Numbered from the stretch's first letter, positions 1 to 64,000 are shown. The stretch is 64,000 nucleotides of DNA from Stylophora pistillata (GCF_002571385.2 NW_019217845.1:227452-291451), one strand, 5' to 3'. Made by a program: numbers and translations. The notes: generated from the letters alone by a model not told the origin.

Positions 1-1995
1 AAAAAAATTCAAGAGGATTAATCCCGCTTTTGTTAAAAGACTAACAATAAAATGGTATTTAAAGTTTCATTTCAACAAGCAGGCATGCTGAGCGAACTCA
101 TTTTTCAAAACAGTCTATGAAATATTTATTTAGGGGTTCAACGAGTACGTGATGTAAACAGAAAACGCTTAGCAATGCAAAACATTTTAAGATCCTGCTT
201 CCGGAAACTCCATAAACCCCTTCAGTCTCTTCAGAGTGAGAAAGAAAGTGAGGCGACCCAATATTTTTTTGAACACGTTCATAGGAATTGTTTTCCGGAC
301 GAACAGGAAACCGCAACAGTTGCTCAATATGATAGTGAAAAAAGGATGAAAGAAACAGAATTACGAAAAAAAATAAACAGTCGTTAGTCTATCAAGGATT
401 TATTTCGCCTTTTTCTCTGGTTAAAAGTAAGCATAGTAAATGAAATAAAGTAGCGTCAAATTAATTTTAGGCTGATTAAAAGGTTGATGAAATCGGTTTT
501 ATACCTCAGGCTTGAACAGGTGGTTTCCCTAAAAAAAAAAAGCAACTTCCGCTGTCGGGTAACAAGTGCGCTGATGTCAGCTAGTGGGCTATGACTTCCG
601 GTCGGTGGTATATTTTTCTTTTTCCTAAGGTGGTATATTTTTCTTTGTTTCAAGCCGTAAGAGTTTGTTTGACTTCCCGAATAGAATGGACTTCATTTCT
701 GACTTTCGATAGGATTTGTAGCTCTGGCTAAAACACCCCAAAGATATCATTTAAATAGTATAACCATAGTAGTGCGTGAGATCTCCGCTGAAAGCCAATA
801 CTATGCAAATGCAAGGAAACTGTACATTTGACTATGTATGGAAATCGATGCGTTTCAACACCTTTTCCCTCAGGATATTATATTCGACTCGGCAAAAAGT
901 TGCCGGAAAACTTTTGTCCGGAACTTATCCTTCCATTACGGTTCACTGCCTGTCTTGAATGGAATTGATCTTGAGGTCAAGACAAAAATCACTTAGATAG
1001 TGGACCTACTCACGTACTTTGCAGTCCCTTCACCCGTAAAAACGAAACATCAGTGCGACCCTCCCCTCCCTACTTCATCTTTGCGATGAAAAACCCATGA
1101 AGCTGTCACAGCCTTATTAGTTCAAATAATTGATGGAAAGATTCGTTCTTTTTTCCCCCTCCTTTTTCAAACTATCTTATGGTCATCATTTGAGATTGAA
1201 TTCAAATTTCTTTAGACGACATAGACAGAGAAAACGCTTTTTTGTTTAAAATTGTGACACACCTCAGTAACTGACCTTGATATAGCAAATCTTAATATTT
1301 TCTACAGTTACGTTTTCACTTTAGTTGCATAGATATATCTTTTTTAAGATAATATTTTGTCTAGATATAGACTTGCGTTGAGTATGATGAAACTGTTTTG
1401 AACATCAAAGAAAAAACAATTAATAATATTGACAGTAACTATAAATAATTGTCCTCAACCGTACTTTTTTAGTGGCTTAACAGACTAAATGAGCGGCTCA
1501 CAATACATTATGTGATTTTTCACATATTTTAGATTTCAAACTTAAAAAAAAGAACAACATAGGCTTCAGCAACACCACATCTTAACAAGTTGTAATTTGG
1601 TTTTATTTCATAAGCAACAAACTTGTGGTCCCTTTCCCCTCTTATGATCTTCAGAATTCTTTTAAAAATGGTTTAATGACAATCTTTTGATTTTAAAAGG
1701 TGTTATTTTACAGACGCTATGGTCGTCAGACCATCCCTTCTCACATCCCTTGGGGGCCAATTTGTAACCTTTACTCTACTCAACATAAAAGTTTCTAAGA
1801 TAGCAATTTTTGAAATGAAAGATAAAAAAAAAAAAAAAAGAGAGAGAGAAAAAAAACCGGCACAGAATATTCACTTATCCATTTCCCCACGAAATAACAC
1901 AATATTACCGATTACCATTATCTTAAAGTTGCCACCAAGCTACGATCTATTTATAATTATTAAAAACTGGATCATTAGATAATGCAATTGAAGAC

Positions 1996-2054
<59 letters not shown>

Positions 2055-2134
2055 AAGCGTAAGCGTCAGCTTAAAATTAAAAGGAAGCTAAAAATTTAAT
2101 AAAATTTAATAATTTAATTTAACGTTTTAAATAA

Positions 2135-2249
2135 AACAATTATTCCACGAGCGCTTGTTGGATATGAGATGATTATAGCCAACTAGGCGCTACGCGCCTC
2201 GTTGGCTATAATCATCTCATATCCAACAAGCGCTCGTGGAATAATTGTC
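2135..2249. mobile_element. Palindromic non-autonomous element (Crypton-like hairpin type)
   Basis: Arms acaattattccacgagcgcttgttggatatgagatgattatagccaac and its reverse complement around a gcgctacgcgcc core. Confidence 0.6.
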
Positions 2250-3777
2250 AAATATAACGCCTTAGCCCCCTCGAAAGTTTGGGGTGCTAATTGAAGAACT
2301 AGATTATCGCGATATATTGCAACTCTGAACTGAACTGGAGATATATAAGGTCCTATTTATTATATTTATTGTAAGGTCCTATTTATTATCCTGTAATCAT
2401 TCCCTCTTCCCCACCTCTCTGCGTCTTTCTTACAACTTTCTTGTGATGAAAGAAAACAAAAGAAAAAAAAAGGAAGATAAAAGTTAATTCGATTATAGTA
2501 CTTACTGAAACGCGGACGGCTGTGGGGGATTTTCTGAAAAGTTTCTACGGTTACCCAACAGCTTTGTCAACCAACTAATAGGTTTAAGACAAAACTCATG
2601 TTCTAGCTATCTTCCACTTAAATTTGATTTCGATCGAAGTCAACCAACTGATTAAGCCGGTTGGAATATTATGCAGTAAGTGGATTGAATTCATAAAATA
2701 GTTAAAAAAACGTGACTTTGTGTATTGCGTTGTGATCATTCTTCCTTCGAATGCACAGCATAATAAATTTTCATTCTTTGGAAATGAAGTCATCTATATA
2801 TTTTGGAAATGATCAATATATACGATCACGTTTTTCCTCTAACGATACAAAGAAGCCGATAGATATGCAAGGAATCGATATCTTGAGTGGCAGTTCGCGA
2901 TGAAAAATAAGCTCTAGATCTAATAGGGTCAGCCTTTAACAACTTCTGCTTTACTGTTTCGTTTACCTAACAATCGCCAATTTTTTTGCTCGCCACCATT
3001 GAAAAAGAACGGACTAACAACAGTCAATAAAATTTGAAGACAGTCAACCGCAAAGTGATAATCTAATGTGCAAGTAAGCGTTGTTGTAAGACTTAAAAAC
3101 CAATAAGAGGAAATTTTATTACTGTACCACTTGTCTCCTCAAAACTACCACATTATTTCATCGTACTTTCAACATTTTTTTTCTGAAAATACCAAGCAGC
3201 GAGAAAATCACGAGGGAGTTTTATCAAGTATAGCTGATTTTATTTCAACGCTTTCCGGGAACAAATTTATGCGGCTTGAGAAGACTTAGAATTCCAACCA
3301 AAAGCTAATCTTTGCGATTTTCTGTTAAAGCGACAGAAAGTCAAGCATATGTTCAAATTTTCCATCTTGGCCATGAATCGTACTGGACGGGAGCTATTGC
3401 TGTAGATGATTCGTAGATTGATATTTCGAGTAAGTTCAAATAAGGTCAGGCACTCAAATCGCCTGTAAAGTTTCCATTTTCTAATTTTTTTTGCGATATT
3501 TCGTTGTGCAAAAATTTCTTTTTATGTAACTCTACCAGTGGATCAATGGCAATCCGCCTGCAACTTAAAAAAAGTTAAAACGCACAAAATGTTATCGTTT
3601 AATACAAGGTAGATCCTACTGAAGATAAGATTGATACAGAACGGAATAGGGAACTTTTCGTTACTGAATCGCCTCATACATCGCAACATTATAGTGCAAA
3701 CTCTCCCGACAAAGTTTCGTGACGAGACTAATTAAAAACGGCTGCGAGGGAGACTAGTTGGTGTCCGAGGATGAGGT

Positions 3778-3850
3778 AGTCTCCTTTGCAGCCGCTCGGG
3801 CAGGAGTCACGCAGTTGCGTGACTCCGGCCCGAGCAGCTGCGAAGGAGAC
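3778..3850. mobile_element. Short palindromic MITE
   Basis: gtctcctttgcagccgctcggg...cccgagcagctgcgaaggagac inverted arms; a related terminus (aaaacggctgcgagggagacta) lies just upstream. Confidence 0.5.
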
Positions 3851-4188
3851 AAAGGATGAGGCGGGTTGATCCTCCAACACCACATTACAATTACACAACT
3901 ATTTACTATGCAGTTATGTCAGCGGTCTTCACTTTAAAAGAAAAACAAACTACTACCATGAAAATATTGAATCTACGAAATATCTATTAAGGATGTGGAA
4001 AGCAGCTGAAATCATTTATTGGAATGTTTGACATACTTGAAGGTAAGAGGAGTCTACGATAAACATCCATGTAGCTACTGCGAATTCATGTACCTTACTT
4101 CCGGTTTTCGCTAGAAAGGAACTTTGTTATAAATAACAGATTCATTTGCAATTTAGAACAAAGGCCGGCTGGTGTGTTGCACAAAGAC

Positions 4189-7100
4189 ATGGATGAAGGG
4201 TTTTTAAGCTATCGTTATCAGGTAAGTTCAGCAATTAGCTGACAAATATTTATCGAACGTGTAGCGAATTAAATTAAGCCAGGTAAAAGCATATGGTGAA
4301 TTAGATGTTTTGCACTTCCTTCTACCAATTTTAACCGACATGGGGGAATTGGAACTCGGTGGAGGTAGACTTAAGAAAGAGTTGGTAGGTTTTGCTACGG
4401 TAATAGAACAAGAGAAGGCACTAGAGTCCGTTTAGAGTGATTTTAACCTGTACAAAACTGTTTCAAGTGTCAAGTTGGAACGTTGCTTGTGGAAACTGCT
4501 GTGAGAGAAACATTCATGTTTTGACACATCATAAGCTTATAAAACAGGCTTAATTAAAGCTTGTAATTTGGATATATCAACAAAGTTGAAATGGTAAATT
4601 GGCCACCGTAATGATTACAAAAGCTGACGTTTCGAGCGTTAGCCCTTCGTCGGAGCGAATAGAGGAATTGTGGGTTGTGTGTGCTTTTAAAGGCAGAAAA
4701 TGGAGCTACGTTATTGGTGGGTGCATGGCAACGAGAAAAACATGAATAAATTAGTGGAATGAAAAGCGTTCATTGATCCCTGTGGGATTCCGCTTTTCAT
4801 TCCACTAATTTATTCATGTTTTTCTCGTTGCCATGCACCCACCAATAACGTAGCTCCATTTTCTGCCTTTAAAAGCACACACAACCCACAATTCCTCTAT
4901 TCGCTCCGACGAAGGGCTAACGCTCGAAACGTCAGCTTTTGTAATCATTACGGTGGCCAATTTACCATTTCAACTTTGTTGATATATCCAAATTATTTCG
5001 TTACTCCCACCGACGCAGCCCCAAACAGTTTCTTTCGAAACTATCAGCCTTTATTAATTAAAGGTTGACTCTGAACATGAGAATGTGCCCCACTGCAGAA
5101 ACCGCGGATGAAGTAAAAGCTTTTACACTTTGGTTAAATCTTATAAATATAGATAATAATTATCATTTGTCAATTGGCGTTTACAGTGGATTGTTCAGAT
5201 GTGTCTTTTCAGAAAGGCATGACATGACAAGATTTCTACAGAGTGGATGAGAATGTGCCCCACTGCAGAAACAATGCGTGTTGTGAACGTTTTACACTTG
5301 CTGATGTCGGATTACATGCACGCATATATATCTAATCATTATTATATGTCAATTGAAGGTTGCAGTTAATTTCTATGAAAACTGTCTTAACTTCCACGAA
5401 AACCGAATGAGAATGTGCCCCTACTGCGGAATTAATGCATGTATTAAAAGTTTCCACACTTTGGTTTATACTTGTTGACGTAGGCATATATTTATATGCA
5501 AAACAACTTTTAATCATGATGGAGTTAAATTTCAGTCGATGGTTATGGTGAATTCTTTAGATGTGCCTTTTTTTAGAAAGTCATGACATGACATGAGTGT
5601 CTCATTTTATGCAAAAAGATTTACTTTTTTAGCAGTTTGATATGTGCTGTGTTTCATGTATTAGAAACAAACAAATTCCTCTGTTTGCTGTATTAATAAA
5701 GTTATTTACATAAAAAGTGGCCTTTCTTGAGCACAAAGAGCAATCAATTCTGTATTTAAATAATTATAAGTAATTGTGATAATTAACTTTGAGGGTAGCA
5801 AGGGGAGGTGGGGGTCCTGATTCAATTTTGAGCAGAAATTTTTAGAAAAATTTATGGTTGACCTGTTCTGCCAACAGTATATCACAGGACAAAAATTCAA
5901 AAGAGAATTTTTCTAATCTCACCTTGCCTTGCCTTTCTGTAAAATTCACACTTCATATGCGAGGCTCTGCTCTAAAGAACATTGAATGGAGCCCAGAAAC
6001 TGTGAAAAACTAAAATCAGCAAGTCACCCAAGAGCAAGTAAGGCACCAGGGGCCACCAGGCACTGCCAGATTGACCACAGCCTTGATATATTAATTTTGA
6101 ACTTAATCAGGAGCCACTCATAAACCCTATGCCACCCTCTAACACGATTAATGATTACCAAACAGCAAACTCTTTCATAGGATGCAGCAATATATCTCCA
6201 GGAGGGAAAGAACAATGACCGCTTTGCCACCCATCCCACCCCTCAAACAATGCGATGGTACCTTCTAGCACATTCCAGGTATTACTATGTTTTGGAGCTG
6301 ATGGCTGCATTGTTTCTTCTTGCCTTGGGACTAACTGAAAAACCACCAGCAGGAGCATCGACAGACGTCAATCGTTTGACTCTTCCAGTTTATGTAAGTG
6401 TATACTTAGTGCATAGGCTGAGGTGTCAGGGGAGAATTTGAAAAACAGAGCAGGGGTGGGGTGGGGCAAGGGAGGGAAAGGGGGTCAAGTAAAGTCCTAC
6501 AGCATATGACTTTAAAAAGTAGGAATAAAGGGAAAAAGTTTCAAAGGAAACTGTGTCCCAGCATTGGTGGGGGATTAGACAAGATTAAATTTAGTTTTAT
6601 CAAATGAGTTAATAATGTGGATTGACCACTGTAAAGAGCTTCTAAAGCTAACATTTCAAGCGTTAGCCCTTCATCAGAGCAAAAGTATGATNNNNNNNNN
6701 NNNNNNNNNNNNNNNNNNNNNNNNNNNNNNNNNNNNNNNNNNNNNNNNNNNNNNNNNNNNNNNNNNNNNNNNNNNNNNNNNNNNNNNNNNNNNNNNNNNN
6801 NNNNNNNNNNNNNNNNNNNNNNNNNNNNNNNNNNNNNNNNNNNNNNNNNNNNNNNNNNNNNNNNNNNNNNNNNNNNNNNNNNNNNNNNNNNNNNNNNNNN
6901 NNNNNNNNNNNNNNNNNNNNNNNNNNNNNNNNNNNNNNNNNNNNNNNNNNNNNNNNNNNNNNNNNNNNNNNNNNNNNNNNNNNNNNNNNNNNNNNNNNNN
7001 NNNNNNNNNNNNNNNNNNNNNNNNNNNNNNNNNNNNNNNNNNNNNNNNNNNNNNNNNNNNNNNNNNNNNNNNNNNNNNNNNNNNNNNNNNNNNNNNNNNN

Positions 7101-10100
7101 NNNNNNNNNNNNNNNNNNNNNNNNNNNNNNNNNNNNNNNNNNNNNNNNNNNNNNNNNNNNNNNNNNNNNNNNNNNNNNNNNNNNNNNNNNNNNNNNNNNN
7201 NNNNNNNNNNNNNNNNNNNNNNNNNNNNNNNNNNNNNNNNNNNNNNNNNNNNNNNNNNNNNNNNNNNNNNNNNNNNNNNNNNNNNNNNNNNNNNNNNNNN
7301 NNNNNNNNNNNNNNNNNNNNNNNNNNNNNNTCCTATATTTTGTAACTACATATTTTGCACTCATTTTTCTTAAGAAAATCATGTTTTACAGCAATGGCAA
7401 TCTGGTTTTTCTTCGATTATGATTACAGTAAATAATTTCAGTGTACCTGTAATGTACTATATGATTTTAGAAAATAAGAACCTATTTTAATTTTCTTAGG
7501 CTAAATAGGTTCTTGTTTATAGGGGGTATAAATGGCAAATTTTTAGGCTAATAGGTTCTTAATTTTTAGGTTCTTACTTGCAGGTTTTTACTATAGTGTC
7601 TCGAAGCCAAGAGAAGATTCCTGTTTTCCACTTAAAACACTTTATTGGTCTGTGACCTAACTTTACAGTGGTATCTTAAACTTTTGAAAACCTGACTAAA
7701 TCTTACGATCTCGAACCTCATTATAGCAGTTGATTACGTCATACCTATTTTAGCAGTAAGAAAATTCTACAAAAGTAGATGCTAACGATGAGATATCCTT
7801 AAAATAACCCAACAGAATGTTCTGGAATAAGGAGAAGTTTCTAGCACAGCTTATAAACATCGTGATGTGGTAATCCAATGTTATAAATTGTTCTCTTGAT
7901 TTCTGGAAACTTTGTCACACATAGAAACTTATAAAGAGAAAATATGAAGATGAATATCTTACCCAGCCAATTTTATACCAGAAAGTGTGCCCTGACTTGA
8001 GGGCAACTACAGCTCTCCCCTCTCCCCTGGCCTTCCCCCTCTCCTTTACAGCTTGAATTACACTTAGTGATTATGGTGCATTAGTATTTTTAAATAAATG
8101 CAAAATTAGTAAACTTTAAGTTGTCTTGTAACATAATGTCCTAATGTACAGAAGAGCATTACTGAACAATAAAGAGTGCTTATTACTTTCCATGGGTAAT
8201 TGATAGATGAGGTAAATATTTTTTGTTATTATTTACAATAATGAGCTTTCAATAATGTTTACTAGGTTCATGCAACCCTGGAAGTCCTCTCACTAATAAT
8301 TATCTTTGCTGGACTTGCTGTAAAACTGAAATGGCAGGGAGGAAAACTTTTCTTCACCCATAAGAGAACATCTCTCAAGGTAAAATACAGTCATGCGTTA
8401 CTTTCAAAATTAATTAATTGGTATAAGCAGTCATTTTCCATCACAGAAGGTAGATAGAGGGTGTTTCAATTTAAAATATTAAAAAACAATACCAAACTAA
8501 TTACAGCAGGCGGTCAGAAAAATGGAAAAAATTACCAGAAGCCAATCAGAACTTGAATTAAGAACAAACAAAATTCTCGGAGGATGGAAGTATAAAATTG
8601 CAATTGGTTGAAGTTTTACATCTAGTCGACTGAGAAATTTTCTGTTCCAATCAATGCTTGATTAAAAATCTCTTTATCTGGACAAACTGGGTGTGGATGT
8701 TTAGCAAGAGAGTAGCACCATCACATAATTAGTGACAAGAGATTTGAGACTCAATACAACTTGGATGCTCTTTTTCAAAGGGATTCTTACTATCTAGAAC
8801 TCCCTTAAACCATTATAGATCATTGTTCATCTGGCTTATGCTTTTTTGCTTTCTAAAATACCAATCCAGTTAACATGTTTACTCAATTCAAATGTTTCAC
8901 TTACCATCAGGTTATTATCTGGTGTGTGGTATTTGTAGAAGCCATTGTGGTGCTGGTGAGAAGGGAGAATCATTTCCGAGTGACAAGGTCTCTAAGACCA
9001 CTCTTTCTCATTGACACACATTACTGTTATGGGGTGAGAAGGTGAGTCTCAATCTTTATGATAAGATTGTTACTGTACAGTAACTGTGGTTTGTTTTGAT
9101 AAAGTTATTGTTTATTGCTCTTACCTCAGAATTATCAATTGTGTTAAAAAATTGGTGATTGAGAATTAATCCACCAAATTCCATATCTATGGTGAAAAGC
9201 TACCAATCTCAAGGGTAGATGTCAGGGGAGGGATCAGTTTTGGTGTTCACTAGCTGTTTCAGGGCTATCGACCAGGCTACTTCTGGGATCATCCTATAGA
9301 GATTACCACTCTCTTTTCTCTGTTACCCCTGTTTGGGAGTAGTGACATATCCTGATGACATAACCAAAAGACATTGGCCTCGTGTCCAAGGAACTTTTGG
9401 AAAGTTCTTATTAAATAAAGGTCAGATGAGGGTGTATGATAGAGCGTTGCGTTGGTAATCTTAACAGCACTAATTGAATAATGATGAAGATGATGATAGA
9501 GGCCAAGAGTAGTGTGTGATTCCCCCCCCTCCCTCACACACACACACACACGCACGCCTTGGCAGAGTGCTTCTATCAATTCAAGACAATGGCAGGTCCA
9601 TAGCTTTTCTGACTTTGCTTCCAAATATAAGAATGAGATTCAGTATTTTTGCTTTTAAATTTCAGGGTTCTCAGACAAATTTTACTTTCACTTCCCCCAA
9701 TCCTGGACATGCTTTTTTTGTTGTTGTTTGTCATGGTAATCTTTGCTATGTTAGGTAAGAAATACAAAAAACTTAATCAAAGTGTGTGCTTTAGAAATCT
9801 TATTTTAGCTTTTATCTCATTCAATAAAGGTATTTGATAAAGAGATTTTACTTGTTTGATTATACCAATTTTTTTAGATCTACTGTAGAAGAATAGCCAG
9901 ACCTTTCTTACAGGTTGTGTACAAATGATTGGTGCATTTGTCATAGCTGAACTACTAAATTGCAGAATTAGTATTCAAATTAGAGCACCTGTAGTTAAAC
10001 CTTTTACACTTGTGAAGAGTAGCTTAAAAAAATGTCTGGTTCCTCCTTGGAATTGTAAAACTTTATAATTTCTAAAATTCCATCAAATACTAAAGGAAAA

Positions 10101-11861
10101 TTCATTACCTGACAAGGGAATTCTACTTTAAAATGCACATGGAAACCGACATTGCATATATTGTGAATTGATGATTGTAGTGTCGGTTTTAAGTCAGATA
10201 ATGGATTTTCCTTAAATCACATATTTGAATAAAAATAAGAAAAAATGGAAAACAGCAGTAATATTGCCTGTTTTTATCCTGAGTGCAAAACAAGAGATGC
10301 AGAGCAATATCAGTACATAGCCATGCATTCAACTCACAATTCCACCCAAAATACCTTGCTTTGTCAACCAATCAGAATATCTTTTAGAGGTGGCGAGACA
10401 TATTAGCTCAGATCTTGAATTCAATTTATTAAGGAATGTTTCACTCCAAGTCTCTCTATTTCTCACAGGGTTTTATCTGTTTTCTGACAATGAAAAAGAT
10501 GAGGTAATTTTATTTTGTATTAGCAAAGATTTACTAATATATAGACAGGTAAAAACGAGCGATATAATATCCCGACGTTTCGGCGACTTCATGACGCCTT
10601 TATTTTATTTTGTTACTACAAAAACTTATTGAACATGTTGATATACTTGATAGATCAAGCTTCTTTCACTATTATTACTCCCAGGTCACATGCTAGCGGA
10701 TTATTTAATTTAGGAAAACTTAATCACTAATTATCTCTTTTTTGCAAAATTAGTCTTTCAGAAGCTTCTGGAGAAGTTTTATCAGCTTATTTGTGTTACT
10801 TACAACAGCAAAGTAGGTGAACTTAATGTTATTCATGTGTTAAGAGAGAATGACTTTAGTTCCTTGAAATATTCTCACTCTCATTAATTACACTAAATTT
10901 ATGAATTCTATTCTACAGTTATCCTGATGTGATGATGCCAGCATATAACAGATCCCGATGGTCTGTTATCTTCTTTGTTATATACATTGCAGTTGTTCTT
11001 TACTTCCTCATGAATCTGGTAAGGTTTCAAAAGACTGCAATACATATAAATTGTAGCACAGACATACATCAAATTGTTGTTGATACATATCTCCACAGGC
11101 CTCAACCAATCTGTCAATTGTATATTAATTGCCTCTCAGTTGTCTTTACTTGTTCCTATTAAACCTTTAACCTCTAAGACTAGGATCTAATTTCTCCATA
11201 CAATATCACCCCAGTCTGAGTCAAATTGAGGTCATTAGAATAAAGGAAATGATTGTGAGTTCAGGAAGCTCTTGACTATTAAGTAAACTATCCTTTTAAC
11301 CACCATTAGAAACATGTAGAGAACAGTATGGAGAACTATGGAAAGGGGTAACCCTTTCACCCCCAGAAGTAACCAATCAAATTGATTTTTCCTAAGAAAT
11401 ATCTTTATAGTGTCAAACAGGCAGGAAATAAGAGTAAAAATTACAGAAAAATATTGATTAGGGGATGTCTTTTCATTTTACCAGCCAGACCATAAATCAT
11501 TCATTTCTTTTTCATAACAAAAAGTTTTGTACCGGTAATTTTTTCTCTTTTTAATTTTAGCCCTAACCAATTTTATTCTAAGTAGCCCATGATAGTAATA
11601 TAATGCTTTCTGCCTTTGACATTGCAGCTTTTGGCTGTGGTGTATGACACCTTCACAAACATTGAAAAGAATAAGTTTAGAAAACTCTTTCTTCATAAAA
11701 GGTAAGAAATTCTGTAAAAAAAATCTGTTGAATTCAGCCCAGTGTACGTAGCTAGATGGACTTAATGATCTGAACTCAATCCCATTCACAAGATGATAAG
11801 TTATCTCACACTGTAGAGCCCTGAACTGCAGTGCAGGAGGTCAAGGGTTCAAGCCACAGAG

Positions 11862-11899
<38 letters not shown>

Positions 11900-14800
11900 T
11901 GTGATGCCCCATCCTCGGAGACCCAGGTGCTGAGTCGATTTCAAGTTAGGCTCTTCATGCCCTAACTTGAAATCGACTCAGCCCCAGGGTTTCCGAGGAT
12001 GGTGATGCCCTTGCTATGACATCTGCAAATGGTTAGAAATTCTAGTCTTCTTGGATAAGGATGAAAAACCATAAACCCTGTCTCCTGCTTCTCCTTTGTA
12101 CTGGTTAGCAGGAGACGTTAAAGAACCCACACACTTATCGCAAGAGTAGGAAATGTAGCTCACGGTGTTGTGGTCTGGCCTTCTTATTGTTTAGACAGGC
12201 CCCCATTTAAGACAGCTTTGAGCATAACTGGGCCAGCTTGCCTAAATATCGTTTATATATATGGTATTACATACAAGATCTCTTTCTTTTCCCTCTATTC
12301 TCCTTCTCAAGGGTCTGGGTAAGGAAGAGAGGGTTATCATAGATCTTGGGAAACTGACTTACCCAAAGTACACAAAGTTTCTCAGACTTACAATGTTTAT
12401 TACAGTCTTGACTGGCAGTTTTTTTTTTCCTTTAAGGCAGGGTGTGAGAAAAGCTTACAAACTTCTCCACTCTGAATGTGTAAGTTATGAATAAGCTAGT
12501 AAGGTATCAATCCATTATAATTAACTAATCCGTAATTAAGTCAGTCAATCAATTGGGCTGTTTTCTTTCTGTCAGTGGAGCCATGAGCCAGGAGGCACGT
12601 GGGCCATGAGTCAGTTGGCCAATAATTTAGGAATTAGGTAATCAATCTATTGGCCTGTGTGTTTGTCATTTAGTCACTCAATCATTTACCTGATGTATTA
12701 ATTTAGTGAAAAATTCCACTTTAAAATAACTAAATAAATATATCAAAATTTAATGTGATAACTTCAGTCTTGAATGGTAGTTAATGTTATTAATTGAAGA
12801 TAAGGAATGGTTTATCCATCAATAGTAAATTTGCTGTCACAACAAAATTAATTCAGATGGTATAAAAATTAATTATTTTATACTTTTTTTAATAGCCTCC
12901 GCATAGGATCTCCTGGGATACTTTCAAAGGCTTGATGTCATATTACAAACCCAAAAGGAGTAAGTGCTTTTACTTCTAGCTCATAAATAAGTATTGTGTT
13001 CAAAGTGTTGATTACTTTTCATGATTCACAGTTAACTATAATTATGTTTTTTTTCCATTGTTATTAGCCGTCAGTCAATAAGAACCCAGGATTGTCGCAA
13101 ATCTTCCTAAGAGCAGAGAAATGCACCTCTTGCAGCATTAATAATATTACTTTTTCAACAGCTGACTTGGAGAAATATCTTGTTTTCAAGTCACTAAATA
13201 CAAGTCAAACTGGAGAACTGAGGTAATGTTCTCTTTTAAAATGCATTATTTGTAAGTTTTTCTTGAGATCTGAATTAGTCATTCGTTTTTCAGCTTATTT
13301 AGTCTGAAATTTGTTTTCTCTCTACACCCGGTACCTTTGTAGCTTCATTGTGACTCCACATGTATACTTACTGGTAATTATTAACTTTTATTTCTAGCCT
13401 GGATGAATTTTACAATGTTTTTGAAAACAGTCAGATGAAGTGGAAGCGGGTATGTGCCTATTGTTTCATCAAAAGAAATTGAAGGACATTATTTTTGGCA
13501 AACACGATTTGAAAACCTGCTATAACTGCTGTGAAATCATTTCATGATTTATCTCACATGGTTTCTGTTGTTGTTTCACTTAAGGTAACAGAACATTACA
13601 ATCAGTGGTTCAGCTGTTTTAAGTCATGTAACTGTTTGTACCGCACACTCAAAGGTAAGAATTACATGTAATACCCTGAGGGACACCCTGACGCCTCTTT
13701 ACACCTCGTCAGAAAAAACCGGCAGCTAATTAGTGAACGTGTAAAAGAGCCTCTTGTTGCAACGATCAGATCAACCCCGATGAAGGCACTGGACAGGAGT
13801 GTCGAAACGTTGAGTCGATGAATTGTAATTTCGGTTACATTCATTAATTCTTTAAACCAGAATAGCTTCAAACCATGTCTGATTGTCCACCTGGTTGCTG
13901 TGTGGACTTAAATATAATTAATACCCCTGTTCAGTGTACTTGAACTGTCTTTTTTATAGCGCTCCTCGATTGAGTGTCGTAAAACCAAAACCGAAGAAAT
14001 TACAACCGCTAATCACAAGAAATGAAAATGCTCTACAGTGCTGATGAGAACTCAAAGTGAAAACAAGCAAACCGCCTAAAGCGCGGGAAAGCGCTGGAAT
14101 GTGCGGGAAAACGCGGGTGACCATGTCGCGATTGGTTTGAGTTTTGAATCTGATTGGTTGAGGAAGAGGCGCGAGTTTTTTTGGATCAATCACCTAACGA
14201 AAGGAAGCAAAACTAAACCAATTCCGAATTACTTTCGACATTCTCAATTGAAAATTGCTTTATAGGCGAGGATTAATGGTTAAACTAAGACAGGGAAGAT
14301 CACGACTATGTAACAGTTGATTTTACCTCTGGTCCCTTTGTCCTTTGATAGCTCAACAATTGTATCTTTTTCTTTCTCGGTTCTGATTGGTTAAAATGAA
14401 TGCAGTTTTCAGTTAATTCAGTGCAGAAGAGGGTTAATTCAGTGCAAAGAAAGAAACAAACCAGACATTCTGATTGGTCAGAATGATTGGTTAATGTCAA
14501 TGTCAAGGTCAATGTCGAGGTCGATGTCAAGGTCAATGTCACTTGCAGAGTTTGAATAAATTATTTTTGCACATGATGCGCGCNNNNNNNNNNNNNNNNN
14601 NNNNNNNNNNNNNNNNNNNNNNNNNNNNNNNNNNNNNNNNNNNNNNNNNNNNNNNNNNNNNNNNNNNNNNNNNNNNNNNNNNNNNNNNNNNNNNNNNNNN
14701 NNNNNNNNNNNNNNNNNNNNNNNNNNNNNNNNNNNNNNNNNNNNNNNNNNNNNNNNNNNNNNNNNNNNNNNNNNNNNNNNNNNNNNNNNNNNNNNNNNNN

Positions 14801-17800
14801 NNNNNNNNNNNNNNNNNNNNNNNNNNNNNNNNNNNNNNNNNNNNNNNNNNNNNNNNNNNNNNNNNNNNNNNNNNNNNNNNNNNNNNNNNNNNNNNNNNNN
14901 NNNNNNNNNNNNNNNNNNNTAGTGAGTTGATTCATCAGAGTGACATTTATTTTTTTCGTCATAATTTTGTATTTCAATCAATCAAACGTCTTTTTTTCGT
15001 TTATTTACCCTCGCAGCGTCTAGTGAGCCAGAAAGCTCGTTCAAAGTACGTACAAAAAAATACGAAATAGCTTTAGACATACAGAATTAAAAATGTATTA
15101 TGTATGTGTAACAACTAGGTTCGTTATGAAAAGCTAACATGTACAACTGCAAATGTCACTGTAGGTAAGATTGGGATGGTTAAAAACTGATTCTAAAATA
15201 CAAGATAAAAAGAAATGTATAGCTCGATTTTGCGCTTGATTTATCTTTGTAAAAGGTTTAAGGTTGGTTCTTTTTTTTCTCTGGACTATTTTTGATAATT
15301 CACGAAGATTTCCTTAGACTAAAGTATCCCTGAAGCTTTGATGAATTCCTTGAGATGTTCACGTTGCAACTTTAATATTTCCAGTTTATGTAGCAGAAGC
15401 CTTACTCAAAATCCTTGGTCTCGGGTTAAGGAAATATTTCCTTTCTGGCTGGAATATGTGAGTATTCAAAAACGGAGCTTTGGCCGTGCTTTCTTGTGTT
15501 ACATTTAAGGTTATCGTTATTCTGAATCGTCACTAACTTTTTCTCGGAGCTGCGCAATCGCTCAAACTCTGAACAACCGTGAATAACGACACTGGCTGGT
15601 CCACTGTTTTTTTTTCGCACAGTGTACAGCGCTGTGCATTAAAATAAACAGACATTAAAAGGTTTTTTTATAGATACATTGCCGATACTTGTTTTTATTT
15701 ATTAATTTTTTTGTTTTGTTTTTTTTAAGGACAAAACTTTGAAATATGTCAAACTTTTATTTACAAAATCCCACAGCGGCAGATGTTAGCCAAAGAAAGT
15801 AAATATGTTCTGGAAGAGTTTTCCTCGTCCTTTTTTTTTTATAATCTGGGATCAATGTCATTATCTCTGCACCTACCCCTCCCTTATTTTTTTAACAATC
15901 TTACCTCAAGTGTTAGTAGTTGACTGTGGTCGGGTTGGGTGATTTTTTTGTGCGCAGGTGCTTCAATATTCAATATTCAATATTGATCCATATTCTGTTT
16001 TTTTTTGAACTAAACGATCCTATGTTAACCCTATCCTATAGATTCGATTTCTTTTTTTTTTTTGCTGGCTGTATTGGTGCAGTTTCAACATCCTTCAGTT
16101 TTATCGTCTGTTTTTTTCCCTTGAGACTTCTCCTGTGAGTACTTAGTTTTTTTAAAAACATGTAATTTTTTTTTTCATGTTACTAAAGCAATTATATTCT
16201 TTGCAGACTTTTTAAATTGAAAGAAAGATACCGTGACGTGTTTGAGACAATGGGTGTCTTATTACCTCGAATGGCCAGTTTTTTTGTTCTCTGTTTTGGT
16301 GGAATTGAACATTGTTGGGTAGGCGTGACATTGTTTTTTTTTGGTCGAGCGCGACAATGGAGAATGATACTTGCCACGCAACGTCTTCGTTTTTTTTCTG
16401 CAGAACAGACGTTCCAGTCTCGAGCCCGATTCGGATTATTTCTCTTTTTTTTTTTAGCTGGACACTTTGCTCTTTGGCTTGGACTACGTGGAATTATGTG
16501 TGTTTTTTTACTGTCAGAGAAACCTAAGAAAAAGCTGGGGGGAAGGGTACTTCTTATTTTTTTTTCGCTGATCAGGATTAGCTCCTGTGAGGTGGACATT
16601 TTCGCCCAAGTTCTGGCGTTACTTACAAGAAACGATTATTCTCTCAGAGTTGCCATAGTCATCCTTTTGATGTACTACTCATTTGGAATCATTGGAATAG
16701 AATGCTTCTCTGGACTAAAACTAAAATTTTTTTGTGTGTAAGTATTCTTCGTTCCGATTACAGTCTTGAAAAGATTATTCAGTTTTTTCTCATGGATCTA
16801 GCGGAACTGACGGGTCAGAGAGGGGGAAGTAAATTCCCTTAAAGCTATTTACGAGTAGTCTCTCAAACGAACTATGGTTTTCCGAAACGACCGCATGAAG
16901 ACTAAGCTCGAACTAATGTTCCACGTGAAAAGAATATAATGTAAATCGATCGCCGGGGAAGTAGTATTCCGCTTCTGTCTGGAACCAGAAATAGTAGAAT
17001 CGACGTACCCCATCATCCCTGGGAAAAGCGAAAAAAATCGCTCGCTTGACAAGCATTTTCAGAGCCACTGATACCTGAAGGAGAATGAGTAGGACGGTTC
17101 GATTTGTGTGTTGGTATTTCTGAATGTATCTCTTATCTTATTAAATGTATATATATTTTTACTTCGCACAGGAACACATCGTGGGAAGAAGAATATAAAG
17201 AGGGTGGTTATTATTATTTAAATAACTTCGATGATTTGTTGCATTCATACGGTAAGTGTCTTTAAATTTTTGTCTGGTTAAATCTTACCACAAATGGGGA
17301 AGAACCAGAAATAACTAAGTAGAATGAAAGAAGAACTTTGATGTAACGAACCACGGATGTCTAGTGTAACAATGGCTAGTTTCCATGTTATTGATAGCTA
17401 AACCACACCGTAAAGGAAACCTTCTGTTCAGGCTCAATTTTTCTTGTTTTCCCGTAACCAGTGTTCGTTCGAACCTCCCGTCGGGTGAGCGCCATCTCCT
17501 TTCCCAAACAGCGGCTGTTAACCAAGCCTAACCGCAATCACCCCGCCGCACTACAAAATACTTCTTTTTACCCTCCAAATGTAAATGTCTGTAAAGAAAC
17601 TCGAATGTGCATACACTTATTAAAAATATTTCATGACATCACTAAATCATTTAATAGAAATAGTCCATCATGTTAAAAATTTTGAGCCTTTTACTGACAC
17701 GGTGGGTCCACGGTGGTAATTTGGAATTCAAAAGTTTTTCTCCAACTCAGTTATCACCCCCTCCCCCCTTTCTGCCCCATACTTGCAATATTCTCAATTT

Positions 17801-20517
17801 CATCAAAATGGCCGCCCTTCCCTTAGAAAAGTCTATCAGATCATATATTTCCATTTTTATTACGTTTCTTCCCAGTGACTTTGTTCGAGTTGACAGTGGT
17901 TAACAACTGGTTCATAATAATGGTAAGAAAACACGATGATTGTTTCAGTATTCCATTTGCGTCGTAAGCCTCCGACAGTGTTAAGTTGGAGTAGCCTTTG
18001 TAAGTCTGATTACGGAGGCGCTGTGAGAGTAAAGTGTCTTGCCTAAAAACACGACACAATGTCGCCGGCCAAGGTTCGAACCCGTACCACTCGATCCGGA
18101 GTCGAGCTCACCAACCATGAGGCCACCGTTCCTCCCACATCAGCCTTAGTAAATGTTTACCTGGTTACCCTGCGGTCAAATTACTTAATTTTTGCAACCT
18201 TTTTATTAATTCTTGCCTTTTCATGTCTATCTTTTCATATTTATTGATAGGAGGGGATAGTTTTCATGACATCAGACTGGGCCAGATTATTCTTTATGTC
18301 ATTTTACATTGTCACAATGGTAGGTCTTGAAAACGTCACCGATTATTAAAGTTACATAATTTCTAAACAAGGATTGATTAAATGGGGCCTTGGAGAAAGG
18401 GTAGGTACTTAGGTCAGTTTTTGCTGGGTATGTGCCGCTGTCTTCTAAGGACCCCTCCCCCATTATCGGCTCTTCTGTGAACAATTGTAGACTTCATCCT
18501 AGTCACTTTTGGACAAATGTAAATTAAAAAGAACTACTCTTTAGAGAGTTACTTGCCAGGTTCATATGCGACGCGCTTCCCAGCAGGAATGTAAAAAGTG
18601 TCGAGGAGATAGACAGAGAATGAGAGAAATTGTAAATTTTGGCTCTGTTCGTTGAGTGAAGAAAGATTCAAAACATTTTCGAAACATTTCAGGCTTTTGT
18701 CGCTTCTCTTATTTACTTCTATGTGCTTTTAGAGAATAATTCTTTTATCATAGTTTTACCAGTTCTTGATAATCAAGGATCCCCTTTTTCTATCTTATTT
18801 TGACCAGGTTGTTATGACGATTGTTGTGGCGTTTATCCTGGAATCCTTCCTCTTCCGGATTCAATATAGAAAAGAACATCTTACGAATGAGGGAGGTGAA
18901 GAGCTTCAGATATTACTGTAATCGAGACTGTTCTGAACCACTCCGCTATAAAATAACAACATTGAAGTGTTGAGAACGTTCTCCGTTGTCTCTTTTCTCT
19001 TTGAACTTCTAATTCTTACTCCAAAGATCACGTTTCTTAGACCGTTCGTGGCATCACAGACGTTGTACAGCGGAAGAAATCCGAGCGGCGTGCGTCATCT
19101 TTTAACTAACCAAAAAAAAAAGAAAACTTACCAACAATAAAAGAAAACGGTCGCAAAACGCACACATCCTATGAAGTGGCATCAAGTTTTTGTTTTGTTT
19201 GTTAGAATGGGGGATAGTTGCGCTCAGAGGAAAATTTATATAATACTCACAAAATGGTTTATCTCTCGACAGAGGATATGAAGATCAAGATGGAAATCTC
19301 TGTGACCTACGAAGAGCTACTGGACTTAGGCGAAAGCTATGTGACAGATCTGCAGCCTAATCAGACCGTAAGAATAACAATGTTTCATTCAACAGTTCGA
19401 CTCTCAACTCTTTGTTATTAAAGGAACGTTTCTTGAGCCATTAAACACCAATTCAGCGACTTCAACTCATATTCCTGGCCCATTAAGGGACTAATCAGAG
19501 ATCCCACAAGTATCATAATGATTGTGGTGACCTTGCCACCTTGCCCTGTATCACCGTTAGAGTTATGATGTCCATTTACGTAACATTCCATTTAGAAGCT
19601 TCGAAAAGTAACAAAATACAAAGCATCGTCCAGGGTTCCACAAAATAACTTCCTATGCTCGTCAGATAACATTAAACGGCTGAGACCCACAAATTATACC
19701 GTAAGTTTTAAGCCTTTAATCCCTAAGAGTGACTATTTCTCCTTACAATATCACCCTTAATAACCTATTAAGGTCATAAGAATTAAGGAAATGATCACCA
19801 ACTAAAGGAGCTCTTGATTGTTAAACAAATTCTCCTTGTCAGCACCTTAGTAAATGCATAGAGAGCAGTGTGGAGAACATGCATACTGATGGTAGGGTGT
19901 AAAGGTTTAACGGGTTTCGTTATTTCAGGATTCTTTTCCATGCATTTTAACAGTTGTTGGGCTGCATTAGGTTGGTCGTTATGCCAAGGTCCTGGCTGCA
20001 TAACGATCGGTTGTATTGAGGTTCAGCTGTTTAAATACAGTTTGAGATTGGCATGTTACTCACGTACATTCATTTCATTACACTAATGCAGGTTAATTAT
20101 ACAGGAAAACGGACCAAGACAAAAATGGATTTGAACATAAAAATGTACGACGATGAAGTAGAGGTATAAACTATTCATTGATCAGTTTTTGATGAATTAT
20201 TCTGTTGTAAACCAGTCAGTTAGACAAAGAAGGTTAAAGCGATAAAGTCATGTGATTTTGTCATCGTGTGCCGTTTTGTTTATTCTATGAATATTATCTC
20301 GTTTGTAATGGAACTGTTCCGCTTTTCCTTGTAGCAATGGATTAGAAACGAAAGGCCACCCGACAGGGGTGAAACTTCAGCGCGCGCTTCTATGATAGAA
20401 GATACAAGACGAATGCCTCCTACAAACTCCCCCTCACCGCCAGTCTCCTCGTCAGGCAATGGTGTCGTGACTGATGGGATAATGCTGGGAAACGTAAACA
20501 CAGCGTTAGATGAGTAA
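4189..20517 (+). CDS. TPCN1: Two-pore channel 1 (endolysosomal TPC1), multi-exon
   Basis: Exons read by eye, GT-AG except where noted: 4189-4221, 6181-6393, 8266-8379, 8911-9041, 9666-9754, 10469-10503, 10754-10812, 10919-11018, 11628-11701, 12437-12479, 12896-12959, 13162-13222, 13398-13449, 13585-13654, [IIS1-S2 exon(s) not found, probably in the gap at 14584-14919], 15385-15457, 16042-16134, 16207-16278 (donor reads TT), 16648-16737, 17172-17251, 17876-17922, 18251-18319, 18808-18895, 19273-19367, 20092-20163, 20335-20517. The translation has TPC1 hallmarks: [41 protein letters not shown], filter [44 protein letters not shown], filter [19 protein letters not shown]. The start may extend upstream via an in-frame exon 4024-4042 spliced to 4157. 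Confidence 0.93.
4564..5045. mobile_element. Inverted Penelope-like element terminal repeat (205-bp arms) with hammerhead-like motif
   Basis: 4564-4768 is the reverse complement of 4791-4995 with a 22-nt spacer; contains ccgacgaagggctaacgctcgaaacgtcag and the tail ccaccgacgcagc...cagtttctt. Confidence 0.75.
4904..4937 (+). ncRNA. Minimal hammerhead ribozyme-like motif (PLE-associated)
   Basis: C(C)GACGA-stem-loop-GAAAC core; antisense copy at ~4622-4655. Confidence 0.5.
5077..5600. repeat. Three degenerate ~165-190-bp tandem units
   Basis: atgagaatgtgcccc(t)actgc(a/g)gaa at ~5078, 5248 and 5408; units 1 and 3 share agatgtg..ttt.agaaag.catgacatgaca. Confidence 0.7.
6645..6680 (-). ncRNA. Degenerate PLE hammerhead-like motif
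   Basis: Minus strand gctCTGATGAagggctaacgcttGAAAtgttagc; same family as 4904-4937. Confidence 0.4.
6692..7330. other. Assembly gap (others: 14584-14919, 40491-40511, 58507-58773, 59860-60105)
   Basis: Runs of N. Confidence 0.99.
11800..12260 (+). mobile_element. tRNA-derived SINE with nested MITE
   Basis: B-box ggttcaagcc followed by ggtcttaaaataactgaggagaat; related copy at ~62910-63160 and a fragment at 58441-58506. Confidence 0.6.
11910..12001. mobile_element. 92-bp MITE with 9-bp target-site duplication
   Basis: TIR catcctcgg/ccgaggatg, internal palindrome, direct repeat gtgatgccc at 11901-11909 and 12002-12010. Confidence 0.8.
13770..13820 (+). ncRNA. Hammerhead-like motif of a second PLE family
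   Basis: tcaaccCCGATGAaggcactggacaggagtgtcGAAACgttga; stem gcact/agtgt and flanking tcaac/gttga pairing. Confidence 0.4.
18013..18135 (-). mobile_element. tRNA-derived SINE 5' part
   Basis: A box tggcctcatgg and B box ggttcgaacc, followed by ggcaagacactttactctcacag core. Confidence 0.65.
19708..19911 (+). mobile_element. TTAA-flanked ~200-bp MITE (piggyBac-like)
   Basis: ttaa.cctttaa.ccctaagagtgac...gggtgtaaaggtttaa; related copies at ~11160-11352, ~35440-35636 (reverse) and 63604-63813. Confidence 0.7.
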
Positions 20518-23008
20518 TAATTAAATTATGATGTCACCTTTTGAAAGGATGCGTGGGAAAAATAGAGGTTGTGAAGCGGATACCCTCCAGCAAGGGTTCA
20601 ACACACGAAGCGATTAAGGCTGTTCAAAGGTCGAAAAGAATTCCTCTAAAGAGGATTTTTTTTTAAACTTTATATTAACCTAAAATGAAGTGGTTACATA
20701 AAGGATTATTTTCATTCTTAAAATAACATTTCTATACTCCATGAAAGTCTTCAAGACAGACCAAGAATAATGCTATTTGATATGTTTTCTTGACTGGTAG
20801 CCCAATCGAACACCAAGTGTTCCTTTCACCGTGCGAAAACAACGAAAAACAATTATTTGAGAAAGGAATATAGTAAAGTGAATTTGTTAGAAGATATCAG
20901 AAGACCGAAGGGGTCTTGCTTTCGTCATGCTGTGTCACGCAAAGTTTACTTATGCGTGGCGTGACACCTCTTAAAACGTCTACGGACAAGGTAGCAAAAG
21001 ATAGATATTCAGTTACGCCATTATTTATTACCTCGAATGGGTAATTGATTGCAAAGTCAGTTGGCTGGGTTTTACCAGCGATTTTGGACTGAGGTTTTTG
21101 GGATGGGAAACAGTGTTTTTCATTCATATTTGATGTTGTTTTGATTTGTCATCCAAATATCGACTACCTTGATGAATTGATAAAATTCAGGAAATTTTTT
21201 TTCCTGAATTAACCAAGTTGACAAGCCACAAATTTATTTTTTCGAATTCCGTGAATAGATTTTCACAGATGACTACAATGATGAAAAAATTTTAAACGAA
21301 TTGTCAGTTTTACTATTATAAACAATGCATCGTCATCAAATCCAGGAAAAGGAATGTTCTAGAGTGAATTTTGCAAACGAAAGAAATATTATTATGACGA
21401 TACTCATGCGACCAGGTCATGTGACCCAGCTGTAAATATATTCATGAATGTTTCCAAAAATATACGGCTAGACGAAATAAAAACTGACAGAAGGTTCCAT
21501 TTTTTGATTAGTATTTATTGGCCACAAAAGAAGAGACTATTGTCAAATCATCAGCTTCGTATGAAATTCCAAAAGGACGACGAAATCTCCCTCCCAACAC
21601 TTCCCCCTTTGATCCTATTCGGAACTGAAACCACACAGTGGCTGTTTTAAAAGTAGTAATTATCTTAAAAATGTGACACAATTATCAACCAAATAGAAAA
21701 CTCTGGATCTCCTTAATGACCTTAGTATTATATCGGAAAAGAAACTAGATATTATCAATTGAAACAACAGTACAAGTAATTTTCCTTGCGAGGTGGAGAG
21801 TAGGGGGGGAGGAGGCAGACCACGACAGTGGGGCAATAGGGGCATTTATTATCCAACTGTGCTTCGTATAGTACAAATAACGCCCAAAACGAGTACAAAT
21901 ATCTCGTGATGTTTTGTACTGCAGAGAACCGGTGAGACAGGTTTAACTCGCATCGCGCTTGCGACGAATTGGATTGAAGTTACGAAAAAATGGCGAAGAG
22001 TCGGAATGGCTGGCGAATATTGATCCAAGTTTATCAGGTAAATCGAACGAAGAAAAGCAGTTAGATCACAGTGAAGAAAATAGAAACAGCAACACGACAA
22101 ATTCCGTTCCGCTTCGCATACTTCTGTCCCAGTAAATAAATATGCGCGAAATTTCGCCCCGCACTGAAATAACAATTTGGCGTGCTGGATAACAAATTTC
22201 TTATTAAAAGTTTTTTCGCCTAGTATCGTTGAGAATTTTTAATAGTTGTTTGTATTTTGACTCACCCTACGACTCGTCAAAATACGGTACAACCCATAAA
22301 AATACTCAGCGAATACTACACAACAAAATGTTCCACGATGACGAAATGTAAGCTATAAGTTTCTAGTCTGCGTTCCGAATTCGTCATCAAGAATTCCAGT
22401 CCAGAATAGAAAGCGAGTAAACATAAGCTTTGAGAAAGTTGTTTGAACACTTTTGAAATTTAATTTACATATTTCCGACAAAACAAAGCACTGGGTTGTT
22501 ACTGGATTGAACCAGCTTGAGAATATGCCATACACTTAATTTTTTTTCCTGCTCGTATGCAATTAAAGCGAAAAAGAAAATAATTATACAACCTCAATAT
22601 TAAATAATTTTACAATAAATATTTCTTGATTCCGTGTATTTAAATGTCTAACTCTAATATATCTCCCAACGCGAAAATGTTTTTTTTTTTCATTTGATAT
22701 TTTCATCTTTACGAGGTAAACTTAATATTCGCATACAAAACGTACTTATGAGTTTAGGCACAATCCACGTTCCTTTTTTTTTTGTCTCTTTGCAAGGTTT
22801 TTTTTTTTTTTCCGACTTTTTTGCACTCTTATTCCACTCGAAATATCATCACTTAATGTCTAAGTCTTTAGACTTGTTGATGTATTTTGAAGCGCCCTCT
22901 CAGTGACTCCAGAAAGCAGTTAGTTCGTTTTTGCGGCATTCAAACCTAATTGCTGACTAACGGATATTTTTTCAACAATTGCACGCTACGTAGCAGTTCT
23001 CAACACAG

Positions 23009-25750
23009 TCACATGACCGTACAGCAAGCTGCATTCCTCCTCAGCCTACAAATTGGAGTGAGCACGGTCATCAGACGCCTTGCGATCTCTTCAGTGATGT
23101 CGAGCCGATGTACCATGATCCATTCTTCTGCAGGATTCTGACATGAACTTTGTAAACTCTGCACAGCACTTCCGTTCTTTGATCTTTTATCTTCGTTTAG
23201 AGCGCGCTCTTCCTCTGGCGTCAATGTACGTTCCAACTCATTGCTTTGGGTAGGAGTTATCGCTTCATGTTCGCGCTCAATAACTAGTTTCTCACTGCCT
23301 TCGTTTCCGTCTCGTAGTACCCCTTTGTCGGACGATACTCCTTCGTTAATGACTCGTACTTCTTCGTCTTCGGTATCGGGGTCGGTATTTGTGTTTTCTA
23401 GTGCCTCGTCTACACGCGATGTCTTAGTTTCCGGAGGAATAACATGTACTTCGGCAATGGCTTGCGTTTCGTCATCTTCGGTATTGGCATCGGTTCCCGA
23501 TGTGTCGCTTTCCGATAATTCATCGTCTTCGGTAAACGGATAAGCCAAAGCAGTCACTACTGTAAGATCCGAATCGTATCCGTCAAGATGGCGGTGACGA
23601 CCTTCAGATCTCGTTTCACTCATCTGCCTTTGGATTCCGGTGAAACCTTGGATTTCGGTGAAGGTATTTCCATCGTCGCTACTGCCCTTGCTTTCTTCCT
23701 CGTGAGTTGCTTGTTTATCTTTCTTGGCCTGCTCGTCAATAACAACTCGTACTTCGACAACATGCCCTCCTTCAGCTTTAGCGGATGTTTCTATTTGTTT
23801 GTCCTTGCGCACCAAAGTCTCTTCTGGAATTTCAACTTCAGCTTTCACTTCCTTCTGTTCGTTGGTATTGTTTTCTTGTGGCGACAACTCGTTGTTCTCT
23901 TTACAATTCAGCTGACCAGCGTTCTTTTCTTTCTTTTGATCAAGCTCTTTTGTTGTCACATTTTCCAAATCGTCCACCACGTTTGATTTCGCGTCGGTTG
24001 TTTTTGTGTCTTGCTTTAATTCAACAACAACAGCACCAGCTGTTTCTCCGAGCGCATCTTTGTCTTGGATCTCAGTTTCATCATCTTCTTTCTGCTTCTT
24101 CAACTCTCGATTGCTGTCTGTTAACTCCTTCTTTCTCTTCACTGCCTTAGAATTTTCTTCGCATTCGGTCAACTTTTCTTCATTTTCTTTTCGGGCGACA
24201 CTTTGTACATCAACGCTTTCCTCCAATCCAGAACTTTCACTCTTGTCCTCTTCGTCTATCTTCTTTGTTACTCCCATATCTGCGTTGGCAGTTTTTTCAT
24301 CCCCTTTCGATTTTTTCTTCCCTTGTAGAGCAGAACTTGGATTCGTAAACTTCCTGAATGAACGACGCAAAATATTTTCCTTCTTCTTCTTCTTGAGTGA
24401 AAGTTGTCTTGTCGCTTCATGCGCCTTGGCGGAATCGTCTTCCTTTTCTGTGCTGTTCTTTTCTTCTTCGAGAGAATCGCCCTGTTTCTCTTCAACAGAG
24501 CCCGATTTCTCCTCTGCTGTTGCCTGTTCGTCTTCCATTGCAATCAATTTGTGTTCTTCTCCATTGCCTGGACTTTTTTCTTTAAAGTCAGCTTGCTTGC
24601 GCAGTGCATCACCATCCATAACGCTTATGTCATCAGTTTCTTTGCCCACATCGATGTTGGTGCTCGGGTTGATTTCACTATTGTTTCCCTCATCTTTTTT
24701 AATTGATTTTCCTTTTGGTTTTTTCAGACTGGGTTTGTTACGCTTGAAGCTTAGAACCGTCACTTTTTTCTTCTGCTTGCTGGTCTCTTTCTTCGCAAGG
24801 TCAACTGTTTCTTCTTTCTCATCTTCTTGCTCATTCGATTCACCTTTGTTAGCGACAACAGGTATCTTCGACGAAGTCTCTTCTATGGCCATCTTCTGAG
24901 GATCTTCAGAGCTCTCGAATTTTTCAGATGGTTGCCTATGGCCGTCGCATGCGTCAGTGTAAACGCTTTGACTGAAAGTATATTTGCCTTTTGTGGTTCG
25001 ACGGAAACTTGGAAATTGCTTCATATTCAAGCCTTTGTTGTCCGTCGCTGTGGACTTGTCGTCTTGGACTCCCTCGGGAGAAGTAAACGGTTCTTTGTTT
25101 TCAATCTTCATCGTACTTTCAACAGTCTCGAATTTCGCTTCGTTAGCTTTATCCGCTGGTTCGTCACAAATCTCTTTCGCCCTCTCCTCGACGATCTTCG
25201 GATCCTCTTCGATAGTTTCACATTTCAAAATTTCAACACGTTTTTCTTCTTCGAGGGAGGTTTTGCGTTTGGAAATTTTCCCTTTCTTAGAACGGCGAAA
25301 ACTCAATCTCCCTTTCTTGCTGCTGTTGGCTTGATCGGGTTTGAAGGTTTGTTTTTCATTGCTCTTTAAGTCTTGAGTTATTTGAGTGTCCTGTTCACCT
25401 TGGCTTTCTTTGTTCGTATTTTCTTTAGCTGTTTCTTCTGTCGTTGCGATTTTCTCGCTGTCCTGTGAGGTGCTTTCTTCTAAACCGGTCGCCGTTTCGT
25501 CTGCCTCTTTCCCCTCAACGATTTCGCGTTTTCCTGCCATTTTCATCTCAGAATTATCAACGCTATTTTTTTTGTCAGAAGCAAAATAAGAACTTTCCTG
25601 ACCTTTAAACTCGCTCTCCAAATGTCCTTTAGGTTGTGTTTTTGTTGCCTCTTTTCCACTCTTCGTTTTTGGCGTCGATTCTCGGCTGTGTTCGTCTTTG
25701 GCGCCGAAAAGCTGCTCGTCGATTCCACTTGTTTGCGAACTCTCTGCCAT
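23009..25750 (-). CDS. Orphan ~913-aa acidic/Lys-rich disordered protein with polybasic SF[RK]R segments, a C-terminal EEWIMV motif and CaaX (AACCTVM)
   Basis: Uninterrupted 2.7-kb ORF; first ATG at 25750 (aaaATGG, MAESSQ); ends CCTVM-stop; no recognisable globular domain. Confidence 0.85.
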   Translation of the reverse strand: MAESSQTSGIDEQLFGAKDEHSRESTPKTKSGKEATKTQPKGHLESEFKGQESSYFASDKKNSVDNSEMKMAGKREIVEGKEADETATGLEESTSQDSEKIATTEETAKENTNKESQGEQDTQITQDLKSNEKQTFKPDQANSSKKGRLSFRRSKKGKISKRKTSLEEEKRVEILKCETIEEDPKIVEERAKEICDEPADKANEAKFETVESTMKIENKEPFTSPEGVQDDKSTATDNKGLNMKQFPSFRRTTKGKYTFSQSVYTDACDGHRQPSEKFESSEDPQKMAIEETSSKIPVVANKGESNEQEDEKEETVDLAKKETSKQKKKVTVLSFKRNKPSLKKPKGKSIKKDEGNNSEINPSTNIDVGKETDDISVMDGDALRKQADFKEKSPGNGEEHKLIAMEDEQATAEEKSGSVEEKQGDSLEEEKNSTEKEDDSAKAHEATRQLSLKKKKKENILRRSFRKFTNPSSALQGKKKSKGDEKTANADMGVTKKIDEEDKSESSGLEESVDVQSVARKENEEKLTECEENSKAVKRKKELTDSNRELKKQKEDDETEIQDKDALGETAGAVVVELKQDTKTTDAKSNVVDDLENVTTKELDQKKEKNAGQLNCKENNELSPQENNTNEQKEVKAEVEIPEETLVRKDKQIETSAKAEGGHVVEVRVVIDEQAKKDKQATHEEESKGSSDDGNTFTEIQGFTGIQRQMSETRSEGRHRHLDGYDSDLTVVTALAYPFTEDDELSESDTSGTDANTEDDETQAIAEVHVIPPETKTSRVDEALENTNTDPDTEDEEVRVINEGVSSDKGVLRDGNEGSEKLVIEREHEAITPTQSNELERTLTPEEERALNEDKRSKNGSAVQSLQSSCQNPAEEWIMVHRLDITEEIARRLMTVLTPICRLRRNAACCTVM

Positions 25751-28431
25751 TTTAAAACGAAATTTGAGAAAGATCCTAACGCTTGCGTTACAAACTTGCC
25801 TTTGCAAAATGATTAGAATTTAAATGAAAGAGAAATATCAAATCTGTCCAATGATCGTCACAGTGACAGTCACGTGATGCATATGCACGTGAAATTAACG
25901 AGTGTTTTGTGTGAGACCTTTATCGACAGGTTGACATCGAGCTTTTCGCGTCGTCAATTTAAGTATTGTGCGTTTAACTTTTATCACTGAGATGGTTTAG
26001 CTGAATTTTATACTTAGAGGAAAAGGGAAAAGTGTAGGTTCAACAGTGTAACAAACCAATCAGAATAATTTCAAAGGCGGTTCCTTTTTTTTCTGCCACA
26101 TGTTGGCAAGGTGTAAAAACTAGCACGGTGGTTTAAACACGAATGCTGCGTCACGAGTTTATTTGTGATTAACATGTGTAAAGAACGTGAACAACTACAT
26201 CAAGACACAATCTGATTTCCTGAATAAAACTTTGATATGTCTTCTTTTCGCGTGAAACGAAAATTTCCACCGAAACAACTCTTAGTCCAAACAGTAGCTC
26301 TCTCAAGAGTTCACTTTGGCGGAGCGTACTTAAAGCTCTTTTTTCAGCGCGCTTTTATCGAAATATTTCCTTCCCGAGAGCGATCAATACACGAACAGTT
26401 TTCTTCATCCTTTTCTAGGTGCTCATTATATAGCGCTGGGGTCAAGCTCCACATTTTACACGAACTTTTGGCAATGGAGTAGATATTGGCGGCAAATGGC
26501 AAAACATTCCGCATTTCCTGAACCATTTTGGTCGCTGGAGAATGTATTTTTTGTTTGCTTAATTAGAATATGCTCTTCTTTACTCGCTCCTTTTTTGGAT
26601 CTGCACGAGGATTCAACAAGTAAACAAGATAAAGTTCGAGCTTAAAATCCCTTATGACTCTCATGTGAGTTCAGTTAAGGACATTACGTCATGCTAATCT
26701 GTTGTTACGAGCCAAGTTACTTGAACTTAAAGGAAAATGCCCTGAAAATATCAGTTTGATAAGATTGAAAACACCAAAATGAACAGAATAAACCAGAAAA
26801 GGTTGAGGGTAATTAAGAGTGAAAAATATTTGTACAAATTGCAAATTACGGACTGAACTATTGAGGCTAAATTTTTGCGATATGTGAAGTATAACGCACT
26901 CGGTGGACAAATTGTTGCTTTTTTGCTACGTGAAGTGCGGGCGTGAAAAACTTAAGATTTGCGACAGAGGAGGCTAAACGAGCTTCTATGATTTTCAAGC
27001 GACTCAAACGGACTGAATTACTAGAGAAGTAAGAAGGTTTTGATTTTCATTGGTGTTGTTAGTTCGACTTTTTTCATACTAAACACAAAAATCGAAGTTA
27101 GTAAACAGGGCTATTTATAGGTGCAAGTTATCGATTATTCATTTACTGTAAGAATAACGAATCCGTAGTTTCGATAAGAAAGGACCCTTGATGAAGTGAT
27201 CTAGAATTATGGCTACCTTGAATTTGGTGAAAATAAATTGAAGTTTCAGAGGTTAGAAAATAGGGTGGTAGCTGATCCCTTCGAGGGCTTTGATGATTCA
27301 TCGACATTTGTTTTATAACGTTCTGCATGTGTAATGAAGTGCGGACAGGTTCCGTCAAATACTCTTTGGCGGAGCCGTCAAAACTTCAAACGCACGATTT
27401 TCCCCGTTTGAAAAAAATAATTGACAGACCTGGAAGCATTTGTTTGATAATCGTTTAATCTCTTGTTATGTTTTTACAGTTTAACCAGTCTTCACTCGAA
27501 ATCAAAAGAAAAAAAAAGGCATTTGGCGGTCTATAGAATAAATATTTGAGCTGGTTGTCTAAAATCTGGTACATAACGAAGACGGTGTGAACTTTTTTAC
27601 CAAAATATTTTTCTTCAAACGATGCTTTCAAAACCAAACACATTTGAACTCTTCTTAACCTAGACCATCTAAGTTTCTTTACAACCCTAAATATTTTCAA
27701 CATAATATTTGAGCGTGACAAAATTTGGAGAAATCATATGATAGCGTAATGACTTAAAGTTACGTAAAAAAAAAAAGCAAGGTAAAAAAAAAAAAGTCTC
27801 GCTCTTGGAGCTTGAAAGGTTCAGAACTGAACAAATTGCTGCGGCTATCTATAATATTTTTATCACTGTGTTAAATGAAATAATTCTTATTTTTCTGAAA
27901 CAAGCAAGGATCAACCTCGACAAAACGTTTCAGCAATATGATTATTTTTTTTCGCAATAAATTATTTCCAAAAGATAGATTTTTAAAACAATAAAAGAAA
28001 TGAATTGAAAAATCAAAATATGAAAGAGTCGATTCCTCTTTTTGTGAGCCAATGTCGAGGATTTTCTATTACATAACGTGGTTTGATTTCTTCAGAACGC
28101 TCAAAAAGGAACCCCATGACAGCATAGTGACTTCTTTAGTTATGTAATGAGAAAATTGTTAGAACAGTTCAAGTCAACCGGCTTGGTTTAAAAATCCGAT
28201 ACGATGTAAAAATGAAATATTGATTTGATTGTCAAGTTTTCTACGAAACAACAGTAAAGTTAACGAGTGGTTGCGAAACAGAAATAGGATCCAAAACATA
28301 GCTATTGTTCTTTGATCGTATCAATATCCTCATTTTTTTTTTTTTCTTTAGCTCGTGATGGTAGTTCATGCGCGAGATTCGTGTAACCCAAGTGAGCTAC
28401 TCAAACTGTCCTCCTCAAAGTTCATTACCTC

Positions 28432-29481
28432 TCACAGAAGTGTCTCTTCAATCGGTTTTGCCGCTTTTATCTTCTTTTTAGCCTTTTGGAGCATTTTTCG
28501 ACGTTTGATCGCACTTGTGAAGTACTGAGGGTATTTCTTGATCAAAGGCGCCATGAGATACACCAGAACTTGTCTAGTGGCTTCTTTAGCTTGTTGTGCA
28601 CGATTCATCAGGGAATTCCAGAGAACGTCTAGCTTCACGAGGCCAAAACCATAGGCACACAAGGACATTTCATACTGAAGTAGGGAAGAAATTGAGTGGG
28701 TCAGAAGAGAATTATCGGTGCTTAATCCAAGACCTTTGAACATCGCGTGCACTTCCAAGTAGGTCCCAGTTGAAGGCACGCCAATCTTCTCTTGTAATTC
28801 CTGGAGACTCTCAACTTTCTTGATCGCTTCCATTAATTCGTCAGCATCGGGGTCGATTTTCTCAGAAACTTCATTTTGAATCTCTTGGATTACTGTCGAA
28901 ACATCGGCGGTCACATCTGGGACTTCGATGTTTTCGCCCATGGCGTCTGTGACTCCTTCTAATCCAATATGAGGGCTACCTTCGCCTTGACTGACCAGTT
29001 GTGGAACAGCTTCCTCAACGTTTAGTTTGTCCACCGGCAGGGCGGCTACTGGAATGGTCTCTGTCGGCAGAGGATCTTGTTTTTCGTTTTCGTCCCGTCG
29101 ATTCTTCCTCCTCATTGCAAATGATCGTCCAAGTGTGAGACCACGTCTTAGTCGACTCTTAGACTTTTCCTTTTCGTCTTCCAGTGTTTTTGCTTGTCCA
29201 TCCTCTGTTTCTAGTTCATCGCCAGAACTTGGAATGGGCAACTCGCTAGAAGTGACGAGCGAACGATGGCGTCTGTGTCCCTTTTTGACCTTCTTCTTCT
29301 TCTCTGGTTTAGTGATTTCCTGTTCAGGCGTTTCTGGTTTTGAATTTTCTGGTTGAGGAGTTTCTTCTTTAGGAATTTCTGGTTCAGAAAACTCTTCTTT
29401 TGAAGTTTCGTCTTCTTTTTTATCACTTATCCAGGGAAGTAATCCAACGAGGCCTCGCTTGACGGAAAAGCTCTCTGCCAT
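28432..29481 (-). CDS. Orphan ~349-aa protein: disordered acidic/basic N-half, helical C-terminal region, ends ETLL (class I PDZ-ligand-like)
   Basis: Single ORF from ATG 29481 (aacATGG, MAESFS); TATA box and CCAAT boxes directly upstream. Confidence 0.8.
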   Translation of the reverse strand: MAESFSVKRGLVGLLPWISDKKEDETSKEEFSEPEIPKEETPQPENSKPETPEQEITKPEKKKKVKKGHRRHRSLVTSSELPIPSSGDELETEDGQAKTLEDEKEKSKSRLRRGLTLGRSFAMRRKNRRDENEKQDPLPTETIPVAALPVDKLNVEEAVPQLVSQGEGSPHIGLEGVTDAMGENIEVPDVTADVSTVIQEIQNEVSEKIDPDADELMEAIKKVESLQELQEKIGVPSTGTYLEVHAMFKGLGLSTDNSLLTHSISSLLQYEMSLCAYGFGLVKLDVLWNSLMNRAQQAKEATRQVLVYLMAPLIKKYPQYFTSAIKRRKMLQKAKKKIKAAKPIEETLL

Positions 29482-29551
29482 GTTCACTTGAATAGCTACA
29501 ATGACATAATGACAACAGCTGAACTTTGTTAGAAAAAATATATGAATTCGT

Positions 29552-29649
29552 CTTTATATAGCTGAACGAGTTCAAACGTGTTAATTCTCTTACTGATGCA
29601 ATGTCATAGCAAATAAGCGTGGCGCTCACCAATGCAGCACGTTGATTGG
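29552..29649 (-). promoter_or_regulatory. Core promoter of the 28432-29481 gene (TATA + two CCAAT boxes)
   Basis: Minus-strand CTATATAAAG at ~29552-29561; CCAAT at ~29629 and ATTGG at ~29645. Confidence 0.55.
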
Positions 29650-30873
29650 ACAAACATACGATAAGTTAAACAATGACTCCGTTTAGGTTGAGCAGTCTCG
29701 ATCAAAGTTCACCGGGTTTGTAGTCGTAACGAATTTGTCACTTGAACTTTAATATGAAAATAAAGTGAACATTGTTCGTTGCGTGGTAAAACGCAGAATT
29801 ATCTCTTTGGGGCTTGAACATACCTTACGCTGTGATCATGTTTCTCCCAAAGTATTCAATCCGATTGCGAAAAAATGAACTGAAACCCTTTCTAGCCCCA
29901 AAAGAGTCTTTCCTACGTCACCTAGCCGTGCACAAACAGGACGTCACGTTAGAGGCAGAAATTTTATTAAAGCTAGGTTTATTATAAGTTTTTTTTCGCT
30001 CGCTGGAAAAAAAATAGGACACAAGATTGTGTTACATTGCTTTGAGCTGCTGTCACTACCTTTTGTCAGTATCGGTCCAATTGAAAAACGAATGTCAGGT
30101 CAAGAGAGTAAAGTGAGAGTTTAAAGTAAATTCTTACAACCAAAACCACAATGAATGTATGATGAGAGTTAAGGAGAATCTGTATCTTGACAAAAGGGTC
30201 CAAAGAACTACAGTCGATCTAGAATAAGTAAACATTTCCTGGTTAAAGCTCAACGTTTCCGTTGGAACATGACCCTTGGGAATATTCAGGTGTTGAGGTA
30301 AATGTTGATAACTGCCTCTTATGTCACGAACTCAGAAAAAAAAACAAAAAAACGCAGTCGTCTGCATGGAATTCCACACGCTTTTACCTAGGACTTTTTT
30401 CATTTATTTGAGTTAAACGTATACGCGAGGGTAATAAAATGTTGTGGCTTACTCGTGGAATGCCTATAGTTGAAGCCAGTATATTTACGTACAATGTGGG
30501 AGGCAAACCTTTGAAACGCAGGGGTGCTCATGTACGGTAGGAAAAAAAGCAAGGTGGGCACGCGACGAGCTCGAGTCCAATATCATATCTTAATGCGTTG
30601 ACCTTTAAAAAATGTTTATTTGGACGATTGCATAATATGTGGCTGTAGTTAATCTCGGGGGTTTAAATAAATGAATGCTTCATCGACTGTTAATCGTGAC
30701 CGTTCGATTCCTTCACCGGAAATAGGGTAGAACTGATTCAGCCATGTGGATCCCGGTATAGGCCGGGAGGCCTGGAATGTAGCTTCCTCCTCCTCTCCAA
30801 TCTTTTCGGTTAGAAGTAACATGCACGTTCTGGGAAACGTGCCCAAGACCCTTTAATCTTGATCTACAACGCT

Positions 30874-30889
30874 AGGGCGGATCTAGGGG

Positions 30890-30920
<31 letters not shown>

Positions 30921-31037
30921 TTTTCTCTCAGAACGCTGGAAATCATGTTTCCGAAGACCTAATTTTCAATATCTTAAACCCCTCAGAAGGGGAACAGTTC
31001 TCCGAACCCCCCTTGACTAAATCCTGGATCCGCCCCA
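30874..31037. mobile_element. hAT-like MITE
   Basis: TIR gggcggatctagg / cctggatccgcccc; imperfect 8-bp flanks acaacgct/gcaacggt. Confidence 0.6.
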
Positions 31038-32155
31038 GCAACGGTCTTTTTTTTTCTTCTCCGACCTTGTGATTGATTGTCACTTGAAGCTATTGAGCGC
31101 TGTTAGCTGTGCGATTTTGGGCGCCATCATTGTTATATTTCGATCTGCCCACCTAAATAAATTTTTGATAAAAGCGATATATGTTATTATCTGCAATTGG
31201 AAAGGGAGCTCTTGGAATAAATGAGAGAAAAGTACTTTTTTGGACTGATAAATTTCTTTATCGCTTTGGGTACATGAAGTTGTAGGAAATAATTTGTTCA
31301 ATGAAAAAGCCAGAGGCCCTTTACAATCTAGCCTCCTGCGCTGACGTTCTTAGGCATCATCACGCAATCATTCCTCCCCCACGAACATGACAATTGTTCG
31401 TTACTTCCGGTGTGCATTTTCGTTAAGTGATTTGTTTTTCAATTCTCTCGGTGGTTTCGTTGCCTTCCTGTTCTTTCGTTAAGCTTAGTCATCAGTCGAC
31501 CGATCTTTGACACCAATACTGCATTCACTACTGAGAAAAGAAGTGATGGCATGAACTTCACAGAAACACTCATTGAAGGATACAGGTGTTATTTATTTCA
31601 CAATTGTTTTTTTTAGGTATCTTCCGTCACACAGGTTTCTAATTACTTCCATCTCAAATGACTTCCGGTCATCTTTTGAAGTGCAACTCACGGGAAAACA
31701 CTCTACTATGCTTGTTAAGCTAGATTTCAATAGACAGTACATTCCTAGGACAAATTCGCATTCCTCAAAATTCCGTCTTAAAAGTCTGACTTTGCTAAAA
31801 CAGGATTAAAACTAATCCTTTGTTAAAATGTAAACGTATAATCTGGTGGTTTTGAAAAAAAGAAAAGCATTTTGAACAAAACTTACAAAACTTTGGCGTG
31901 TTTTGCAACAAGTTTTGTTCGCTCAAAATTCTCCAAATGAACCCATGTCTAAAGTGGCTAAAATGAACAACCTGCATTTCATTTTCGACTGATCCTACAG
32001 TTAAACTCCCAACTTAAACTAAAACTATGCTTCTTTTCATAATTTCTTCATTCCCCAGTGCGAAATACGCTTCGTATCTATGAGTATGTGTTCAAAATAG
32101 TTTTGTAAAACTCGATTGTAATTTATGAGTTTCTCTCAGTCAACCAACGAGAAGT

Positions 32156-32794
32156 TTAGAGAATATGACAAAAACGCTCCGGTTCAACTTCTTTGTATGG
32201 TGTGCACTTCCTTCTTAAATAAAGTGTTCGCTTTGCCTCTTCCTTCTCGAAAGCTTGAAGATTGAGATCAACTATGGTCCATTCCCCGATTGAGGAGAAA
32301 AATACGGGACTCTCAGCGATTCCAAAGACGTAATTATCGGGATTTGGAAGCGATCCACGGCAAGCATTGGAACTTTTAGAACTGGCTTGGTTTTCGTCCA
32401 ATGTTTCCTGTGTCTTTCCATAATAGCAGTTCGGTTTGTGTTTCTCCATTTTGTGTCTCACGCCGTCCGATTTCTTTCTTTTCCACAAATGAAGATTAAG
32501 ACTCACATATTCAAAATCTCCGTTTGGGGTATTAATATTTGGATGTTTGTCAGTTTGTAGCTGTGCGATTTCCACCGGCATCAAATCGTGCGTAGTCCGA
32601 GTTTTGTTTTGGTAATTAGCTATCTCTGTTGGTGTGACCACTACGCTTGTTTCGGTAATTAACCCATCAGCTCTCAAAACGTGGGTTTGATCCTCATGAA
32701 AGTCGTAATTCCACTCCAATTGACAACTCGGGGTCGCTGAACAGTCGCAGCGTAAGTTGTTCCGATCGCTGGGTGGGAACTGGTTTCTAGTCAT
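32156..32794 (-). CDS. Orphan 212-aa protein with GEWTIVDL motif and C-terminal CaaX (CHIL, geranylgeranyl-type)
   Basis: Single ORF. A polypyrimidine/AG acceptor ~14 nt upstream of the ATG suggests a 5'UTR intron. Ends CHIL-stop. Confidence 0.72.
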   Translation of the reverse strand: MTRNQFPPSDRNNLRCDCSATPSCQLEWNYDFHEDQTHVLRADGLITETSVVVTPTEIANYQNKTRTTHDLMPVEIAQLQTDKHPNINTPNGDFEYVSLNLHLWKRKKSDGVRHKMEKHKPNCYYGKTQETLDENQASSKSSNACRGSLPNPDNYVFGIAESPVFFSSIGEWTIVDLNLQAFEKEEAKRTLYLRRKCTPYKEVEPERFCHIL

Positions 32795-35700
32795 GAAATG
32801 GAGAAACCTTCAAGAAAATGAAAACAGAACAGAATGCAGATTCAGTCGCTTGGAATAACCACGTGTAATGTAAGTAAAAAATAGCAACAAAGAAAGTGAA
32901 AAAGATACTTCTTTTAGTTGTTCATTACATTGTTTACGGTGATTTCCAATTCGATTTCTCGAATCGAATTGGTTCTTAACATCTCATTTGGGTGATGCAG
33001 TGGCAGAACTGTTCTTTTTAATTGAAATGGTGGATTAAAAGCCGCTTGTAATCAAACAGGAAAAAAGAACAGGACAAAAACTAGTGAACCTTTAGTAGCA
33101 ATTGGCCATTTTCGATATATTAAAATTCTAACATGGCTCCAGGGCTAAGGGGAATAAAGCAAAAGAAATAAGTTATTCATCCCTCAACCTCGATGTGATT
33201 TCCGGTTTGTTTTATTCCCCCAAGCCTCGGAGGCCTACTGACTACCAGCTGCTATAAAGTAATGGAGTCCAGGCTTCCACCTTCTCCTCTCCTAGGGGGG
33301 GTCACGGGCACCCCAGGACCCCCCCTGGCTACGCCCTTACGGTGTAAGGGGAAATTAGATACTAGTCAAAGCTTCTCCTGGCGCTTTTTCTATTGCTGAC
33401 TCCTTTTGCACAGATTTAAGTTTTACATCGAAAGAGGACGACATTTAAATGGAATAAAACTTGATGACTAGGAACATAAAAAATGTATCGTTTTCAGGGG
33501 CGCATCCAGGATTTTTCAAAGCAGGAAATAACTAAGGAATTACGTAACTGACAGGTGTTGTAAAATAATTTTCAAAGCAAAAATAATGGCAATATTTCGT
33601 TAAGATCCGATCAAGGACCGCAGGGGAATGATCAGGGTGGCTGAATCGTTTTACTCAATAGAGTAAGCCATGAAAAACGTCTTTTTACAATTTCGATACA
33701 GTGTCAAGCAGAAAGAGAATGTGAAGATTGAAGAGGACACATATATTGGACATGTTGATTGAGAGCTAAATTCTTAAGCTTGAAATCACAGGAGATATAT
33801 GGCAGACAGGTAAGAAGAAATTATATAAAGATCTCGGGAGGTGTCAAATTGATGATGGTCTCGTGATCGCCCACCTGAAATGTCTCCGTTCTAAAAATAC
33901 TTATTCGGTAATATAGCAGTATTGCGGTAGGTGTGTATGATATTATTATTTTATAAAAATAAAATTCAAGGCTGCACTCAAGTAGAGAAGGATATCATCA
34001 CAGACAACTGTTTCAACTGATAAATTAGGAGACAAATGTTGACCATTGTCATTTGATTTGCAAGATGAAGGTCATTTAAGTTCGGTATTGTACATAACGT
34101 GTCGTGATACTTTAAAAAAAAAAAGAACAACAGCAAAATACTTTCGATCAAGTCCTATTTCACTGCTAAAAAGAATATTTTTCCAAATTTTTCAATCTTA
34201 AAATTCAACATACATGTTGGACTTTCTGACGCGAAGTTTGAACTGAAGTTTAACCCGTGAAAGGTCATTCGTTTGGACTGGAAACCGTATCAAATGTGCG
34301 TTCGTCACGACGAAATAATTCTGACTAAACGACTCTTTTCTAAAGAAGGTTATTACAAGATTTTTAAAGATCATGATATCGATAGACATAAGCGTACCTG
34401 TACGAGACGGTTTGGGCGATATTTTCGACGTGCACAATATACTACTTGCAGTATCCTGATGCAATGTTGGCGAGTTTCTACTTAAATTACAAACTTTTTA
34501 GCTGCCGTTTTCTGAATCATTTGCAGAAACAGTCTTATGTCTTTCACTGCCATACCTTATTGGTAAATCACTTCCTTGTTTGTAATACACGAGTGGAGGG
34601 GTAAAAATACGAAATGATTCACCCACTCTTCGTTTCTGACTCGTTACTGTCTCGTGATTCAATCGTTTGTTTGCATTTGGCACGAGATCTTGGCGCGTCT
34701 TACTGTCACTTATACGAAAAAAAAAAAACTCAGATATTTCTCAAATTTGTTTCTGTACGTACCTTTTCTTCCTATATAATTACCTTTAGACTACGACGAC
34801 CAGCCACGAATTCGTTCAAATACCCACAGAGCGAACTGAATAACCTCGGGTGTAAACAGGAAGTGAACTTTAGGCGAGGGAGGGTCGCGCGCGTAAAATT
34901 TTGTCACAACCACACACCACAGGTGAAACGCGCGTGTCACTGACGTTACGGGACTTCAACTTTACGTTGAGAGTACAGACGAGGCTAACGTCTTCGAAAT
35001 AAATGGCAAAAGGAATATCGAAAAGAAAAAGAAAGAGTTTTCTAGTTTTCTGTAACTTCAGTTCAAAATGTGAAACGTGATTTAACCAAACTTTGATGTC
35101 AATATTGTTAATGAAATCATTGGCTACTCGTAATTTCACAATATTTCAACGGAACTTTACAATCCACACTTCACTGTGCACTTAAAAAACCCACCAGGAT
35201 TCGGTATGCAAAAGCTCTGGAGTGAAAACTTCCCCAAAACCAAATTCCTTCCCCTCCTTCCATCCCATTCTACAGGGAGAAAAAAAGGGTTTGTTGCAGA
35301 AATTCTTAGATGATTAGGGTGAAAAAATTTAAATAATTTCTTTTTCCACATTGCCCATGAGGGCAAAATACAAACTCTTAAGGCAAAGGGTATGTGAATT
35401 CAACTGTCTTTTACTGTGTATCTTCAACCTTGCATAATCTAACAACGACATGCACATTCTCCATACTATTCTTTATACCTTCTCTAAGATGCTGACAATG
35501 ATAATTTGCATAACAATCCAGAGTCTCCTTAGTTGCTGATCATGTATTTCATTCCTGTGACCTTCTTGTTTGATTTAGGGGTGATATTGTAAGGAGAAAT
35601 TAGATGTTGGTCATTGTTAGGGATCAAAGGATTAAGGCACAAGTGGGTGAATTCAACAGTCAGTTGGTGTGTAAATTTTAGCTTGTATCAACACAACACA

Positions 35701-36696
35701 GTTTAAACTTTTTTTTAATAGGGTAGTTTAATTAAAAGAAATTTACAGAACACATCAAAGTCAAATTCCGGCCTGGCTTCTTGCTATAGACATTATAGTA
35801 ATTTTACTACAGTCTACCCTATGACCACATTCAATAATTTCCATTTCAGAGCTTGGGTAACTATCTTTGTTACACAATTTGAGTAATTCTGGAATATCTC
35901 ATTATGAAATTTATGTGGCCACTAATATTCACCACTTAATGTGATCAATAGGTGCATAACTCAATAATGATTAACACGGCATATAATAAAACTGTGATTT
36001 TGTTACCTCAAGGACTTATGTGAACTTGATGGTTTTTGTTGAAGCTAGCTATTTCCCTGGTACAATTAGTGACAAAATAATTTTTTACTATGTTCCTAAT
36101 GTGCATGGAGTTGCAAAGCAGATGTGATTTTTACTCTCCAACATGGAACATGAGAATATAATAAAGTAAAATTAACAATTCCCTCAATAAAGAAAACTGT
36201 ACCCTCTTGAAAATTCTACATAAATAGTTCTAAGCAGTTGTCTGAGAATGGGTGTATTCTAGTTGTCAGCAAAACCAGAAGACAGAAGAATTTCTCAGAC
36301 AAAGTCAAGCACCTACAACACATTTAGAACTTTCACTGAAAAACTGATTGGTCTCCTTAGAAAAAAAATGGAATCCCAGTAACATATTTTCTTGCTTCAG
36401 TTAGAATGACCAGAGCCACTCTTATCTCTCTAATCAAGATGATTCTAAGAATTTCGTTTGAAGATTACAACTAAATTCCATTCATCCCAGGTAAACCAAT
36501 TATTTAGTCACTTGTAGCATTGGTCTCAGTTAATAAAACCAATAGGAAACTACCTTCAGGAGAACTAATTTAATAGGGCTGAATGGGCTATCAGATAATT
36601 AAAATCATGTGTGTTCCATGAAACTAGGTAACCATGAATTGTGTCATATTTATATTGCCCAATCAAGGCTGCACTCTAAGAAAGATTAAAGGGAGC

Positions 36697-36827
36697 CCTG
36701 TGCACTGAAACTGTGAAATCCAGGGTGCCCAGCATATGCCTTTTATGAAAAAACTAAGATTCCTAGGTTGCCCAAGAGCAAAAGTAAGGCACCAGGGGCT
36801 ACCGGGCACTGCCAGACCACAGCCCTG
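36697..36827 (+). repeat. Dispersed DNA-element fragment, second copy at ~5995-6085
   Basis: Shared cccaagagcaa..gtaaggcaccagggg..acc.ggcactgccaga..ccacagcc.tg. Confidence 0.55.
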
Positions 36828-37312
36828 CCAATTGAAATCCTATATTTCCCCTTTGGGGAAATCAAGGGTGTAATAACATGAGTATAAACTAATTTCAAGT
36901 ATTATCACGTGCTCTGCAATGGGATAACAATAGGACAATTGTCTACACAAACTCTTTACCCATCAAACCCTTGCTGCCCTTTCACAGAACTTGCTTGACA
37001 AATTATCAGGAGAGCAAGCAATTACATGCAATAAAATGCATACCTACATATTTTTACCCTAGAAATTTCTCTGCTTTCCCTGCCCAATAAACGATACACA
37101 GGGCTGTCCTTTCATATCATGCATGATATAAACTTCGTAATGTATCTACTTTAATTCTCTGACCGTGTAATGTACATATTGAAATGAATTAAACTGAAAC
37201 CATCTCCTAACACTTTCTCCCACCTTCTAAGCTTTGTAAGCTACACAATAGAAATCAAGGAATATTTCGTGGCTTTCATTCGATCAAGAAATAAATTAAC
37301 GCCTTCTCTAGT

Positions 37313-37690
37313 TCACATAACACAACAACATACTTGATCCTTTCCATAAACTGAACTCAAAAGAAGCAAGTCCTCTTTCACTTCGTGGGTAGACTTGTTC
37401 ATATCCACATAGATCCATTCTTCGTACGCCTTGTTGGCGTCAGGTGAAAGTTCTGTTGATCTTTCCATCGACGATTCTCGAAAGTCGGCAATATCCTGAT
37501 CTGTGATAAAGACTGGCTCGTCTCTCCCGAATCCAAATTCAAGCTCTTCGTCATCACTATCAGCTTTTAAGGGAGTCGTTTCTTCCGTGACTTGTTTTAC
37601 GTCGATATTAATGTGGTCCTCCACTGGATTGTCGTCGACTTTAAGATCAATGTTTTCGATAGTTGGCGTTTCTGTTCCACTCGCTGCCAT
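37313..37690 (-). CDS. Orphan 125-aa acidic protein with EEWIYVDM motif and C-terminal CCCVM (CaaX plus palmitoylatable Cys)
   Basis: Single ORF, start tacATGG, ends VCCCVM-stop. Confidence 0.78.
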   Translation of the reverse strand: MAASGTETPTIENIDLKVDDNPVEDHINIDVKQVTEETTPLKADSDDEELEFGFGRDEPVFITDQDIADFRESSMERSTELSPDANKAYEEWIYVDMNKSTHEVKEDLLLLSSVYGKDQVCCCVM

Positions 37691-38389
37691 GTATATACCT
37701 TATCAGTGCACAGCACACGTATGTTTGTACTTTCGCTTCTGGTATGATCTCGTCACGACTTGCCCTGGCCTTTACGTACAGTACTTTTCCTTTCTGTTCG
37801 CTCTCAAAGCTTAAAAAACCTCAAGTAGTTTTCTCCTGATTCAAAATACTTCCCACAAAAGCTCTCTAATACTCAAAAAGAGATTAATCTTAGATCTTTC
37901 TCCATATAATGATTTACTTTCTCTTTGTCGAAGCTCAGGAATACCCAGCCTCGCTTTCAGTAGCCTGCCAACAGGCTCTCGGTTTGGAGGGCGCGATATC
38001 ACGCAGATGTCACGCAAATATCTACCCATAATTCTATTATAGGACGCAAATTGACGCATTTTAAAAAATTCGTAGCTTCAATTCCATTTGATTTTCCAAA
38101 GAACAGACCACCAGAATTTTTTGGGTGACTTCGTGTCTAACCTAAAGATCTAAGTCAGTACAAAAACTTTGAACCTCAAACAGCAAAGGTTTATGTTATC
38201 ATATGTAATGTTTTAGGGATGAAGTCAGCTGAATTAATTCCTCACAACAAATCCCTGGATTAAGGAATAGACGACAAGTCACAGGACAGTACAATATTCA
38301 CTACAGGATTTTGGTGGTTTTCGTCGCTTTCGCTCGGTTTGAGGAGCGTTACGTGGCATATTAAAAACCGTCTGCGAAGGAGATAAACC

Positions 38390-40487
38390 CTACCTCTCAT
38401 TTAAGATCAAAATTTTTGTACATCATTTTTTTCCATTTTCGTGTTCAGTGTGTCTCCTTCACCTACTCTGCCAAATTTCAGTTTAGACTGAGCATCAGAA
38501 ATATCTTTTTTCGGGCCGTTAAATTCACGATTTCGCGTCCGCCATTATTTGACCATGTTCCGGAAGTTGATCGTTGGACTTAGAGGAAGTGACGTCAAAG
38601 GCTTAACGCGAAAATCTCACATCGCAAAATGTCAAGCAAATTAACATAACAGAGTGCTTTACTCTATTCTTACAATAACTAAACAAAAATGACTGGGCAT
38701 CGAGGCGTAATTCAAAGCTGAAGTAATCGTGCAGACCATGCTGCAGGTATTTCTCTGCATCGGCGCCTTGCAAATAGATCAGAGCGGGAAAAACGGATGC
38801 GATTTATGCGACCTCGCCGAGTAAACTTCAATCCTACAGAAATATTTGTGATCTATTCTGAACACTTTTCGGAGGACTGTTTCGAGAGATCTGTTTACTT
38901 TGAAGGATATAGGGGAAGAATTCTGTCGGGTTCAGTGCCTACCGTTCAAGAAGAGAAGGGACAAGAAAAACCATCCTCAGTGCGATCTCGACGCCGGAAA
39001 GCGAAGTCTACGAACCTCCACGGATTTTGTCACCTTTACATATGAGCTGATCAATATCCACCTTTAACAACTCTCTGGCAGAATACCTTACACAAAGGAA
39101 AGTACTCGGTGAACATTGTAAATAAGAATGATAAAATAGCCGAATTGAGGATTGAGATTTCTGACCTCAAAGAGCTCACTTTTATACAAAAGAGATGAAA
39201 AATATAATTGTGTGCTCTGATTCTAAAAAAAGCTGGCTTTAATATCAGCGAAAGCAGAACAAACAGCTTAAGACACAGAGCGTAAAAACACTTTAAAATG
39301 TAGGCTTGCAGCCAAAAAACCGAGAAAATGAAAATTTCTTTAAAAACCTGTCAAACTATCAACCATCTGACAGCCAAGTCAGCGTGCTATCAAAGGGTCT
39401 CAAATTCATCCCAACGCCCGTGACAAACGAATTTAAAATCAGGCCAACTTTTGCGAGATTTATTCGCAAGACGAATGCGCCTCCGTTACACCTTTCACGG
39501 ACAAAACAAAGAACCACTTCTGTTTCATATCAAACTGAATGCCACCGGTTCAGTCTTCTATCGCCCTTCAGAGCTACTTGGAAAATTGTCATAACGCTAC
39601 TTGCAGACTGCATCTAAGCCAAAAAATACTTTGTAACGCAATGAGGTCACGGCTCTAAAAGAGTTGAAACAAACTCTGCTTTAAACCTCACCGAAGCAAC
39701 ACAACAATAGTCATCATGAATAAGACAGAAAAAACAAAAGAGGCCAAAGTGCAACTCAACAACAGAGTTCACTTCAAACCTCTCAAAGCACCGATAGTAA
39801 AAAACACGTAGGAAAGGGTTAATGAGATCATTGACCAAATGCATCGGGGAAAACACATTGATGGCTTAGAAATGGCTTTCACAAACTCCCAATATCCGCC
39901 TTCGGATACACAATTAGCCATTGCCGAAAACTATTTTTACTAATCACCCGATCATTTCTTACAAAAAAGGAAAATCCCTTACGACAAGCAAAAATACAGT
40001 TCGAAGGCGATAAAGCGATGCGACCACAAAAGCCACATGGGGAGTCCGTGCCGTTCTGTGTTTATCTTTATTCGCATGGCAAAAATTCATCGTTTGTCGG
40101 CGCAAAACTATCCACAGAAGCTTCAGATGATTTCTGGGACAATTCATCGTCTGAAAAAGTCGACATTTCCCGACTGACAACGAAACAGTTCTCAAAAAAG
40201 TAATATGTGTGATTCTCTGTGCAGCGAACAAAGAGAGTTGTGACAAAGCAAAGCATAAGTTTGTTGAGCCTTTGACGTCATGATGACGTTTTTGCGGGCT
40301 CGGCTGGAACATGTTTTCAGCAATGGCGGACGATTTTTGGACGACTTTGAAGCGGTAAAAATTGGTCATCGAAGGTTTGTTTTGAGTTTTTAATGGCAAA
40401 AAGGGTCTTAACTTGACCCAATTCAACATTGTGTAAACAATTTAGGCCAAAATAAAATGGTCAATTTTCGTCTCAGGGGCACTTTAA
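38390..40487. mobile_element. Decayed composite transposon region: THAP-domain remnant, Penelope-like RT fragment, Kolobok-like end
   Basis: 38797-39045 encodes RRVNFNPT..VIYSEHFSEDCFER (THAP CSxHF-like); 39306-39900 encodes frameshifted NLSNYQ..SQVSVLSKGLKFIPTP...RMRLRY (PLE ORF N-terminus); ends ggggcacTTTAA. Confidence 0.55.
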
Positions 40488-40589
40488 CCTNNNNNNNNNN
40501 NNNNNNNNNNNATTTGTTTTAAGAACATCAAATTTCCGCGGGGCAACTGTCAGCCGATAGTTCCTCGACAGAAACACTATTGTTTAGCT

Positions 40590-41205
40590 ATGACCAACTA
40601 TCATTCATTTTGAGCTTGTTCAAATTCTTCATGATAGTCGATGATAGTTTCTTACGTTTGACCACGCGTATGATAGTTCATGATAGTTTTTGGTCAGCTG
40701 TTTCTCCAAAAATCGGCGAGCTCGTTTAAAATGGCCGCCAAAAGCTCCTCGCGAGGCTCAGCTTCAGCTTCAGAAATTCGTTTTTATACCCAAGATAATA
40801 ATGAGAAAGAAAATAGTGAAAACCAAGAATCTGGTTTTCAATTTCAACATCCCCCTATCGTTTCTCCTTTTAATCCATTCCCTTGTCCGTCGTCTCTTCC
40901 CCATCGCTCTCCAGATTCATCCTCCGTACATTCCTCCAACAAATCGAATACTAGTCAGCAAGCTGCCCCCCTCTTTCGTCGTGATAAATTCATACACAAG
41001 TTTGTTTGTCTCAGGCGAAGCCACGTTAGTGTTCACATTTTACGCGGAAAGAGCCTGTAACTAGCTGCTCGCGTGATTTTGCTCGCGCGACTGCCAGTGA
41101 ACTATCATCAACGTTTTTGGCGATTTGACCATGCGAATGATAGTTGATGATAGTTTGAAGACAATCAACTATCATCGACCATCATGCGCCGTTTGACCAA
41201 GGCTT
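40590..41205. mobile_element. Non-autonomous DNA element with internal atgatagt repeats (PIF/Harbinger-like)
   Basis: Multiple atgatagtt/aactatcat motifs in both orientations; terminus cgtttgaccaaggc. Confidence 0.5.
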
Positions 41206-41547
41206 TATCCCATTCAGAACCTCAAACTTTCCTACAAAGGGCCATCTTAACTCTTGCCCAGTTCTCTCACATTTACGCGGAAGCCACAAAACCTTCAGAA
41301 GACTTTTTAAAGTTGGTTACAAGTTCAGGAAATGACACAAAAGTACGATTATATAATTTTTAATAGCAAATTTGCATTATAAACTCATGCTATCATTCAA
41401 ACCCAGTTACTTCTGAACACCAACACGAAGGAATATAAATGTTTTCTTTTAAACGAGATGACACTTGAAATGCATGGCGGTTACACATTAACACTAATTC
41501 GACTATGAAATCGAAAATAAACTCAGAATGCCTAGCTATTGTTCCAA

Positions 41548-42318
41548 CTACATTATGGAACACTTTCCACCTCGTCCACATCCTATGCATTTTACAGTTT
41601 TTTCGTCGAGTTCGTCAACACTCCGCGTAATTTCTCGCCTTTCGTTCTTCAAGCTCTGTTCCAGCCTCAAATCAACGTCTTCAAACTCTGCTTCCCCCAA
41701 GCTAATGGCTTCTTCAACCGGCGATTCTCCCTGTTTTAATGTGTACGTTTCTTCCACAATTTTATTTTCGAACACAAGCGCGGAAAGTTCGGGTTTGAAC
41801 GAAGATTTTACGACATCATCATGAACACTATCTCGTGAGTTGACACTCTCATTCGATTTCCGAGTGGCATAGAAATCTTTTCCGAGCGATGATTCAATCA
41901 CGAACTTCGGCTTGTCGTTCTTTGATTTCGATTTCGTCGATTTCGAAGCTTCTTTAGGTTTCTTCTCGCTTTCAAATGGAGCTGTTCCGAATTTGTCTTT
42001 GTTGATGTCCTTTTTGGATGGCTCTTTGATGTTTTCCGCTTCGTGTGGTTTTTCAGCTTCTTTTTCAATTTCCTTCTCAGGTTCTGAAGCAAATCCAGGT
42101 TCTTCTGAATCAGGACTTATAACTTTCCGTTGTCGACTACGCGACCGCCTGGCATGCTGGGCGTACTCACCCAATGTGTCAATCGCAGGTCCTTCGTTCT
42201 TTGTTCCCTCTTTCTCAGCTCTTTCGTCAACTTGTCTTTCAACAGCTTTTTCAGTTGGGATTAAAATTTTCAAATCTGGTGTCTTGCTCTTGTTTTCTAA
42301 TGTGACGGCTTCCTTTTC
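41548..42318 (-). CDS. In-frame continuation of the SxIP gene beyond the TAG; ends EFEDVDL...CIGCGRGGKCSIM (CaaX)
   Basis: Same frame as 42319-45021 (offset 771 nt = 257 codons); open from the codon after the TAG to CSIM-TAA; no ATG until the last codon. Confidence 0.72.
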   Translation of the reverse strand, partial: EKEAVTLENKSKTPDLKILIPTEKAVERQVDERAEKEGTKNEGPAIDTLGEYAQHARRSRSRQRKVISPDSEEPGFASEPEKEIEKEAEKPHEAENIKEPSKKDINKDKFGTAPFESEKKPKEASKSTKSKSKNDKPKFVIESSLGKDFYATRKSNESVNSRDSVHDDVVKSSFKPELSALVFENKIVEETYTLKQGESPVEEAISLGEAEFEDVDLRLEQSLKNERREITRSVDELDEKTVKCIGCGRGGKCSIM

Positions 42319-44947
42319 CTAGACTTTAGTTGCTTCTTCTCTGACATCTGTGCCATTTTGAACAACATTTTTTCCAGCTATTAAATCTTTGACACCCACT
42401 TCGGCTTTCCCCACATCCACATCTTCTTTCGTTGACGGTTTTTCCGCGATTTTCGACTCCTTTGGTGGCTCATTTACGGTACTGGCTGGTTTAAGAACAA
42501 TGTCATCGATGTTAACCTTCTCTTTAAAGTTTTTGTTGTCGTCCCTCACAGAGAAAACGTAACTATCATCCAGTTCTAGTTGGTTCTCTGTATTGATGTC
42601 GGGAGCATAGCTTTTCAACACTTCACTGATTAAGTCCTCTGCCTCTTTTGAATCCAGCATCTGCAGGTCCGAATCATGCGATATCTCTTCGAGTTCCTCG
42701 ATTTCTTTCTCTTGTTTCAAGAATTCCTCGTCCTCTTCCAAATCCGCAGCCGGTACAACCACTTCAATGGGCTCATCGCGAAATATTTGTTCCATTTTTC
42801 TCGCCTCGGAGAAAATGTACTTATCCAGGGGCGATTCTGAAGAGAAATTTTCTCGTATTGGAGTACTGGGAGGGGTAGCAGGCTCCTTGTCGAAAGAAGG
42901 CTGCTTACCACCAAAAGTTGGTATTCCTGTTCTGGGCAACTCTCCGTTGGGTGAGTTCGCCGGGGACTTTGGCGTGGCTGCATGCTTCGGGAACGAAGGA
43001 GTTTTACTCTTAGTTTCCACGGGTGAGGATGCCACTGCAGGTATACCCGTCGGCACGGTCTCTTTCTCTGCGCTTGAGGTTTTACGCGTTAATTTGTCGC
43101 CAGCATAACCTGGAATCTTGCTCGACGGTGTCAATTCGCCAGGCTTCGGAATCCCACTTGCCTTCGATGCGATTGGCAGGGAACTTGGTGGAGACTTTGC
43201 CGCGGTTTTAGGTTCTGGAATCCTGGACCCTCCAGCTGTAGGGACCTTTGACTCAAGGGTCGCGTTGGACAATGTAGAAGGAAGTGTTGGAGTGCGTGAC
43301 GAGTTCCCAGGGGGTCCATCTGGTTCCGTAGCTTTGGACCCTCCCACAGTGGAAAGCTTTGATTGCGGTGTTTTAGTTCCAGAGGATGCTGACGGCGATT
43401 TAGCAAAGGATGGAATGCGGCTGACCCCCATGGGGATGCCGCTGCCCTGCGAGGAGGAAGATGCATTGGGCATCTTACTTTGAGAACCAGTAGCAGGAGA
43501 ATGTGCCTCTCCTCCGTTTTGCGACGCCTGCCCTTCATTCTGACTGTCTTTGCGAGTCACGGAAGGTATTCTAGACTTGGGAATACTAGACTTGGAGAAA
43601 GACGGAATTTTGCTGACTTGCTTGGCAGGCTCAGGACCATTTGGTATACTGGTAGGATCTTTATTTTCCTTTGCTGAATCAGGTTTATTGTGTGAGGATG
43701 CTATGGATGGAGAGATTTTGCTTCCTGCCTTGTCTTTCTGCAAAGCGCTCTCCTTACGTCCTGTTGTGGGTATCTGGGATTTATTTGAGGACGGAATTTT
43801 ACTCTTCGGAGGAGTGCGTTCCTCAGCGCCATTTTTCTTCGTCATTGAAGGTATGCGAGAAATGTGCGAGTCTGTTTTTTCAGCGCTTCCTGGCGACCGA
43901 ACAAGCGATGGAATCTTCGACATCTCACTGCTGCTTGCCGAGCGGGAGCGACCACTCTCTATTGAACTCTTAGAAGGAGACTTATTCAACGAGCTTGAAG
44001 TTAAACTTCGATTACTAGACGTTTTGCATATATTGCCTCCTGTATCCTCGTGAGTTACAGTTGGCGAGTTAGTTCTCAATTGACCGCGCGGCCGAACAAT
44101 GTCACTTTTTTCTCTCCTTACACTCGGCGATGCACGATTTTTAGTGACGTCACTGCGTTCACGTTGAAGTCCAGCTGGTGATTGTGAACGCGGGCTCGAC
44201 GCAATCCCGTTTTCCCGCTTTAGACAAGAGGATGAATTTGATCGCGCGCTAATCGGGAGAGAATTGTTATTATTAGCTGATAATTGGGTTCGACGTGGTC
44301 TAACAATATCGCTTTTCTCACGACGAAGGCTACCGTTTTTCAAAGAGTCTTGAGCTGTCTGAGGAGACCTGGAGGGTGGTCCTGGTTTTTTAGGGGCAGA
44401 AAAACTGGCGCTGCGTCTCGGCCGTGCACCCTGCTTATCTTGGGCGTTGTCCTGTTTAAAACCGCCCTGGTTTGACTTGGCGACCGGTTTTACAATGCGT
44501 GGTTTATTTGTTGCTTGGCAACCGTTGTTGACTTGTATAAAAAGCGGATAGCGGCTTGAAAAATCGTTCGGATCGTGGGAATGCTCGGGTAATGAGCACA
44601 CACTATCAGCTGTAGTTTCAACACAATCACTACCAGATCCGCTGCTTAATTTGGACTCTGATCTATTTAACGTTGTTCCGTTACAGTTCACTCCGTTAAG
44701 ACGATTTTCACTTTCGCTCTCGCTGCGTTTTCTCTGAGTCTGACTGAAGTCCCCTGACCTACGCCTGAGATAAGGTCTTTTTCTGAGCGCTACATCACTA
44801 TTGCTTCTTCTGACTTTCTTTGGTTCTGGAACTCTTTTGAGCGGGGCTGGTCTAAATTGAATCTGGGGTACAGGTGATATTCCAAAGCTGGGGCTGGCAC
44901 CAAAGATGGCGGACGCGTTCCGTGCTCTGCTCGATGGCTCAGGGAGA
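42319..44947 (-). CDS. Main exon of a large Ser/Pro/basic disordered protein with ~16 SxIP (EB1-binding) motifs; putative microtubule plus-end-tracking protein
   Basis: 900-aa ORF whose 5' end contains the splice acceptor tttgtatgttttctcag (exon starts at 44947, phase 2); repeated SKIP/SRIP/SQIP/SGIP/TGIP; ends at an in-frame TAG at 42319-42321. Confidence 0.82.
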
Positions 44948-47414
44948 CTGAGAAAACATACAAAGGCAATTAATTTTGTTGGCTGGCAAGAAATAATCAT
45001 GGACGTTTGCAAGTCGTTCACTTAAAGGATCAGTTAAGCCTCTTTCATTAAATTCCTTTGTTGTTTTATTTCTTTATTTTATCCCAAGCAGTTATGAGTT
45101 TATAGATTTCTGATCCTTTGTCATAACAGCTGTTTTCTGATGCTAATAATGGCTTGGAATAAATCTCAGCCAAACAAACAATTTTGCTCCCGAACCTAAA
45201 CATAGCACGCAAGTTCATTAAAAAATATCACTAAACTAACAATAACACTGAGATAAATATCTCCGATTTTGGGGATAAAAAAAGAAAACTCAGAGTATAT
45301 ACATCATTATATCGTTCAAGTAAAAGGAGACTCCAAATATAGTCTCTGAAATACAACCACACAGAGGTACAAAGCTTTTCTGTTGATTTTCCAAAGAACT
45401 GGAATAAATGCACGCGAAGGGTTTATTTGTTTTGTGCATCGGTGGTTTTCCCTTACAAACAATTATTGTAAAGTTCTGTTGTGTGTTTAGCTATGAATTA
45501 TGCAAAGAAACAAGAGAACTGGCAAAAATTAGGCGATCAACAATCTAAAAGCGCTCTCAAGCTGTTATGCTTGCTTTAAAAACGTGCCAATCTCATCTGA
45601 CAACATTTCTTGAAAATTACGTGAAAAGACCATACCAGCGTTTAATCACTGAAAGAGTTTAATTCACTTGAGTAAACTACTGCTTCGTTAAGAAGGCGTA
45701 ACTTCGATAAAAGTTTTGGAAATAACTCGAAAAAAGTTTTTAAAGAATATCGCTAACAGGCGCTCCTAGAGGGCTGGATCTTAATTGATTTGCGGCAATA
45801 TACCAGAATTGAAACACGTGGAAAAATCCCATAATTACGTTGACAATGGAAGCATGTTGAGCTGGGTAAAAAACAAGAACAATATCCAACAGTGAACAAA
45901 GAACGAAGCGGTCTGTATTGGAAGCCACGACAATGATCTAATGATAACTTTGATCGATGATTCTAAAGTAACCTAACAAAATACTAATCCCTGAAATCTA
46001 TGAAAGAAATTGCATTTGTACATTTGCATAAGCGTGCTGTTTTCTTTGGCGCTGAAACAAAAGCGTTGGTGGTTAAAATCGTTCCGCCTTCAGTCAAACA
46101 CACGCTTTCTTACTAGAATTTACACAAACTCGCCGACAAAGTCAAAACTCATTTAAGTTGCGTAATAACTGCTTCGTATAAATCTAGAACGAACTTTGCA
46201 CTAGTTATAAAATTCGTCGAATATTATAATTACAATATCTACGGTAAGCTTGATAAATCAATCGCTTTGTTTTTTTTTATATCAAGAAAACCATAACTTT
46301 GGTAAACAAAGTTAACAATTGCTACGAAGAAAAGCTTTTGCATTAAAATTACTTCATCTATTGTCGATGATGAGCTACGATCTTGCTTTCAGCCTGTCTT
46401 TTAAATTTATCATGCATCAAAATTAAAATAAAATAAACCATGTTGGTTATATTGATAACGTCTGAAACGCGCCCTAGAAAAGTGGAGCAACTAATTTGTA
46501 ATGAAAAGGGATAACTCTATTAATCTTCAGCATATTCCATTACCAGCAAAAATTAACTTATAACGTTGATTGAAATTTTCTCTATTCATTGAGAGAGGTG
46601 AATAATGTAAACAGTTTAAACCGCATAATAAATCTGTCTTCGTGCCCCCGTAACTTAGCCCCACAATACGATTTTAAACACTATGGTAATTCTTATATTG
46701 TAGGGATGGAAACCTTTTTGGCTGTTATCAACGCCTTTAAAATTTATTTAAAAATTCAATCCATTTAAAGCACAAGAACTTTGGCGCATTGATTTCGCCA
46801 GCCCAACGGCCTTCTCTCTCAGTATGAAATATAATGTTCTCGCGTTCTAATCTGGAAGAAACAGTGAAACCTTAAGGGAGTTAGGTCAAGAATATCTCTT
46901 GTTTTGGAAACAAACACATCTTGTAGAGATACCCTAGCAGTGTTTAAACGCACGAGGATTCCAAGAATAATAACTTAAAAATTGACAGAATTCAGGGCAT
47001 AGAAGACAGCTGCCGATAAAAAGGCTTTCAAATTCAAAACAAAATTGAAACATCAGCTTCGTCAGTTTCCGTAAATTTTGAAAACCTCTTCTGTCGCCAG
47101 TCAAAAATATCAAGTACTATTATTTCTGAATCTCGACTTTTCTTCGAGTCGATTTGACGAAACCTTTATAAAACTATACATAAAATAGAGAGCTATGTAA
47201 AGAAATTATCAAAACTGTACATTTTCAAACCGGATATGTGTAAGTCAAACACGCTTCAAAATTCGCCAGCCTGTCGAAATTTCTTTCCAAATATAAACTC
47301 TCAAACAAAATTGAAGTTTCTTATTTAACGATCAGAACTGTCAATGATGACCAAAATCTCCCCTCTCGCTCGTGATAATCAGAAGCGCTGAATGTTTTAT
47401 CATCTGATACTTAC

Positions 47415-47446
47415 GGCTGCGCCAATTTTTCCCAGAAGGACGCCAT
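47415..47446 (-). CDS. Candidate proximal first coding exon of the SxIP gene (MASFWEKLAQP)
   Basis: aaATGG start, 32 nt, donor gtaagt; phase 2 joins the 44947 exon in frame. Confidence 0.5.
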
Positions 47447-49805
47447 TTCTCCATGCGACTGTAATTCGCTCGCCCGAGATCGTTCGTACTTTTGACAGGT
47501 AAATGACACTCCAGAGCGCCGATCATCGAATATTCTTGCCGTTCATTGCATTCGAAACAACGTTTGTGCCATCACGGACGTACTTTTTTAATTCGTGATA
47601 TTAAAAGCAAGTAGAGCGGTGGTGACATTCCCTCATTCTGACCATTCTGACGTTTCTCCAATAAATACACATACAACCTCAACCACAATTCAGCGGTCAT
47701 AGACAAGTTATATAGTATTGGCTTCGAAAAATTTCAGGGCTGCGAAAAAGTCATTTGAATTTCCTTCAAAAATCCACCCTTGCGATTGTCTGGCGGTTTT
47801 TTCTAAATATATACAGATGACTGAATCAAAACTGACAAACTGAAGACTTATTTACATTTGTCGATGATTTGACTTGCTGTAAGTACGCCTGGCAACAGAG
47901 CCTATCAAAACCCAACAGAAGACAATACTCATATTTTTTGACCATTTGGGTGCGACCGACCATGTGATGCATAATTTATGAGCGCCCAAAATAATAACAG
48001 TAATAATTACTGGGTCGCGACGACTGCGAAATTTTCTGAACTAATCATTCGGAAGGGAGGCAGAAAATTTTGGTGTGAGCGTCTAATCGCTATAACAAAT
48101 TAAATACTGGGTGTTCTCTGCGAAAGATGTCTTACTAGACAGTTTTAGAGTAGGCTTTAATACAAATATCCGTCTGATTGTAATTTTGACAGGTGATGGA
48201 TTTCACCGATGTTTGATAGAGGGCATATGCTTAAGCTAAAAGTAACATTTTTCACCAGCTCTCAAAAAATGTTTCCACAGTACTTATTTATATAAGAAAT
48301 TTCGCTTTCGCCTGTGAGTGTATTGGTTTGATTTCACATTAAAGGGATGTCGGCTATTCAAAAAATTTTCACCCACCTAACACAATTTGCATAGGGCATA
48401 GAGACATTTGTTACAAACGATTCTACGCAGTTATCCATACATGTGAAAAGGGGAAAAGGATAAGAGATAATCTACGTTTCTTTCTGCCTTGAGGCGGAAA
48501 GCGGAAAGTTTCGAAAGCACATTTCGTAACGTTTTATTCGGAACGCCTCCCAGAAATCGCAAATTTCGTCTCGTTATTTTCACTCAACCCCATCTGTAGA
48601 TCCTTTGTAAACGCACTGACAATGTTTACAAGCATGTGCGTCGAACTCATCTTCGCATCAATGTAAACACAAATTCGATAGCAATTTCCACTCTTTCGAT
48701 TGCACTTTACAAACGTTTCACAATCTCAAATAATCAGATCTCCCAAACAAAAGAAAAGATTTCACATACGTCACAGAAGCATTCTATCCTAGTCGATTAA
48801 TGTACCAGCTACATTTCAAGAACTGTTCGAATAACAAACCAAGCTACATTTCCGTTACAAAGACTCACAATAAAATTTGGACGCACTCGAAATCGTTCAA
48901 CTTGCCAGCGTTTAAGTGCGAGTTAGATGTCATCTGCACACACAGAAAAGGCGTTTAAATCGATTCTACTTAAATTCAAACTATCTAGACGCAAAGAAAA
49001 CAGAAGTCTGAATGAAGTTTAGAAGTTTACACGCGCCCAAACATTTGGTGTTAAACGAAAGCGGGTGTCACTTACCAAAGGCTTATTGTGGAAGTGATGA
49101 ACGGTATCCCACGATTTCACACAAAAATTTCGCAGCCGATCTCCGTGACTCAGATCAGGTCGTGAATAACAGCGGGTTCATTGAAAAATTTTGCTGAATA
49201 CATGCTGACAAAGAGACGGGTTATGCAAATGAGAGGGTTCCGCGACAAATTTTACTTCCACTTTGGCACAGCGGAAGCACCATCACCTAAACGCTGTAAA
49301 GCAGCCAATCAGGGATCAGCTTTTCCTGAAGCTGCCTCCCGTCATACGAGTTTCTGTTTGTTATTGTTTGAAGTACAGGAAGTTTGCAATTTAAAAGCTT
49401 TTCACGATCAAGCGCATTGTATTCAAGGTACAATATCGCCATTACACAATCTGTTTCATAAAGTTAGTCGCACTTTTTCGCGTGACGTAAGCTACTAATT
49501 TACAAAGCATCGTAATAGTGTGAAATTTCTTGCGTTTCCTACACGACGTAGGTATGAGAAACTCTATCCCTGCTTGCCATCCTTCTAAATTTTTTCTCAT
49601 CCCACTTGAGACTCGAAGCCAACACAGCGGTCTGATAACATCTTCAAAATACTGATATTCTCTACTCCAAACAGACCTTTGACCTGCGTGTCCACGATAC
49701 AACAGCCTTCCACAATGAGAATCAGTGGCGCGCGGAACGGGTGCACAGTATAATGATAACGAAGTTTCCATTTCATTTCAGAATAAAAAATCATTTGCAA
49801 ATTCT

Positions 49806-50370
49806 AACAGCGCCAAATTTACTGGGAGACCATTTGAACTGGGTACAATCGAAAACAAATATCTTCATAAATGGAGTATACCTTTTACTACAGTTTCAAG
49901 TTATTATTCAGGTTGATTGTGCTCCGAGTCAGTGTTTAAAATTGATACGCAAATGAGTCGTGATTTGCGTGGCTCTTAATTATATCTGACTTAAAGAGCC
50001 TTTGACACGAATCATGAACGCATCCATCCACCAGAAGCACGTACATCACCGAAACAACTGTAGCAAGCAAGAAAACAATAGCATTAAAAACAACAGCGCC
50101 AAAGTTATTTGGAGACCCTTTGAAACTGTGTACACTCGAAAGTAAACATCTTCAAAAATGGACCATGCCTTTCATTAAAGTTTCAAGTTTTTGTTCAGGT
50201 TGGTTGCACTCGACTCTGAATACAAACTCGATATGCAATTGACTTGCGATTTGTGTGGCTCGTAATTGTATGTGACTTAAAGAGCCTCTGGCACGAATCA
50301 TGAACGCATCAACCAGAAGCACGTACATCAACGAAACAACTGCAGTATGGAAGATAACAACAGCTTTAAA
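49806..50370. repeat. Diverged ~285-bp tandem duplication
   Basis: aacagcgccaaa...gacttaaagagcct...cacgaatcatgaacgcatc..accagaagcacgtacatca.cgaaacaactg occurs at 49806-50088 and at 50091-50370. Confidence 0.75.
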
Positions 50371-51254
50371 TATAAAGCTTTGATCTCTTAAGAGTTAAAT
50401 CGCTTTAAAATGCCAAAACATACCGAAACAAGTTTCTATGACAGACGCTAATATTTGGCAAAATATTCCATTTATTTTATTTATACGGCTCCTTCATTTT
50501 CTGATTTATTTGCAACACAACAAAAAATACGTCCCAAAACTAGTGAACGACCTTCATTAAACTGAGTCCTCCATTTGAACGCTTTGTTTTTTTTTACAAT
50601 TTTTCAGTTTTGATAAATTATGAAACATGTACTTTCTCCAAACACCTGATCAAAATGGCGATCCAAATTAAAACATTTGAACTGCTGCCAGTGGCATTTT
50701 AGAAAGATTTGAAGCCAAGATTCTCTCTGACTTGCAGTAGACAAGTAACAAAACATCTAGCTGAATATTTCCTCCAGGGGTGGCCGGCAGAGGTTATGCG
50801 AGAAACCACATGAGAGTTTCAGTCTGCAACCCATTTGCAGAAATGGCTTGAATAACAGCTACACAGTTAGATCTTTTAATTTCTTTTAGTAAAAATCGTT
50901 TTTTGTCTGCAGTTAATTAGATGATTACTTCACTCCTATATAAAATCTGCAAGAGCAACAGCGTGTGTCTCACCCCCATTCCAGTAAAAAACATACAAAA
51001 GCTAACTTTAACCCCACCCCTGAGAGATGACAAGATACTTTTTTTTTTCTCATACACATTTTCAACCAACCACCCCTCTCCTGGGAAAAACAAGAGCCTT
51101 TGGACTGAGCGAAAAAAGTGTTGACTGCTCAACCTAGCCAATAAAGTCATCCAATATTCACGAGGGTAAAAAGAAAAAAGAAAAAAATTGTTAATTTGTT
51201 TTGAATTTTTGACGGTACGATGGACATGAGAAAAATAAAAACTGTTGTTGTGAA

Positions 51255-51437
51255 TAGACCACTTTCATAAATGGCTGCCGGATTAATATTCTTTTGTTTA
51301 AATTTAAGTTAGCCTTTCTGGCCTCGTTCTCTAGTACAAAATTCAAAAGAATACATTATCTCAAGCGAGGCCAGAAAGGCTAATTTCAATTTCAACAAAA
51401 GAATATTAATCCGGCAGCCATTTTTGAAAGTGGTCAA
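51255..51437. mobile_element. Hairpin MITE
   Basis: gaccactttc..aaatggctgccggattaatattcttttgtt...tagcctttctggcctcg arm and its inverse. Confidence 0.7.
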
Positions 51438-54400
51438 TATCAACCAAATTTGAGCCGATCAATTCAAGTCTAGACATGCATAGTGTCGGGTGATTTTCAT
51501 ATTTCACTGAAAGCTGCGCGGTCAGCGAGTCTTCATTATTAGTTCAAGCTTACGAACTGAAGATTGCAAAGTGGACAACATACATGAATTAGTCATCAAA
51601 ATTGGAGAATCGAAAACTTCCAGACTTGCACTCGTGTTTACCCTTCGGCGACTGCACACATGATGTAATGTCTATTTTGTCAAAAAATGTAATGGCGTAA
51701 AAAGGTTGTGAGTCATCGAAAACCAAACAAAAAGTGAATGAAATTGATTAGTTACATTACACCTAAGTTATTGCACACAATAAAACTGAACAAGTTGTTT
51801 TCTGAAACCGCTGTCAAGACTCTCTGATTCCTAATTTATATTTAGAAAGTTGCATCGATCTTCTTTTTCGATTAGGGATTCATTTCATCACAAATCCGAT
51901 CTATAAAAAAAACAGAGTTGAATGAAAGTCCCAGTTTTAGCCGAAGAAACGGTTGAAAGTGTATCTGATCATAAAGAAAAGAGCGAAAAACGGGAAAAAT
52001 GACGAGATATGCGAACGGAACGGCGACGAGATGATAAGATCTAAATACTAGTGGCGATGAATATTTTAAGAGCGATCCTTGACAGCGTTTTCATACACGA
52101 AATAAAACAAAACCGCGCCATTCCATTTCGACATTTCAGATGAACAAAAAAAGAAACAGCTTTCTACGTAGACGAAATGTAATAGTTAAAATCTACCGCA
52201 TTACTCTAACCTTTGTGGTTCCCTTTCACCGAAAGAAGCCAGCATATCACTACAGATGTTTGGGCGAAGAAAAATATAACGTATAGACTGCTGACCAAGT
52301 TTTTAACGGAAGTGCGGTCGATATTATCTGCCGTATGCGATATTTTTTTGCCCCCAAACAATAAAACCGCGTCTGTTAGCGAGTGGACCTCTATATAAAC
52401 TCACGAACTGGATCGGAAGAAAAACACCAAAGTTGCCACATGCTTTACTTTGATCGTCCAAACAATCGGATTTACTGAAATGTGATCTGTCTCATTTTTA
52501 TTACTCGTCACTTTTATCATAATCTATGGTGTCAAAATTAACACATCCCATATGAGTGTCTCAAGTCCGGAAATTTCCAGACGCATCGAGTAAGGTGGTC
52601 GAGGGAAAAATCTACGCTTTGCGCGAGAACTCTGGATTTTTTTATCTTCTTTTAATCCAAAGAAGTTATCATGCTCTATCAAAGCAAACTGTTTCCCACG
52701 AGAAGAAGAGTTTTTCAACGATGAGGAAATGCATGCATCGCATGGCTGCAATTTTGAATGCCAAAGATGCCACTCGTTTTCATATCCCAGATAAACTGAG
52801 AGGTTTGAAATCGGACGGAAAGGTCCAGTCACCTCGATTTAACCCTTGGCTACATATCGCTTAAAGCATGGGAAGGAGAGAGAGAGCGGATGGCTTTATC
52901 TAACCCATGTACCAAACGTCCGTTTTAAAGGAATAAGATAATGGATTTAGTGAATTCTTGGTGAACTCAGCACCTGTTTTCTTCTTCCAGCCGGGGTTTA
53001 GCACTTTAAAATAGCTCCAAGGTTGAAGTAAGTTAAGAATTTCAAACACGAGCGCAGTATTCAGTTGTTTTAGAATCTTACATCTCGTGATCTTGTGAAG
53101 TGAAATAAACAAGGCTTGACTTTGAGTAATTTTTAAAAAGGGCTGAGCGCAAAACTTGTGATCGGCTTTGAAGAAATCCCATTATTTTAAAGTAGTCATT
53201 TGATATGTATGGTCTGTGGTCATGGGCGTAAAAATCATACGAACACAGACCACGCGAAAACGGAGAACGCCCTTAAATTCCTTCACTTAGCTCAAAAGTT
53301 ATTTTATAAGCTGCGCATCATCGTATCATATACAGCTGGCCTTTCAGAAAACCATCTTAAACAAAATTATTAACACAGGAATCGCTTTAACTTTGATAAA
53401 ATCTTTTCTACATCAAAATCGACACCGATTTTGACACCTCTACCGAGCAAACCAACCCTGAACACTCATCTTTAAAGGCTAAAGTCCTTGAGCTCATAAA
53501 GCGTGGATGGTGAAATCCCGCTCTGATTTGCCAAATTATTACTCTTCTTGTTGTTTCTTTTTCCATTGCATTTGTCCAGCTAGGTTCCCCATATAAACCC
53601 TGCTTGATTTTTAAGGACCTCGCCTAATCTCAAACGAAAAGGAAAATTAATTAAACTTGTCCATGTCGTTTACGTATATTTCCATGACAATAAACCACAA
53701 TTTTCTTCCGCGTGAACACGATGAAAAGTCCAGATATGATGGGTGTACGTGATCGAGTTCAATCCCTATTTTCAATAGATTATAATCCACTCAAATTTCA
53801 TCTTTAATCAGCGCTACTTACATTGAATGTTTTAAGAGGAACAGAAAATGATATGAAATTCTCTGAAATTGAGTATGAATTATGTCTATTGAATATCGAG
53901 CCTCCTCGACGACAAATTCTCAAAAACTGAATAACTGCCTAATAGACTAAATTGTCGGCGTGAAATTTAGTTTTAAAAATTAAAGCCATTCATTATTCAT
54001 GTTTGAATGCATCTAAGTTTTCCTTTCCTTCGATGCTTAGCAACATGACTAACAGATCCCACATCATTAATATAATATCTCACGTTCGAATTCACATTCA
54101 CGTAGATTAATCAAAGCTTGGATATTAAGCATGTCCTAATTCTCCGATAAACAAAAAGGTGATCCGACCTAATCTAAATATCTTCCTAAACGTGATTTGC
54201 AACAGTTAGTAAACTTAAGCTGGAGCCTTTCAGAAAAGTTTGAGGGATATCTATTGTTCTATTTTGTTGAATAAAATTGCCGTGGAGATTAGTATTGACG
54301 ATAATGAAACAAGAGATTTTGAATTGGAACAATGTGGTAGTAAAAACAAATATGTCAAAAAATGCAATAAAAATTTTTTACTGAGAACGCGTAAGAAGTC

Positions 54401-55795
54401 AACAAATTTACTATAGAACTAAGTTGTAAGGATTCTCCACAGTATGAAATTATCTTTTATACTTCCTTGCTTACTATGAAACCATAAACAATTTAGCGAT
54501 TGTTTTCAATTAAGAGATGATGTCACCATGCCTTTATTTTCTTTCGTTTCAGTTTCCGAGTTCACTTTGCCATTTTTCAGGGCACTCAAAGGAAAATTTC
54601 GACTACTGCTATGGCAATTGATGGTTTCAGTGGGAACGTTATCATAAGTGAACATTCTTGTTATTTTAGTTGCAACTGAAAATATTTATATCGAAAATAA
54701 AGTCTAGTTTTGTTTAAACAGATGTCATTCAGGTTGGAATTTGGAACAAATTTCAGAAGTTCGCAATAACAAACTGACAGCTTTTGTCGTAAAATATCAA
54801 CTGGATAAGCGTGACTTCGAAGAAGTAAATATTTTTAAAAAATTGAAGGTTCAAATACGAGCTAAGGAAACTAATACAACAGCTTATTCTGTCGATAGTC
54901 TAACTTTAGTCAAACACGCATCTTGCGATCTTCATTATATTGTTACTCAAACTGTTACATATAAATGATTTAGAGCGAATCAAAGGTCTTCCCGTTATGT
55001 TTCGAATCTACAGGCACAAAATGTTTAAAGGAATAGTATTTTTCTACAAGTCGTGTAATTGTTGTACATAATATGGAGCGGTTTACTCGCTCGAAACCGA
55101 TGTTGACTATCTTACTTGAATCTAAATATGGAGCACGAATGGGGTTTGACAAAATTACCGATATATCCAGTCCCCGCCGACTTTCAAATCTACTGGGAGC
55201 GACGAACACTGTTTTCTATGTTTTCAAACTAGCGTGTGACAAATTTTGTAATTATCAGTCATAATTTTGCTCGAAAGTTCATGATATTTATCACAGATTT
55301 ATAAAAATCTAATTTTTCTTTATTACCAGGCAACAGATCGAAAAATAACATTACAAATGCTTGATGGTTTCTTGTTTAGTTCCAGACTAGCTTTTAAGAA
55401 AAGGATGTATTTAAAAGCGTTCGTTGTTCTGCTCATTGTCTCGTTAGTCTTAAAAAATCGTAGAATGAAAGTAGATGATGGAGATGTTGGTCTTCAAAGC
55501 CTTTGATACGTAGAGATTTTGACAAGTACTTCGGTGAAAACATAAAGACTTTTTGTATGACACTTAAAACTACTTTGAAAATATATTTTTGATGGGTTCA
55601 GTTAGCGTAAAAAGCGAAGAGAAGCAGTTTTAAATACAAATGTTCTCTAACACCTGCCACTTTCGAATCATTCATCATTCCCGCGAAAAATGAAAACATT
55701 CGAACACACACCCTATTTCAATCCCAGGTTTCGTTACAGCTTGACATGACAAAAAAATACTTGAAGAAACCTGTACTATCATAACTTGTACTTAC

Positions 55796-55993
55796 AGAGA
55801 TGGATCTTTGCGATCAGTTTGCTCCCGAGGCAAATCCAAAATCCTGCAAATGGAAGAGGTTTGAAGATGTGAACTGCGCGAGTAACATTAAACAATACGC
55901 CACTCCCAATCCACCAATGGCGATTATGTATTCGAATCAAGCCAATAAAGTTTATGTTTACCTCTTGCGTTCTTTAAGCCGTAAGCCTTCCAT
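55796..55993 (-). CDS. Candidate distal first two coding exons of the SxIP gene (55993-55962 and 55843-55796; MEGLRLKERKRILDLPREQTDRKDPSL)
   Basis: attATGG start, donors gtaaac and gtaagt, acceptor tttgcag; both junctions phase 2 and in frame with the 44947 exon; CCAAT at ~56237. Confidence 0.45.
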
Positions 55994-57544
55994 AATGTTC
56001 TAGACGCTTCGCGAAGGAACGCCGATTTCTTCCAGTACCCTATGAAATTCTTCGTCATGCGGAAACCGAAAAATAAAAGTTATCTCGATCCTATTGCTGT
56101 TTACGGCGAAAAATTCTGACGAGCAATGAACTTAGATGACTTTCGGTAGACGAACAGGTGAAAGAAAAAACACCAACAAAATTTATGCCAAATCCCTCCT
56201 AGCGTCCGTTCGAATTATATCATATTCTTCGTTATGATTGGACAGGCGGCAAAAAGATTCATACTTAATTGTATTTAAATCACAAATTTAATGAAAAAAT
56301 ATTCGTAATTCGAGTTTGGTTTCTTGAGGACGCGGCCAGATAAAAAGATCAATTAGATTACACGAGTGCGTCTGAAATTATTTATAAATTGTTTTAATTT
56401 TTTGCCCTCAGGCAGACGTTTTTAAGAAGAAAAACTGTTTTGAAATTGAAAATAGAAAACCGTTTAATTGTGCAGAAGTGGATAGCCAAACACCAGAGTT
56501 CTCGGATCTTTTTTTCAGATTAGTCCGACATTTTACCTACCAGTTTTCAAAATATTCAATACAATTTTTTCTATTGATTTTTTTTTGGAAAAAGCTAAAA
56601 CGTTTGATAAGAATCAAAGGTCAAAGATCAGTGCCTGTGTTTGTATAATACCTTTAAGACTTCAAAATTCTTGGTTACATTAATTTCCAGCAACAGCTTC
56701 CCACCTTTGCTCCAGAGTCGCTACGAAAGTTTAAAATTCTAGAAGTGTTTCTACAACAAAAAGATACTTTCTGATAACTTTGTTTTCTCTTTTTTGTTTG
56801 ACTTAAAAATATATGTAGTGATAAATGTGTGCTATTTACAAGGAACAAATTCATTTTCAGGTGAGACGAATTTCAAGTCATGATCTGTAATCGTTTTTGC
56901 AACAAAAAAAAGCTTCATTACAGCTAACATTGGGGAGTTCCCAATCTGTGAAAAGGTAAATTTTGCAATTAATCCTATTGTTCCCATATTCTAAAAGTGA
57001 TTTCTCTCAACTGATAAAAAAACAAAATTTAATAATTTGCTGGTCATGCAAATTTTGTATCACATCCCAAAAACGTCATCTGGTTGATAATCTTTTTAAT
57101 TCGCACTACCTACCTATCTTTTGACATGCAGTAAATCATTGTGAGGTGCTGATTACACCTCTGAGTCAAAGGGTTAAAAGATTACAATAATCAATAGCAC
57201 CACAGATTATTCACAAATGAGAAAAAAATTATTAATTAATGAATTACTTAACTCTGAATAGTTTGAGAGAAAATAGAAAAAAAAAAAAACGGTAATGCCA
57301 GGCGTCTTTGTAATCAAAATTTTGTATCCATTTTTCCAGATATTCCAAGTTCAGAATGGCTGGAGTGAGTTATAGTGATACAAATTTCTAATTGCAATGT
57401 TTGTGAATCTCAAGAAGAGCTGTTTTCTTCCACCAAGTATGTTTGATAAGAAAAAAAGGTGGATAATCAATCAGTAGAAAATCTTTTTATCGTTCAAAAT
57501 TGTTTCATTTTGGTCAAACATTGACATGAAATTATTACAAGTAC

Positions 57545-57725
57545 CGGGGCTCAACACTAACTTTTCAACTTACTAGCCCAGTGGCTATTAACAACTTAGA
57601 TGTTACTGAACAACAATTTCAGTTTGTTTACTTGCCAAACTGGCTGGAGGAAATCCAAAACCACTAGCCAAAACTGAATTTCTACCAGTCTGTGGCTAGT
57701 TGGCAACTGTTAGTTTTGATCCCTG
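57545..57725. mobile_element. hAT-like MITE, second copy at 62526-62695
   Basis: gggctcaacactaa...gtctgtggctagttggc.actgttagt...ccctg shared between the copies. Confidence 0.7.
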
Positions 57726-57929
57726 AGTACCTTAAAAACATTTTTTTAAAAATACATCAGAAAAATAAAATAAGTTAAACAGTTTTCTTTCAAAGACTTA
57801 TATTTTAGATAGTTCTACATGTGCAACAACATCACTCAGGTATACTGAACCAACTCAAGTCTTCTTTCATTCAAACAGGGCTATCATTAGTTTCTAATTG
57901 ACGTCACTGTCCCAGAATATAATTATGCA

Positions 57930-60915
57930 TTAGGTTTCCTTCTGTTTCTCCCACTGCGCAGGTTTCATTGTTTTCAGAGTCAGTGCGTGAATAGTCTTCA
58001 ATTCCTCCGCTAAGCAATCATTCACCATTCGATGCTGGGCCAGAAGAGGTTTCCCTTCAAATTTGTCAGAAACAATGACTACTGAGAACTTTCCTCCACA
58101 ACCATCTGTTAGGTCAACCACTTCCTTTATTTATAAAAAAAATATATATATTGTAATGCTCATAAAATAAGATTTCTTCCAAGGTATTAAGCCTTAAAAC
58201 CTGCAAATTTTTCTTTGCTCCAGGCTGATCACAAGAAAATTTCTCCTGAATCCTTTCAGCACCCAGGAGTGACCAAAAATGAATTTCTCCTTACAATTAT
58301 TGATACAGTAAATTCAGACTAAGACACAAAAATTAAATGTATTACTTATTTCTTTGTTTAAAACCATCACCCATACTTCATTTTGCATACAGTTTTTTGA
58401 AAATAGTAAATTGAACAATGAAAAAACAAAACACTACAACAGGGTTGAAGATAGGAGACGTTAATTTCCCACGCACGAGATTACTGTGTGATGGATGTCC
58501 TCCCCTNNNNNNNNNNNNNNNNNNNNNNNNNNNNNNNNNNNNNNNNNNNNNNNNNNNNNNNNNNNNNNNNNNNNNNNNNNNNNNNNNNNNNNNNNNNNNN
58601 NNNNNNNNNNNNNNNNNNNNNNNNNNNNNNNNNNNNNNNNNNNNNNNNNNNNNNNNNNNNNNNNNNNNNNNNNNNNNNNNNNNNNNNNNNNNNNNNNNNN
58701 NNNNNNNNNNNNNNNNNNNNNNNNNNNNNNNNNNNNNNNNNNNNNNNNNNNNNNNNNNNNNNNNNNNNNNNNNAGTTAAAGCATGAAGTGTTACGCTATA
58801 CTATGATTACTTTTATCATGTCAAGCCGAATTATGTCTGCAATTTGATTGGTTCTTTTTTTCCGATCTCTTGGAGGACAGACAACAACATGTGGATGACA
58901 ACATTATTGACCGTTCTTTTGCTTCTCTTTTGAACTTCTAAGATCGGTACACAAACGCCTTTTCACAGGAAGATAGAACAGTCCTTAGATTGCAAAATAA
59001 ATGTTGCAACAGCAGACATCTAAAGTTTTTCTTTTTTTTTTAGGGCAATTTTCAAGCTGAATGCCTTTTGTTTTATACATGATGTTGAATTTTTATGGAA
59101 TTTTTGTATACTAATGTTATCAATTATTGTTTGTAAATAATCTTGGATTGTTATTAAACAAAGTGTGTATCCATGAGTTTTTCTTGGATTTTTACTAGAC
59201 ATTTTGACACATTTTTTTTTCTCAATTTTTAAGCATTTTATCATAATTTTGTAAATATTTAGTGATTATAGTGAATAAAGGTCTACAATTTTTCTTAATG
59301 TTCTTTTGCTTCTTTATTATACAAACACACAAATTCCATTTTACCGTTGGTCTGTTCAGATCACAGGAGACGTCCAAATTGGTAAGAACATCAGTTACAC
59401 ATTTGGCTGTGCCTCGTGTGCCACTTCTTTGTTCTTACCACATTTGACATTGTCTGTCACTGAATAGACACATGGCAACATGGAATCTTTTTGTAAATCA
59501 GACTTCCTATGGACTCTGAAATAGAAAAGTGTCATTAATGTTTACTCAAGTGTCTCACCTGGCCATCCCCTCTTTCTCTTGCATTCACTTTCCTGTCAGC
59601 TTCTTCCCGCTCACTTCGTTTATAGTCATCCTCTCCTTTGACCTCATTGTCTTTGCCTTCATTTTCTTCATCATCTTCTTCCGCCTCCTCTTCACTTTGC
59701 TTTGTTAAATCACAAAAATAGTACTAACAGTTAATTAAACAAATTGATTTTAATCTAAGAGAAAATGTAAAACTTCCATTAGTGATTTCGTAAAATTCTA
59801 ATAAAAATAGTGATCATTGATAGTTATAGTGATAACAGAACAACTACTTGCAGCAATTANNNNNNNNNNNNNNNNNNNNNNNNNNNNNNNNNNNNNNNNN
59901 NNNNNNNNNNNNNNNNNNNNNNNNNNNNNNNNNNNNNNNNNNNNNNNNNNNNNNNNNNNNNNNNNNNNNNNNNNNNNNNNNNNNNNNNNNNNNNNNNNNN
60001 NNNNNNNNNNNNNNNNNNNNNNNNNNNNNNNNNNNNNNNNNNNNNNNNNNNNNNNNNNNNNNNNNNNNNNNNNNNNNNNNNNNNNNNNNNNNNNNNNNNN
60101 NNNNNGCATGATTTCAAAATCACAAGTATGATTTCAGACCAAAATTGCATGACACGAGGTTCAATTACCACTTTATTACATCCATTTTGAAGTCGCCCAA
60201 ATACAGGAGTTAGTCAATTCAAATATTTTACTGATGCAGTACTGAGCCAGTTTTTTAAATAAAAAAACGGAACCAGAAACGCTTTTACATCTTATTTTGT
60301 ATGCAAAACAGAAAGACTTTGACGTCATGTGTCAAAAACTCAGTCAAGCATAAAATGCTGCAATTTAGAGCAAAAAATGGTGCAATATTTGTGAATAAAT
60401 CGCACCAATTAGAGCCAATCAGATTACAGGAACCACCAGTGATTTCAAAATGGATGTAATAAAGAAGCATAATGAAAATCATAGAGAATAAACATATTGG
60501 TTTTGGTGAACTTTACAGTTTGCAAGTCAGTTCCTTGGCAGACTTAATCGACAGTTAATGGGAGGTTGAGGTAAATGAAATACCAAATTCGCCACATAAC
60601 TCCTCTCTATGTATAGAGTTTCAAGATGCTTTACAGTTCATCGTATTAGGGAACATTTTGAATGATCGAATGCTTATTTGAAGCAATTTCTTTCTAAGTT
60701 TTCTAAACTGAAATCGAATTCATCTTGTGAACTATACAGCAGGAAGAGATCAATGCTAATGGTAAAATAATTCCTTGAAATAAAAATTACCCCTTAATTA
60801 ATAGAGAGTAACCGAAAAAATTATGTGAAAATTATTTAAATCTTCTCACCACGTGAATAGGATTTAGCTCCTTTTGAAGCTTTTCCTGTAGAAACTCACA
60901 ACTGATGCCGCTCAT
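57930..60915 (-). CDS. BOLA2: BolA-like protein 2 (exons 60915-60850 and 58124-57930)
   Basis: Spliced product MSGISCEFLQEKLQKELNPIHVEVVDLTDGCGGKFSVVIVSDKFEGKPLLAQHRMVNDCLAEELKTIHALTLKTMKPAQW..., with BolA motifs GCGxKF, FEGKPLL.xHR and IHAL; phase-0 GT-AG intron. Confidence 0.9.
59559..59699 (-). CDS. Acidic 47-codon exon-like segment inside the BOLA2 intron
   Basis: Open frame QSEEEAEEDDEENEGKDNEVKGEDD...GDGQ; acceptor aag, donor gtgag; phase 0/0. Confidence 0.5.
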
Positions 60916-61399
60916 GTCGCGTTGTCGGACCAATAAAGGAATCCGCGTGAGCCTACATGACATTGTTTCTTACATGAAGATTTCACCCAGCTCTCCGCTG
61001 ATTAATTATACTGGAGGCGTCTAGCAAAGTCTGAAGAAAGGTCTGAGGGAACTGAACGATAAATTTGAGTCGGAAGTTGTCCAAAGTTTAGGCTGAAAAA
61101 TGGGAAAGAAACAGCATCAGAAGGATAAACTGTAAGTGTAATTGCTTAGGGATTTCATTGTATTGCTTTTAGTGGAAAAAAGAAATATTAGAGCGTTCAC
61201 CCTTACGTTGAGAACGATAGAATCTGCTGGGGATGATCATAGAAATTATATTTGAGGTTTGATTTTGTTTTCTGTTTATTATTTCAAGGTATTTGACTAA
61301 CAAGGAATGGAGAGAAGAATGGGGTGGGAAGAAGGCAGGTAAGAAATTATACTGGTGACGTCGGCAAACAAATGCCTCGCGAAAAAATTTTTTTCTCGC

Positions 61400-61960
61400 G
61401 AGTGACTTCAGCATTTTTCATTAAAAAAAAACGGGAAAAACTTCCACAAAAAAGTTAAAATAGACATGGCAACAAGCGAACAAGCCGATGAAAATCTGCC
61501 TACTCTTTCTTTGGGAGTGGATTTTTTAACTCCCGAGAAAGAACTCAGAGAAAAGGAAAACAAAACAATAACGCCGGTTTCATCTCCTTTCGCAACTCGA
61601 ACTTCATTTCCACGCATGAATTCACCTGTCAGTTTTTGACCAGTCTGAGACAAGGTCATTGAAGCATAGCGAAATACTTATCCGAATCAAATAAATAAAC
61701 AACACATTGAAGAGAGGAGAGGGAATTTCTGCCCTTTATACATAAACTACAGCATTGAAAATGTTATAAAACGATTGGTTCATACGTCAGCTGTGTGTTC
61801 ATCGGGATATGAAGCACTTGGGAAGTTTGGAGAGCACTCAAGAAGCTAGAGTTGCTCTCGGCTATGCCTTGGGAAACTCTTGCGCATCTTTCGTGCTCTC
61901 CAAACTTCCCGCGTGCTTCATATCTCAATGAACGCATGCTGACGTATGAACCAATTGTTA
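61400..61960. mobile_element. Crypton-like remnant followed by a palindromic hairpin element (61770-61960)
   Basis: Short frame MATSEQADENLPTLSLGVDFLTPEKE; inverted arms ttggttcatacgtcag...gggaagtttggagagcac / gtgctctccaaacttccc...ctgacgtatgaaccaa. Confidence 0.5.
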
Positions 61961-63849
61961 ATTTGAGACATTACCTTCATTGTTTCCCCTCAATTTTTGG
62001 GGAGCCATTTCCTTACCTACGTACTCTAAAGCATTCACTCATGGGTTTTGTCCCTGGGGTATTCTAATTCTGCAAATATGTTGAAGATGCTCAAGGATGA
62101 GGACTGTACCATATGTTTACAAATGACTTTGGAATCTGTCAAGGAACCAACATGGGCAAGCCGATAAGGGTGCTGGATTTCAACCTAGTCATTGGGGGTT
62201 CAAACATAGGTGGTTACTTTATAATGGTCTATATCAAAGAAAAACGATAGAAATCTTTAAAAAAATGTGTGATGGTTTTAAATAAAGAAATAAGCAATGC
62301 ATTTAATTTTTGTATCCTGGTCTGACTACTGTAACCATTTTTTAAACCCAAGATGTCCCTGAAAAAGCAAGTTTTAGAAGGTTGCCATTCTATTGCTGTA
62401 GGTTAGTTGATTTCATTGTGTTTTTGAAACCTTTTTATTTTTAATAGTAATTGAAAGTTATGATAATTAGTTTTACCTTAAAGTATTGTTTACTAATAAG
62501 TAGCCTATATACAGTAAAATATTTTCAGGGCTCAACACTAAATTTTCAACTTACTAGCCAAGTGGCTAATTTAGATATTACATCAATTTCAGTTTGTTTA
62601 CTAGCCAAACTGGCGTGTGGAAATCGAAAACCACCAGGCAAGACTGAATTTATACTAGTCTGTGGCTAGTTGGCTACTGTTAGTGTCCAGCCCTGTAATT
62701 TATAAGCTGGTTTTACCCTCTTCATAAGATATTAGCTGAAATGTCAATTCCAGCCAGGTTGTGAAAGAGAAACAATGAGATTAGGAAATTATACATGGAT
62801 TCTACAGATCAGAAGTTTGAAATACAGTACTAAGCTAATGGATGTAATAATTATGCAAAGTAGAGTTCAAGATTTTCTGTAAGTTATGAAATGGTAGACT
62901 AATACTCATGGTCTTAAAATAACTGAGGAGAATTTACTACCTTTCTATAATATCAAGAAATGGACAGATATTCTAGCCTTCTCGGATAAGGACAAATAAA
63001 CCATAGGCCCCATCTCCTGCAGGGTTAGGGGTAGGAGACGTTAATTTCCCACGCACAAGATTACTGGGGGGTGGATGTCCTCCCTGGGGTGGCATGAGTG
63101 GGTGTTACAGGGCCCCATTTAAACCAGCTATGCTGAACTGGGCTACCCTGTCTCAATATTCGCAACTTCTACATATTCATGACTACTACCACTTCTTGCT
63201 TGATTAGCACAAAAAACTTGAATTGAAATAATTGCTTCTTTTCATTATTGCCAGAACATGCCACTAGAGGATATTATTGTTTCAAGTGAGAAAATAACTT
63301 TCTTTCTGTGAAATAAATATTCAGCAAGTCCTGAAGTAGACAAAAAAAATTATCAGTGCATTTGGAAAAGTTCAATTTATTTTCTGGTTGGTATAATATT
63401 TTGTAATTCAAATTTTTCTCTATCAACAACGAAAAAGAGAAGCATTTTGAGTTTTCATTTTCTGTCCTTCCAGAATATCCAATATGGCAACAAAATGAAC
63501 AGGAAGGAAAGTCAATTTAGGCTAAAAAAAATTGTAACCAGACTGCAATCACTATGTACATTAAATTTTGGACAGGAAAATGAGTAATTTTCATTGGGTA
63601 TTCATTAACTCTTTAACTCCTAAAGGTGACTAGCATTTAACTTCTTCTAACAATATCACCCCTGAATCACACATTAATGGTCACGAGAATATAGGAAATG
63701 ATCAGCAACTAAAGAAGCTCTATTGTTAAACAAATTCTCATCTGTGCCTAAGGAAATGGATAGAAAACAGTATGGAGAAAATGTCTACTGATATTAAGGT
63801 GTAAAGAATTAACAGCTTCCTTTATCTCATGAACACAAAATCAACTAAC

Positions 63850-64000
63850 CTCTTTGTCACTAGCACTATGCTCTGTGTGGGACCCTGAAGATTCTGTCCC
63901 TGTTGTGTATTCATCACTGTCTGTTTCTCCTTCGCTCTCGTCTTCACTTTCCTCATCAGAACCAGATACGTTTTCTTCTTTCGCATCTTCACTCTCAGCA
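63850..64000 (-). CDS. Partial acidic, Ser-rich exon of an unidentified gene extending beyond the window
   Basis: Open frame AESEDAKEENVSGSDEESEDESEGETDSDE...SDKE followed by donor gttagt. Confidence 0.55.

What the first reader, a model, noticed from the sequence alone, without database searches (positions are those of the whole stretch)
23009..55993. Co-oriented cluster of five orphan disordered proteins, four sharing a C-terminal 'acidic-W/FxxV ... CaaX' module
Seen: five consecutive minus-strand genes whose CDS lies wholly or almost wholly in one exon, beside an intron-rich neighbour. Four end in CaaX boxes: AACCTVM (23009), RFCHIL (32156), QVCCCVM (37313) and CIGCGRGGKCSIM (41548). Each of those four has a similar motif 34-45 residues from the end, followed by a likely helix. 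The N-terminal parts show no evident similarity and range from 125 to ~1150 aa. Known: CaaX directs farnesyl or geranylgeranyl addition, adjacent Cys are palmitoylated (as in paralemmins and H-Ras), and CaaX ends occur in only a small minority of proteins, so four in a row is unlikely by chance. Inference: an old tandem family of lipid-anchored adaptors that kept a common membrane/docking tail while diversifying its disordered payloads. It sits beside endolysosomal TPC1. In a coral it could act on endolysosome, phagosome or symbiosome membranes (speculative).
Basis: partly seen in the sequence, partly recalled or inferred. Interest (0 to 1): 0.9.

Follow-up and report, generated by a model that had tools for sequence, protein, structure and literature searches.

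The report
Lipid-anchored disordered protein cluster in coral
A row of coral-specific genes encodes floppy proteins that share a conserved docking motif placed just before a lipid-anchor signal. One of these genes is already published, by accession number only, as the marker of the coral cells that house symbiotic algae.

Summary
The window is Stylophora pistillata. The four CaaX-ending minus-strand ORFs are real, and the acidic W/F-x-x-V motif sits 37, 41, 34 and 45 residues from their ends.

Shared tail:
- Shuffle tests support it for g1-g4 (z 6.3), g3-g4 (z 4.3) and weakly g3-g5 (z 2.7).
- g2 is unrelated.
- g3 (41/41 orthologues) and g4 (33/33, including Nematostella) keep motif, spacing and CaaX.
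- No Pfam family matches, paralemmin included.

Caveats:
- The g5 tail lies behind an in-frame TAG and has no Met of its own.
- AlphaFold2 gives no confident helix (whole-protein pLDDT about 35).
- g2 and g1 appear to share one transcript.
- No g1 or g5 orthologues could be fetched.

The motif fits the LC3/GABARAP-interacting (LIR) consensus, and g1 and the g4 family fit the GABARAP-selective form. Binding is untested: the complex prediction gave no answer.

New here: XP_022783975.1 (g1 isoform X2) is the published in-situ marker of alga-hosting cells, and its probe maps inside g2.

Best reading (about 0.45): an anthozoan family of prenyl/palmitoyl-anchored disordered adaptors with an ATG8-type docking motif.

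Earlier notes of this scan on this same stretch (s1-791513, s1-791680, s1-791778) raised the LIR reading, the SxIP array and the TAG.

The parts
23009..25750 (-). g1 CDS, 913 aa, a single coding exon. It is acidic and disordered, with four basic SF[RK][RK] patches. It is an exact NCBI protein; isoform X2 (XP_022783975.1, 898 aa) skips 15 internal residues and keeps the tail.
23111..23128 (-). g1 motif EEWIMV. It holds the only Trp in 913 aa. It matches the xLIR and GIM patterns. Asp at +7 and Ile at +8 fit the published LIR C-helix rule.
   Evidence: patterns from PMC5119064, PMC5538626 and PMC8727931
23012..23023 (-). g1 CaaX box CTVM, preceded directly by a second Cys (AACCTVM)
28432..29481 (-). 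g2 CDS, 349 aa. It has no CaaX and no shared tail. Its C-terminal third is richer in hydrophobic residues; no structure was predicted for it. It contains the published host-cell ISH probe (28899-29474).
28423..28436 (-). Two candidate splice donors around g2's TGA. ct|GTGAGA overlaps the stop and would fuse g2 in frame to g1, as in the old model PFX29695.1. GAG|GTAATG, 6 nt further on, keeps the stop.
25795..25805 (-). Candidate splice acceptor (..caaag|G) about 50 nt upstream of g1's ATG, used by the fused model
32156..32794 (-). g3 CDS, 212 aa, predicted disordered, with orthologues across Scleractinia
32270..32287 (-). g3 motif GEWTIV (xLIR match; 40 of 41 orthologues match)
32159..32170 (-). 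g3 CaaX box CHIL. CxIL or CxLL in 41/41 orthologues, so a geranylgeranyl-type X = L. A basic YLRRK patch lies upstream.
37313..37690 (-). g4 CDS, 125 aa, an exact NCBI protein, predicted disordered. Orthologues occur in Scleractinia and Nematostella.
37406..37423 (-). g4 motif EEWIYV. It holds the only Trp. GIM match in 33/33 family members. Strict xLIR fails only at the Tyr; the EEWIFV orthologues pass.
37316..37327 (-). g4 CaaX box CCVM, preceded by another Cys (VCCCVM)
41548..42318 (-). g5 tail frame, 256 codons open after the TAG, with no Met. It ends ..KCIGCGRGGKCSIM.
41674..41691 (-). g5 motif AEFEDV (xLIR match, not GIM). The upstream ESPV..SLG stretch resembles g3.
41551..41562 (-). 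g5 CaaX box CSIM
42319..42321 (-). In-frame TAG between the g5 body and tail, with no plausible intron around it. The flanking RNA has no unusual fold (z 0.55).
42322..45021 (-). g5 body frame, 900 codons, Ser/Pro/basic-rich. Its 5' end looks like a splice acceptor, so upstream exon(s) are likely but were not located.
42919..43920 (-). Array of 16 SxIP-type motifs in the g5 body (1.9 +/- 1.3 expected from shuffles)
40491..40511 (.). Assembly gap, intergenic between g5 and g4. It was not filled.

Best explanation
The cluster encodes an anthozoan-restricted family of intrinsically disordered proteins that share a two-part C-terminal module.

(a) A CaaX box. It is farnesyl-type (-M) in g1, g4 and g5 and geranylgeranyl-type (-L) in g3. 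Adjacent Cys residues (g1, g4, g5) or a basic patch (g3) are the usual second membrane signals. Together these would fix the C-terminus to the cytosolic face of a membrane.

(b) An acidic aromatic motif, E-E/G-W-x-x-V-D, lying 34-45 residues upstream. Its most likely role is as a beta-strand docking motif of the LC3/GABARAP-interacting (LIR) type. It is GABARAP-selective in form in g1 and the g4 family.

The variable N-terminal parts carry other short motifs: an SxIP array in g5 and basic SF[RK][RK] patches in g1. The proteins would therefore act as membrane-anchored adaptors that bring ATG8-family proteins, or ATG8-decorated membranes, together with different payloads.

The g2-g1 transcription unit is expressed in the alga-hosting gastrodermal cells.

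Shown:
- the sequences
- conservation of motif, spacing and CaaX in the g3 and g4 families
- predicted disorder
- absence of known domains
- the published ISH probe mapping in g2

Inferred:
- lipidation
- ATG8 binding
- common descent of all four tails
- translation of the g5 tail
- expression of g1 itself in host cells

Sub-confidences:
- real lipid-anchored family with a shared functional tail: about 0.8
- the motif is an ATG8-binding LIR: about 0.4
For: - ORFs and tails.
- Tail similarity: g1-g4 z 6.3, g3-g4 z 4.3, g3-g5 z 2.7. hhalign g4 family against g1 tail P 2.6e-4, g4 against g3 families P 8.6e-4.
- Six-frame search of the whole 398-Mb genome with the tail profile finds only these four copies.
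- Orthologues: g4 family 33/33 keep W-[IV]-x-V, with W to end 33-34 residues and a terminal CaaX. Five apparent exceptions are ORFs that read the TGA stop as W.
- g3 family 41/41 keep CxIL/CxLL, with W to end 41-42 residues.
- The tails are the best conserved parts: majority fraction 0.81 against 0.55 in g3, and 0.89 against 0.77 in g4.
- Nematostella A7T103 is a g4 member.
- The motif matches the published xLIR pattern in g1, g3 and g5, and the GIM pattern in g1 and all g4 members.
- It lies in regions modelled as disordered.
- The single Trp of g1 and of g4 is the motif Trp.
- Host-cell expression: PMC8162421 Fig. 4C and Table S3. The primers map at 29455-29474 and 28899-28918.
- Precedent for a predicted LIR about 50 residues from a prenyl anchor: zebrafish Fam83fa (PMC11495952).
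Against: - There is no binding evidence. The complex prediction of a GABARAP with the g4 tail gave no answer, which counts neither way.
- xLIR-type patterns are common, about 1.5e-3 per position. By shuffling, 3-10% of such tails would contain one.
- Conservation covers the whole 40-residue tail, not only the core. The module may therefore be larger than, or different from, a LIR.
- The published C-helix rule (acidic +7, hydrophobic +8/+11) is met only by g1 (and the sequences).
- g3 and g5 do not fit GIM.
- The g5 tail is behind a TAG and is statistically the weakest member.
- g1 and g5 orthologues were not obtained. The profile search returned none, but at its threshold that is uninformative.
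- Farnesyl plus palmitoyl anchors usually go to the plasma membrane or Golgi, not to lysosome-like organelles (established knowledge, e.g. paralemmin).
Confidence: 0.45

Rival explanations
1. Same lipid-anchored family, but the conserved aromatic motif is not an ATG8 docking site. It would instead be part of a longer membrane-proximal module. That module could bind another partner, such as a trafficking adaptor, a prenyl-binding chaperone or a cytoskeletal protein. Alternatively it could help membrane insertion or sorting of the anchor.
For: - The whole tail is conserved, not just the four core residues. Examples are VDVNKSTFEVKENLLLLSSVYG in g4 and FEKEDAKR..YLRRK..SYKEVEPE in g3.
- A Glu at +11 is shared by g1, g3 and g4. 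No LIR rule predicts it.
- LIR-like patterns are frequent by chance.
- The complex prediction gave no support (not evidence either way).
Against: - The core plus acidic flank is a textbook LIR.
- It is invariant for the depth of Hexacorallia.
- It sits in predicted disorder.
- No other catalogued motif that I could recall fits as well (own knowledge, not a test).
Confidence: 0.3
2. g5 is not a functioning member in this genome. The TAG is genuine, the protein ends at ..EEATKV as a cytosolic SxIP protein, and the CaaX tail is an untranslated relic. It could alternatively be made only by rare readthrough.
For: - There is a single in-frame TAG with no credible intron (the GT..AG options are 12-42 nt).
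- The tail frame has no Met.
- No RNA structure flanks the stop (z 0.55).
- Only one genomic copy exists for comparison.
- g5 is the weakest tail match.
Against: - 256 codons stay open after the TAG in DNA of about 41% G+C. I estimate this as about 1e-7 by chance from base composition. The stop is therefore very recent, allelic, a base error or bypassed.
- The tail keeps the ESPV..SLG..F-x-x-VDL and CaaX elements.
Confidence: 0.35
3. There is no common descent. Unrelated neighbouring genes acquired a CaaX box and an acidic aromatic motif independently, and the cluster is a coincidence or the result of convergent selection.
For: - The N-terminal parts are unrelated.
- g1-g3, g1-g5 and g4-g5 tails are at background similarity.
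- hhalign probabilities are modest, 23-42%.
Against: - With Cys at about 2% frequency, four of five adjacent genes having Cys at -4 is of order 1e-6 by chance (my estimate).
- The similarity chain g1-g4-g3-g5 is significant at each link.
- The genes have the same orientation, similar spacing of motif to anchor, and no other copy in 398 Mb.
Confidence: 0.07
4. The genes are divergent cnidarian members of a known vertebrate family of lipid-anchored proteins: paralemmins (PALM1-3) or the neighbouring AKAP2-type anchoring proteins.
For: - The architecture is the same as paralemmin: acidic, largely unstructured, with a CaaX preceded by extra Cys (PMC2148134).
- The g1 segment after the motif (ITEEIARRLMTVL) is amphipathic in the manner of AKAP helices. 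This rests on my own reading and was not tested.
Against: - Pfam Paralemmin (PF03285) gives no hit at E <= 1 on any of the six ORF products.
- It gives no hit in the six-frame genome either. However, that search rang in no control genome, so it proves little.
- No invertebrate paralemmin apart from a lancelet fragment is known (PMC3405040).
- The profile search of 1.84 billion representatives returned only cnidarian-type g3/g4 relatives and one bacterial chance hit.
Confidence: 0.05

Closest known systems
Paralemmins (PALM1, PALM2, PALM3; Pfam PF03285)
   Same: They are acidic, mostly unstructured proteins. They are held on the cytosolic face of membranes by a C-terminal CaaX box with extra, palmitoylatable Cys residues just upstream (PMC2148134, PMC3405040). 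The g1, g4 and g5 ends (CCTVM, CCCVM, KCSIM) are of this type.
   Different: There is no detectable sequence relationship. The paralemmin and MIF motifs were not found by the Pfam model. Paralemmins are vertebrate proteins, with one lancelet fragment. Paralemmins are not described as carrying a LIR-type motif at a fixed distance from the anchor.
Membrane-anchored LIR proteins. These are tail-anchored or reticulon-type autophagy receptors such as FAM134B, SEC62, RTN3 and STX17, and GIM adaptors such as PLEKHM1.
   Same: They have an acidic [W/F]-x-x-[V/I/L] core in a disordered stretch close to a membrane anchor. g1 and the g4 family fit the GABARAP-selective [W/F]-[V/I]-x-V form defined on PLEKHM1 (PMC5538626). 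g1 also has the acidic +7 and hydrophobic +8 residues of 'core + C-helix' LIRs (PMC8727931).
   Different: Here the anchor is a prenyl/palmitoyl lipid, not a transmembrane or reticulon segment. ATG8 binding is untested. g3, g4 and g5 do not fit the C-helix rule. There is no sequence homology to any of these families.
FAM83F / zebrafish Fam83fa
   Same: It has a prenylated C-terminus (CaaX or CIQS) with an iLIR-predicted LIR (DTFEFI) about 50 residues upstream. Deleting the last 55 residues abolishes lysosomal targeting (PMC11495952). This is the closest published case of the same two-part tail logic.
   Different: FAM83F has a folded DUF1669 domain and is a vertebrate family. Its LIR-ATG8 binding is also unproven. 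No homology was seen to the coral proteins.
SxIP +TIP proteins (EB1-binding microtubule plus-end trackers), for the g5 body only
   Same: It has many SxIP motifs in a basic, Ser/Pro-rich disordered region: 16 against about 2 expected.
   Different: The link between SxIP arrays and EB1 comes from general knowledge and was not tested. No CH, CAP-Gly or other +TIP domain is present. A CaaX end on such a protein would be unusual, and here it lies behind a stop codon.

Membership tests
CaaX prenylation substrates | Cys at position -4 followed directly by the stop codon | tested here: met
   g1 CTVM*, g3 CHIL*, g4 CCVM*, g5 CSIM*
CaaX prenylation substrates | Aliphatic a2 residue, and an X residue typical of FTase (M, S, Q, A) or GGTase-I (L) | tested here: met
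   a2 is V or I in all four. X = M in g1, g4 and g5 and X = L in g3. Orthologues have CxVM/CxIM/CVIL/CVVQ (g4) and CxIL/CxLL (g3). The rule itself is established knowledge.
CaaX prenylation substrates | The box is conserved in orthologues | tested here: met
   g4 33/33 and g3 41/41. Not testable for g1 and g5 because no orthologues were obtained.
CaaX prenylation substrates | Actual isoprenylation, and palmitoylation of neighbouring Cys | not testable with these tools
   Needs metabolic labelling or mass spectrometry
LIR/AIM-containing ATG8 interactors | Core [W/F/Y]-x-x-[L/I/V] with an acidic N-terminal flank (xLIR pattern of iLIR) | tested here: met
   EEWIMV, GEWTIV and AEFEDV match. EEWIYV fails only at position 5, and the EEWIFV orthologues pass.
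LIR/AIM-containing ATG8 interactors | The motif lies in a disordered, accessible region | tested here: met
   AlphaFold2 with alignments gives pLDDT below 50 over the whole of g4 and g3. The Atlas model of g1 has mean pLDDT 0.37.
LIR/AIM-containing ATG8 interactors | Binding to an ATG8-family protein through the LIR docking site | tested here: inconclusive
   Complex prediction of a 117-aa GABARAP (L017:113-463) with g4 residues 70-125 returned 'no answer', score 0.03. That method is not validated for peptides.
GABARAP interaction motif (GIM) | [W/F]-[V/I]-x-V | tested here: met
   Met by g1 (WIMV) and 33/33 g4-family members. Not met by g3 (WTIV) or g5 (FEDV).
'LIR core + C-helix' LIRs (AnkG/B, FAM134B, FYCO1) | Acidic residue at +7 and hydrophobic residue at +8 or +11 on an amphipathic helix | tested here: not met
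   Only g1 fits (D at +7, I at +8). g3, g4 and g5 have L, K and L at +7. No confident helix is modelled.
Paralemmin family (PF03285) | Paralemmin motif and overall profile match | tested here: not met
   No Pfam hit at E <= 1 on any ORF product. The six-frame genome search was blank but had no positive control.
Paralemmin family (PF03285) | CaaX preceded by two further Cys residues and a basic cluster | tested here: met
   g1 ..RLRRNAACCTVM and g4 ..VCCCVM partly fit. This feature alone is not diagnostic, since H-Ras and Xlcaax-1 share it.
SxIP +TIPs (g5 only) | SxIP motifs in a basic Ser/Pro-rich disordered region | tested here: met
   16 observed against 1.9 +/- 1.3 in shuffles. EB1 binding is not testable here.

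The most novel reading that the evidence does not exclude
The cluster is a cnidarian invention: a class of prenyl/palmitoyl-anchored GABARAP-binding adaptors. The g2-g1 product works in alga-hosting cells at the symbiosome or its surrounding membranes. There it would either tether ATG8-decorated single membranes (LC3-associated-phagocytosis-type) or shield the symbiont compartment from autophagic digestion. Its paralogues would couple the same anchor-plus-LIR tail to microtubule plus ends (g5) and other payloads.
Probability: 0.13. Interest if true: 0.85.

Novelty: new variant of a known kind. Interest (0 to 1): 0.6.

Why it matters
How a coral cell keeps an alga alive inside a lysosome-like compartment instead of digesting it is a central open question. 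It also bears on bleaching.

The most specific published marker of the alga-hosting cell in Stylophora has so far been only an accession number with a misleading automatic name ('myosin-2 heavy chain-like'). This analysis shows three things:
- The marker gene belongs to a conserved, lineage-restricted cluster.
- Its products are disordered, probably lipid-anchored proteins.
- They carry a motif of the type that recruits ATG8/GABARAP.

That turns the marker into a concrete, cheaply testable hypothesis, using peptide binding, Cys and Trp mutants, and localisation. It also defines a small, tractable family: the 125-aa g4 has a Nematostella orthologue, and that animal can be genetically manipulated.

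If the LIR reading fails, the family is still a clean example of one conserved motif-plus-anchor tail serving diverse disordered payloads.

Tried and rejected
- Complex prediction (GABARAP from L017 with g4 residues 70-125) returned 'no answer', score 0.03, and the controls were not run. It is not evidence either way.
Orthologous loci and synteny could therefore not be fetched.
There is no read-level evidence on the TAG, the g2-g1 junction or expression.
Because of the length filter it returned only truncated ATG8s. A full-length GABARAP was then taken from a metagenome/metatranscriptome contig.
- The coral's own ATG8 genes are multi-exon.
- The ESM Atlas gave no usable look-alikes for g4 or the g1 tail.
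- PDB sequence search of g2 found nothing.
- Scans of genome contigs and viral contigs for g1 and g5 tails were blank, as expected for prokaryotic and viral collections.
- An exact look-up of a guessed g5 protein (from the first ATG to the TAG) found it is not in the collection.
- The whole-genome DNA search found no second copy of the g5 tail region.
- RNA folding around the TAG shows no structure.
- g1 against g2 by BLASTP shows no similarity.
- Rejected readings: a paralemmin homologue; a YxxΦ sorting signal in g4 (the Tyr is Phe in half the orthologues); and the five g4 ORFs that seemed to lack a terminal CaaX (each reads the TGA stop as W, a translation-table artefact).


Full report
**What is there.**
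- g1: 23009-25807, with the CDS from the ATG at 25750, 913 aa, ending ..AACCTVM.
- g2: 28432-29487, 349 aa from its ATG, ending ..EETLL, with no CaaX.
- g3: 32156-32794, 212 aa, ending ..RFCHIL.
- g4: 37313-37690, 125 aa, ending ..QVCCCVM.
- g5: a 900-codon body frame at 42319-45021 and a tail frame at 41548-42273, ending ..KCSIM.

The aromatic residue of the acidic W/F-x-x-V motif lies 37, 41, 34 and 45 residues from the end. I checked all motif and CaaX coordinates by translation. The assembly gap at 40491-40511 lies between g5's stop and g4's start and touches no ORF. I did not try to fill it, and continuity across it is untested.

**Species and gene models.** Exact look-ups show the window is Stylophora pistillata. 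The 125-aa g4 and the 913-aa g1 are NCBI proteins on a 977,424-nt scaffold. XP_022783975.1 ('myosin-2 heavy chain-like isoform X2', 898 aa) is g1 with a 15-residue internal skip and the same tail. Older models fused neighbours: PFX29695.1 joins g2 and g1, and PFX29696.1 joins g4 and g3, the latter by splicing away g4's CaaX. Many Logan/ENA contigs of about 1.0-1.8 kb carry the complete g2, g3 or g4 ORF, 79 contigs for g4 alone. That looks like assembled transcripts, but the tool does not say whether they are RNA.

**Is the shared tail more than chance?** None of the six ORF products matches any Pfam family.
- g1 has one Trp in 913 residues and g4 one in 125. In both it is the motif Trp. The motif is the only xLIR-type match in g1 and in g5.
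- Smith-Waterman scores of the last 65 residues against 2000 shuffles give g1-g4 z 6.3, g3-g4 z 4.3 and g3-g5 z 2.7. The other pairs, and every pair with g2, are at background.
- Profile comparisons agree. The g4 family against the g1 tail gives P 2.6e-4, g4 against g3 families P 8.6e-4, and the g3 family against the g5 tail only P 0.4.
- The evidence therefore forms a chain, g1-g4-g3-g5, with g5 the weakest link and g2 outside it.
- A six-frame search of the whole 398-Mb assembly with the tail profile finds only these four copies.
- Taking Cys at about 2%, four of five adjacent genes with Cys at -4 is of order 1e-6 by chance. This is my estimate, not a tool result.

**Conservation.**
- g4 has 125-aa orthologues throughout Scleractinia. 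EEWI[YF]VD and CCx[VI]M are invariant.
- g3 has orthologues in both robust and complex corals, Oculina and Montipora among those named. Their tail GISESPVFFSSIGEWT[IV][IV]DL..YLRRK..SYKEVEPE..CxIL is nearly invariant.
- Over all fetched sequences, 33/33 g4-family and 41/41 g3-family members keep the core. The distance to the end is 33-34 and 41-42 residues respectively, and all keep a terminal CaaX.
- Five g4 ORFs that seemed to run on past the CaaX all continue with W. They read the TGA stop as Trp, which is a translation-table artefact of the ORF caller.
- The tails are the most conserved parts of both proteins.
- A profile of the tails searched against 1.84 billion representatives returned 13 hits. 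All were g3- or g4-like except one bacterial chance match. One is Nematostella vectensis A7T103 / XP_001622459.1 (153 aa..DEWIMVD..CCVVQ). The g4 lineage therefore predates the split of anemones and stony corals.
- g3 and g4 orthologues repeatedly sit on contigs of identical length, in one case only 16,647 nt. This hints at conserved linkage.
- No g1 or g5 orthologue was obtained. At the score needed in so large a library, that blank says nothing.

**Qualifications to the observation.**
- First, the g5 tail is in the same frame as the body but separated by one TAG (42319-42321). The only GT..AG pairs around it span 12-42 nt. The tail frame contains no Met, so it cannot be translated on its own.
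- 256 open codons after the stop in 41% G+C DNA would be about 1e-7 by chance (my estimate). The stop is therefore recent, allelic, a base error or bypassed.
- There is no second genomic copy to compare and no unusual RNA fold around it (z 0.55).
- Second, AlphaFold2 with the orthologue alignments models g4 and g3 as disordered throughout (mean pLDDT 35 and 33) with no confident helix after the motif. 'Disordered' is supported; 'likely helix' is not.
- Third, g2 and g1 appear to be one transcription unit, as described below.

**What the motif looks like.**
- The core with its acidic flank fits the canonical LC3-interacting region. The published xLIR pattern (PMC5119064) matches EEWIMV, GEWTIV and AEFEDV. 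EEWIYV fails only at the Tyr, and the EEWIFV orthologues pass.
- The GABARAP-selective form [W/F]-[V/I]-x-V (PMC5538626) is met by g1 and by all 33 g4-family members, but not by g3 or g5.
- The rule for LIRs with a C-terminal helix (acidic at +7, hydrophobic at +8 or +11; PMC8727931) is met only by g1.
- Such patterns are common, about 1.5e-3 per position. They occur in 3-10% of shuffled tails. The match is a lead, not proof.
- To test binding I needed an intact ATG8. I took an uninterrupted 117-aa GABARAP ORF from a metagenome contig (L017:113-463). It is 60/62 identical to the coral's last exon.
- The complex prediction with g4 residues 70-125 returned 'no answer'. This is no evidence either way.
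- The other half of the module follows established rules. -M ends are farnesyl-type and -L ends geranylgeranyl-type. Neighbouring Cys residues (g1, g4, g5) or a basic patch (g3) are the usual second signals, as shown experimentally for paralemmin (PMC2148134).

**The unexpected link to symbiosis.**
- A full-text search for the accession numbers found one paper, the S. pistillata cell atlas (Levy et al. 2021, PMC8162421).
- There XP_022783975_1 is the 'predicted host cell marker' validated by in-situ hybridisation. [quoted passage not shown] 4C).
- The probe primers in its Table S3 map uniquely in the window at 29455-29474 (-) and 28899-28918 (+). This is a 576-bp probe inside the g2 ORF.
- The NCBI transcript that encodes g1 therefore evidently contains g2.
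- At g2's stop the sequence reads ctt ctg tga gag gtaatg. One donor, ct|GTGAGA, overlaps the stop and is used by the old fused model, joining ..EETLL to QVCNAS.. at an acceptor about 50 nt before g1's ATG. A second donor, GAG|GTAATG, lies 6 nt further and keeps the stop.
- The NCBI proteins start at g1's own Met, and all assembled g2 ORFs end at ..EETLL. The second donor, or an unspliced form, therefore seems the commoner.
- The atlas counted reads over whole NCBI gene intervals. Host-cell specificity is thus shown for the gene and, by ISH, for the g2 exon. For g1 itself it is inferred.
- The paper says nothing about CaaX, LIR, autophagy or the symbiosome for this gene.

**Interpretation.**
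- The best reading is an anthozoan-restricted family of disordered proteins that share an anchor-plus-docking tail and differ in their payloads.
- g5 carries 16 SxIP motifs where about 2 are expected. This is the signature of EB1-binding plus-end trackers (general knowledge).
- g1 carries four basic SF[RK][RK] patches. One of them is removed in isoform X2.
- I put about 0.8 on 'real, lipid-anchored, shared functional tail' and about 0.4 on 'the motif binds ATG8 proteins'.
- The main rival is that the whole 40-residue tail, which is conserved end to end, is a module for some other partner.
- Paralemmin is the closest known architecture but not a relative. The Pfam model does not match, and no invertebrate paralemmin beyond a lancelet fragment is known (PMC3405040).
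- The closest published case of the same tail logic is zebrafish Fam83fa. It has a predicted LIR about 50 residues before a farnesylated end, and that region is needed for lysosomal targeting (PMC11495952).
Farnesyl-palmitoyl anchors usually mean plasma membrane or Golgi, so the membrane in question is open.

**Verdict.** Its mechanism is a plausible but untested inference. What raises it above an ordinary orphan cluster is that one member is part of the marker gene of the coral's alga-hosting cells. Earlier notes of this scan on the same stretch had already raised the LIR reading (s1-791513), the SxIP array (s1-791680) and the TAG (s1-791778). I reached the LIR reading independently before seeing them and tested the three as far as the tools allowed.

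Noticed in passing
window 28899-29474 (-): The published in-situ probe for the 'host cell marker' XP_022783975_1 (Levy et al. 2021, Table S3) lies wholly inside the g2 ORF. It does not lie in the ORF that encodes XP_022783975.1 (g1).
   Followed up: yes
window 28423-28436 (-) and about 25800 (-): Two splice donors 6 nt apart straddle g2's TGA. One would fuse g2 in frame to g1 (1263-aa old model). The other leaves a two-ORF transcript.
   Followed up: partly
window 42319-42321 (-): A single in-frame TAG lies between the g5 SxIP body and its CaaX tail. The tail frame has no Met. There is no intron candidate and no RNA structure.
   Followed up: partly
window 42919-43920 (-): There are 16 SxIP-type motifs in about 330 residues of the g5 body, against about 2 expected.
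   Followed up: yes
window 32498-32515 (-): g3 has a second, conserved LIR-like motif (FEYVSL here, SEYVSLNL in orthologues). It resembles the tail motif EWTIVDLNL. It sits in the only other conserved block of the protein.
   Followed up: partly
window 23009-25750 (-), g1 residues about 146-165, 245-256, 330-350, 450-470: There are four basic SF[RK][RK] patches, MARCKS/AKAP12-effector-like by eye. RefSeq isoform X2 removes exactly one of them (LNMKQFPSFRRTTKG). g2 has similar basic stretches.
   Followed up: no
window 25739-25750 and 29470-29481 (-): g1 and g2 both begin MAES. Otherwise they show no similarity (BLASTP E 1.5).
   Followed up: yes
proteins P0001, P0021, P0025, P0027, P0195: These Logan ORFs of g4 orthologues run past the CaaX, and each continues with W. 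The ORF caller read the TGA stop as Trp (code-4 model). This is an artefact worth remembering when using that collection.
   Followed up: yes
G000:C62:526877-527635 (+) (loci L005, L012): The coral's GABARAP-type ATG8 gene lies on the same contig, about 236 kb from the cluster. Three further ATG8 loci are on C16, C151 and C205. This is too far to count as linkage.
   Followed up: no
window 39306-39617 (+) and 39959-40429 (-): ORFs between g4 and g5, next to the assembly gap, look like transposon debris (..LSKGLKFIPTP..). I did not check them.
   Followed up: no

What the first reader, a model, noticed from the sequence alone, without database searches (positions are those of the whole stretch)
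23100..41700. LIR/AIM-like motif at a near-fixed distance from the prenyl anchor: candidate membrane-anchored ATG8 adaptors
Seen: EEWIMVHR (W at 23120-23122), GEWTIVDL (32279-32281), EEWIYVDM (37415-37417) and AEFEDVDL (41683-41685); the 212-aa protein also has GDFEYVSL. Known: the LC3/ATG8-interacting region is acidic-[W/F/Y]xx[L/I/V], and TP53INP1 uses a very similar DEWILVD. Inference: LIR plus CaaX would tether ATG8-coated membranes to a prenyl-targeted membrane, an architecture I do not recognise among known selective-autophagy receptors. LIR patterns are short and have many false positives; the support here is positional repetition in four genes.
Basis: partly seen in the sequence, partly recalled or inferred. 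Interest (0 to 1): 0.8.

Follow-up and report, generated by a model that had tools for sequence, protein, structure and literature searches.

The report
Lipid-anchored coral proteins with ATG8-docking-like motif
Four neighbouring coral genes encode floppy, lipid-anchored proteins that all keep a short motif resembling the docking site for the autophagy protein ATG8 about 30-40 residues before the anchor; the motif is real and conserved, but ATG8 binding is untested.

Summary
Observation confirmed. Four minus-strand genes end in CaaX: g1 at 23009-25750, g2 at 32156-32794, g3 at 37313-37690, and the g4 tail at 41548-42318. Each carries acidic-[W/F]xxV 30-41 residues before the prenyl cysteine.

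- **Not chance.** Only 5 of 499 ORFs in the window end in CaaX, and 4 of those 5 carry the motif. Shuffle probabilities are 0.0015-0.018 per gene.
- **Assembly gap.** The gap at 40491-40511 lies between genes and touches no ORF.
- **Conservation.** The motif is kept at protein level in 29 stony-coral g3 orthologues and 3 g1 proteins. In g4 it is kept out to sea anemones (Nematostella, Actinia).
- **Context.** AlphaFold2 gives low confidence, consistent with disorder. No Pfam family matches, and no relative was found outside stony corals and sea anemones.
- **Motif class.** g1 and g3 fit the GABARAP-interaction motif [W/F][V/I]xV. g1, g2 and g4 fit the iLIR xLIR pattern.
- **Caveats.** The g1 and g3 tails are homologous, so the four cases are not fully independent. 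Anemone g4 lacks acidic residues before the Phe. Only g1 fits the "C-helix" rule. g2 has no known orthologue.

ATG8 docking is the best-fitting reading (about 0.4) but unproven. The library searches found no published prenyl-anchored LIR protein. The scan has not noted this motif on other DNA.

The parts
23009..25750 (-). g1: 913-aa acidic, Lys/Glu-rich protein (net charge -55) ending CCTVM
   Evidence: The ORF is. It is identical to the annotated 913-aa P0030, with two orthologues P0031 and P0032. No Pfam or NCBIfam hit.
23111..23128 (-). g1 motif EEWIMV (xLIR and GIM match), 33 residues before the CaaX Cys
   Evidence: QNPAEEWIMVH is an 11-residue invariant run in a protein with 48% three-way identity. 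It contains the only Trp in 913 aa.
23012..23023 (-). g1 CaaX box CTVM, preceded by a second Cys
   Evidence: CC[T][VI]M is kept in all three proteins.
32156..32794 (-). g2: 212-aa protein ending CHIL
   Evidence: The ORF is. PolyA-RNA contigs from three studies and stranded raw reads cover it. A GT..AG intron (32806-34395) joins a non-coding 5' exon. The upstream exon has stops in all frames, so ATG 32794 is the start.
32270..32287 (-). g2 tail motif GEWTIV(DLNL), 37 residues before the CaaX Cys
   Evidence: xLIR match. No orthologue is available.
32504..32518 (-). g2 internal second copy DFEYV(SLNL)
   Evidence: It shares [DE][FW]x[YI]V[SD]LNL with the tail copy.
32159..32170 (-). g2 CaaX box CHIL (X = Leu, geranylgeranyl type)
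34396..34721 (-). g2 5'-UTR exon
   Evidence: Splice joint 32805/34396 seen in RNA contigs X10 and X14 and in one X22 read.
37313..37690 (-). g3: 125-aa very acidic protein (net charge -22) ending CCCVM; intronless transcript of about 35650-37950
   Evidence: There are 29 orthologues at 61-98% identity (18 sequences aligned). Stranded RNA depth is 30-80 and continuous, with no joints.
37406..37423 (-). g3 motif EEWIYV (GIM match), 30 residues before the CaaX Cys
   Evidence: E90, E91, W92, I93, V95 and D96 are invariant in 18 aligned sequences. Codons change synonymously across four corals. RNA SNPs beside the motif are synonymous.
37316..37327 (-). g3 CaaX box CCVM with a further upstream Cys
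   Evidence: CC.[VI]M is invariant in orthologues.
41548..42318 (-). g4 C-terminal part (256 codons) ending KCSIM
   Evidence: Orthologues of 1020-1200 aa read body and tail as one protein.
41674..41691 (-). g4 motif AEFEDV(DL), 41 residues before the CaaX Cys
   Evidence: xLIR match. F113 is invariant, and D115 and L118 are at least 90% conserved in 24 sequences that include anemones. The motif is a conserved island with variable flanks.
41551..41562 (-). g4 CaaX box CSIM with upstream Cys cluster (KCIGCGRGGKCSIM)
   Evidence: LDEKTVKC.CGRGGKCSIM is nearly invariant from corals to Nematostella and Actinia.
42319..42321 (-). In-frame TAG between g4 body and tail
   Evidence: The 98%-identical P0033, held only in the Logan assemblies of public sequencing runs, has Lys here. 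Another coral has one uninterrupted 1172-codon ORF.
42322..45021 (-). g4 body: Ser/Pro-rich, with 15 [ST]xIP motifs
40491..40511 (.). Assembly gap (21 N), intergenic between g4 and g3
   Evidence: It lies outside all ORFs of the finding and was not filled.

Best explanation
The cluster encodes four intrinsically disordered proteins found so far only in stony corals and sea anemones (Hexacorallia). Each is held on a membrane by a C-terminal lipid anchor: a CaaX prenyl group (farnesyl where X = Met, geranylgeranyl for CHIL), probably with palmitate on the neighbouring cysteines. About 30-41 residues from the anchor, each keeps the short linear motif acidic-[W/F]-x-x-V-[D]-hydrophobic. The best-fitting reading is that this is an ATG8-family docking site, an LIR. 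In g1 and g3 it has the GABARAP-preferring form [W/F][V/I]xV. The aromatic and Val side chains would enter the two hydrophobic pockets of ATG8, and the acidic residues would contact its basic N-terminal arm. A 30-40 residue flexible linker would let the anchored protein engage lipidated ATG8 on the same or an apposed membrane. That could recruit or retain the protein on ATG8-positive membranes, or mark its home membrane for autophagic capture. For g4 it could also link that membrane to EB-bound microtubule tips through the SxIP array. Shown here: the motif, its position, its protein-level conservation, low-confidence (disorder-like) predictions, expression of g2 and g3, and presence of ATG8 genes in the genome. 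Inferred: prenylation and palmitoylation, ATG8 binding, and every downstream role.
For: The motif and anchor are present in 4 of the 5 CaaX-ending ORFs in the window, and shuffle P is 0.0015-0.018 per gene. Conservation is strong: EEWI[YF]VD is invariant in 18 aligned g3 sequences out of 29 hits, with synonymous codon turnover. QNPAEEWIMVH is invariant in g1. In g4 the Phe is invariant and +2 D/E, +3 V/I and +5 L are kept across 24 sequences out to Nematostella and Actinia, with variable flanks. g1, both g2 copies and g4 match the published xLIR expression (PMC5119064). g1, g3 and the FVDV orthologues of g4 match the GIM (PMC5538626). The layout aromatic-x-x-[VI]-D-[LV] equals the validated TP53INP2 LIR core, where W35, L36, I37, I38 and L40 are the reported residues (PMC3314686). 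AlphaFold2 is low-confidence for g3 (pLDDT 37) and the g4 tail (pLDDT 55). In g4 the motif lies in coil just before a weak helix at 118-141. About four ATG8 loci exist in the same genome. g3 and g2 are transcribed.
Against: There are no binding data. LIR-like patterns have many false positives: the xLIR expression matches at about 1.5e-3 per position (PMC5119064). g3 itself fails xLIR because of Tyr at X2. g2 and g4 of this species fail the GIM. [quoted passage not shown] Anemone g4 has S-A-A-F with a basic upstream flank, and P0078 has Pro at the aliphatic position. In g3 the whole 35-residue tail is conserved, including NLLLLSSVYG, so the constraint is not limited to the LIR core. The g1 and g3 tails are homologous, which reduces independence. 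g2 has no orthologue and evolves fast, with 6 non-synonymous against 4 synonymous variants.
Confidence: 0.4

Rival explanations
1. The motif is a real short linear motif, but for a partner other than ATG8. For g4 this could be an FFAT-like site for the ER protein VAP, which would make a lipid-anchored ER contact-site tether. Other candidates are the FIP200 claw, a clathrin or adaptor appendage, or a cnidarian-specific partner.
For: Conservation and low-confidence (disorder-like) predictions argue for a linear motif but not for a particular partner. g4 E-F-E-D-V-D-L matches the FFAT core EFFDAxE at positions 1, 2 and 4 and has an acidic flank in corals (PMC8306308). In g4, +2 Asp and +5 Leu are as conserved as the LIR key positions, which LIR rules alone do not require.
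Against: g1 (EWIMVHR) and g3 (EWIYVDV) match FFAT only at position 1. Anemone g4 has a basic rather than acidic flank, and Val replaces the small Ala at position 5. No NES spacing, kinesin W-acidic motif (W followed by D/E) or AP2 motif fits all four. The LIR is the only catalogued class I checked that fits all four.
Confidence: 0.3
2. The conserved hydrophobic and acidic stretch is part of the membrane-targeting module itself. It could be a patch that helps membrane insertion, sorting or palmitoylation of the neighbouring cysteines. It could also be read by a prenyl-protein chaperone, with no autophagy link.
For: In g3 and g1 the whole stretch from the motif to the CaaX box is conserved: NLLLLSSVYG in g3, and TEEIARRL and LRRN in g1. 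The spacing to the anchor is fixed within each family: 30 in all g3 sequences and 33 in all g1 sequences. The tails carry extra Cys and basic residues typical of second membrane signals.
Against: The motif is strongly acidic (EEW..VD, EFEDVD), which is unfavourable at a membrane surface. In g4 the 20 residues between the motif and the Cys cluster are variable and charged. Known second signals lie within about 10-20 residues of the CaaX box (established knowledge), not 30-41.
Confidence: 0.2
3. Chance resemblance: the motifs have no function, and the repetition reflects shared ancestry or composition only.
For: LIR-like patterns are frequent, and the g1 and g3 tails share ancestry.
Against: The g4 motif is kept between stony corals and sea anemones, with variable flanks. 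Synonymous codon turnover with fixed residues is seen in g3. Shuffle probabilities are low. The sole Trp of g1 and of g3 lies in the motif.
Confidence: 0.03

Closest known systems
TP53INP1 / TP53INP2 (DOR) region-1 LIR
   Same: An acidic stretch followed by W-x-x-[IV]-D-[LF] in a disordered region. It is a validated ATG8-family binder whose binding is lost on W35A/I38A (PMC3314686). The g2, g3 and g4 motifs have the same layout.
   Different: TP53INP proteins are soluble nucleo-cytoplasmic shuttles with the motif near the N-terminus, overlapping an NES. They have no lipid anchor. There is no sequence homology beyond the motif.
GIM-type adaptors such as PLEKHM1 ([W/F]-[V/I]-X2-V)
   Same: g1 WIMV, g3 WIYV/WIFV and the FVDV orthologues of g4 conform to the GIM (PMC5538626).
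   Different: PLEKHM1 is a large folded multidomain Rab7 effector. The coral proteins are predicted disordered, have no recognised domain and end in CaaX.
Membrane-embedded selective-autophagy receptors (FAM134B, SEC62, RTN3, FUNDC1, NIX)
   Same: An LIR on a flexible cytosolic segment tethered to a membrane. Some use an LIR core plus a C-terminal helix (PMC8727931). g1 has Asp at +7 and Ile at +8, as that rule requires.
   Different: Those receptors are anchored by transmembrane or reticulon hairpins, not by prenyl lipid. g2, g3 and g4 do not meet the +7/+8 rule.
Paralemmin (prenyl-palmitoyl-anchored disordered phosphoprotein)
   Same: A long, charged, disordered protein ending in a Cys cluster plus a CaaX of the -CSIM type. 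This resemblance is recalled from memory and is a lead only.
   Different: The Pfam Paralemmin model PF03285 matches none of the ORFs and nothing in the genome. No LIR is known in paralemmin.
FFAT-motif tethers binding VAP
   Same: An acidic tract plus an aromatic core motif in a disordered region of a membrane-associated protein. g4 EFEDVDL partly matches EFFDAxE (PMC8306308).
   Different: Positions 3, 5 and 7 mismatch in g4. g1 and g3 do not match, and the anemone flank is basic.

Membership tests
Canonical LIR/AIM motif | Core [W/F/Y]-x-x-[L/I/V] | tested here: met
   WIMV, WTIV (plus FEYV), WIYV and FEDV.
Canonical LIR/AIM motif | Acidic or phosphorylatable residues just before the aromatic residue | tested here: met
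   EE-W (g1, g3), GE-W (g2) and EAE-F (g4) in this genome. Anemone g4 orthologues have S-A-A-F with a basic flank, so the feature is not universal.
Canonical LIR/AIM motif | [quoted passage not shown] | tested here: inconclusive
   g1, both g2 copies and g4 match. g3 does not because of Tyr at X2, although its WIFV orthologues do (PMC5119064). The iLIR PSSM and ANCHOR scores could not be run.
Canonical LIR/AIM motif | Lies in an accessible, disordered segment | tested here: met
   AlphaFold2 gives g3 a mean pLDDT of 37 with no confident element. The g4 tail has pLDDT 55, with the motif in coil before a weak helix. The alignments were shallow (18 and 24 sequences).
Canonical LIR/AIM motif | Binds the two hydrophobic pockets of an ATG8-family protein, and binding is lost on aromatic/aliphatic-to-Ala changes | not testable with these tools
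   There is no complex-prediction or binding tool here. ATG8 genes are present in the genome.
GABARAP-interaction motif (GIM) | [W/F]-[V/I]-X2-V | tested here: inconclusive
   Met by g1 (WIMV), g3 (WIYV) and about half of the g4 orthologues (FVDV). Not met by g2 (WTIV, FEYV) or by g4 in this genome (FEDV) (PMC5538626).
LIR core + C-helix mode | Asp/Glu at +7 and a hydrophobic residue at +8 or +11, within a helix after the core | tested here: not met
   Only g1 has D at +7 and I at +8. g2 has L at +7, g3 has K at +7, and g4 has L or S at +7 with E at +8 (the rule is from PMC8727931). AlphaFold2 does place a weak helix right after the g4 motif.
CaaX-prenylated proteins | Cys at -4 from the C-terminus followed by two mostly aliphatic residues and X, directly before the stop codon | tested here: met
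   CTVM, CHIL, CCVM and CSIM. The box is invariant in orthologues of g1, g3 and g4.
CaaX-prenylated proteins | Actual prenylation, -aaX cleavage, methylation, and palmitoylation of the upstream Cys | not testable with these tools
   Requires metabolic labelling or mass spectrometry.
Paralemmin family (PF03285) | Match to the Pfam Paralemmin model | tested here: not met
   No hit at E up to 1 for any ORF, and none in the whole genome at E up to 10. The control genomes of that search are prokaryotic, so genome-wide absence is weakly shown.
FFAT motif | Seven-residue core EFFDAxE with an upstream acidic flank | tested here: not met
   g4 matches positions 1, 2 and 4 only. g1 and g3 match position 1 only. 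The anemone flank is basic (PMC8306308).
Selective autophagy receptor | Binds cargo and ATG8 and is degraded with the cargo | not testable with these tools
   No functional data.

The most novel reading that the evidence does not exclude
Stony corals and sea anemones possess a lineage-specific set of prenyl/palmitoyl-anchored, fully disordered ATG8 (GABARAP-type) adaptors. Their oldest member (g4) also carries an array of about 15 EB1-binding SxIP motifs. One lipid-anchored protein would then couple a membrane, growing microtubule ends and ATG8-coated membranes. That combination was not found in the literature searched here.
Probability: 0.2. Interest if true: 0.7.

Novelty: new variant of a known kind. 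Interest (0 to 1): 0.5.

Why it matters
The membrane-bound LIR proteins covered by the papers read here (FAM134B, SEC62, RTN3) are integral membrane proteins. The 2024 review of lipidation in autophagy that I read discusses prenylation only for small GTPases and never uses the term LIR. A reversible lipid anchor combined with an LIR would be a different way to put ATG8 binding on a membrane, because palmitate cycling or prenyl chaperones could switch it on and off. It would also give cnidarian cell biology a testable handle. Autophagy of membranes, including symbiont-bearing compartments, is of interest in corals, although nothing here links these genes to symbiosis. If the motif binds something else, the cluster still defines unannotated, conserved, lipid-anchored disordered proteins that databases currently label 'titin-like' or 'hypothetical'.

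Tried and rejected
**Family scans and profile comparisons**
- Pfam and NCBIfam scans of all ORFs gave nothing.
- Paralemmin membership is rejected: no PF03285 match in the ORFs or the genome.
- hhalign shows g3 and g1 tails related (67%). The g4 tail matches the others only at the CaaX box.

**Motif classes that do not fit all four genes**
- FFAT motif: partial fit for g4 only.
- Nuclear export signal: no hydrophobic residue at the required upstream spacing in g4.
- Kinesin-light-chain W-acidic motif: W is followed by I or T, not D or E.
- AP2 beta-appendage motif [DE]xxFxx[FL]xxxR: the Arg is out of register.
- AKAP-type amphipathic helix in g1 (EEIARRLMTVL): only loosely fits and is absent from g3 and g4.
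- LIR + C-helix rule: met by g1 only.

**Searches for more members or relatives**
- The g3 profile finds only g3 in the genome.
- The pattern EEWIxV...CaaX finds only g1 and g3, plus three unrelated or random hits.
- HMMER with the g4 tail against 1.84 billion proteins found 14 cluster representatives, all of the same family; the named ones are Nematostella and Actinia, and none is recognisably bilaterian.
- A metagenome scan gave four coral loci. They show g4-g3 synteny but do not reach a g2 orthologue.

The g2 upstream exon is non-coding, and the g4 N-terminal upstream exon was left out.
Full report
**Observation.** The window is coral DNA (GC about 0.38; named orthologues come from Oculina, Orbicella, Nematostella and Actinia).

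On the minus strand, four ORFs end in a CaaX box directly before the stop codon:
- g1 at 23009-25750, 913 aa, ending CCTVM.
- g2 at 32156-32794, 212 aa, ending CHIL.
- g3 at 37313-37690, 125 aa, ending CCCVM.
- The g4 tail at 41548-42318, ending KCSIM.

The aromatic residue lies 33, 37, 30 and 41 residues before the CaaX cysteine. g2 has a second copy, GDFEYVSLNL, that mirrors its tail copy GEWTIVDLNL.

Of 499 stop-to-stop ORFs of at least 45 aa in the window, only five end in a CaaX-like box. Four of the five have the motif; the fifth is an antisense ORF over g4. Shuffling each tail gives probabilities of 0.0015-0.018 for such a motif in that position. g1 and g3 each contain one tryptophan, and it is the motif tryptophan.

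The assembly gap at 40491-40511 is intergenic. It lies 1,037 nt past the g4 stop codon and 2.8 kb before the g3 start codon. It touches none of these ORFs, and I did not fill it.

**Are these real genes?**
- *g3.* Stranded raw RNA reads and polyA-RNA contigs from separate studies cover g3 continuously from about 35.65 to 37.9 kb on one strand without a splice joint. It is therefore an intronless mRNA with a long 3' UTR.
- *g2.* It is covered at lower depth and has a GT..AG intron (32806-34395) that joins an upstream exon. That exon has stops in all frames, so ATG 32794 is the start.
- *g1.* It equals an annotated 913-aa protein (P0030).
- *g4.* In all 35 or so orthologues it is one protein of 1020-1200 aa. 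The in-frame TAG at 42319-42321 is Lys in the 98%-identical P0033, a protein held only in the Logan assemblies of public sequencing runs. Another coral has one uninterrupted 1172-codon ORF followed 1.3 kb later by the g3 orthologue. The tail therefore belongs to the SxIP-rich body (15 [ST]xIP motifs), and the g4-g3 order is syntenic.

**Conservation.**
- *g3.* There are 29 homologues at 61-98% identity; the one named is a stony coral. In the 18 aligned sequences, E90, E91, W92, I93, V95 and D96 are invariant, while X2 varies between Y and F and +5 between V and M. NLLLLSSVYG and CC.[VI]M are also fixed. Codons of the motif change synonymously across four corals, so the constraint is on the protein. 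RNA polymorphisms next to the motif are synonymous.
- *g1.* QNPAEEWIMVH is an 11-residue invariant run in a protein with 48% three-way identity.
- *g4.* In 24 sequences that include Nematostella and Actinia tenebrosa, the Phe is invariant. +2 Asp and +5 Leu are at least 90% conserved, and +3 is V or I. The residues on both sides vary, so the motif is a conserved island.
  - One lineage (P0078) has Pro at +3.
  - Anemones have S-A-A-F with a basic flank instead of an acidic one.
- *g2.* No orthologue is known. It shows 6 non-synonymous against 4 synonymous variants among individuals, none of them in the tail.

**Relationship of the four.**
- hhalign aligns the g3 and g1 tails over 36 columns, from EEWI to CC.VM, with probability 67% and E 5e-5. 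The g4 tail aligns to them only at the CaaX box.
- The g3 profile finds nothing else in the 398-Mb genome.
- A DNA pattern for EEWIxV followed by a CaaX end finds only g1 and g3, plus three unrelated hits.
- The repetition therefore stands for at least two lineages that are independent at sequence level, not four.

**What they are.**
- No Pfam or NCBIfam family matches.
- Paralemmin, the best-known prenyl-palmitoyl disordered protein, is excluded by its Pfam model.
- HMMER with the last 157 residues of g4 against 1.84 billion representatives found 14 clusters, all of the same family. The named ones are Nematostella and Actinia, and none is recognisably bilaterian.
- AlphaFold2 gives g3 a mean pLDDT of 37 with no confident element. 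The g4 tail gets 55, with the motif in coil and a weak helix at residues 118-141 right after it.
- Composition is that of charged disordered proteins, with net charge -55 for g1 and -22 for g3.
- From established knowledge, X = Met favours farnesylation and X = Leu favours geranylgeranylation. Cysteines next to the CaaX Cys are typical palmitoylation sites.

**Mechanism.** Among the catalogued linear motifs I checked, only the LIR fits all four.
- The xLIR expression of iLIR (PMC5119064) matches g1, both g2 copies and g4. g3 fails only through Tyr at X2, and its WIFV orthologues pass.
- The GABARAP-interaction motif [W/F]-[V/I]-X2-V (PMC5538626) is met by g1, g3 and the FVDV orthologues of g4.
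- The layout aromatic-x-x-[IV]-D-[LV] equals the validated TP53INP2 LIR core, with W35 and I38 flanked by L36, I37 and L40 (PMC3314686).
- The 'LIR core + C-helix' rule, acidic at +7 and hydrophobic at +8 or +11 (PMC8727931), is met only by g1.
- About four ATG8 loci exist in the genome.

My best reading, at about 0.4, is a lipid-anchored ATG8-docking tail. The rivals are another partner (0.3; g4 partly resembles an FFAT core, PMC8306308, but g1 and g3 do not), a role inside the membrane-targeting module (0.2) and chance (0.03). Binding was not testable here. The tools offer no complex prediction, and a fused construct would be a changed sequence.

**Novelty.** Four full-text searches found no prenyl-anchored LIR protein. 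The 2024 review of lipidation in autophagy covers prenylation only for small GTPases and never mentions LIR. I rate this a new variant of a known kind, and a candidate only. Earlier notes of the scan on this window (s1-791680 on SxIP, s1-791778 on the TAG) are consistent with what I found. The scan has not noted this motif on other DNA.

**Limits.**
- g2 orthologues were not searched.

Noticed in passing
window 42319-42321 (-): The in-frame TAG splits g4. The 98%-identical P0033, held only in the Logan assemblies of public sequencing runs, has Lys at this codon, and another coral (L014 980-4498) has one open 1172-codon frame. The TAG is therefore a nonsense allele or an assembly error in this genome rather than a family-wide feature.
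   Followed up: partly
window 42322-45021 (-): The g4 body carries 15 [ST]xIP motifs (SKIP, SRIP, SGIP, TGIP and others) between residues 368 and 701. This is an EB1-binding-like array on a protein with a lipid anchor.
   Followed up: partly
window 41869-41913, and upstream to about 42010 (-): g4 has further conserved islands besides the motif: KKDIxKDK[FY]GTAPF, KPKFVIESSLGKDFY (invariant from corals to anemones) and SALVFENK. Their function is unknown.
   Followed up: no
window 28432-29487 (-): A 351-aa ORF lies between g2 and g1 on the same strand. Its N-terminal half is acidic and Lys-rich, and its C-terminal half looks more ordered. It has no CaaX end and no significant Pfam hit, and may be a fifth gene of the cluster of a different kind.
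   Followed up: no
window 33282-33478, 35449-35645, 36631-36827: RNA depth spikes of up to thousands, with many loose read ends, mark these places. They look like repeated or transposable-element fragments, two of them inside the g3 3' UTR.
   Followed up: no
window 23009-25750 (-), residues 149-161 and 333-345: g1 has basic LSF[RK][RK]-type patches (LSFRRSKKGKISK, LSFKRNKPSLKKP) set in an acidic protein. They recall MARCKS/AKAP12-type phosphorylation and membrane-binding sites (a resemblance from memory).
   Followed up: no
window 32725 (g2 CDS): A 3-nt (in-frame) insertion polymorphism appears in RNA contigs of two runs, consistent with g2 being coding.
   Followed up: no
P0079 (701 aa, g4 family): One family member keeps AAFEDVEI and LDEKT but then continues into an unrelated C-terminus without a CaaX box. 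It may be an alternative isoform or a gene-model artefact.
   Followed up: no
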